Shown here piece after piece: positions 1 through 64,000 of a stretch of 64,000 nucleotides of DNA (position 1 is the first letter of the stretch; each line of letters opens with the position of its first letter). The notes beneath the pieces were generated by a model. That model had not been told where the DNA came from. It searched no databases and was given only the letters and a program-made list of their open reading frames with translations. This DNA comes from Bugula neritina. Lineage: Eukaryota > Animalia > Bryozoa. The translations under genes and the position numbers were made by a program. The stretch is taken from contig OZ037771.1 in the NCBI GenBank assembly GCA_964035545.1, positions 1,809,628 to 1,873,627 on the forward strand. The letters run 5' to 3'.

Positions 1-112
1 CTGATTTAGGTAAAAACTGCAATAAACATCTAAATGAGTTAGAGAGGACCTGGTGAACCAATACCTCAGCCCAAGTGCCCACATGATGCATGGAGTTAGT
101 GGAGAAACGAAC

Positions 113-18353
<18,241 letters not shown>

Positions 18354-19482
18354 CTTGACTTTTGATGACAACCTATTCAGTCATTCAAAGTGAAACTGTC
18401 AGATTTACATATAAACAACTGCTGGAAACTCAATCTAATGAACTCAATTAAGTTTTTTCACTTTGGTTCAGTGAGAGCCACTTGTAGTGTAGTATACTAT
18501 ATTCCAGTGAAACTAGGGTAACTAGTATCCAGGCCACCACTAAAATGAAAAAACACCACAAGTGAGATAATTGTAAAAAAAAGATAAATAAGCAGATTTG
18601 ATAAACTCAATGGAAATTAAATTCAAATTGAACTAAAATAATGATTTGAACTAGTCTCAAATATGATTCATTACTAAAAAAAATGGTAGTACCCATAATG
18701 AAAATTATATGTAACTAATAGCTTACTAAATATTTTATTGTAGAATTGGTAGTCAAAATAAACATCATTATGAGTATACTGGAGGTCTCCGCATTATTGA
18801 CTACCAATGCTATCAAAATATATTACACAGAAGGATATTTATTACATAATTTTTCAATAGTGAGTCACTGAGCAGAGCAATCTGAAACCATTTTATGAGC
18901 TTTACATGGTTACAAATAATAAATCAAATATTAAATTCATGCTACTTATTACTCTATTTGAATTTAATTAGGTATCTATACCATCAATGATTAATTCTAG
19001 TTTAAATCACAGTGTTCATGTATTTGTAATACTTATACTACAACTAAAAGCAAATCAGGACATTTGCCAATAACTACTAGAATAAAGCAGAATATCACTA
19101 TTCATTGTACATATCAACATAAACTAAACTAACCCCAACCCAAGCTAAAAATTATAGCACTAACAGTTACAGTAACTTGCAAACTAGAAATCTCAATAAA
19201 AAACTAAAATACTTAGTAACACTAACTAACTTAGTCAGTCATACTGAGTTACTAGTAGTAGTTACTACTTACTAAAAGTATGAATGATTATGATTAGGAG
19301 TATAATATAATATAATTATAATGATAATATAAATAAATATTAATATAATACCACGCCATACGCCTACGGTTACCGCTGTGAACTTAAACTTAAAGTTAAA
19401 CTGAAACTCGTACTCACTTAAACTTGCATTTGGCTTGGCAGCACAACAACTACAAGCCAACTCCTAACGGGTTAACCTCAAC

Positions 19483-19580
19483 CTGCCAAGGACATCAACG
19501 TTATGAACAAATCTGAAAGTAGATGAAGGCTGTGGGTTTTAGGAAACGTGTGAATGTCAGTGAGACTGCTAATTCGAATA
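19483..19580 (-). other. Candidate non-coding first exon (5' UTR) of the JIP3/4 gene
   Basis: The first coding exon has an acceptor upstream of its ATG, so a UTR exon must exist. A CAG|GTTGAG donor lies at 19482, next to a CpG-richer promoter-like stretch (19600-19750). The 5' end is a guess. Confidence 0.35.
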
Positions 19581-20580
19581 ATTTCTCATGTGATACATAC
19601 AATAATTAAATACGCGTAACTTGACGTTGTAAATGGAAAGTAATTATTAATAAGATAACTGCTTTTTGTAATATTGACGGGTTCGATCAGCTGACCCCGA
19701 CCATGACCCAAAAACTAGAGACGCCAACTCCCTAGTTTTAGTAACTCTTCGGTTTTAGTTCAATGGCTAAATAATATTTATTTCACTGATTAACAAGTTA
19801 AGGTGTATACAAAAGATTGCGACGACTTGCTGTTGCCCGTAGTTTCACTTTTGAGGATTCTTAACTACAAATATTGAGCAGACAACTCCATAATGATTAG
19901 GCAGACCTGCGGATGGTGACGTGACGTTACACATTTATTAAATGAGGAGCCATAATGAATACAAGCTTACAATTTTACACCATATTTGTATAAAATCAGG
20001 CAGGAGGCTAAATACAAGTTTCTGAGTATGTGTGCATATGGAAAATAGGCTCTAAATTATTGCTATATGGTGGATAATATACAATCAAACATTCGCAACA
20101 GTTATCCCAACAAATATGAGAAATGTTGTTTGCTGACAATGTACAACGAAAACATAGCTATTCCCAATGGTGGCACACGAGCTACATGACCATCTGACTT
20201 TTATCAAATTATACTAAGCGATAGCTGCACATCTGGTTACACCCATGGCAGATAAAACAGAAGACGTTTTAGAATAACATCACCATTTATTATACAATGT
20301 TGAACCAATCTCACAGCTCTCTGAATGAAAAATAAAATATGGAACAGAGAAACAATGGGCACTTGGCATTTACATCATATTAAACACAATTAATTACATT
20401 TTATTCATTGCATCAAAATATTCTCAAGATACAACAATATTAATTGATGAAACCAGAGAAATGTATCATAAATAAAGATATTGTTTCATTCTCGAGCAGT
20501 CAAGAAATGAGAGACTATTACAAAATGGACTGTAGGAAAGGAAACCGATATAATGTGTGAAGACAACTTCAAGTATCGGT

Positions 20581-22032
20581 TTAATATCCACTTCTTATGC
20601 TCTGTATTATTTGAAACACCGCTACAAAAGACAACAAGAGTTACCATATAAACACATGATTGTAAACTAGAATACTAGAAGATACTTGCATACAACGAGA
20701 ATATACATAAGGAACTATATACAAATGAGATTGTGCAAAATACTATAAAATTGATTTACAAACTTACATTCATAGTTACAGTGATAAAAAAACACCCCAA
20801 TTTCTAAAACCAGCTGTAGTGGTAGAGCTTGATTACTGAGACTCAACAATAATATTTTATAAGAAAAGCTGTGCTGTAAATTAGGTATTCACTCATTGCT
20901 TTCTTCCTCGGTTGGATACTAGACATTTTTTAAGTAATGCATAAAAAAATATCAGCAAATAGTCGGTAAGAAAATAACAATATTATTTGTAGAAGTACAT
21001 TGTGCAATAAATTATCACAAAGTAAGATGACCATCACAAATGTTTAGTATATATTTAAGCAGATTTGGAATGTTTAAGCTGTGCATTTATTTATTAACTA
21101 GCCTTAAAAATACACTAATGTGACAGTTTGCGTTGCTAGGCAACTAGATGCTGCCCTAACAGTGGCAGCGCTTGAATACAAGGAATCCACAGAGAAATGA
21201 TCTTACATACCTGATCCACATACTACAAATACAAAGAGAGCCAGTAGCCAAGGTCCAACTGCGGGTCCGTCTTCTTTATTCATCTACAATTTAATACAAA
21301 ATACATAACATAACATGTTTATTGGAGATAAATCCCAGAGTACATCATGTTGACAATCAACCAGTTGCTTAGGAAAACATGCTTTTTGAGCTCATAACTG
21401 TAAGTATAAAAACTGTAACTGAGGAGCTTAAAAATTAGTTTATGATACTAGTCATTGCAGAAACTAGTTCATAAATTTACAATATGCTCAAATTTAATCA
21501 GCGAAATATCTCATTTTCAATTAGACATGGGAACTAGAAAGTCCAAAGCAATTTCAAGTCACTAATTTTTTTAATAATTAGTCTTCAGAAGCAAATTTTA
21601 AAAGCATTTGAGAAAAGCTTTTAAACATTTAAACTACCATAAACAAGTGATAGTGATACTGATTATCAATATGAATTTCATTATACTTGGTGATTAGATT
21701 TACTGATTACTGATTAGTCAATGTCATTACATTGACTTACTTTTATTTTTAGTGATTTACTGATTACAGTTACTGATTACTGATTAGTGATTACTATTTA
21801 CCGAACGGTTATAAAGCTTGAATCGGTAGTTTAGTTCAATAAGTAGCCAGCCTAATTAACAAGAACTCTCAATAATAACTTCAAACTTTGAAATCAAATT
21901 AAAAAATTGTAGTATCTGTACTAGTTGAATAAAAACTTAGTTACTTACCAATGATTTCGGTACGTTTCCTCTGGATGTGATGTTCTTTTGGTGCTTATCA
22001 CTAGCTACTTTCATTCTCTGTTTGGCAGCCAT
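20581..22032 (-). CDS. SERP1: Stress-associated ER protein / RAMP4 (65 aa, tail-anchored), 3 coding exons: 22032-21949, 21283-21211, 20621-20581
   Basis: Spliced translation [65 protein letters not shown] matches the SERP1/SERP2 consensus (KNIT.[28 protein letters not shown]). Canonical GT-AG introns. Missed by the ORF track because the exons are short. Confidence 0.96.
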
Positions 22033-25000
22033 TTTTTGTGTGTATTGTGTATGAGTCTTGTAATTAAGTAAATCAGTGAACGTCAACTTATTTTGTCAAT
22101 TTTACACCTACTAGTTTATTTTTAATGAGTAAGTAAAAGCAAGTGCAACCGTACGCCTTCTCCGACTTTCTTCAGCTTGCCAACTGGTAAATACACTGCG
22201 AACAACGGCTTTTGCAACTGATTGGTTTGAGAGAATTAGATAGCGACACGTTGACAAGGTTAACACGTAAGAACCTAGGTTTGCGGATATACGTGTTTAT
22301 TTGCCTTTTTGGCCATTTACAAAATATCGTTATTTCCCTGAACGTCGGTTCAATTAAACAAGAGAACACAACTTTGAATTACAGAAGTATGATAATTTTG
22401 TTAGGATTGACTGTATAGAATACCAAAACAATTGATTTTAATATAACAAAATTAAATTTCTAAAAAAAGATTTTCAAATGCTTAGCACATAAACAATGAC
22501 TATTTAGTAATATCTAGTTCTGTTATATACTTATATTCTTCTACGTAACACAAAGATTTACATGTAGGTTCATATAACCAAAATGCAACATGGATAGATA
22601 ATATTGTAATAAGCCAGACGATATATTTTTATAATGAATTTATTATATATGCATGCATGTGCAATTAACTAAAGTAATAGATAATTTACCAAAGAAATTG
22701 ACGTAACTCTAGCTGATATTTGAACTTTTAAACTGATCAAAATCAAATTAGTCAAGCTGCTAATAAAAGTAGTTTGATGGTCTAATCATACTCAGCTCAA
22801 ACTGCACATAGGTCATTGTTTACTTTGATTTGTTTATTTGTATATGCTATTATTATTCATGAAACCATTTGATGGCATTACAGATAATAAAAAACAAGGT
22901 AAGGCCCATATGCTGGCCAAAAGTGCTTCAAAGAGAAATTGCTAAACATGAACAGGGGGCAGTCAGCAAAGGAAGCTATAAGATTAAAAATGGATGATTG
23001 GATCAAAATGATTTGACATTTTTGTCTGCTATGATGATATGTGATTACATAATATAGAAAGCTTGCTTTTCGAACTCTTGAGCAACATAATTATCTGTAC
23101 CATAGCATATGGCACAGTCCAGTTTATTTAGTACAAACTGAATTTGAGTTTGTCAGTTTATATATTGCTTGTTTTTACATGTTTGTGATTGACTATACAG
23201 ACTCAAAATGATTTTAATTAATGTAAAACTATCTCAAAATTAATAAACTTTTCATATTTGGCTGGGAACAACAGTACAATATTGTATAAACTCATTAAAA
23301 AGTTCGTTTTTTTAGCTAATTTCCTATATAAGACAGTTCAAAATGAGTGGTTTTGACATCTTTCAGGATTTATAAGTTTTACAATTCTAAATCAAGTTAT
23401 ATTTTATTTACATATAACGAAAGAAAAATATTTTATCTTCACAATGATGTTTTATTTGCAGGGGTCTCGTACAGATTTAGTTCAGAAATGATGTTTTAAG
23501 TAACACAAGCGTCAAATTTCTTACCTAATCGAACTGCATCGTACTTACTCACGCCATTACTGATTACATGCTTGCGGAGTTGTCCGTCTATAACTAAATT
23601 TATTTTCGAAATGCTTTCCTATTTTCAAAGAAATATCTCAAATAAAATGGCCGATGTTGATTTGTTTTTTAATTTTAATAATATTTCAAAGAAATATTTT
23701 GAAAAATACTTGTCTTATTATAAAAAAATAAAACTTATTCAATTTTATCAATTGAATTTGCTCTTTTATTTTTTTTCGGAATTAGTTTTGTCATTAGCCC
23801 GCGAAATATTAATTCTAACTTGATGAAATATCGTTTCGTTCTGCTGCTTAAATTTCTTAATAAGAAAGTTTTGGTATATAAGTTTACTTCTTTTCAACCA
23901 ATATTGTGTTTGCTGTTGGATAACTTTTGATCATTGTTGGTAAGTAGCAAATTATTACACTATTGGGCTTATTACAAAATTTAGAGTCATTGTGAATATG
24001 AAATTAATGGGAAGATATAGCTGCAAGCACGAGCACTGGTAGTAGTTGTAGTAGTATTTATACTCATTATAACTAGAAGTATAACTATTATTATGGGAGT
24101 TTTGATATGTTATAATAATTGATATAACTGATAATCAATAATAACTAATGATTTTATCAGTACGAGTTAGAGTATTGCTGGTACTTGTTGTAATTTCAAG
24201 TTTATTTACTTTCATTTTGTCAACAATATGAATATTATTCTAAATATTATAATTACATACAAATTCAATAAAATTATATATCATCATAGAATAAATGTTT
24301 TATAGGTAATTCTTTTGAATTTAGTATATTTTGCAGTTTTTAGTTAATATATAGTATATTTTGCAAGTTTTATTTAATTGAGTCGTACTTTAAATAGCAA
24401 TATGAATTTGATTAGAAATAATCAATGTAAATTGTTAGCCACCTTCTTTTAGTTTTTAATCCTACAACAATAATAATATTAATATAACAGTTTCAAGTAA
24501 TTCGCTTGAATTTAGTATATTATTTTTTTCAGTTTTTGTTTAATTGAGCTGTACTTCAAATATCAATACGAATGTGATTAGAATTAGTCAATGATAATTG
24601 TTAGCCACATTATTTTAGTTTTTAACCCCGAAAACGTGCAATGACACTTACTTTCAGCTTTGTATTTGTATTGGTATAATTATTTAATATACTTGAAGAC
24701 TGTCAATATTAAGCTCAAACTAATAACTATAAATTATATTAACTATCTTATTGAATAATTACGATTTTAAATTTGACTTTGTTATTAATGATTATTTTAC
24801 TATATCACTCACTTGATATTTTTCTAATGAAGCTTGAAACAACACGGTTTTGTATTTTCATGTGTTCGAAATTTGATCTGTCATGAGTATTGTGCTGAAA
24901 CTAATACTTTATTTTATTTTTTTTCTAACTCAGTTTGGTTATACTTCAAATGTGATTGTGAAAAAATAAAGGCTTGCTCATAGTTATTTGTCAAATTAAA

Positions 25001-25294
25001 ATTGTAATATGATGTATTAGGATGCAAATATAAAAAAATATCATTTCGATTAGAATTTGAATATAATCTCAATTACTGACAACTATCAGCAACCAACTAT
25101 AAAACTTAGAATATTTTATTATAGTATTATAAAATCTTGGTAGATTTTAATTGAAATTTAAATTTAAAATATCCATGAGTAATATGTTAAACTACTAACT
25201 AAGGTAGTGCGCCATCACTTTGCTAGAATTTCTTTGTAGTATAACATAGTTCATCAGTGACTGTATACTTTATACTATAATTTCAGCCTTTAAA

Positions 25295-25780
25295 ATGGGT
25301 CCTAAAACTAGATCTGCTGTTATTTCAAAAGCGCAATACCTGAGAGAATATCGAGCCAATTTATCTCCAAGTGTGAAGAAAGAGCGAAGTAGAAAACGAG
25401 TGGAAAAAGCTCGTCTTCGACGACAAGCTCTTCGGGAGAAAGCTAGACAAGATAACTTGAATCTTAAAAAAGCTCGACGTGCTGAAACTAACAGGCGGTA
25501 TAGGGCCAAACAAGACAGTCTTAAAAAGCAACAAGCCCTATCCACACCATCGACGAAAGCAAAACACATTGCTCAGCTTATAGACAGTGCTTCACCATCA
25601 ACAAGTGCTTGTTTAAAAAGCTGCCACTTGAAAAAATCTCGAGAAAGAACTGCTGAGTATAACATTGTGCAAGCTGCGTCCAGCACATGTAAGAAAGTTC
25701 CAGAAAGTACCCCTAGGGTGGTGCGGAAATGGTACTTTTGCGAAAATTCCAGTTGTCCTTATACCAACAGCAAAATATGA
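25295..25780 (+). pseudogene. Truncated transposon-encoded ORF (161 aa, K/R-rich helical N-terminus, no catalytic DDE/DDD domain)
   Basis: Lies inside the TIR element, with an AAAATG start preceded by a TTTCAG acceptor (25285-25286). The reading frame runs into the 3' subterminal region. Confidence 0.6.
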
Positions 25781-25890
25781 CAAGATGCTCGCATGCTTTT
25801 AATCAAAGCATGAAATTAAACATTATAAAATCACAGTCTTATATGAGGTCATTCAAGTTTCATGAAGCTCTTCTTTATCTTGCGACAGCG

Positions 25891-26232
25891 ACGTTGCGTC
25901 ATGCATATGAAAGACCCCCATGGTAAATAACCCTACATATTAGGGTACAGCAAATCCAAACACCTTAACAGGATGTAATTCTGTGCATTTCCATACCTAA
26001 ATACAAGAATATATGACATAAAAAAAACCTAAATATTTAATTAATTACGTTACGTCACGCATATGACTGACCCCCATTCAATTGAAATTTAGTAGTATAT
26101 TTGAATTCAACATAAAAAATAACCCCTATCAAGCTGAAAAATAAACTTCCCGACAGAAGGTATAAAATATAAGGCATCAACAACAATATTGTGTCTTTTC
26201 ATTACGTTGCGTCATAGTCATGCTTGACCCCC
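25891..26232 (+). repeat. Three subterminal repeats (ACGTT[G/A]CGTCA..CAT..GACCCC), about 156-bp period
   Basis: Copies begin near 25891, 26047 and 26204, inside the right end of the transposon. Confidence 0.7.
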
Positions 26233-26609
26233 TCTAATCAAAATTTAACTTGCATATTCAGATTCAGCAGGTAAAAATACCCCATGTAGGCTGTTTAAAA
26301 AAAATATAGACTCAAATATAATTTTCACTATTTTTTTTTGTGTTTGTACTAAATAAAGTGGACTGAGCCATATGGCTGTAGGTAGACAACTCCTAAATTA
26401 ACATAAATTTGCTCAGTTGCCTGTATGATACAAGTATAATATAATGATAATAGTGGTTTAGTGTATAAGGTTGCTATGGGTTTACCAAGTATAATCTGTA
26501 AGTGTTGCCAGACTCTATGGCCATATTGGGTTTTACAGGCCAAATTTATTGTTACAAGTTAAATTATATAAAGTACATAACTACTATATACAGTATATTA
26601 TATTTTAGG

Positions 26610-26644
<35 letters not shown>

Positions 26645-29600
26645 TTATTGCGTAAATACTTGATATATAGTATATAGTATACATATATAATGCATAACTG
26701 ATTTTTACTTATCACACTTGAGTTTCACTTAATTTATTTACAGACTGAAAGTATACCGATGTATTTTCATCTAAAAAACTAAACAATAAATACGATAGAA
26801 ATATTTAAGGCAAAAATATTTTTACGCAACTTAGCATACTATGTATCTATTATGTAAAACTTTTTCAAACAAAACAGAATGCTTATGATGAACACTAAGC
26901 ATGAAGAGTTGATGGATACAAAGGTGCTGTGGAAACATCAGGAAGAGTTGTGTAATAGCTCAATGCTTGTGTTCATCCTCCTTGCATAATTTAAAAAATG
27001 GTTTGAATAAAGGGTATTATTTTGTGTGTTGAAAGGGTACATTAACATCCTAGTTGGTATATTGTAGGTATTTAGATGCAGAAATATGTGAAAACTGCAT
27101 GTCTATATATAACACTTGATGAAGTTGAAAGCAAATTTTAAACTCATCATTCTTACTGTTAAAATATCTTGATACATTCAAGACTTGAAATTCACACCCT
27201 ATAGCTAGTCGCCCCCCCCCCCCACCTATGCACACGCTTGCATTAAAAATACCGTGCATGCAGAGTTTCAAACAAATCTGCAGAAGTATTGAACCAAGTT
27301 GGTTATATGAAGTTGCAATACCTTCAAGTTATAACACATAATTTTATGCAAGCTTTCTTTATTCACGGTACATTATAGTACTCTGTTATATTTATTTTAC
27401 TTGGCACGTAAAACAGTTCTATAATATATAAGTTCCTTCTAGCAAAGCTTGCAATAAATATTTTGAATAGAGTTCCAATGGTGTGTATGGATAAATTGAT
27501 TTTTGAATTAAGATAATAATCAATATGCGGTTTCAAATGAACAACTATATTGATAGATTCAAGGTACACTGTTAGTTAGCTCAGACTTAATATTATGCAG
27601 ACTAAGTGCTATGGTATGGTTATGCAAGTTTTGCTCACAAATAAATTCATAATATCATGGGCAATGCCTTTACAACTTAGATGAACCAATCGACTGTGCA
27701 AAGGTTTTGTTGCTTTTATAAGTTTTTGCAGCTGCAAGTAAAAATCTTTCACAGAATTGGTATAGGCACAGTATGTCAGTTGTTTAACTTTCTGATAAAT
27801 GCAGCTTTATGACAGGCTTCAAAATATTAACCTTTTTTGAGTTTACTGTGTAGGGAGCATTATCAGCTTTGTTGTTCAATCCAGAACCAGGAGCTGGTGA
27901 ATGGTTAATTAAGAAACAACTATGGAAAGTCTCCAATATTGTAATCAGGTAATTCAATCTGTGTCCGTATGCCAAATATAGAAGGATATTATTATGATAG
28001 CAATAATAACATGGCAAAGTTCTGATGTGACAGTTTTGTTAAAAGGAATTTAATTGTTATACTTGATAAGGAAAACTGAACTGGTGTTTTCTGCGGAGGG
28101 GATTTTTCTGAAGAGCTTAAGGAAGTGGAGAACTGAATGGCTATCCCTCCCTGTAAAGTGCACATCATTTGATGAGGGGTTTGGGAAAAGTTCCAATTAG
28201 TTTTAGGGAGGGAAGTCATTATATTGGTCATGACAATATTTATTGGCTCGTAAGAACAATAAGATATTGTTTTTTATTGCCAACCAAATATGAGTCATAA
28301 ATGCATTAGTTTTGATTGACAGCAATCTATATGCGATGATTCAATTGGTTTGATGTCGCTTATTGCCTACACTTTAGATCTCCAGCAATTATATTATTAT
28401 TTCCTTGAATGACTAGTGTTCCAAAATATCTCCATAACTTCTGCACATCCCTGGAAATATCCTCGTTTTGATTGGTAGAAAAAATATCCCATAGGAACTT
28501 TGCAACATAAATTCATCAACACAATATTGCAACACCCAAATTGTGACTAGAAATAATTTCTTAAAAGATTATGCACGCTTTCATTTAGCCCTAGGACCTA
28601 AACAAGTTTATATAACGCTATAAATTACAAGCGATTAGACAATGTCGAGGATCGTCTTACACTTCTTCAACTGTTTATTTTCCATCAGCTGCATAACAAA
28701 GGGCTGAAAAGCACGTTAAGTGAAGGTATACCTGCTATAAGCATGCAATGTAGGCAGTAAACCTATAATTAGTTCCTTGTAGTGCATCCTATAAGTATTA
28801 GTTAACTCTTTGTTCATCTTGTTCAACAATGCTTTTGTGCTTAGCAATGTTACACTAATCATTCTAATTGTACTCAGCATTATTGTATCAATAAGGTATG
28901 AACAGACATCATTGTAATATTACAGCATTCAGGAGAAGATAACCCTATCGTTATAAAGATTTTTATCACTTATAAGTTAAACTTTCGCTTTTTTGTTGCA
29001 TTTCAAAATTACTCGTTACAAAAAAATGTATAAAATCTACTATACTTCTGGTTTGTCAATTTTCTTTTCAACTTTAAAACCAAGATAACAGCAGCTCGTT
29101 TTGACAAGTGTTACTCATGGAATAACCATATTGGGTTATATGAATGGCTGCAATAACATTTTATAATAGCTGTTTTACATATGTATTTATGATAAGAAAA
29201 ATTTGATCTAAATTGGTATAAGGAACTATAAAGTATATGCCTTTTTAGAACAATACACAAGATGACCAGAAGAAAAGAACGTATATTACAATAATTCTGC
29301 ATAGCATTCTTTCAATGTGAAAGAAACTGTCAGTTATTTTCAAATTCGCAACTCAAAGGCAAGTTTTTTGTGTTGTAAGTTAAAGTAAGACTACAAAAAT
29401 TACAGAAATATGCATAATTATACTGAATTGACTGTTTTGAATAATATACATACAGTACCTTTAGAAATTGAGGTTAAGTTGTATTATAGGAGATGAAAAA
29501 TCATGCATCAATAATATTTCATTTTTTAGCTCATGCTAAACTGAAAACATTAAAACAAAAATAAGTTTGCGGCAGCTAGTTGCTTAGCAACCAGATGCTA

Positions 29601-30219
29601 GGTATATGACAATAAAGTCAGACAAACATGCAGAGTTTGTAGTTTTCTTGCATAGGACTGCAGGTAAAATTGTCTGCATGACTTCCGGTTTCCATGAAGT
29701 ATAGTAAGCCAATTCTTACAATTAAAGCAATCCCTCTAGGAACTCGTCTAATGTTTGCAGCATTTCTTGTCTACAGCAGAACAAATTTGGTGTAAATTAA
29801 TTAAATGCAGTAACTTTTGTATCCTTGTGCAGTACATCGAAGGTCATATCTGCATGCACATTTATCTGCAGCTTTATTGCATTAATGATAACTATAACAT
29901 TATCTTGTATATCATTTTCTTTCCACATGACTAATTGGCATCTCTCCAAACCGATAAAACTTTGATAAAGATAATCACATTACAGTATATTATAATGAAA
30001 AACTAATCTTTTAACTTGATCAAATTGGATGAATATCAAATCTGTGAAAGCAATCTGTAGTTTATTATCATATTCTTCCTTGTGTAAAAGTGTATATAGA
30101 TGTACGAACTATTAAATAGGTCAGCTTGACCTAGAACAATACATATAGAAGATGCGCTTCCGGTGGTGGTCAACTTTGTTAGTCAAAACATCACAGAACA
30201 AAAACCAAAACACTTTTGA

Positions 30220-30510
30220 CCCCCTAATCACACGTACGCTGTAACAGCAAATATCAGCCATTTTTACAAATGTCTGAGCTTCCTATACGGTGTTGCGGTA
30301 CGGTAGGATCAAGCACTGCTTGATTCAAATGAGTTGTGGCGGACTCCTATTGGACAGAAAAACTTTTGCGTTAATTCATTGGATGTAATTGTCCAATGAA
30401 GTGTCATAGATCGTACCTAATAGCGGACTTTGAAAACTTCAGCCCGGACACATTAAAAATGGCTGAAATTTGCTGTTACGGCGTACGATACGGTAAGTGT
30501 GAATAGGGGG
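30220..30510. mobile_element. MITE (about 290 bp), PIF/Harbinger (Tourist)-like
   Basis: Left end CCCCCTAATCACAC-GTACGCTGTAACAGCAAATATCAGCCATTTTT is an imperfect inverted repeat of the right end AAAAATGGCTGAAATTTGCTGTTACGGCGTAC...GTGTGAATAGGGGG. Flanks TGA/TAA could be a degenerate 3-bp TSD. Confidence 0.7.
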
Positions 30511-30555
30511 TAAGTGACATGACTACAAGGTTAGTAATGTTGAGATTACACAGTA

Positions 30556-30630
30556 GCCCCTGTGGTGCAATGGTCAGCTTGCCTTCTTGCAAGCTGAAGG
30601 TCTGTGGTTTGATTCCCAGTTGCATGGGGG
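30556..30630 (+). mobile_element. tRNA-derived SINE head or tRNA pseudogene
   Basis: Pol III A-box TGGTGCAATGG and B-box-like GGTTTGATTCCC at tRNA spacing; the stems do not form a clean cloverleaf. Confidence 0.5.
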
Positions 30631-31904
30631 GGGGAGAGTTTTATAAGAAATCCTACTATATAAGCCCCTATTTACTGCTAAACCCCCATATAATGAGTTT
30701 TTAATTTTGAACAACCAAATCTTTAGGTAAATGAGTGTTTGAAAACTACTGTAGAAGCTAGTCAAGTGACAATTTTATAACAACAGCTATAGTTGAACTG
30801 ATGAGTTATAGTAATAAAATATTGAAATTTGTTGGGTGGTTTTATTACTCTGGTAGTATGCATGTTACAAAATATATTACATTCTATAGCATAGAAAAGT
30901 AAAGCCCTGCCTATAAACATATATTGTGTAAATCATTTTAGCTACTTTCATTCTGCTTGTAAAACATATTTTCCAAAAACAATTCTTAGAATTTCAGGCT
31001 GATAAAAAGTAGTGCATCAAAGGAACAAAGGTCGATGGTAGAAAAAATAAATGCTAGTTTTCTGTGTGTAAGTATGCAAATAACTTTGAAGAGGTTCTTT
31101 ATTCATTTTATGAATATCTGCTGCATATGTAACCAGGAAGAATATGCATTCAATGCTTTTAAACTAAGCAGAAAACTTCAGATGTTAACCTGAACAATTA
31201 ACTACAATGTGATTGGTCCATTATGTAATGCACTACAGCACACTATTGCAACCAGGAAACTTTTCAGCAGGGGTGTACGTATAATATATACAGCCAAGGG
31301 GGTAAAGAGGTATTGGTGCATTCAGGTATAATTATTCCACTTTTGCAACGTACAACATCAATAAACAAATTCGGAACAAGCTAGCTAGTTTTATCAGCTA
31401 TTTTTATTCTCAGTACAACAAAAGCCAAGTGTGATTCCTGCTATTTTTGTTTGTTTGTTTGTTTATTTTGTTATGTTACATCAAAAGCTCAACAAAACAA
31501 TAAAACTATTAGCAATGTTTTAAATAATTTTTGTTAAATTCAGTAGGCTTTTTGCTTTTTTCAAAAATGTCCTGCAAATATTTTTGATTTCTAAATCCTG
31601 ATCCTTCTTTGATTCCTGACAAAAAATTAAATTTAAATCCAAAACAATTTTTGACAAAACAAGATATACATATAAAAATTGTACCGTTGTGAGACGAAAC
31701 ACACTTCAGAGCTGCAATTTGTCACGCATTGGTTAGGAGTGTATAGTTAAATAAAACATTTGTAACATTAGGTACTAAAATTTCTGCATCCACCCCTTAT
31801 CACTATGCATACTTTAAAAGCAATGCACACAGTTGGGTAAAGCAGAGCAGCCAGGAGAGTTTGAACAGAAAGGAATTAAAACATCTGCTAAGAAGCCAAC
31901 CAGA

Positions 31905-34900
31905 ATGACAGAGTGGTGGAGCTCACAGAGAAATCTCATGTCTCAGCCTCATACTAAAGAACACAGAATGCAGAAACCAACCAACATAAAAGTTGACATG
32001 AAGGACCACAGCATGAGACGAGAGGGAAGAGACAACTGTGGAATCTGTGTGCTCTTCACCATCTTTCTCGTCTTTGTCTTCATGTTTGTGATGATCTGCA
32101 TTGGAGTCGTCTACATCCAAAACCTGCAGACAAACATGGTTAACCTGGAGAAGCGAGTCAGAGACTTGGAGAAGCAGTCTTCCAAACAAACAACCTTCAA
32201 GGTAAGTATACAGGTATATTAATTGAGTAATTGCTGTTAATCTAATAAGTATAAGTTATTATAAGACAAATGTTTAAAAAGAAAATATTTGATTTGTGTT
32301 TTTATACCTTTATTCACTAGACTAACAATCGTTAGTTAGGAAACATAGGTATTTTTACATTGTTATAGCCTACTTGCTATTAACCTTAAGAATATCTTTG
32401 TTTTCTAAATAAACACAAGCTAAAGTAGTTTTAGCAATGAGGAAGTAACCCACATGTCTGGGTAGTTATATGAAAGCAACACACTTTGAATGCTATAAGT
32501 TTATGTAGTGTTGAAATAAGTGACTGTCGAACTTGTGATAGTTTTGTTACACAAAAGATATTTCTGTTTATACAGTCTCCTATTATTGAAGACTTTTTCA
32601 ACTTTGCTGCGAAAAACAAATATTTGTTTTAAAAATATAAATGCAACATTACAATATGTGAAAACTTAAAAGTCATAAACTTGTAGAGAGTTTATTATGA
32701 TATGTACGGCATCCTAGTCATTAGGTGACTGGCTGCTGCAGGTTGAAGCTGTGCTCCCAGGGTAGGCCTATTTGTTTGCAGTAGATAGCAGCTAGCATTG
32801 TTGGCATTATCATATTTCTTTTCAGAGTAACCCAATATTTGAACAATGAATTATTGATAACTATTTTGGCAACCTACTCAAAGATTATATAAGCTATTGA
32901 GCATATATTGAGTTACATGAGACAGTCTGGATCAGGTTTAGTGGTTTGCTATGTTTGGCATCTGAAAATTTATAGCACAAGGAAGTAAACATTAAAGTCT
33001 TAATTCATCACAAATGATGGGTCAATACTTACAGATTGAGCTAAGCTGACAGTGTAAAATTTGAGACATGATTGAGTATAAATTAAAAAAAAGCACTCAT
33101 GTTAAGTTCTAAGCTGCTTAATTTTTGTTAGTAAATGAAACTGTCTGCGAGTTTACAGCATCTACAGCTCTGATAAGTTATACAAGGTAGTTGGAAGAGT
33201 GTGCCTATTGCATACAGAGTAATTGATTTGCAAATATTATAGTTGTATAACAGTATAACAATAATTCTCTGGCTTTTGCGACATTTTCGAAAAAGTTTAA
33301 ACTTTAAAGCCTTGACCTCAGCATACTATAAACTTTCTTTTGATCAGAAAATAAATTTTATATTTCCTATAAGTATAGATAAAAAACCTGCAGGATTTAG
33401 TTCCTGGCGTAGTTGTATCACAGGAGCTGTTGACGGCTCATGACTAGTTTCTGTTATTTCAAAATCAGAGTTCAAAATGCAAACGCACCAGGGTCTAGTA
33501 ATTCTTATGTTGCTGCAATTTTTAGTCCTTTAAGTAAACTTCACAAATCAAAAACTGTTCTGTTTAATGTGCTTCAAAATGAATCAATTTTAATTAGAAC
33601 TCAATGGTAAACAAAACATAAGAGAACTTCAAAAGAAGCAGGTTTTTGAGTGAGTTTTTGAGCAAGTGAGCGAGTGAGTGAGTGATAGAGTGGGTTAGTG
33701 AGCTAGTGAGTTAGTGAGTGAGTTAGTGTGAGTGAGTGAGTGAACTACAATAGTTGGCAACCACAGTTAATGATTTACCCAGCAACTGGAGTGCAAGCAG
33801 GAAATTTTAGGTCCTTGGGATTTTAATAGCTGATAAACCTGGGACTTCCCCTTGTTTCTCACAAAAAAAAACCAATATTCTTTTGTTTGCTTGATGAATA
33901 AGTTCAGATTAGCATTGATTTTGCAAACATAGTAGGTCAACATAGGTATAGAATATGTTGCATTATGAAAATGGTCATAACTCTAACAATTCCGGCTAAA
34001 TTAAGCATTTCGAAAACGTGGAAACTTATCTTGAAATTTTCCTGGAAGGGGAGTGTTCATACATTGATAAAGCGTCACAGTTTAATGTACACTTGATAAA
34101 GATTAATACTAGTACTGAGAGCTTTTATTTTTACTGTCCATCTCACTAACAAAAACAAGCGTCAAATAATCTCAACTTATTTCATCCATCTTGGAAGTTA
34201 CAATTTGCATTAATTTAGAATTCGTTTGATTTGGGAGCTTTTAGGTTCTATAGAACCTTTCTGGGTCCTTGTGTCATAATTTTTCTTCAATTTTCAATGG
34301 TAGTGTGCCCACAAATTTGGCTAATTTTTCAGAAAACTGCAGCTATAAAATTAAAAACCACTTGGTGCACACATGGATGGTTTATTTTGGACTAATGTAA
34401 GCCCTCCTGCTAAGATATTGTTATTATGTTTCCTGGCAGAATTGAAAATAATGAGCTATAGTATAACCATAAATAAAAAGCAGTCAACTGTACAACTTTT
34501 AGAAGTTACCCTGGATTTTTTGTCAGCAGCTGCCAGCTAACAGTGTAAACAAAGTTATCAAAAGTAATCAATACAATATAATACATGCATATCCAGCTTG
34601 AATTCAAACAAGGGTTTGTTTTAATAGATATATTACATTCAATTGCAATATTTATTTAACATTTTTAGAGCCAAGACAATAGAGAGGAGAAGGCAACTCT
34701 AAGAATCAAAAGGAACACACATGATCAAGATGACAATGAGGACAACCACACAAGGCTGGAGCACCACGGTTAGTTAATTTGTATTTCCTTTGCTATAAGG
34801 AATAGTGCAAATAATTTCCTAAGAATAGAATTGGTAACATTGCTTTTATCATATATTTAGGCAGATGCTATGCATGGTAGTTAAAAACTGAAAAATTTAG

Positions 34901-37900
34901 AATTAAATAAAGCTTTTATGAGAAGACGTGAAGTAATTCTTTTCTGTGGGGAATCTAGCAAGATGTGAAAAATATTGCATTTCTGAACGCAACACAGTTA
35001 TGCTTGCGAATTTTGATTAATATGGTTTGTAATCATATGTATAGCTGAATGTTTCATTGGGTGCTACAGATGTTTGTCTAGCTACATGCAAAAATTTCAA
35101 CAGACAGTGTCATTGGTCAATGGCTAATTTCTAAACAGTGACCGTGCAACATGTGTGTAAAGGTAAAATGTATCAACCAAAGTTATGGGATCATCACAAA
35201 GTGAAACTTCATGTTTTATCAGGTATACCCACCCACCATGTTGCCTACATCTATGGAGATCCTAAGAGAGTCGGGGTGCCCGCTTCAAATGAAGGTAATA
35301 AGATATTATATTATTATACTATAGGTGTTGTGTTATGATTTAATTCAGAGTATTATATTGCAGTATACCCAGCATGCTGTGTTATCATAATGCAGATATT
35401 TGTCGATATTTTGTGTGGCACCGCAGTAGAGCTGAACTAATAGCAAACAAAAAAAATGAATGTCTCTCTATTGGAAAACCAGTTAAACAAAACTTATTAA
35501 AACTAACTATTGGGAATACAACTCCTAATAATTTACACACATACCTTGTTGGTAAACCTACATGATGATAAAGGCATCAAGCCTATATAGCTTGCCAAAA
35601 ATATATATGACACCCATACCTTACTTTTACACATGAATATGCATTAATATAGTATATATTAGGAGATGCTATGAAACAAGAGTTTGTTGCAGTCACATGA
35701 TTTAAAATACATTTTCACTCAGCTGGACTCTGGTTTCACAAACATTAAACATTAAATATTAAATCGGTAGATTTGGGATTGTAAGTTCTGATGGCAATTC
35801 AATACAATGAAATTGATGGAGAAGACAATAAATTAAAATCAAAAGCTCTGAGAGATGAATGAAAGCTTAGCAAATTAACTGAAATTGTGAAATAAAAATT
35901 GAGTAAATAAAGCTGCAGTACTAACCAGATTATTATTCTATACACACCACCTTCCTACCATTTCGGCAGATTCATCTCATCAGTTTACAAGAGACCTGTC
36001 TGACGAAGCTCAATCGGAATGTGGAAAAAATTATTTTAAAAGAGATGACAACCAAGCATGGTGTCCTGCCACCAGAAGAAAGCGATATGGGCGTTACCAG
36101 ACTAGTAGTGAGTAGTATTATCATTAATGTCTTCATTTATTGATAATTTTAGGTTTGTTTTCTCCTGACGCTCTGTTTAAACCAACTGGTAAAAAAGAAA
36201 ATGGATGTGATGGCACCTTAATGGTTAATAAGAAACCTGGTGCATTTTTTTGTGCAAAGAAAGTTCACGGACAAGCAGACAAAATGTTGTTAACTCGTAA
36301 GCCAGCTTTGAATGTGTTCAAATCATAATTTCTGCGTGAAACTGATTGAACTACCACAATTTTTCAAAAAAAAAGAATTACATGTTTATATTTTGTTATG
36401 TTATACTATTTTATAGCTTTTCTTTATAATTTTTTGTTGCACTTTGCAAATGACTCATTTTAAAGTTAAAAAAATTGCACTTATTGCCTTTCATTCATAA
36501 AGTTAGCATCACACAACATCTTGTTTTATTATTTCGAGATGAGCAAAATCTTCATGGTAAAACAAGGTATTAATCAATTTTTTTGGTTTTTCATTTAGTA
36601 GCTAGATAATATTTTATTACCAAATGTATTAGATTTACAAATACTGTCAATGAAATTCAACGATATTCACATTATTTAGAAAGTTCAAGGTTTTTGTGCA
36701 AAAGCACCAATACCATATAAATATCTAATGATTATAAAATGTATTTAAAATTGTTACCTTTAATACAAAACAGATAATTTTTAAATTAATTTCTTGGGAT
36801 CTCAATTGTTTTAAAAAAGTTAATCCAAATGAAAAAAAGAAATAGATAGTAAGTATCTGTTAAATGATCATCTGTTTAAACTTGCTTATCGTTAGTTCCG
36901 ATTTACGGCTGTTTATACATTTGCAGGTAACAACCACTTTTACAACTACTTTGCAAAAGCTGGGTGGATGAGCAACCACCATCGCTCCCGTGAAAACTAC
37001 GAGCTGCACAGTGATGGGAAAGTTTCAGTCAAGAAAGCTGGACTGTACATTGTACACGCCAGTGTAAGTATATACACTTATTACAAACCTTCAGCCCTAC
37101 TCACATTTTAAATTAGTAGCTGTTTGATTTTTATTGAATGTTATTCTTTTTTAACTTAGTTTTATTTCTTACTCTAAACAAAATGAAAAGCTAAAAGTTT
37201 CTGGAAAGTTTTATTGAACAGGTATTTATCATTTGCTACTTGTGTTAAAAGTTGCCCTAGAAAATGCAAATATGCAAGTGAAATATTGTTTGAAACTAAT
37301 TCTTATTAAATACAGAAAATGTAGCAGAATTAACACCATTGGCAGTTCAGTTAGTATTATTCACAGTATAAATATATTAATTTGTAATTTTTACTATTTC
37401 TTGTAGTTTTTACATTTTAAAGTATAGTATCTTTTGCTTAGCATTGATACTAATTACTGTATGCTATAAACTCAAATGTGTTGTAGACTTGTAAAAGGAT
37501 GCCACTAGTAAAAAATTGTGCTTCTTGAAAACTATTATTATAGTTTTGACAAAAATGTTTTATTAAAAGTCTATTAAAGTACATCAATTAACATAGTTTA
37601 TGCTGAGCATACTATAAAAATTTGTCTATACTTTCATAGTCGATAACTAAATTTTAAATTTTCTTTTTAGATGCACTTCAGTGACTTAAAAAGAGGGGAT
37701 TTGCCACACTACGGAGTATACAAGACTAACCAGCAAGGGGGAAACAAAACTTTAATTAGCAAATGTGTTGTGACAATGTTTGAAGACCCAGAAGACGATA
37801 TACTAGGAGTGTACCCATGTCAAGCGTGGCAGGTGAGGCATACATTGCAAATCTTAATTTCAATGACATTTGCTTATGCAAAATGAGTGGAAAAAACAGT

Positions 37901-38242
37901 CATTACCTTATTACGTAATAGAGCCTGCTTTTTATTGCTAAATATAAAAAATGAAGTACAAGATTAATTTTTAACATTATTATACAGAAAGTTTGATTAT
38001 TAAAACATTGCGAATTCTTAAGCAGTTATTAAATATTCTCAATTGGTATTAATATATTTCAAGCAATTAAATACTTTCCAAGCTAATGAATACTTATTAT
38101 TATTTTGTGAATCTTGTAGCTGGTGCCTCTAGAAAAAGGAGATTTAGTCTACCTACGAATTTCTGGTTATACTTGGTTTAGAGTTGAAAAAGAAACTTTC
38201 CACCTTGCCCTGATACGCCTTAACAAAGAAGAAGTAGAGTAA
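31905..38242 (+). CDS. TNF-superfamily ligand, copy 1 (Eiger/EDA-like type II membrane protein, about 342-354 aa)
   Basis: Exons: 31905-32201 (cytoplasmic tail, TM ICVLFTIFLVFVFMFVMICIGVVYI, coiled coil), 34669-34768 (furin site RIKR), 35223-35294 (HHVAYIYG, strand A-like), 35970-36107 (RRKR), optional 36153-36188, 36927-37063 (GWM...YELHSDGKVSVKKAGLYIVHAS, the TNF-homology B'-B-C signature), 37671-37832 (two Cys), 38120-38242 (LVPLEKGDLVYL...ETFHLALIRL, strands F/G/H). All GT-AG, frame continuous, stop TAA. Confidence 0.88.
33645..33741. repeat. (GTGA)n-type microsatellite in TNF intron 1 (paralog 50773-50860)
   Basis: GAGT/GTTA tetramer arrays. Confidence 0.8.
33841..33850 (+). promoter_or_regulatory. 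NF-kB-like site GGGACTTCCC in intron 1 of TNF copy 1
   Basis: Fits GGGRNYYYCC; identical at the paralogous position in copy 2 (50956-50965). Confidence 0.55.
34039..34047. promoter_or_regulatory. STAT/GAS-like site TTCCTGGAA in intron 1 of TNF copy 1
   Basis: Fits TTCNNNGAA, about 190 bp from the kB site; identical in copy 2 (51147-51155). Confidence 0.5.
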
Positions 38243-38257
38243 AAATGTAGTAGAACA

Positions 38258-38440
38258 AACCTAGCAACTAGGCTAGCAACCAGCCTAACAATAAACATGG
38301 CAACCAGCCTAGCAACCAACCTTACAATAAACATTGCAACCTACCTATAGCAACAAGCATAGCAACTGACCTAGCAACCAGCCAAGCAACAAGCATAGCA
38401 ACTGACCTAGCAACCAGCCAAGCAACAAGCATAGCAACTG
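38258..38440 (+). repeat. 11-12-bp TAGCAAC-core tandem repeat in the TNF 3' UTR (paralog 55196-55298)
   Basis: Repeated CCTAGCAACCAG/CATAGCAACTGA units right after the stop codon. Confidence 0.85.
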
Positions 38441-40882
38441 TTAAAAGTTAGAAAAGCATATCTAAGCAGCTTTTAAGTTGGTATCTCTTGTAGCTTTGCA
38501 AAAATAGAAAATAAAGCACAATAAGTTCAAGCTGCTTTTATAAGTTTGAATGTTCAAGTTGCATATCTAACCTTTTTGAGTGTACATTTTAGTAAAGTGA
38601 GACAATTGTTTCATCTTTGCTACTGTATGTACAATTTATTTTGTTTTATATTTTTGCTGTAAAATAATATTGTTTCATATATTTATATATTTGTATATAA
38701 CCATGCATACAGCTTTCTCTATAATTTGATAGTATTTGATATTTTCTTGGAAATCCCGGTACATAAAATTACATATTTTATATAATATACTATCTCACTA
38801 TATTTTTAGTCATATATACATATATTATTGATTTACTTAAATATAAGCTTGTGTCATTTACAGAATAATTTCAACAACGAAATTATGTTACTGTGAGCCG
38901 TTTTTTCTGAAAATGCAAATATTCTGAAATTCTCTATAAAAATAAATGTATTAAATTGTTTTTGAATTTTCTTGCTAATGAAAACACTTTTACAGAAATA
39001 TTTAATGACTATTCTGATTAAATTAGTTTCATGCATTTAGCAAAGTGCTTTTTGTATTTAAACAAAGATATTGTAGTTGTATTATTTTACAAATGCAGTG
39101 TTGATTGATCTATAATTAAGGTGGGTTACCTACTACTAATTGGAAGTGACAAATTATCAAAACTTTCTAATTTAAGTGTTTTAGATTTTAATAATTTGAT
39201 GCATTACAATACTTTGCTTAGAAAAGAAAGTTGTAATTTTGCAATAATAAATCAATATCAGTTCAAGTTTGAAGGATAATTAAAAAAAGCATAGGTGTGT
39301 TTTTAACTAAGTTATTGATATTTCTATAACCAATATTTAATGTCTTTACAGCTCTTTATTAAACTTGCTTCTAATAAAATAGTACACTTGCTCTATATAA
39401 AAAGATTACAGAAAATTTGCTTTAACATTCACGTCAAGTTATATATTTGATAATATTGTGCATATTTAAAAATAGTCCTTACAAAAACAGAGATATTAAA
39501 ACAAATTCTAAGAATTATGACCAGATAAGAAAATCAATCAAATGGAAAAATTTGCTTATAATTTTATATTCGGCTGCAACAATTTTCCATCTGAGGTTTC
39601 TTTCAAAGATACCATTGTTTGATTTAATAGTAGGTTTGAACAGCTACTTTTACAACTGTCTTGAACCAATTTATTAGAAAGTAAAATAACATAGGAAGTA
39701 ACAGGCTAACCTTTTGGTTATAATAACTGATTTGGTACAATACTTCCCATAGTGGGATGGTTGGCAGAGATTAGAAGTTAGGGGCCTGTGGTTAGCATAC
39801 CAGTGGAGGCCAAAATAAAGAGAAACAACATTGAGTAATATAAAAATGTACACCAGGCTGTAAAACAACATTATTCAGATACCAATATATTATGTCACCA
39901 TTTATGAGCATCTAAGGAATATTTAGTTTAAAGCTATATATTTGTTTGTTAAAAAAGCAAAATACATATTTTCAAAATATTCTTCTTCAGACACAGCTAT
40001 AATATAAAATAATTCAACTTAAAGGCTGAGGAAAATTGTACTAATACCATAGACTCAATAATAGCTGTAAGCTTGCAGTGTAATTAAATGATTGTAAGCT
40101 GTAAATTACCTGAATGTAAAGATGAAACTATTGTGTAGATAGCTAAGGGATTAGGTAAGAGTTCTTGGAACAGCTAAAACTTGTAAACTGGGCTGTCATT
40201 TTCAGACCAGAATTGGTGCCAGCAAGTTGGTAATTCTTATATATTAGCTCAGCTCACTTAACTGCTACAGTTTCAAGAAACTCATTGTGATAAACTTACT
40301 TATAACTACTAGTCCAGTCACTGAATTTCTGTTTTGTCAAGGTTGGTAAAGTTTACCTTAACTTGTTTAATATATCTTAAAAAAATAAAACTACACAGAG
40401 TTGATATAAGTACATTTTATATTGAGAGCAATTTGAAAATAACGTAGGGGGGAGTTTTTTAAATAAGTTTTCTAACTGTATATAATAAACATAAAATTTG
40501 TTGCTTTTGTTATTAATTAAATATGTAAATAATTAGTACTGATTCGTAAGCAATATTAAATTAAAAAAAACTAATGTCAACGTGGTGAAATATTAGAATA
40601 ATGAAAAATTAACTTGTTCGTGTAAAGCTGGAATTTTGTTTGTGTATGGAAGCCATGTTTGAATCAGTTACAGACTGTAAAATCTACTTTCATTATAAAC
40701 ACCTTTATTTCAGTAATTTTTCAGATAGTTTTTCTGAAGTATATATTATTCTGCTTGAGTTTTGACGTCAATTAACTTTAAATTCTGTTTTAAGAATAAG
40801 CAAGCATAGTATACACATCTGATGGATAAAGGTATCGTATTTAATTTATTGTACTCTATTTTTACAGATATATATTGAAATC

Positions 40883-41284
40883 ATGAGAACTCCACCTAGA
40901 CAGAGAGCAGACAACTCTTGTCCCTGTATCAAGCAGAAAATAAAAGATAAAAGACAAACAATATTGGATATTGGCTCAGAGAGAATACATAAACTAAATG
41001 CTAAAGACAGAAATCTCCATAAAAGGCTGGTAGTACTCAAAGCCCTAAAACTAGTGAACCGTCTGCCAGCAAAAACCTTCCAAAAGCAACTGTTGGCTGT
41101 TTGCCCGGAGGTGGGGGTGTGCTTTCACACTGGCAAGAACCCCCCTCTACCAGAAATCAGAGAAGCACCAGCTATTGAGACTAATACTACCGCAGCTGAA
41201 GAGTCAGTTTTAGATATATTTGTTGATGACGACACAGTAGCTTCTGTCCTTGAAGACTTTGATGAGTTCTCAGAAAGTTATTAG
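40883..41284 (+). CDS. SERTA/IER-like Cys/His-framed protein, subtype A copy 1 (133 aa)
   Basis: Single coding exon with a TTTACAG acceptor just upstream of the ATG. RQTILDIGSERIHKLNAKDRNLHKRLVVLKALKLV resembles the SERTA/IER helical hairpin; acidic C-terminus; three near-identical open copies in the window. Confidence 0.75.
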   Translation: MRTPPRQRADNSCPCIKQKIKDKRQTILDIGSERIHKLNAKDRNLHKRLVVLKALKLVNRLPAKTFQKQLLAVCPEVGVCFHTGKNPPLPEIREAPAIETNTTAAEESVLDIFVDDDTVASVLEDFDEFSESY

Positions 41285-42093
41285 TGATAGTTGACTATCT
41301 TAATCAGATAAAGGAGTTGTGCTCTTCTGTACATATAATATGATACAATAGATTTATACTTAATTATTGTCTCCTCCTGTTCCAACTACAGATGAGCTCT
41401 TATTTATGCTGCTTTTATGTATGACTACATACACTGTGTTTCTTTTACTAATAAATGAATATAAATATTCATAAATGTTTAATAAACACTTTATACTTGA
41501 TGGGCAGGTGCTTAACTAAAAGAAGCTAATGCTAGTATATATGCAAAACAATTTCACTTATATAACTAATCACTATTTTTTCATATATATAGATGAAGAA
41601 ACTGTATGTTCAGAGTATTTTTTGCAAGGTTGAAGTGCCAGCTTACCATCTTATAGTATTTCAAATAAATAATAACTTTAAAATAACTCTTTTATGTTAA
41701 TATATTCAGTTATACTAATTACTATTATAGGCTTTAAACCTGTTCATTAGCATTCTAAATCCTTATTCTACTAGAAATGGGAAATTATAGCCTGACTGCT
41801 AATGATAAGAAAGAAAAAGTGACTAAATTTTACAAATGAATTTATTCTCAAAGTGAACAGAGCCATCTGTTAAATACAATTTATATTTTCTAGCATATAA
41901 AAGACTGCACCTCTACATACATATACCAGTTACATATTATATGAATAGAATCTCCTCAAAACACAAGACTAGGACAGCACGCATAAAAACATTTAGAAAG
42001 AAATGGAAATGGAATTTGTAGATTAAAGTTTAGTTAGAGGCTAATGTTGTGAAGAGTTGAATCTTTCTGCATATGTTAGCTCAGACTAGTGGC

Positions 42094-42636
42094 TCACTGA
42101 TTAATTAAATAGTCTAACATAGACATTATGGCTTCATCACTTTCAGGATCATCATGTAAAGGTGTGTGAGTTGTCTCCCCAGTACTGGGTGTAGAATCAC
42201 CAACATTACTCGCATTCCCTGCAGTATTTGGTTGGTTATTAGCATGTCCATTGAGGTCATGACCTTCAAGATGGTCACTGTGCACAACCTGACTTCCACT
42301 TTGACCCTCTTGTCTTTCTAGCTCTTCATTTTGGCCATCTTGTACTCTACTTCCTTCACCATTGTTTGAAGAATTTGAAGGAAGGACATGGGAACACAAT
42401 CCTTCTTCTGGACACATTTTCAAAAACTGCTTTCTAAAGCGAGATTTGGACAAAAAGTGAATCCTGCAGAGGGTGTTACGAAGAGCCAATTGCTTTTGCA
42501 AGTTTTTATCTTTTGCTTTGAGCTCTTCAAGATTCTCCACTCCTAGTTCAAACCATTGTTTTCGTCTTTTCTCTACCTTCCTCTTGATGCAAAAACAAGA
42601 GCGATTGCCTCTGTTTCTTCTAATGGTGACTCTCAT
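42094..42636 (-). CDS. SERTA/IER-like protein, subtype B copy 1 (180 aa)
   Basis: RKQWFELGVENLEELKAKDKNLQKQLALRNTLCRI carries a SERTA-like L..NTL.RI motif; CFC...CPEEGLCSH; disordered linker and acidic terminal helix DEAIMSMLDYLINQ. Confidence 0.78.
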   Translation of the reverse strand: MRVTIRRNRGNRSCFCIKRKVEKRRKQWFELGVENLEELKAKDKNLQKQLALRNTLCRIHFLSKSRFRKQFLKMCPEEGLCSHVLPSNSSNNGEGSRVQDGQNEELERQEGQSGSQVVHSDHLEGHDLNGHANNQPNTAGNASNVGDSTPSTGETTHTPLHDDPESDEAIMSMLDYLINQ

Positions 42637-42692
42637 TTTTTACCTATGAAATAATTTATCTTTTAGGTTTGAGGTTTTTTACTGCTTCGATC

Positions 42693-42785
42693 TGTGTGTA
42701 TGTGTGTGTATGTGTGTGTATGTGTGTGTATGTGTGTGTATGTGTGTGTATGTGTGTGTATGTGTGTGTATGTGTGTGTGTGTGT
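42693..42785. repeat. (TGTGTGTGTA)n microsatellite upstream of B1
   Basis: 10-bp unit array. Confidence 0.95.
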
Positions 42786-44258
42786 CATAGTCTAAACAGC
42801 ACCAATTAAATTATAGTGCAATTAATTTATGTATTGTGAGAATGAAATCTAGGCTAGCATGGTCAAATCCAAAGTAGGTACAGAAATGTACTCAGCTGGT
42901 GTGTTTGACTTGTAAAATGAGACTCAACTATAACTTCAAACATGAGAATATTCTCACATCAGAATGAAATAATTTTGTTAAACAATACACTTTGCACTGT
43001 TTTGCCAGTAGTTGTTTGAAAAATCATCTTGTTTTGTATCTGGAAAACTTATAAACAAAGCCAACTTTAAAATCAATGAATTTTAAAATAGAATTAAAAT
43101 TTAAACTACTTTTATAGTCAGTGTTTTAAATCTTTCTTTTCAAAAACTTGTATAGTTTGTAGTACTCTTACCTTGTTAGAAGAACTCCCTGTATTCAATC
43201 AGTTACACTGTTTTATATTCAAATTGAGTTCTTTTTACCAACTCTTATTGAGTATTTTCTGTATTTCAGATCTGTTAGAGAGTGGAAACACAACCTGCTT
43301 CTACCAAAACGTAAATAGAAATGGTGATGGTGGCAAAGCTCTGATAATCTTTTGGCTTTATTAGTAGTTGCAGCTTTCTATTGTGTTTATTCAAATAGGC
43401 ATTCATAAAATAGCTTTTTCTCCTGTAATTAAAATAATATGCAGAGTTGTAATGAACATATTATAGAATTGTAATATAATTTTATCTATTGTAAGCATAT
43501 TTTTTTTCAACTTTATTGTCCTGATTGATATTAAATTACTGTGAGAAGACATATTGCAACTATCCATGCTACCATCTAATCTTTAACATTACAAATTATT
43601 TTTTAGATCCATTTTAAAAAAAATATCTCCCACCATTTTTCTAATTCAATTATTACAGTAAAAGAGTACTTCAACCATAAAAACTATAAGTAACTTTTAT
43701 AAGAAAAATAGTGTTTGGTAAATAAATATTGCTTGACGGTATTTAAACTAAAATCCAAATGATCTAAACAATTGTTTAACAAACATTTATGAATATCTTC
43801 AATGAAATAATAAGCTATTTAGAATGAGAAATTTTTGTTAAATGTAGCCATAGGAAAACAATTATGTAAATTAATTAATAGCCAATTAAGAGCTATATCA
43901 GCTATAGTGTGCCCATATCAGCTATAGTGTGCCCTCAATTAATTGTCTGTTTATGCAACAGAAATGTTTCCAGAATAGAGAATGAAACTCTCAACACAAT
44001 AATTTTTGATGTGAGTACATTTTAAATTAACAGTTGTTTAAATAGAATTGAGGTATATTTTCTTGGAAAAATATTTTCAACACATAAACATAAACATAAA
44101 AGTTGTTGCAAAGGGACAAACTTTGTTACTAAATATATGTAAATTAATAGTACTGCATAATGACATAAGAAATGTGAAAAAAATTATATAATGTCAAAAT
44201 AGTGAGAAAATTCAATAATTAAAAAGTTTCAGTCAAGCCTCAGAACTTTGAAAGCCAT

Positions 44259-44400
44259 GTTTCAATTAGTAGACTTTAGAAAGAATAGGTTGGAAACAGA
44301 GGTGTAGAGTTTTGGTTGCCTTTAGTTTATAAACTAAAAGCAACCAAAACTCTACACCTCTGTGTCCAACCTATTCTTTCTAAAGTCTACTGATTCCAAC
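44259..44400. repeat. 142-bp spacerless near-perfect palindrome
   Basis: Arms are symmetric about GTTTA|TAAAC (centre 44329/44330) with only a few mismatches. Confidence 0.92.
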
Positions 44401-44754
44401 GGAAAATAAATAAAATATAATTAAGCATCAAACTGGAATGTTAAAAATAATATTTGAGTTTAATGCTTAATTATTTTTATTTATCAAACAAACAACTTCA
44501 CAAAATATAAACATTATCAGAAGTTTAAAAATTGCCACCACATTGGTGAAAAGTAGGTTTTTCTTCAAATATTTTATTAAATTAAACATAATTTCAGCCT
44601 GATTTTTGGGACACTCTCTCAAGATAGATTAATCTGCTCGAGTTTGACCTAAATTAATTCTGAAGTCAAAATGAAAGCATGCATAGTATACATATCTTGT
44701 GGACAGATGACTCATGTTTAATTTGCTTTACTCTAGTTTTACAAAGTTGAAATC

Positions 44755-45038
44755 ATGATAATTCGACACCAGGACAAAGAGCAGATGACTCTTGTTTTTG
44801 TATGAAAGAGAAAATAAAAGATAAAGAAACAATATTGAATATTGGCTCAGAGGGAATACACGAACTTATAAAAACCAAAGACAGAAATCTTCATAAAAGT
44901 CTGGCTGTACATAAGGAATTTAGAAAACAATTTTCAGGAGCAACTGTTGTCTGCTTGCCTAGAGGTGGAGTGTGTTTACACACTGAAAGGAATTCAGGAA
45001 TACCCCCCTACCAAACAGCAGAAGAAACTCATGCATAA
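44755..45038 (+). pseudogene. Subtype D pseudogene copy 1 (degenerate A-like)
   Basis: The ATG at 44755 (same GAAATCATG context as the A genes) is out of frame with TPGQRADDSCFC..KIKDK. The second helix is partly deleted and the acidic tail is missing. Confidence 0.75.
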
Positions 45039-45129
45039 CTTTTTATAGATGAAGAAACTGTATCTTCAGTACCTACTGAAAAAGTTTGTTGAAAAGTTAA
45101 AGTGCCGGTTTGTCATCCTAAACAAATAG

Positions 45130-45202
45130 CCTTCAAATGAGATTGAACCCATGACTATGGATTTACCAAGCCAATGCTCTAACCTCTAGACCACAGCTGC
45201 TC
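45130..45202 (-). mobile_element. tRNA-derived SINE head or tRNA-like fragment
   Basis: The minus strand has A-box TGGTCTAGAGG and B-box GGGTTCAATCTC; no clean acceptor stem. Confidence 0.5.
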
Positions 45203-45757
45203 CCTATTTCCATGAAGCAAATTCATTAGGTTATCTTTATGCAGTGCTTTTGATTCAATGACCAATAGCAAGGCACAAGCTTTCTATTAATCAGTTATTA
45301 CTTGTAGTGCAATCTTGCAAAATATGTGATGCCATGCTACATTAAATGTACTTTGAACTGGTTTGAATAAATTTAATTGGTTTTTTGCATGTGTTTTATT
45401 CTTAAAACGCTGGTAACTCAAGTTAAATTGTGATTCGTTCTGGAAATAACAAAATATTTGGCCTTCTGTTGCCTTGCTGCACACGATTACTTCATGCACA
45501 ATCATAGTATTCAAAAGTAATATTATTAAGTATATTATAGTTATATTTTTCAAGATTTATTGAAGTTTAAAAGAATTAATTGTAGATGAGTAAATACAAT
45601 AAATGAAGTAAAAGGAAAATGTGTCAAGTTACACAATATAAAGAGACAAAAAAGTTTGTCAAGACAGCAGGTTAAATTAGTAAAATTATTTACACCAACA
45701 TTTAAAACTAGTATTAGGGTTATAAATATGCTTGTTTATATATTGGTAAGTTGTATT

Positions 45758-46378
45758 CTAGAGTGTCTGAAGATATTGTTCCAGGAAGTCTGTAGCTCTC
45801 TTACATTCATCTTCATCATTATTGAAAGCTTGAGGGAACTCCTTAGAGCCAACAGAACTAGGCAAGAGAACATTGTGAGTAAAATTATCACTGTTGCTAC
45901 TTTCTTCCATCTCTTGTATGATATTATGAAGATCTCCCTCTTGGTCATTATCAGTGCATCTCTGTTCACCAGAGTAACCACTGGGGTTCTGTTCTTCAAG
46001 ATAATTACTAAAGCTCTCAAATTCAGGGCTAATCTCACTGTTATACTCCATTTGACCTTCACCTTGGTCTCCATTGACTTCACTTTCATCATCGCTACTC
46101 TGTGCTTCAAAAGATGTGAGCACATGGGTGCACAACCCTTCTTCTGGGTGCATCTCTAAATATTGCATTCGGAAATTGGACTTAGACAGCAGCTTTATGT
46201 TGTTTCTTGTTCTACAAATTGCCAACTGTTTTCGTAGGTCTCTTTTCTTTTTCTTCAGCACTTTCAGATTCTCTTTTCCAAGTTTCAGAAGTTGGTTTCT
46301 TTTTTCGCCAATTTTGTAGTCAATGCAAGCACATGCACTGCTACCATCTGCCCAGCTTCTTCTAATAACAACCCTCAT
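45758..46378 (-). CDS. SERTA/IER-like protein, subtype C copy 1 (206 aa from MRVVIRR)
   Basis: Start placed at 46378 by homology to B (MRVTIRR) and an upstream TTTCAG acceptor. CAC...HPEEGLCTH motif; long acidic tail ending DFLEQYLQTL. Confidence 0.78.
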   Translation of the reverse strand: MRVVIRRSWADGSSACACIDYKIGEKRNQLLKLGKENLKVLKKKKRDLRKQLAICRTRNNIKLLSKSNFRMQYLEMHPEEGLCTHVLTSFEAQSSDDESEVNGDQGEGQMEYNSEISPEFESFSNYLEEQNPSGYSGEQRCTDNDQEGDLHNIIQEMEESSNSDNFTHNVLLPSSVGSKEFPQAFNNDEDECKRATDFLEQYLQTL

Positions 46379-47818
46379 AGTTGTGTCTGAAATCAGAACC
46401 CACACATAATTATGATGGTTACAAAAATGCTTATAATGTTTTTGTGTTAAAGAGAGTTTACAAACTCCAATATATGCTACCCTCAGCTAAATATTACACT
46501 TCTGTTTAGAAAAAGTAAAGAATATTTACTGTAACATCGCTGCAAGAACCTATATCATAGTCTTTTTCTTTTATTTTTATTCAAAATTGTGGAATGAAAA
46601 TAAAACTTTCATGCAATGAAAAATTTATATTTTACATAAAATATAGTTTTTATGTAAATAACTTGAAGATGTCATAAAATACTTTGTTTAATTTAAACAA
46701 TTATACAATAATTCCTAGATTTTGAAATAAATTAGACATACCTGTACAGAATTGGTAGCTGTAGTTGAAGTCAGATTTTTCAATCAAATGAGTTTCTTTA
46801 TCTAAGTGATACTAAGGAATGCAAAAATTGAAGCTTCTTGTTGAAATTGAGAGCACAACTTACTTCTACAAGAGTAAAGTGTAAAATGACTTCAAATAAA
46901 AGGCTGGAACAGCTAAGTAATCATATTTAATAATCCCCAAAACTTTTCTATTGTGTGAGAGCTATCTGGTAATTCAAAGTATTTTATAATAAAAAAAGAA
47001 ATAAGCTTGCAGTGTAATTAAATGATTGTAAGCTGTAAATTACCTGAATGTAAAGATGAAACTATTGTGTAGATAGCTAAGGGATTAGGTAAGAGTTCTT
47101 GGAACTGCTAAAACTTTGAAACTGGACTGTCATTTTCAGACCAGAATTGGTGTCAGTAAGTTGGTAATTCTTATTAGCTCTACTCGTTTAACTGCTACAG
47201 GTTGAAGAAACTCATTGTGATAAACTTACTTATAACTGCCGGTTCAGTCACTGAATTTCTGTTTTTTCAAGGTAGGTAGAGTTTACCTCAACTTATTTAA
47301 TATATCTTAAAAAAGTAAAACTACACAGAGTTGATATAAGTATAGTTTATATCAACAGAAATATTAAACTAAGGAGGGGAATTCTTTTGAAATAAGCTTT
47401 TCAACATACGGTAAACATGAAAGTTGTTGTATTTGTTATTAAACATGTAAATCATTATAGTACTGATTCATAAGCAACACTAAATTTAAATAAAATAAAT
47501 GTCAATATGGTGAGAAATGCAAATAGTGAAATATAAACTTGTTGGTGTAAGGCTGACTTTCTGTTTGAGTATGGAAGCCATGTTTGAATCAGTAGATTGT
47601 AAAAATCTACTTATATTATAAACACTTTTATTCCAGTATTTTTGCAGATAGTTTTTTTGAAGTTATATTATTCTGTTTGAGTTTTGATATATATATATAT
47701 ATATATATATACTCTAAAATCTGTTTTAGGAATAAGCAAGCATAGTATACACACCTGATGGATAACGGTCACGTGTTTAATTTATTGTAATCTATTTTTA
47801 CAGATATATATTGAAATC

Positions 47819-48220
47819 ATGAGAACTCCACCTAGTCAGAGAATAGACAACTCTTGTTCCTGTATCAAGCAGAAAATAAAAGATAAAAGGCAAACAATAT
47901 TGGATATTGGCTCAGAGAGAATATATAAACTAAATGCTAAAGATAGAAATCTCCATAAAAGGCTAGTAGTACTCAAAGCCCTAAAACTAGTGAACCGTCT
48001 GCCAGTAAAAACTTTTCAAAAGCAACTGTTGGCTGTTTGCCCGGAGGTGGGGGTGTGCTTGCACACTGGCAGGAACCCCCCTCTACCAGAAATCAGAAGA
48101 GCACCAGCTATTGAGACTAATACAACCGCTGAAGAAGCAGTTTTAGATATATTTGTTGATGACGACACAGTAACTTCTGTCCTTGAAGACTTTGATGAGT
48201 TCTCAGAAAGCTATGAGTGA
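47819..48220 (+). CDS. SERTA/IER-like protein, subtype A copy 2 (133 aa)
   Basis: Open paralog of 40883-41284. Confidence 0.75.
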   Translation: MRTPPSQRIDNSCSCIKQKIKDKRQTILDIGSERIYKLNAKDRNLHKRLVVLKALKLVNRLPVKTFQKQLLAVCPEVGVCLHTGRNPPLPEIRRAPAIETNTTAEEAVLDIFVDDDTVTSVLEDFDEFSESYE

Positions 48221-49555
48221 TAGTTGACTATCTTAATCAGACAAAGGAGTTGTGCTCTTCTGTACATATAATATGATACAATAGATTTATACTTGATTAT
48301 TGTCTCCTCCTGTTTCAACTACAGATGAGCTCTTATGTATGCTGCTTTTATGTATGACTACATACACTGTGTTTCTTTTACTAATAAATGAATGTAAATA
48401 TGTTCTAACTTTTACAATGTCTATACAAATATAACAATTAAATACACAAATAAAAATTTAATGACTGACTCACAAGGTAATAAAACTATAGCAATGTAAT
48501 ATAAATCTATAAATTTGATATAAATATAACAATATTTGAATTTTAACACATAGCCCATAGACTTAAAGCTTTTTCAGTCAACTCAGCTTTGCTATGGCCC
48601 CGAACTATGAAAGCACATATCATATACATCAAAGCAACCTAATCCCCTATCAAAGAATAATTATAATTATATAATTTAGCTAAGTTCTAATCACAGTGCC
48701 AATTTGACAAAAATAAACTATTTCTAACACTTATCTGTTCTATAAATACTTTACAGTTAGAGGTTTATTGCTTATTTTCTGACTATCTGCTGGATATATA
48801 ACCAGGAAGAATAGGCTTGCAATACCTTTAAACTATTATAAGTAGCAAACTTCAGATGTTAACTTAAACAATTAACTACAATGTGATTGGTCCATTATGC
48901 AACATCCTATAGCAGCATACTATTGCAATCAGGAAAGCACATCAGCAGGGGTGTATGCATAATATATACAGCCATGGGGGTCAAGAGGTGTTGGTTTGTT
49001 TGGGTATAATTATTCCGTTTTTGCAAAGAACAACTTCAACAAACGAGTACAAAATAAGGTAGCTATAGTTTATAAATTATTTTTATTCTTAGTACAACAA
49101 AAGCCAAACGGGATTCATGCTATTTTTGCTTATGGTAAATTTATTGATTATATTACATCAAAAGCTCAACAAAACAATAAAACTATTATAGCAATATGAT
49201 AAATAATTCTTGTTGAATTCAGTAACCTCTTCACTTTTTCTCAAAAATGTTCCACAATTATTTTTGATTTCTAAATCTTGACATTTCTTTGATTTCTGAG
49301 AAAAATTAAATTTTAAATCAAAACAATGTAAATATAAAAAAACTGTGTCGTAAGCAGCAATTTGTCATGCATTGATTGGGAGTGTATAGTTTAATAAAAC
49401 ATTTGTGACACTACTGCATATATGTGACAATCTGCATCCACCCCTTATCACTATAGATACTTCAAAAGCAAGGCACTCGATTGGGTAAAGCAGAGTAGCC
49501 AGGAGAGGTTGGAAATTAAAAAGGAATTAAAACATCTGCTAAGAAGCCAACCAGA

Positions 49556-52500
49556 ATGACAGAGTGGTGGAGCTCACAGAGAAATCTCATGTCCCAGCTT
49601 CATTCTAAAGAACACAGAATGCAGAAACCAACTAACATAAAAGTGGACATAAAAGACCACAGCGGGAAACGAGAGGAAAGAAACAACTGTGGAATCTGTG
49701 TGCTCTTCACCATCTTTCTCGTCTTTGTCTTCATAGTTGCCATGATCTGCATTGGAGTCGTCTACATCCAAAACCTGCAGACAAACCTGGTTAACTTGGA
49801 AAGGCAGTCTTCCAAACAAACAACCTTCAAGGTAAGTATACTGGTATATTATTGCGCAATTGCTGTTAATCTAATAAGTATAAGTTATTATAAGACAAAT
49901 GTTAAAAAAATATTTGATTTGCTTTTTAATACCTTTATTAACTAGACTAATAACCGTTGGTTAGGAAACATAGGTAGTTTCACATTGTTATACTTGCTGT
50001 TAGCCTTAAGAATATCTTTGTTTTCTAAATAAACACAACCCAAAGTAGTTTTAGCAATGAGGAAGTAGCCCACATGTCTGACTAGTTATATGGAAGTGAC
50101 ACACTTTGAATGCTAAAAGTTTATGTAGTGTTGAAATAAGTGACTGTCGAACTTGTGATAGTTTTGTTACAGGATACATTTTTGTTCATACAGTCTTCTC
50201 CTAAGAGACACTCCTTCAACTCTGCAACTTAAAACTAATACATGCTTTAAATAATATTATATAAATGCAACATTATATGTGAAAACTTAGAAGTCATAAA
50301 CTTGTAGAAAGTTTATTATAATATGTACGGGTATTCTAGTCATTAGGTGACTGACTGCTGCAGGTTGAAGCTGTACATACTCCCAGCGTACTTGTTTGCA
50401 GTAGATAGCAAGCAGTTTGCATTGTTGGCATTATCATATTTCTTTTGAGAGTATTTTGATATTTGAGCGATAAATTGTTGATAATTATTTTGGCAAGCTA
50501 CCCAAAGATTATATAAGCTGTATCTAGTTCCTTGTATGGTATCACAGCCCCATGACTAGTATTAGACTAGTTTCGGTTGTTTCAAATTTAGTTTTCAAAA
50601 CACAAACGCACCAGGGTCTAGTAATTCTGACGTTGCTGCATATTTTAGTTCATTAATTAAACTTCACTGATCAAAAACAACCTCTGTTTAACATACTTTA
50701 AAATAAACCAATTTTAATTAGAACTCAATGATAAACAAAACATACATGTAGGAGAACTCCAAAACAAGCAAGTTTTTGAGTGAATTTTGAGTGAGTTTTT
50801 CAGTGAGTTTTTGAGTGAGTGAGTGTGTTAGTTAGTGAGTGAGTTAGTGTGAGTGAGTGAACAACAATTGTTGGCAACCACAGTTAATGATTTACCTAGC
50901 AACTGGAGCGCAGGGGAATTTTTAGGTCCTTAGGATTTTAATAGCTGATTAACCTGGGACTTCCCCTTGCTTCTCACATAAGACCCACAGGCTTTTGTTT
51001 GATTGATGAATAGCTTCAGATTAGCATTGATTTTGCTAACATAAGTATGTCAACATACATATATATGTTGCACTATGAGAATATTCATAACTCTAACAAC
51101 CCACAAAATTAAGCATTTCACAAACATGGAAACTTATCTTGAAATTTTCCTGGAAGGGGAGTGTTCATACATTGATAAAGTGTCACAGTTTAATGTTCAC
51201 TTGATAAAGATTAATATTATAACTAAGAGCTTTTATCCTTACTGTCCATCTCACTAACAAAATCAAGCGTCAACTAGTCTCGTTACTTTATCTATCTTGG
51301 ATATTTAAATTTATAATGAAGCTAACTGAAGTTTTAATGTGATAATTTAAATTTGTTTGATTTGGAAGCTTCTAGGCTTTATAAAACCTTTCTGAATGCA
51401 TGTGTTATAGATTTTTTCAGTGGTTGTGCGCCCACAAATATATGGCCATTTTTTTCAAAAAACTGCAGCTATGAAATAAAAAACAAATTGGGGCACACAT
51501 GGATGGTTTATTTTTGACTAATGTAAGCCCTCTTGCTAAGATATTTACATTATGTTTCCTGGCAGAATTGAAAGTAATGAGCTATAATATAATTATAAAT
51601 AGAAAACAGTCAACTGTACAACTCTTAGAAATTACCCTGGATTTTTGTCAGCAGTTGCCAGCTCACAGTGTAAACAAAGTTATCAAAAGTTATCAATACA
51701 ATATATATGCATATCCAGCTTTAGATTAAACAAGGGTTTGTTTTAATAGATATATATTAGATTTAATTGCATGATTTAGCGCGGAGACAGTAGAGCGGAG
51801 AAGGCAACTCTAAGAGTCAAAAGGAACACACATGATCAAGATAAAGGAGAGGACGACCACATTCGGCTGGAGCACCACGGTTAGTTAACTTGTATTACTT
51901 TTACTAGGAAATATGTAACATAAATATGTTGTATATTTCCTCAGAATGTTATTTGGTTCGTTCTATTGTTATACTGTGCAACACGTGTGTAAAGGTGAAA
52001 TGTATCAACCAAAGTTATGGGATAATCACAAAGTAAAACTTCATGTTTCAGGTATACCCACCCACCATGTTGCCTACATCTTTGGAGATCCCAAGAAAGT
52101 TGAGGAGCATGTTTTACGTAACGGTAACAGAAAAATATATAACAATATAGCTGTTGTAGTATAATTTAATTCCTTAATATTATATTACAATATAGCTGTC
52201 GTATTATTATAATGGAATAAATTTGTCATTAGTTTACATGGCATCAGCAAAACTCTAATAATAGTAAACAAAAATCTTTTATCAGCTAAATTCGCATCTC
52301 ATTGGAATACTAATTTTGCAAAACCTGGTGACTAAATATTTGGAGTACAACTCCTACTAACTCACACACATACCTTGTTAGGAAAACTACATGATAATAT
52401 ATAGACATCAAACCTATAGTTTTTCAATAATGTATGACACTCATTCCTTAACTTTGCAATTTAGTATGTAATATATTATGATCTCTATTAAGGCATGCTA

Positions 52501-55180
52501 TGTGATCAGCTTTCATTACGTACATCTATATTTAAAAATATACTCACGGTCAGCTATAGACTGTGGTTTCACACACCTTAAATTGAAAATTACAAACATT
52601 GGATTTTTGATTGTAAATTCTGATGACAATTCAATACAATAAAATTATTGAAGAAAAAAATAAGCTGCAATTAAAACCTGTACACGCAACTATTTTGTTC
52701 TTTAAAGCACAATCAAAGGCTTGCATTATATATGAAACTTGAATCAACAATCGATTTAATGAATAAATTGCACTCTTGCTGTGAAAGATTGATAAAGTTA
52801 AAAACTTGCAAACAATAAATCGAGCAATATTTGCACACATTTTTTATGAAATGAAAAATAGAACAGAACTCATTAACTTTTGGAGACAAATTACAGCTGA
52901 AATAAAAGCTTTGAAATAAAAGTTGCATGGATGAAGCTGCAGTGCTAACCAGATTATTATTCTATACACACTACCTTCCTACCATTTTGGCAGATTCATC
53001 TCATTGGTTTTCAAATGACCTGTCTAACTACCATCGATCGGAATATGGAAACAAGTATTTTGAAAGAAATGACAACCAGATATGGTGCCCTGCCACTAGA
53101 AGAAAGCGATATGGGCGTTATCAGACTACTGGTAAGTACATTAGTACTATCACTGATGTTTTCATTGCATGGTTAAACGTTTTAGGTTTAATTTCTTCTG
53201 ACGCTCTGTTTAAACCAACTGGTAAAAAAGAAAATGGATGTGATGGCACCTTAATGGTTAATAAGAAACCTGGTGCATTTTTTGTGCAAAGAAAGTTCAC
53301 GGACAGGCAGACAAAATGTTGTTAACTTGTAAGCCAGCTTTGAATCATAATTTTCGTGTGACACTGATCAGGCTACCACCTAACGAAGCCCAATTTTTGT
53401 TTCGAATAAAATGAGGCACAAATTTATAATTTAATATTGTAATATTTTATAGCTTTTCTTTATAATGTTTTTGTTAGACTTTGCAAATGATGACTCATTT
53501 TCAAGTGAGAAAATTGCCCTTATTGGCTTCTTTCCATAGTTAAGCATGACATAACAGCTACTTTTAATATTTTTAGGATGAGCAAAAATTTTTCGATAAA
53601 ATAAGGTCTTAAACTAACTTTTTTATTCACTGATAGACAATATTTTTAGTACCAGGTTCGTTGGATTTACAAATACTCTCAATGAACTTCAGCTGCACAT
53701 TATTTGAAAACTTCCTTCAAACTTTTGGGACAAGCATTTTTATCATATCATAGTTAATGATTAGATATAATTATTTATAATTGCTATATACCTTTAATAC
53801 AAAGCAGATACATTTTAAATTTGTTTTTAGAATTTAAATTATTTTAAAAAAAATTTCAACTAAATTAAATAAAAGAACTGACCTCTAATTATCTGTCACA
53901 GGATCACCTTTTTTAAACTTAACTTACTGTTACACCCTTTTGACAATTTTTTTACATATTTGCTATTTGTAGTCAAAAATCCCTTTTACGACTACTTTGC
54001 AAAAGCTGGGTGGATGAAAAACAATCATCGTTCTCATGAAAATTACGAGCTGCACAGTGATGGGAAAATCTCAGTGAAGAAAGCCGGGCTGTACATTGTA
54101 CACGCCAGTGTAAGTTTAATAAAAGCAACGTGGTGGTATTATAACAAAATCAAATGCTACTTCAAATTGTTTAAACATATTTTTCTCACATTTTGAATTA
54201 GTTATAACTGTTTAATTTTTTTGAATGTTTCTCGTTTATCTTCGTTTTATTCCTTAATAAAAATCTATAAAGTGCATCAACTAACAAAACTTATGCTGAA
54301 CATGCAATCAAAATTATCTACTTTCGTAGTAAATAACGAAATTTCAACTTTACTTTTCAGATCCATTTCAGCGACCTAACGAAAAGGGATAACCCATACT
54401 ATGGAGTATACAAGACTGACCGTAATGAGAATAATACAGCTTTAATTAGTAAATGTGTTGCGACAACATTTGAAAACCCAGAAGAAGATATACTAGGAGT
54501 GTACCCATGTCAAGCGTGGCAGGTGAGGCATAAGTTGCACTTGTTTATGCAAATAAAGTAAGAAAATAATAAACAGTTAACTGCTTTCAAATTGCTAAGC
54601 TATAACGCTCATTAAATAGCTGCTTTGTCTGAGTTGCACAAGAATACAAGAAAAAACATGTTGATCTAAGTGAAAATATTTATCAATATTAGATTTTGTT
54701 ATAAACTTTGCAAATATCTGTTGAGATAGGTGAATTAATTTGGATGTGCTAAAACATACAATCTTTTAAAATTTAGTAAAACAGCACTACCCAAACTATT
54801 GTAGATATGTTTAACTACAAATTGTAATATTTAATTTTTTAGAATTTAATTTTGTTTTCTGTTGTTGTACTATATATAAAGACAGCAAACTTCAATCTAA
54901 TTTTTCAACATTACATATTATACAAAGAGCTGAATGACTAACACATATTGGGAATTCTGAGACAGTTTTAAGCATCTCAGCTGACACTAATGTTTATAAA
55001 TAATTGAATACTTTCTAATTTAATAGATATTTAATAATGTTTGTTTTAATCTTGTAGCTGGTGCCTCTAGAGCAAGGAGATTTAGTTTACCTGAAAATTT
55101 CTGGTTACAACTGGTTTAGAGTTGAGAAAGAAACTTTCCACCTTGCCCTGATACGCCTTAACAAAGAAAGACTAGAGTAA
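49556..55180 (+). CDS. TNF-superfamily ligand, copy 2 (paralog of 31905-38242, about 335-347 aa)
   Basis: Exons: 49556-49831, 51780-51879 (RVKR), 52052-52123, 52994-53131 (RRKR), optional 53186-53221, 53973-54109 (GWMKNNHRSHENYELHSDGKISVKKAGLYIVHAS), 54361-54522, 55058-55180. Exon lengths equal copy 1 except exon 1 (7 codons shorter). No stops or frameshifts. Confidence 0.88.
50956..51155. promoter_or_regulatory. Paralogous kB (50956-50965) and GAS (51147-51155) pair in intron 1 of TNF copy 2
   Basis: Same motifs and near-identical spacing as in copy 1. Confidence 0.5.
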
Positions 55181-56598
55181 AGTTGTAGTAGAACTAACCT
55201 AGCAACCAGACTAGCAGCAATCATAGCAACTGACCTAGCAACCAGCCTGACAACAAACTTGGCAACCAGCCTAGCAACAAGCCTAGCAACAAGCAGAGCA
55301 CCCTTTAAAAGTTAGAAAGCATGTCTAAGCATATTTTTTAGTTGGTATTTTTGTAGCTTTACAAAAACAGAAATTTAAAAAACAAGTTATTCAAGCTGCT
55401 TTTATAAGTTTAAATGTTTAAGTTGCATATCTAAGCTTTTTGAGTGTACATTTTAGTAAAGTAAGACAGTCGTTTAATTTTTGCTAATGCATGTAAAATT
55501 TCTTTTTTTTATATTTTTGCTGTAAAATAATTTTGTTTCATAGACTTATATGTTCGTATATAAGCATGCATACAACTTTCTCTATAATTTGATAGTATTT
55601 GATATTTTATTGGAAATCCCGGTACATAAAACTACATATTTTATATAATATACTATCTCACTATATTTTTAATCATATATAAATGATTTACTAGTAAATG
55701 ATATAGTAAATATATTTTATTTGACTGACTTTCACAACGCCTGTACAAATATAACAATCATGCAAATACACAGATGAAAATTTAATGAACGAATAACAAG
55801 TTAATAAAACTATAGCAATGTAATGTAAATCTAGCAGTTTCATATAAATATAATGTTTGAATTTTAAAACATAGAATCCCCTATCAAAGAAGAATTATAA
55901 TTATAAAATTTAGCCAAAGTTCTAATTACAGTGGCAATTTGACAAAAATAAACTATTTCTAATAAATACTGATTTTATAAACATGTTAGAGTTAATAATG
56001 GGCAGGTGTTTACCTAAGAGAAGCTAATGCTAGTATATATGCAAAACAATTCCATTTATATAACTGATTATTCTTTTTTCATTTTCATAGATGAAGAAAC
56101 TGTATCTTCAGTACTGAAAGGTCTTGCTGAGTTTTTGCAAGGTTGAAGTGCCAGTTTACCATCTTATAGTGTTTCAAATAAATAATAACTTGCACTCTCT
56201 TTTATGTTAATATATTCCGTTATACTAATTACTATTATAGGCTTTAAACCTGTTCATTAGCATTCTAAATCCTTATTCTACTAGAAATGGGAAATTATAG
56301 CTTGACTGCTAATGATAAAAAAAGAGTGACTAAATTTTACAGATAAGTTTATTCTCAAAGTGAACAGAGCCATCTGTTAAATACAATTTATATTTTCCAG
56401 CATAAAAAAGACTGCAACTCTACATACATATACCAGTTACATAATATATGAATAAAAGCTTCTCAAAACACCAGAAAAGGGCAAAACACAGGAAAACATT
56501 TAGGAAGAAATGGAAAGGGAATTTGTAGATTAGAGTTTATTTACAAGCTAATGTTGTGAAGAGTTAAATATCTCTGCATGTCAGTTCAGGTTGATGGC

Positions 56599-57141
56599 TC
56601 AAAGGTTATGGAAATAGTCTAATATAGAAGTTATGACTTCATCACTTTCAGCTTCATCATCTACAGGTGTGTGAGTTGTCTCCCCAACACTGGGTGTGGT
56701 ATTACCAGCATTACTTGCATTCTCTTCTGTATTTGGTTGGTTATTAACATGTCCATTGAGGTCATGACCTTCAAGATGGTCACTGTGCACAACTCGGCTT
56801 CTACTTTGACTTTTTAGTCTTTCTAGCTGTTCGGTTCGGCCATTTTGTACTCTACTTCCTTCACCATTGTTTGAAGAATTTGAAGGAAGGACATGGGAAC
56901 ACAGTCCTTCTTCTGGACACATTTTTAAAAACTGCTTTCTAAATCGAGACTTGGGCAAGAAGTAAATTCTGCAGAGAGTGTTACGAAGAATCAATTGCTT
57001 TTGCAAGTTTTTATCCTTTGCTTTGAGCTCTTCAAAATTTTCCACTCCTAGTTCAAACCATTGCTTTCGTCTTTTCTCTATCTTCCTCTTGATGCAAAAA
57101 CAAGAGCGGTTGCCTCTGTTTCTTCTAATGGTGACTCTCAT
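56599..57141 (-). CDS. SERTA/IER-like protein, subtype B copy 2 (180 aa)
   Basis: Open paralog of 42094-42636; core LILRNTLCRI, with a more diverged tail. Confidence 0.78.
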   Translation of the reverse strand: MRVTIRRNRGNRSCFCIKRKIEKRRKQWFELGVENFEELKAKDKNLQKQLILRNTLCRIYFLPKSRFRKQFLKMCPEEGLCSHVLPSNSSNNGEGSRVQNGRTEQLERLKSQSRSRVVHSDHLEGHDLNGHVNNQPNTEENASNAGNTTPSVGETTHTPVDDEAESDEVITSILDYFHNL

Positions 57142-57195
57142 TTTTTACCTATAAATGAAGACATAATATAAGTTTAAGGTTTTTTACTGCTTTGA

Positions 57196-57323
<128 letters not shown>

Positions 57324-58821
57324 AGTAAAAGTGAGAGTGTGAGAAAGTGTCATAGTTTAAACAGAACAAATGAAATTATAGTGCAATTAATTCATGTATT
57401 GTGAGAGTGAAACCCAGGCCTAGCATGGTCAAATTTAAAGTAGGTACAGAAATGTACTCAGCTTGTGTATGTAACTTCTAAAAATAAGACTCAACTCTAA
57501 GTTCAAATGTAAAAATATTCTCAATTCAAAATGAAATAATTTTATTTTATGAAACAATACACTTTGCACTGTTTTGCCAGTAGTTGTTTGAAAAATCATC
57601 TTGTTTTGTATCTGGAAAACTTATAAACAAAGCCAACTTTAAAATCAATGAATTTTAAAATAGAATTAAAATTTAAACTACTTTTATAGTCAGTGTTTTA
57701 AATCTTCCTTTTCAAAAACTTGTATAGTTTGTAGTACTCCTACCTTGTTAGAAGAACTCCCTGTATTCAATCAGTTACACTGTTTTATATTCAAATTGAG
57801 TCCTTTTTACCAACTCTTACTGAGTATTTTCTGTATTTCAGATCTGTTAGAGAGTGGAAACACAACCCGCTTCTACCAAAACGTAAATAGAAATGGTAAT
57901 GGTGGCAAAGCTCTGATAATCTTTCGGCTTTATTAGTAGTTGCAGCTTTCTATTGTGTTTATTTAAATAGGCATTCATAAAATAGCTTTTTCTCCTGTAA
58001 TTAAAATATGCAGAGTTGTAATGGACATGTTATAGAATTGTAATATAATTTTATCTATTGTAAGCATTTTTTTTCAACTTTATCGTCCTGATTGATATTA
58101 AATTACTGTGAGAAGACATATTGCAACTATCCATGCTACCATCTAAACTTTAACGTTACAAATTATTTTTTAGAACCGTTTTAAAAAAATTATCTCTCAT
58201 CATTTTTCTAATTCAATTATTACAGTAAAAAAGTACTTTAAACATAAAAACCATAAGTAACTTTTATAAGAAAAATAGTGTTTGGTAAATAGATATTGCT
58301 TGACGGTATTTAAACTAAAATCCAAATGATCTAAACAATTGTTTAACAAACATTTATAAACATCTTCAGTGAAATAATAAGCTATTAAGAATGAGAAATT
58401 TTTGTTAAATGTAGCCATAGGAAAAAAATTATGTAAACTAATTAATAGCCAATTAAGAGTTTTCAAGAATAACCCATATCAGCTATAGTGTGCCCTCAAT
58501 TAATTGTCTGTTTATGCAACAGAAATGTTTCCAGAATAGAGAATGAAACTCTCAACACAATAATTTTTGATGTGAGTACATTTTAAATTAACAGTTGTTT
58601 AAATAGAATTGAAGTATATTTTCTTGGAAAAATATGTTCAACACATAAACATAAACATAAAAGTTGTTGCAAAGGGACAAACTTTGTTACTAAATATATA
58701 TGTAAATTAATGGTACTGCGTAATGACATAAGAAATCTGAAGAAAATTATATAATGTCAATATAGTGAGAAAATTCAATAATTAAAAAGTTTCAGTCAAG
58801 CCTCTGAACTTTGAAAGCCAT

Positions 58822-58963
58822 GTTTCAATTAGTAGACTTTAGAAATAATAGGTTGGAAACAGAGGCGTAGAGTTTTGGTTGCCTTTAGTTTATAAACTAA
58901 AGGCAACCAAAACTCCACACCTCCGTGTACAACCTATTCTTTCTAAAGTCTACTGATTCAAAC
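58822..58963. repeat. Paralogous 142-bp palindrome
   Basis: Centre 58892/58893; duplicate of 44259-44400. Confidence 0.9.
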
Positions 58964-59319
58964 GGAAAATAAATAAAATATAAAAAGGCATCAAACTGGA
59001 ATGTTATAAATAATATTTAAATTTAAGGCTTAATTATTTTTATTTATTAAACAAACAAGTTCACAAAATATAAACATTATCAGAAGTTTAGAAATTGCCA
59101 CCACATTGGTGAAAAGTAGGTTTTTCTTCAAATATTTTATTAAATTAAACATAATTTCAGCCTGATTTTTGGGACACTCTCTCAAGATAGATTAATCTGC
59201 TTGAGTTTGACCTAAATTAATTCTGAAGTCAAAATGAGAGCATGCATGTAGTATACATATCTTGTGGACAGATGACTCATGTTTAATTTGCTTTACTCTA
59301 GTTTTACAAAGTTGAAATC

Positions 59320-59600
59320 ATGATAATTCGACACCAGGACAAAGAGCAGACGACTCTTGTTTTTGTATAAAAGAGAAAATAAAAGATAAAGAAACAATAT
59401 TGAATATTGGGTCAGAGGAAATACACAAACTAAAAACCAAAGAAAGAAGTCTTCATAAAAGTCTGGCTGTACATAAGGAATTCAGCAAACAATTTTCAGG
59501 AGCAACTGTTGTCTGCTTGCCTAGAGGTGGAGTGTGTTTACACACTGAAAGGAAATCAGGAATACCCCCCTACAAAACAGCAGAAAAAACTCATGCATAA
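59320..59600 (+). pseudogene. Subtype D pseudogene copy 2
   Basis: Carries the same frameshifted start and helix deletion as 44755-45038. Confidence 0.75.
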
Positions 59601-59689
59601 CTTTTAATAGATGAAGAAACTGTATCTTCAGTACCTACTAAAAAAGTTTGTTGAAAAGTTAAAGTGCCAGTTAGTCATCCTAAACAAAC

Positions 59690-59765
59690 AGCCTTCAAAT
59701 GAGATTGAACGGGATGACTGTGGATTTACCAAGCCAGTGCTCTAACCTCTAGACCACAGCTGCTC
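59690..59765 (-). mobile_element. Duplicate of the tRNA-like fragment at 45130-45202
   Basis: Carried along in the segmental duplication. Confidence 0.5.
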
Positions 59766-60327
59766 CCTATTTCCATGAAACAAATTCATTAGGTTATCTT
59801 TATGCAGTGCTTTTGATTCAATGACCAATAGCAATTAGGCACAAGCTTTCTATTTTATCAGTTATTACTTGTAGTGCAATCTTGCAAAATATGTGATGCC
59901 ATGCTACATTAAATGTACTTTGAACTGGTTTTAATAAATTTAATTGGTTTTTTGCATGTGTTTTATTCTTAAAACGCTAGTAACTCAAGTTAAATTGTGA
60001 TTCGTTCTGGAAATAACAAAATATTTGGCCTTCTGTTGCCTTGCTGGACATGCTTACTTCATGCACAATCATAGTATTCGAAAGTAATATTATTATGTAT
60101 ATAGTTATATTTTTCAAGATTTATTGAAGTTTAAAAGAATTAATTGTAGATGAGTAAATACAATAAATGAAGTAAAAGGAAAATGTGTCAAGTTACACAA
60201 TATAAAGAGATAAGAACATTTGTCAAGATAGCAGGTTAAATTAGTAAAATTAATTATACCAATTACATTTAAAAAACTAGTATTAGTGTTATAAATATGC
60301 TTGTTTATAATATTAGTAAGTTGTATT

Positions 60328-60945
60328 CTAGAGTGTCTGAAGATATTGTTCCAGGAAGTCTGTAGCTCTCTTACATTCATCTTCATCATTGAAAGCTTGA
60401 GGGAACTCATTAGAGCTAATGGAACTAGACAAGAGAACATTGTGATTAAAATTATCACTGTTGTTACTTTCTTCCATCTCTTGCATGATATTATAGAGAT
60501 CTCCTTCTTGGTCATTATCAGTGCAACTCTGTTCACCAGAGTAATCACTGGGGTTCTGTTTTTCAAGATAAATACTAAAGCTCTCCAATTCAAGGCTAAT
60601 CTCACTGTTATACTCCATTTGACCTTCCCCTTGATCTTCATTGACTTCACTTTCATCATCACTACTCTGTGCTTCAAAAGATGTGAGCACATGGGTGCAA
60701 AACCCTTCTTCTGGGTGCATCTCTAAATATTGCTTTCGGAAATTGGACTTAGACAGCAGCTTTATATTGTTTCTTGTTCTACGAATTGCCAACTGTTTTC
60801 CTAGGTTTCTTTTCTTTTTCTTCAGCACTTTCAGATTCTCTTTTCCAAGTTTCAGAAGTTGGTTTCTTTTCTCTGCCATTTTGTAGTCAATGCACGCACA
60901 TGCACTGCTACCATCTGCCCAGCTTCTTCTAATAACAACCCTCAT
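60328..60945 (-). CDS. SERTA/IER-like protein, subtype C copy 2 (205 aa)
   Basis: Open paralog of 45758-46378, differing in length by one in-frame codon. Confidence 0.78.
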   Translation of the reverse strand: MRVVIRRSWADGSSACACIDYKMAEKRNQLLKLGKENLKVLKKKKRNLGKQLAIRRTRNNIKLLSKSNFRKQYLEMHPEEGFCTHVLTSFEAQSSDDESEVNEDQGEGQMEYNSEISLELESFSIYLEKQNPSDYSGEQSCTDNDQEGDLYNIMQEMEESNNSDNFNHNVLLSSSISSNEFPQAFNDEDECKRATDFLEQYLQTL

Positions 60946-62379
60946 AGTAGTATCTGAAATAAAAAACCACACGTTACAGAAGTGCTTGCAATGTTTTTGT
61001 GCTAAAGAAAAGTTACAGATTGTAATATATGTTACCCTCAGCTAAATATTACACTTCTGTTTAGAACAAGTAAAGAATATTTACTGTAATACCACTGCAA
61101 GAACCTATATCATAGTCTTACTTTCTTATTTTTATTCAAAATTGTGGAATGAAAACAAAACTTTCATGCAATAAAAAATTTATATTTCACATAAAATATA
61201 GTTTTTATGTAAATAACTTGAACTTGTCATGAACAATTTTGTTTAACTTAAATAATTATACAACAACTCCTAGATTTTGAAATAAATTAGACTTACCTGT
61301 ACAGAATTGGTAGCTGTAGTTGCAGTAAGATTTTCCAATCAAATGAGTTTTTTTATCTAACTTATACTGAGGAATGTAAAAATTGAGGCTTCTTGTTGAA
61401 ACTGAGAGCACAACTTACTTCTACGAGAGCAAAGTGTAAAATGACTTCAAATAAAATGCTGGAACAGCTAAGTAATCATATTTAATAATCCCCAAAGCTT
61501 TCTTATTGTGTGAGAGCTATCTGGTAATTCAAAGTATTTTATAATAAAAAAAGAAATACCTTTAGTACACTGTAAAGCCTGTAAAAATATAAGCTTGAAG
61601 TGTAATTAAATGATTGTAAGCCGTAAATTACCTGAATGTAAAGATGAAACTATTGTGTAGATAGCTAAGGGATTAGGTAAGAATTCTTGGAACTGCTAAA
61701 ACTTTTAAACTGGGCTGTCATTTTCAGACCAGAATTGGTGTCAGCAAGTCAGTAATTCTTATTAGCTCTACTCGTTTAACTGCTACAGGTTGAAAAAACT
61801 CATTGTGATAAACTTACTTATAACTGCCAGTCCAGTCACTGAATTTCTGTTTTGTCGAGGTAGGTAATATATACCTTAACTTATTTAATATATTTTAAAA
61901 AAGTAAAACTACACAGAGTTGTACAAGTACATTTTATATTAACAGGAATATTAAAATAATGGAGGGAATTTTTTTGAAATAAGTTTTTCAACATAATTAA
62001 GGTAAACATAAAAGTTGTTGTATTTATTATTAAAAATGTAATTAATTGGTACTGATTCATAAGCAATATTAAAGTTGAAGAAAATAAATGTCAATATGGT
62101 GAAAAATGCAAATAATGAAATATTAACTTTTTGGTGTAAGGCTAGATTTCTGTTTGAGTATGGAAGCCGTGTTTGAATCAGAAAACTGTATTATTCTACA
62201 TTTATTTTAGTAATTTTCCAGATAGTTATTCTGAAGTTTTATTATTCTGCTTTAGTTTTGACATCAATAAAATAGTAAAGTCTAGTTTAGGAGTAAGCAA
62301 GCATAGTATACATATCTGATGGATAGAGGTCACGTGTTTAATTTATTGTACTTTATTTTTACAGATATATATTGAAATC

Positions 62380-62784
62380 ATGAGAACTCCACCTAGACAG
62401 AGAGCAGACAACTCTTGTCCCTGTATCAAGCAGAAAATAAAAGATCAAAGGCAAACAATATTGGATATTGGCTCAGAGAGAATACATAAACTAAATGCTA
62501 AAGACAGAAATCTCCATAAAAGGCTGGTAGTACTCAAAGCCCTAAAACTAGTAAACTGTCTGCCAGCAAAAACTTTTCAAAAGCAACTGTTGGCTGTTTG
62601 CCTGGAGGTGGGGGTGTGCTTGCACACTGGCAGAAACCCCCCTCTACCAGAAATCAGAAGAGCACCAGCTATTGAGACTAATACTACTGCAGCTGAAGAA
62701 CCAGCTTTAGATATATTTGTTGATGATGACACAGTAGCTTCTGTCCTTGAAGACCTTGATGAGTTCTCAGAAAGCTATGAGTGA
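62380..62784 (+). CDS. SERTA/IER-like protein, subtype A copy 3 (134 aa)
   Basis: Open paralog of A1 and A2; P>L change in the CPE motif (CLEVGVCLH). Confidence 0.75.
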   Translation: MRTPPRQRADNSCPCIKQKIKDQRQTILDIGSERIHKLNAKDRNLHKRLVVLKALKLVNCLPAKTFQKQLLAVCLEVGVCLHTGRNPPLPEIRRAPAIETNTTAAEEPALDIFVDDDTVASVLEDLDEFSESYE

Positions 62785-63604
62785 TAGTTGACTATCTTAA
62801 TCAGATAAAGGAAATGTGCTCTCCTGCACATATAATATGATACAATAGATTTATACTTAATTATTATCTCCTCCTGTTCCAACTACAGATGAGCTCTTAT
62901 TTATGCTGCTTTTATGTATGACTACATACACTGTGTTTCTTTTACTAATAAATGAATATAAATATTCATATATGTTTTATAAACACTTTATACTTGATGG
63001 GCAGGTGCTTAACTAAAAGAAGCTAATGCTAGTATATATGCAAAACAATTTCACTTATATAACTAATCACTATTTTTTCATATATATAGATGAAGAAACT
63101 GTATCTTCAGTACTGAAAGGTCTTGCAGAGTTTTTTGCAAGGTTGAAGTGCCAGTTTACCATCTTATAGTGTTTCAAATAAATAATAACTTGCACTCTCT
63201 TTTATGTTAATATATTCAGTTATACTAATTACTATTATAGGCTTTAAACCTGTTCATTAGCATTCTAAATGTCTTATTCTACCAGAAATGGGAAATTATA
63301 GCCTGACTGCTAATGATGAGAAAGAAATAGGGACTAAATTTTACAAATGAATTTATTCTCAAAGTGAACAGAGCCATCTGTTAAATACAATTTATATTTC
63401 CCAGCATATAAAAGACTGCAACTCTACATACATATACCAGTTACATAATATATGAATATAATCTTCTCAAAACACAGGAAAAGGACAGAATACATAAAAA
63501 CATTTAGAAAGAAATGGAGAGGGAAGTTGTAGATCAAAGTTTATTTACAGGCGAATGTTGTGAAGAGTTAAATCTTTCTGCATATGTTAGTTCAAGCTGG
63601 TGGC

Positions 63605-64000
63605 TCACTGATTAATTACATAGTCTAACATAGACAGTATGGCTTCATCACTTTCAGGATCATCATGTAAAGGTGTGTGAGTTGTGTCCCCAGCACTGGG
63701 TGTAGAATCACCAGCATTACTTGCATTCCCTGCAGTATTTGGTTGGTTATTAGCATGTCCATTAAGGTCATGACCCTCAAGATAGTTACTGTGCACAGCT
63801 TGACTTCCACTTTGACCCTCTTGTCTTTCTAGCTCTTCATTTTGGCCATCTTGTACTCTACTTCCTTCACCATTGTTTGAAGAATTTGAAGGAAGGACAT
63901 GGGAACACAATCCTTCTTCTGGACACATTTTCAAAAACTGCTTTCTAAAGCGAGATTTGGACAAGAAGTGAATTCTGCAGAGAGTGTTACGAAGAATCAA
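63605..64000 (-). CDS. SERTA/IER-like protein, subtype B copy 3 (5' end beyond the window)
   Basis: Open frame nearly identical to the C-terminal 130 aa of B1. Confidence 0.75.
   Translation of the reverse strand: MILRNTLCRIHFLSKSRFRKQFLKMCPEEGLCSHVLPSNSSNNGEGSRVQDGQNEELERQEGQSGSQAVHSNYLEGHDLNGHANNQPNTAGNASNAGDSTPSAGDTTHTPLHDDPESDEAILSMLDYVINQ

Follow-up and report, generated by a model that had tools for sequence, protein, structure and literature searches.

A tandem cluster of TNF/Eiger-type genes in Bugula neritina contains, nested within it, a younger offshoot of the SERTA gene family. The window analysed here is a 64,000-nucleotide stretch of contig OZ037771.1, in which two TNF-type genes (T1 and T2) are accompanied by ten small-gene loci at 40883-64000+. 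We consider it fairly probable that this is a birth-and-death tandem array of TNF genes and a SERTA offshoot, with the turnover and functions proposed below, and the mixing of the two kinds of gene looks mostly like that of neighbours copied together. The features are as follows.

31905-38242, + strand: T1, TNF/Eiger-type type II membrane ligand gene, seven exons
31905-32201, 34669-34768, 35223-35294: T1 exons 1-3
35970-36107 or 36153-36296: T1 alternative exons 4a and 4b
36927-37063, 37671-37832, 38120-38242: T1 exons 5-7
33841-33850, + strand: kappa-B consensus GGGACTTCCC, T1 intron 1
40763-40770: CRE palindrome, 120 nt upstream of the a1 ATG; found at a1 and a5 only
40883-41284, + strand: a1, divergent SERTA-derived gene of type a, 133 aa
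42094-42636, - strand: b1, type b, 180 aa
44755-45038, + strand: c1, a-like pseudogene; read from the homologous ATG, it reaches a stop after 16 codons
45758-46378, - strand: d1, type d, 206 aa, head-to-head with a2
47819-48220, + strand: a2, type a, 133 aa
48377-48759: R, a/b intergenic segment of ~380 nt, left direct copy beside T2
49556-55180, + strand: T2, TNF-type gene, 335 aa (exon-4a isoform)
49556-49831, 51780-51879, 52052-52123, 52994-53131 (4a), 53973-54109, 54361-54522, 55058-55180: T2 exons
50956-50965, + strand: kappa-B site, T2 intron 1
53186-53328: T2 alternative exon 4b, frameshifted, 143 nt
55687-55994: R', right direct copy of R, with an internal deletion
56599-57141, - strand: b2, type b, 180 aa, TNF-adjacent b sublineage
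59320-59600, + strand: c2, frameshifted pseudogene
60328-60945, - strand: d2, type d, 205 aa
62380-62784, + strand: a3, type a, 134 aa
63605-64000, - strand: b3, type b, 180 aa; start 147 nt past the window end

The predicted identity of both large genes as TNF ligands is upheld by their exon match to a TNF gene of Watersipora (P0036). The last three exons are collinear with those of P0036 and 57, 56 and 60% identical to them, and P0036 itself passes the PF00229 (Pfam TNF) cut-off with an E-value of 4.7e-7, its best match being the moth Eiger structure 6I50. Single TNF exons gave no match to Pfam, and a PDB sequence search with one TNF exon returned nothing useful. The T1 product is 342 aa long in the exon-4a isoform, or 344 aa. 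As read from the sequence, exon 1 of T1 encodes a transmembrane stretch and exon 2 a furin-type RIKR site; a single hydrophobic stretch of ~25 residues in exon 1, a coiled stalk and an RxKR site together describe a type II ligand with a stalk. The alternative exons 4a and 4b form a Cys-containing pair in the stalk, and Watersipora TNF has the same pair. An 8-exon model with a 36-nt fifth exon was dropped for the 7-exon model. Values of dN/dS in the TNF domain (0.05-0.40) indicate purifying selection. Both genes had been described as intact; T1 and T2 do have open frames and GT-AG introns, although the description fails for exon 4b of T2.

The small genes are set in head-to-head pairs, and eight of the ten loci in the window are intact. 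The original prediction of ten related genes is correct for the number of loci, but c1 and c2 are frameshifted, each meeting a stop after 16 codons; d4, which lies outside these ten, is frameshifted too. The b3 gene is truncated by the window edge, yet it is intact in the genome. The core of the small proteins evolves under purifying selection, with a dN/dS of 0.12-0.41, compared with ~0.04 in the bryozoan SERTA parent gene, whose core is almost invariant across 20 sequences. SERTA genes as a rule occur in small numbers and change little.

None of the ten small proteins matches PF06031 (SERTA) or an IER family in Pfam at E<=1, and therefore their origin had to be traced with profiles. Aligned with hhalign, the array profile and the bryozoan SERTA profile score 38.9 (P 91%, E 9.5e-7), about 10 SD above 500 shuffles (11.7+/-2.8, maximum 22.6). 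The alignment spans 66-72 columns, is free of gaps and reaches into a third helix specific to bryozoans. A six-frame search with the array profile recovers Watersipora SERTA with an E-value of 4.9e-7, and the best Atlas matches of a1 and d1 are SERTA proteins. A splice acceptor directly precedes the ATG of every small gene, as it does in the canonical SERTA gene. AlphaFold models show a helix-loop-helix hairpin with a core pLDDT of 86-94 (87 in one such model), from input alignments that contained canonical SERTA rows and are thus not fully independent. Foldseek, the Atlas shape search and VIA-align with the small proteins gave generic helical matches alone and did not return IER5, and searching PDB sequences with the SERTA alignment was of no use either. 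The SERTA kinship that had been proposed holds (38.9 against a shuffle maximum of 22.6). The accompanying IER assignment does not: the array scores 10.9 against the genome's own IER gene, on contig C8, which is at shuffle level, and PF05760 is not matched. Array genes also appear to have an intron in the 5' UTR, whereas IER genes are intronless. On this profile evidence, the small genes are derived from a bryozoan SERTA gene and not from IER, and the family is a strongly diverged, fast-changing offshoot restricted to Bugula.

Within the SERTA family (SERTAD/TRIP-Br, CDCA4, Taranis), the closest member tested is the single-copy bryozoan gene G000:C2:1880379 (EB796_004629 cluster), the only gene found by a genome-wide Pfam SERTA scan. 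The two share a single coding exon after a splice acceptor, the helix-loop-helix in gap-free register, the hydrophobic i and i+4 and basic i+2 positions of helix 2, and an acidic, low-complexity tail. Unlike this parent, the array family lies below Pfam detection, has acquired a CxC...CxH motif, and comprises 20 loci rather than one.

In helix 1 of IER5, the substitutions S14A and K17E reportedly abolish binding to PP2A-B55. The array proteins depart from this motif at both positions: the residue equivalent to Ser14 is Gly in 23/23 of them, and in place of Lys17 types b, d and e carry Asn and type a carries Arg. The earlier suggestion that the hairpin engages PP2A-B55 through the canonical interface is therefore unsupported. 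Binding is probably lost or weakened in types b, d and e, judging from these residues, while partial binding may persist in type a. Helix 2 is better preserved, with L/M/I at position i, Lys at i+2 and L/V/I at i+4 in 22/23 proteins; the corresponding residues of CDCA4 are L56 and V60 (hydrophobic, i and i+4) and R58 (basic, i+2) (PMC11446282). The helical hairpin is a likeness to IER2/IER5 as well, and helix 2 of type a reads LHKRL, compared with L30-H31-K32-x-L34 in IER5 (bioRxiv 10.1101/2023.08.29.555174).

Followed beyond the window, the array has 17 small genes in all, and its TNF genes number six. Three further members bring the small-gene family to 20 loci; these lie on contig C5, where 40 kb contain no TNF exon, and contig C3 carries four further TNF genes. 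Tandem expansions of Eiger-like TNF superfamily genes are known in invertebrates, with up to 14 genes in tunicates and 23 in Crassostrea gigas (PMC12843592). The Bugula genes resemble these in encoding membrane ligands of type II topology, whose TNF domain is C-terminal, and in their lineage-specific tandem duplication, but differ in being interleaved with a SERTA-derived family, for which no report was found in the literature searched.

Intergenic DNA still aligns between copies, as had been claimed. The b-c-d-a block at 41478-48401 is tandemly copied at 55973-62965 with 90% identity (7.8% mismatch), and the duplication that relates T1 to T2 (31090-38821 and 48759-55684) retains 72-82% identity. 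Because the latter carries no small gene, co-amplification of the two families is unproven from the window alone. It does apply to a 12 kb d-a-TNF-b unit (45520-57198, T2/T3), which is copied past the window at 73073-84808 (continued coordinates) with 5-9% mismatch; the claim thus stands for T2 and T3, the latter beyond the window, and not for the T1/T2 pair. Most small-gene duplications are without TNF, and TNF-free b-d-a units recur after a3. Transposition of a TNF gene with ~380-nt target duplications was also considered for the repeats flanking T2 and rejected, since R consists of ordinary a/b intergenic DNA, present in single copy between small genes elsewhere (as seen in the other Bugula assembly), and the copies on either side of T2 are due to tandem duplication.

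A second Bugula lineage also links TNF with small genes. Its assembly shows the same mix, but in another order; there is an inversion as well as a d/b chimera, and the junctions are not the same. Because an independent assembly thus has the interleaving too, the array is not an assembly artefact, and the haplotig explanation that would have undone the original prediction was not found to apply. Some copies are 95-97% identical, as an artefact of assembly or haplotigs could produce, but the divergence between array copies is 3-20%, and their structures are not alike. In DNA run X1, which may be the source sample, T1-specific contigs have 0 differences and a depth of 125-139, paralogue-specific contigs have a similar depth, and the TNF-to-b joint is present as DNA, the run being DNA-like and without splice joints. 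The artefact explanation is largely refuted and retains hardly any probability. Convergence of a basic helical hairpin on SERTA, from an unrelated origin, is somewhat less remote but still very improbable. It would account for the missing Pfam matches, the identity of 16-23% to canonical bryozoan SERTA, the very long branch between the two groups in the tree, and a single-sequence test in which a canonical-SERTA HMM did not separate the array proteins from 4623 shuffled decoys; against it stand the gap-free alignment into the third helix, the Atlas agreement for two types and the shared gene structure.

A co-regulated immune module, in which a kappa-B enhancer in the TNF intron would drive adjacent SERTA-derived genes and the unit would have been amplified for joint dosage, has more in its favour, although we regard it as unlikely. 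Five Bugula TNF copies and the Watersipora TNF gene have an identical kappa-B site in intron 1, against 0 strict sites in 107 kb of Bugula and 0 in 49 kb of Watersipora background; some 3-4 kb separate the T2 site from the region upstream of d1/a2. The d-a-TNF-b unit was co-duplicated, a CRE precedes a1 and a5, and the tree places a TNF-adjacent b sublineage in both Bugula lineages (b2 and b5 with bN2; support 87/96), which makes the TNF-b adjacency older than their split. However, none of the small genes scanned has a kappa-B site in the 1.5 kb upstream of it, most small-gene copies sit in TNF-free units or on C5, the junctions vary between the Bugula lineages, and no SERTA-like gene was found within 10 kb of Watersipora TNF. 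The motif scan gave no enrichment of HSE, AP-1 or CArG sites. Less probable still is a Bugula module in which an intronic NF-kB enhancer would co-induce TNF and a Zn-clasped SERTA subfamily, the latter having traded PP2A-B55 binding for a new partner or a decoy role, with amplification under selection.

In the birth-and-death array that we favour, tandem duplications and deletions copied blocks of 3-12 kb that mostly contained small genes only, with at least one event taking the whole d-a-TNF-b unit. The turnover would be driven by unequal crossing-over, and the two gene families would travel together as neighbours; selection for linkage could be an alternative source of the lasting interleaving in both Bugula lineages. 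The functional steps are all inferred. The TNF genes, with their two alternative stalk exons, would encode cytokines induced by NF-kB and shed by furin, and the small proteins are most likely nuclear adaptors or co-regulators, a reading suggested by their basic helical hairpin, an acidic tail with an amphipathic helix at its end, and a candidate Zn site.

A SERTA offshoot of 20 loci in which both B55-critical residues are changed and purifying selection persists is a natural experiment on the other roles of the hairpin. Should co-induction fail, the locus would still be a tandem array of the ordinary kind that carries an unusual passenger. Its intronic kappa-B site and alternative stalk exons also offer a testable view of TNF regulation in bryozoans. 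Bugula neritina is studied for its bryostatin symbiosis, and the source lineage of the DNA belongs to the Bugula neritina complex.

The array of TNF-family and small genes is real, with corrections. Both TNF/Eiger-type ligand genes and all ten small loci of the original prediction are present in the window (G000:C7:1809628-1873627, within a 216-Mb genome), but two small genes, c1 and c2, are frameshifted, and stalk exon 4b of the second TNF gene is one base short. The close TNF copies are listed here, coordinates above 64000 being window numbering extended into adjoining fetched DNA:

T1, 31905-38242: TNF gene, GT-AG introns, open frame
T2, 49556-55180: TNF gene, GT-AG introns, open frame
T3, 77157-82752: third close TNF copy

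T1 and T2 feature a single hydrophobic stretch near the N-terminus and an RxKR site. Single exons were too short for Pfam to recognise; the last three are collinear with a Watersipora protein (57, 56 and 60% identity) that exceeds the Pfam TNF cut-off and has moth Eiger as its best match. The TNF domain has a dN/dS of 0.40 (T1/T2) and 0.05 (T2/T3), while the stalk value is ~1 or above, on few sites. A 12/36-nt tandem repeat directly follows the stop codon in both copies (window 38257-38440 and 55192-55300). Exon matches indicate three older paralogues at ~89-108 kb, and another four genes on contig C3; the latter form a second cluster (G000:C3:18.62-18.79 Mb, L027-L033), in which one copy has a stop codon inside a TNF-domain exon. 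Among invertebrates, expansion of TNF genes by tandem duplication is a well-documented pattern (PMC12843592).

The stalk includes two phase-1 exons with cysteines, 4a and 4b, spaced 45-54 nt apart:

window 35970-36296: 4a/4b exon pair
window 52994-53328: 4a/4b exon pair
L041:19717-20055: 4a/4b exon pair

The pairing is conserved between Bugula and Watersipora. Since each of the annotated Watersipora isoforms X1 and X2 uses one exon of the matching pair, 4a and 4b are likely to be mutually exclusive. Exon 4b is open in T1 and broken or deleted in most other Bugula copies: one base is missing from it in T2, in T3 and in two copies of a second Bugula assembly (GCA_010799875.2), and in a third copy there the exon is deleted.

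C7 carries 17 small-gene loci, ten of them inside the window, and contig C5 carries three. The order on C7 is T1, a b c d a, T2, b c d a b d a b d a, T3, b e, T4, T5, T6. Genes of types b, d and e read from the minus strand and those of a and c from the plus strand, an arrangement that produces head-to-head pairs. Besides c1 and c2, d4 is frameshifted. In each intact gene checked, and in the canonical SERTA gene, a pyrimidine tract and AG lie 6-18 nt before the ATG, a pattern suggestive of a non-coding first exon and of duplication at the DNA level. The dN/dS is 0.12-0.41 in the core and 0.25-0.80 in the tail. A Polinton/Maverick-like element (G000:C5:8995001-9005200, L011, L012), with polymerase, ATPase, integrase, capsid and protease-like frames by inspection, lies ~5 kb from the three C5 copies.

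The family had been described as SERTA/IER-like; the SERTA half of that label holds, and the IER half finds no support. The array proteins go unrecognised by Pfam. One canonical SERTA gene is present in the genome, on C2, along with these two genes:

L039:4093-4323 (G000:C1), plus strand: 76-aa SERTA-like gene, Cys at the conserved Ser, E 4e-12 against canonical SERTA
L040:1243-2334 (G000:C8), minus strand: canonical-looking IER-family gene, 363-aa frame, above the Pfam cut-off

The array profile aligns with canonical bryozoan SERTA without gaps over 66-72 columns, third helix included, with a score of 38.9, compared with 11.7+/-2.8 for column shuffles (maximum 22.6), a maximum of 22.4 for 7-column block shuffles and 11.3 for the reversed profile. 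Within the genome its score falls from 33.8 for the C2 gene to 17.9 for the C1 gene and 10.9 for IER; in a six-frame search it recovers the Watersipora SERTA gene (E 4.9e-7). AlphaFold predicts a confident helix-loop-helix plus a third helix, and a disordered tail ending in a helix. In Atlas feature searches a1 (0.89) and the d1 core (0.90) both matched SERTA clusters, values that rank as leads on the tool's scale. On the other side, fold searches with the small proteins returned nothing informative, and a single-sequence HMM of canonical SERTA did not separate array proteins from decoys. SERTA ancestry is very probable. In both Watersipora and Bugula (L038, L042) the canonical gene is nested in an intron of a host gene that runs on the opposite strand; in Watersipora the host gene has ankyrin matches.

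The unusual element is an expanded SERTA offshoot with an altered interface, of which no description was found in the literature searched. In IER5, S14A, K17E and L30E each abolish B55 binding (bioRxiv 10.1101/2023.08.29.555174), and matching contacts are IER2 K17 and CDCA4 K44/L56/R58/V60 (PMC11446282). The array hairpin retains the helix-2 positions i, i+2 and i+4, but the contact Ser is Gly in 23/23 array proteins and the contact Lys is replaced by Arg in type a and by Asn in the other types, b, d and e. Canonical binding is consequently doubtful for the Asn-bearing types; type a may retain it. The residues C13, C15, C80 and H82 (a1 numbering), invariant save for one C5 copy without the first Cys, make a plausible candidate Zn site; canonical SERTA has a counterpart to the second Cys only. 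The basic cores (net charge +6 to +17) and acidic tails (-8 to -40) would suit a nuclear adaptor whose acidic tail is of the activation type.

Co-amplification of the two gene kinds applies to one case but not to the other. Homology between T1 and T2 is confined to the TNF gene (~14% mismatch), whereas the d-a-T-b unit is repeated as T2/T3 (5.0-8.6% mismatch across parts), the one demonstrated co-duplication; a b-c-d-a block is also repeated (7.8%). The single-copy SERTA gene differs from GCA_010799875.2 by a dS of 0.147, with ~7% mismatch in flanking DNA, so the two assemblies probably come from separate lineages within the B. neritina complex. Judged by dS (0.067 vs 0.147), the T2/T3 event would be younger than, or close to, their split. 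Interleaving recurs in the other assembly: on one contig, at least three TNF copies are scattered among genes of types a, b, c and d, in an arrangement that differs in order and includes an inversion and a d/b chimera, and a second contig has a TNF-R-b junction, R being the ~380-nt repeat flanking T2. In a tree b2 and b5 group with the TNF-adjacent b of that assembly, placing the TNF-b junction before the split. Both T2 and T3 are flanked by ~380-nt repeats that consist of a/b intergenic DNA. In the other assembly this segment is present once, between small genes, and at a1/b1, a3/b3 and a4/b4 most of it has been deleted; transposition is unnecessary, as tandem duplication accounts for the repeats. 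A DNA run (X1), which may be the source sample, supports distinct paralogues. Small-gene homologues came from Bugula neritina records and JGI/Logan contigs matching these, and from no other source; the EB796_004629 cluster is 99% identical to the single-copy SERTA protein of the window's genome.

Proximity is the best explanation for the joint amplification; a functional pairing of TNF and small genes would be the minority reading. The kappa-B site GGGACTTCCC occurs in intron 1 of T1, T2 and T3, of the Watersipora TNF gene and of two copies in the other assembly; backgrounds of 107 kb and 49 kb contained no strict site. Because the site in the Bugula copies goes back to a single ancestral one, the independent data points are Watersipora and T6, which carries different kappa-B sites. 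No kappa-B site lies in the 1.5 kb ahead of any of the eight small genes scanned (measured from the gene, not from a mapped promoter), and only a1 and a5 have a CRE in front of them. No SERTA-like frame was found within 10 kb on either side of the Watersipora TNF gene, nor a SERTA-like gene in the 70 kb covered at the C3 TNF cluster.

Two further frames lie ahead of T1. A 161-aa basic open frame (window 25295-25780, plus strand), without a Pfam match, is perhaps transposon-derived. An RH1-domain exon (window 18009-18353, minus strand, Pfam E 6e-14), transcribed away from T1, is by our reading JIP3/4-like; a JNK scaffold adjoining an Eiger-type cluster may be chance.

Follow-up and report, generated by a model that had tools for sequence, protein, structure and literature searches.

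A conserved Cys/His cluster, a putative zinc site, in about 17 gene copies probably derived from SERTAD in Bugula neritina

Introduction

SERTA and IER helical hairpins have been recognised as PP2A-B55 ligands just recently. Cryo-EM work identified the N-terminal hairpin of IER2, IER5 and IER5L as an inhibitor of PP2A-B55, and in IER5 the substitutions S14A and K17E abolish B55 binding (10.1101/2023.08.29.555174). The B55 contact rules applied below were taken from that study and from a second one (PMC11446282, 10.1101/2023.08.29.555174). In vertebrate SERTAD1-3/CDCA4 (TRIP-Br) and in Drosophila Taranis the helix-loop-helix carries a Leu (i), a basic residue (i+2) and an aliphatic residue (i+4), followed by an acidic C-terminal region; in CDCA4 the pattern is L56/R58/V60 (PMC11446282). 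Vertebrate SERTADs have other partners as well, such as CDK4 and PHD/bromodomain proteins, and a single exon, downstream of an intron in the 5' UTR, holds the coding sequence of SERTAD2 (PMC2671481). The literature that we searched describes no metal or zinc site in SERTA. For the human SERTA/IER hairpins, insolubility reportedly prevented measurement (PMC11446282).

In most invertebrates SERTA/IER genes seem to stay low in copy number and highly conserved, and the bryozoan orthologs are almost invariant. The Bugula genome has a single-copy SERTAD of this kind (G000:C2:1880379-1880792, locus L011), with orthologs (P0008-P0028) that include one from Watersipora subatra. A literature search returned no paper on SERTAD and bryozoa together. 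Here we describe a multi-copy, fast-evolving Bugula family that is very probably homologous to bryozoan SERTAD, judging from profile and register comparisons, and that carries what is probably a zinc site formed by a conserved Cys/His cluster.

Genes in the window

The window, which is the whole 64-kb stretch of DNA that was analysed, contains the following features.

40883..41284, + strand: subtype A gene, 133 aa, single coding exon; basic core at residues 1-82 and an acidic tail; an acceptor-like AG 15 nt upstream of the ATG
40919-41128, + strand: whole motif of this gene
40919..40927, + strand: its CxC; first Cys ancestral (present in SERTAD), second one specific to the family
41102..41128, + strand: its C-terminal motif; variable position (C), PE-x-G-x, invariant C-x-H
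41478..48401: 7-kb cassette (B, relic, C, A); duplicate at 55973-62965, 90% identical
42094..42636, - strand: subtype B gene, 180 aa; motif 42597-42388 (CxC 42597-42589, second motif 42414-42388)
44755..45071, + strand: decayed A-like copy; ATG off the homologous frame, helices 2-3 with deletions, an in-frame stop
45758..46378, - strand: subtype C gene, 206 aa, variable position occupied by His; motif 46333-46124 (CxC 46333-46325, second motif 46150-46124)
47819..48220, + strand: second subtype A gene, 133 aa
56599..57141, - strand: second subtype B gene, 180 aa
59328..59633, + strand: second decayed A-like copy
60328..60945, - strand: second subtype C gene, 205 aa
62380..62784, + strand: third subtype A gene, 134 aa
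63605..64000, - strand: third subtype B gene, cut at the window end (whole gene G000:C7:1873235-1873774)

The original prediction had described three gapless subtypes with exactly 58 residues between two Cys/His motifs. A regex scan recovered this pattern, CxC-x58-[C/H]-x5-CxH (70 residues), in the three diverged ORFs A, B and C, together with four further copies in the window (47819+, 57141-, 60945- and 62380+); the edge of the window cuts an eighth, leaving its 3' part. The core alignment across subtypes has 0 gaps. Subtype consensus pairs have just 25-51 of 68 residues in common, and between subtypes dS is at least 1.5, at or close to saturation of synonymous sites, so the fixed motif spacing is old. 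Genome-wide there are about 17 intact copies of four subtypes in two tandem clusters, the fourth, subtype D, having Trp at the position that was first written as [C/H].

The proteins consist of a basic core (19-23 K/R vs 6-8 D/E) and an acidic low-complexity tail with 14-29 D/E that closes in a short amphipathic stretch. Their basic N-termini have no KRK, the TRIP-Br-type cyclin A-binding motif, and in lacking an N-terminal KRK/RxL-type motif they differ from bryozoan SERTAD. AG acceptor-like sites 6-15 nt upstream of the ATG point to a 5' UTR intron as in SERTAD2. The closest protein matches are from Bugula neritina, and no relatives outside Bugula were found among 1.84 billion representatives; by these searches the family is so far confined to one genus, which limits its reach. 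The sole sequencing run found for expression behaves as DNA, and Logan contigs L049-L051 were rejected as transcripts, being colinear with genomic DNA.

Relationship to bryozoan SERTAD

A SERTA-like core had been proposed from the sequence of the window, and the case for it is now stronger than when it was made, with gapless homology to bryozoan SERTAD over about 62-69 columns that run past the Pfam box at both ends. Alignment of the family with bryozoan SERTADs by hhalign gave a probability of 92% and a P of 6.9e-7 over 69 columns. An HMM built from the family only scored 16 of 17 SERTADs at 23-32 bits, a level never reached by 500 shuffles of each. Its best non-family frame was the genome's own SERTAD (25.9 bits, P 5e-10, E ~0.002 among 3.4 million frames), and the next-best was a second SERTA-like ORF. 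The N-flank, SERTA box and C-flank are separately significant (p 2e-4, 6e-5 and 6e-5), and all three match SERTAD in one gapless register, with a positive score at register 0 alone. Matches beyond the Pfam box include L-[SP]-x-x-x-F-x-x-Q, which follows helix 2, and a Cys that precedes helix 1. The family and bryozoan SERTAD have this Cys in common, together with R25, L62, F67 and Q70, a spacing of 11 residues between the basic position of helix 1 and Leu(i), a single coding exon and an acidic tail. The best ESM Atlas matches were SERTA clusters (0.87 for A, with 178 features, and 0.78 for B).

Identities between the family and SERTAD amount to 11-16 in 60 columns. Unlike vertebrate SERTADs, no member directly matches the Pfam SERTA (PF06031) or IER (PF05760) profiles, with PF06031 searched up to E 10, and the genome's own SERTAD stands barely at the PF06031 gathering cut-off of 25 bits (25.8 and 24.1 bits). 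All SERTADs in the search of 1.84 billion representatives were weaker than E 0.001. In prefiltered genome searches the family profile missed SERTAD and the SERTAD profile missed the family because of a loose prefilter; direct unfiltered HMMER linked them. The family and the SERTADs fall in separate groups of a tree without an outside root, which leaves the duplication undated, and the branch between them measures about 2.8 changes per site; the SERTAD orthologs themselves have hardly diverged.

The claim of a new domain architecture was overstated, since the three-helix core and the first Cys are already present in ordinary bryozoan SERTAD; C16 and PE-x-G-x-C-x-H are new. Descent from an IER gene was rejected, as no alignment was obtained between the family and the genome's IER gene (L016), and by this comparison the IER5-like match of the family is convergent or kept from the shared superfamily.

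Conservation of the Cys/His cluster

Core dN/dS values are mostly 0.1-0.4 and mostly below those of the tails (B 0.08-0.19, A 0.16-0.49, C 0.21-0.63), and the family core is under purifying selection. C16, C81 and H83 (subtype B numbering throughout, also for C14) are invariant in 24 of 24 sequences and are the three slowest of 68 sites. C14 is present in all but one copy, the intact-ORF copy L033 on chromosome C5, which lost it through a short in-frame deletion. Under LG+G4 on the family tree, the probability that at least 4 of the 7 subtype B Cys/His residues stay invariant is 0.006, or 0.026 without Cys14; conservation is thus higher than the model predicts. C14 is ancestral in bryozoan SERTAD; the other three, C16, C81 and H83, were gained together on the stem of the family.

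The Cys-to-His swap in subtype C had been read as an argument for a zinc ligand. This argument fails, as the same position is Trp in the intact, purifying-selected subtype D genes. The Trp codon (TGG) was found in the Bugula genome and in a second lineage, and core codon changes between the two lineages number 7 synonymous vs 5 non-synonymous. Judging from these sequences, the C/H/W position is not an obligatory ligand, and the better candidate for a metal site is a plausible Cys3His set of CxC and CxH (C14, C16, C81 and H83).

A Cys3His set at the two ends of a domain is also found in the THAP C2CH zinc finger, which has C-x2-4-C and C-x2-H spacing and a beta-alpha-beta fold. THAP identity was rejected, the family having CxC and CxH on an all-helical model. 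The weak Pfam matches to Ribosomal_L22e, DNA_pol_lambd_f and THAP were rejected as inconsistent among members; of 18 members, 2 matched THAP, with E 0.019 at best.

Predicted fold and PP2A-B55 contact residues

Two AF2 models (pLDDT ~80) both have three helices, the first two at residues 15-42 and 46-61 in B and 14-40 and 45-60 in A (pLDDT 86-92), a predicted helix-loop-helix fold as in the SERTA/IER superfamily. With helix lengths of 28 vs 16+11 residues, the chain would be expected to return to the start of helix 1. One model has a bridge from residues 6-7 to 80-81, where confidence is low (pLDDT 49); the second model lacks this bridge. The helix lengths and the bridge are compatible with a close approach of the candidate ligands. 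Fold searches (PDB, VIA-wide, Atlas, BFVD) gave generic helical matches alone, with IER5 not among them.

Relative to bryozoan SERTAD, helix 1 has exchanged Ser for Gly and Lys for Arg or Asn, so that the helix-1 consensus equivalent to IER5 S14 and K17 is not kept. The predicted replacement of Ser by Gly holds in all members. The conserved Lys, which had been described as lost, is Asn in B, C and D and is represented by Arg in subtype A, the only subtype in which the equivalent of K44 in vertebrate SERTADs is basic. In the designed B55 binder B55i, Ala occupies the Ser position (PMC11446282), so a small non-Ser residue there is not fatal. In helix 2 the B55 pattern is kept, with L/M/I at i, K at i+2 (one M) and L/V/I at i+4; at i+5, all C and many B have only the smaller A/T. 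Of the 11 residues by which IER5 contacts PP2A-B55, 7 are retained in subtype A, which resembles IER5 in I, I and L-H-K-x-L-x-V (I10, I13, L30, H31, K32, L34 and V36) and in its basic loop; the family loop is two residues shorter than that of IER2/IER5/IER5L.

Proposed function and alternatives

We propose, with about even confidence, a Bugula-restricted, SERTAD-derived expansion of zinc-stapled SERTA hairpins that compete for B55 and carry acidic tails. C14, C16, C81 and H83 would coordinate a single Zn2+ and so staple the hairpin at its open end, a step that we slightly favour; ordinary SERTA/IER hairpins are not known to have such a closure, and the C/H/W position would serve in packing and not as a ligand. 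Helix 2 would dock in the PP2A-B55 substrate pocket through L(i), K(i+2) and L(i+4) together with the basic loop, for which the chances seem balanced in subtype A and rather poor in B, C and D. The proteins may then rival both substrates and the parent SERTAD for B55, or link B55 to new partners, and the acidic tail may serve in transactivation or in the binding of partners, like that of TRIP-Br/SERTAD. A 17-copy, fast-evolving offshoot in which two IER5-essential residues are changed is a natural mutational series for the rules of B55 binding. If true, the zinc staple would provide a metal site on a fold that has none in the literature searched, and might yield a soluble hairpin. A more elaborate scheme, in which genes for zinc- or redox-switchable PP2A-B55 regulators, with subtypes graded in B55 affinity, and genes for type II membrane ligands (possibly TNF-like) would have been amplified together as a single signalling cassette, is speculative and improbable; exon-by-exon comparison did not confirm a TNF identity of the neighbouring gene.

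It is possible, if unlikely, that the proteins are SERTAD-derived and bind zinc but are no longer B55 ligands, having acquired a new partner (a chromatin reader, a transcription factor or a CDK) or binding nucleic acid through the very basic core. The Ser-to-Gly change in all members and Lys-to-Asn in B, C and D strike two IER5-essential positions, and the long branch from SERTAD, the charge of the core and the other partners of vertebrate SERTADs, CDK4 and PHD/bromodomain proteins (PMC2671481), agree with this reading; the retention of L(i), K(i+2) and an aliphatic residue at i+4 in all four subtypes, and the IER5 contacts of subtype A, argue against it. Somewhat less probable still is that the cysteines and histidine of a SERTAD-derived protein serve in packing, in lipidation or redox, or as intermolecular metal half-sites in A/B/C dimers. 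Several non-ligand residues are equally invariant (G32, L39, L62, F67, L72, E77 and G79), C14 is ancestral in SERTADs without partner ligands and its loss is tolerated in one copy, and co-duplication of the subtypes as a cassette suits heteromers. The zinc staple accounts better for the presence of exactly four candidate ligands, paired as CxC and CxH at the two hairpin ends, and for the joint origin and slow rate of C16, C81 and H83; with no evident signal peptide, a structural disulfide appears unlikely.

We consider it very improbable that the SERTA likeness is a convergence of basic amphipathic helices in an orphan, viral or transposon-derived family. The low identity, the missing Pfam match and a Maverick/Polinton adjoining the C5 cluster could be cited for it; against it stand three independent segments that share a single gapless register, with matching features beyond the limits of the Pfam box. 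The original prediction had named a viral or transposon family match among its possible refutations, and examination of PHROGs, BFVD and the Maverick boundaries gave no viral match and placed the C5 cluster outside the terminal inverted repeats of the Maverick, which rejects an origin as Maverick cargo. Non-functional duplicated DNA or an assembly artefact, which three broken copies might suggest, is hardly credible given core dN/dS well below 1, copies about 10% apart in DNA, the same gene order in the independent NCBI assembly GCA_010799875.2 and a DNA run that covers the locus.

Gene array and copies

The array lies in a 216 Mb, AT-rich animal genome, the window being G000:C7:1809628-1873627. 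Its closest named proteins are the Bugula neritina hypothetical proteins EB796_000177, EB796_006500 and EB796_006498, which points to B. neritina or another member of that species complex. A literature search found no publication on the family. The genes considered first are one each of subtypes A, B and C.

Single-exon genes considered first
40883-41284, + strand: subtype A, 133 aa
42094-42636, - strand: subtype B, 180 aa
45758-46378, - strand: subtype C, 206 aa

A decayed A-like copy lies between B and C. A 7-kb cassette is present twice, in copies 90% identical, and alternates with a type II membrane protein gene, itself about 7 kb long and duplicated. Genome-wide, the family occupies two clusters, at 1.850-1.897 Mb of contig C7 and 9.010-9.017 Mb of contig C5, with at least five intact A, six B, five C and one D reading frames, besides at least one frameshifted C and at least two relics, all of these counts being lower bounds. 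Gene order in the array is identical in an independent NCBI assembly. One protein of that assembly, P0007 (L052:1915-2529), joins a subtype C core to a subtype B C-terminus, a chimera that suggests recombination or gene conversion between subtypes. A TG-rich microsatellite (window 42687-42790) stands immediately upstream of each C7 subtype B gene and reaches about 700 bp at G000:C7:1880200-1880920. Near window 45160-45210 is a short dispersed repeat with a DNA run depth of about 12,000 and numerous loose ends.

Subtypes have 25-51 of 68 core residues in common, and synonymous sites between them are saturated or nearly so. Within subtypes, dN/dS in the core is 0.08-0.19 for B, 0.16-0.49 for A and 0.21-0.63 for C, and 0.29-0.88 in the tails. 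The core is under purifying selection within subtypes, and the family members are therefore genes translated now or in the recent past. In all of them a T-rich tract and then an AG, 6-15 nt upstream of the ATG, suggest a 5' UTR intron such as human SERTAD2 possesses (PMC2671481).

Relationship to SERTAD

The original prediction of a SERTA/IER-like core held on the SERTA side: the family is very probably homologous to SERTAD, judging from sequence comparison, even though a Pfam search found no SERTA or IER match in any member. A SERTAD gene of this genome (L011) lies on contig C2 and has close orthologs, one of them a named Watersipora protein; the family aligns to SERTADs without gaps. By hhalign the match has P 1.4e-5 against the single L011 gene, and a probability of 92% (P 6.9e-7) against the SERTAD orthologs. 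An HMM built from the family only gave 23-32 bits for 16 of 17 SERTADs, more than any of the 500 shuffles made from each one. In a set of 2,896 reading frames, SERTAD ranked highest outside the family at 25.9 bits (P 5e-10; E about 0.002 when scaled to the whole genome); next came another SERTA-like reading frame on contig C1, and background began at 7 bits. Column permutation was significant for each segment (N-flank p 2e-4, SERTA box 6e-5, C-flank 6e-5), and of 15 registers tried only register 0 scored positively. SERTA clusters also ranked first for A and B in the ESM Atlas, as leads only. The genome's own IER gene (L016:1243-2334, - strand, contig C8; canonical, about 355 aa) does not align with the family.

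The second SERTA-like reading frame (L039:1423-1653, + strand, G000:C1:23874093 region) encodes only 76 aa, with a Pfam SERTA match at E 0.005. It has a C-x-H ahead of helix 1, is without the C-terminal motif, and has an acceptor-like AG before its ATG.

A profile run against 1.84 billion representatives, at a threshold that SERTADs narrowly miss, matched three proteins, all from Bugula, so the family appears confined to the Bugula lineage as far as sampled. A viral or transposon family, which the original prediction had named as evidence against itself, was looked for and not found: PHROG and BFVD searches of the family were blank, and viral origin was rejected; transposon cargo was likewise rejected, the Maverick adjoining the C5 cluster stopping before it. 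This degraded Maverick/Polinton (G000:C5:8994055-9007764, loci L058 and L044) carries terminal inverted repeats; its polymerase B is split into several parts, and ATPase-, integrase-, capsid- and protease-like reading frames were named by eye. It adjoins the family cluster without containing it.

Candidate metal site

The motif C-x-C-x58-[C/H]-x5-C-x-H, with its fixed 58-residue spacing, was confirmed in A, B and C. As a five-position site it fails in subtype D, which carries Trp at [C/H] in L032, the copy of this genome, and likewise in P0029 from a second lineage; both frames are intact, with more synonymous than non-synonymous change. The Cys-to-His swap, originally offered as a sign of ligation, is therefore uninformative.

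The remaining candidate site (B numbering) is the CxC where helix 1 begins (C14, C16) and the CxH where the core ends (C81, H83). C16, C81 and H83 do not vary across 24 sequences and are the slowest-evolving sites, and C14 is absent only from one C5 copy, which has a short deletion. Under LG+G4, Cys/His invariance this strong has P 0.006, or 0.026 leaving out C14, which is beyond chance but modest. C14 is ancestral, as 11 of 13 SERTAD orthologs have it; C16, C81 and H83 are new in the family. A pair of AF2 models (pLDDT about 80) agree on three helices of 28, 16 and 11 residues, lengths with which helices 2 and 3 could carry the chain back along helix 1 to its own start; residues 6-7 and 80-81 are bridged in one of the two. 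An intramolecular Zn2+ site in the core is predicted, with the balance tipping slightly in its favor.

The C5 copy lacking C14 (L033, G000:C5:9013002-9013538, - strand) is a subtype B gene with an intact frame, its first Cys removed by a 4-residue deletion. The corresponding gene of another lineage (P0004) is intact, and L033 would represent a natural mutant of a candidate ligand.

Predicted PP2A-B55 contacts and classification

CDCA4 engages B55 through L56 (i), R58 (i+2), V60 (i+4), L61 (i+5) and K44 (PMC11446282). Contacts of IER5 include I10, I13, S14, K17, L30, H31, K32, L34, L35, V36 and V39, and binding is abolished by S14A, K17E or L30E (10.1101/2023.08.29.555174). With these contacts placed on the family alignment by motif spacing, IER5 itself not being aligned, positions i, i+2 (Lys) and i+4 are retained in all subtypes, and subtype A is identical to IER5 at 7 of 11 contact positions. 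The Gly for Ser described originally occurs at the S14 position in every subtype; the reported loss of Lys takes the form of Arg at K17 in A and Asn in B, C and D. The designed binder B55i has Ala at the Ser position and retains the Lys.

We infer that subtype A most likely still sits in the pocket where B55 takes its substrates, serving as a competitor or an adaptor. Subtypes B, C and D would bind B55 weakly or have switched partner, and the putative metal staple would make the hairpin rigid. The acidic tails, with their terminal amphipathic stretch, may recall the SERTAD activation domain. The family would work like a SERTA/IER hairpin and very probably descends from SERTAD. Two formal features of membership, the Pfam score and the helix-1 Ser/Lys, are lacking, and it is therefore best classed as a divergent family derived from SERTAD and not as a canonical SERTA protein.

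Neighboring features

Other features in the window
18009-18353, - strand: exon with RH1 domain (E 6e-14), probably JIP3/JIP4
25295-25780, + strand: very basic 161-aa reading frame without Pfam match, possibly transposon-related
31090-38821 and 48759-55684, + strand: duplicated multi-exon gene interleaved with the array, its first exon type II transmembrane (at 31905 and 49556)

The exon at 36896-37084 of the type II transmembrane gene presumably resembles TNF/Eiger strands; exon-by-exon Pfam and PDB searches left a TNF identity unconfirmed. More copies of this gene lie near G000:C7:1886658, 1905938 and 1912131.
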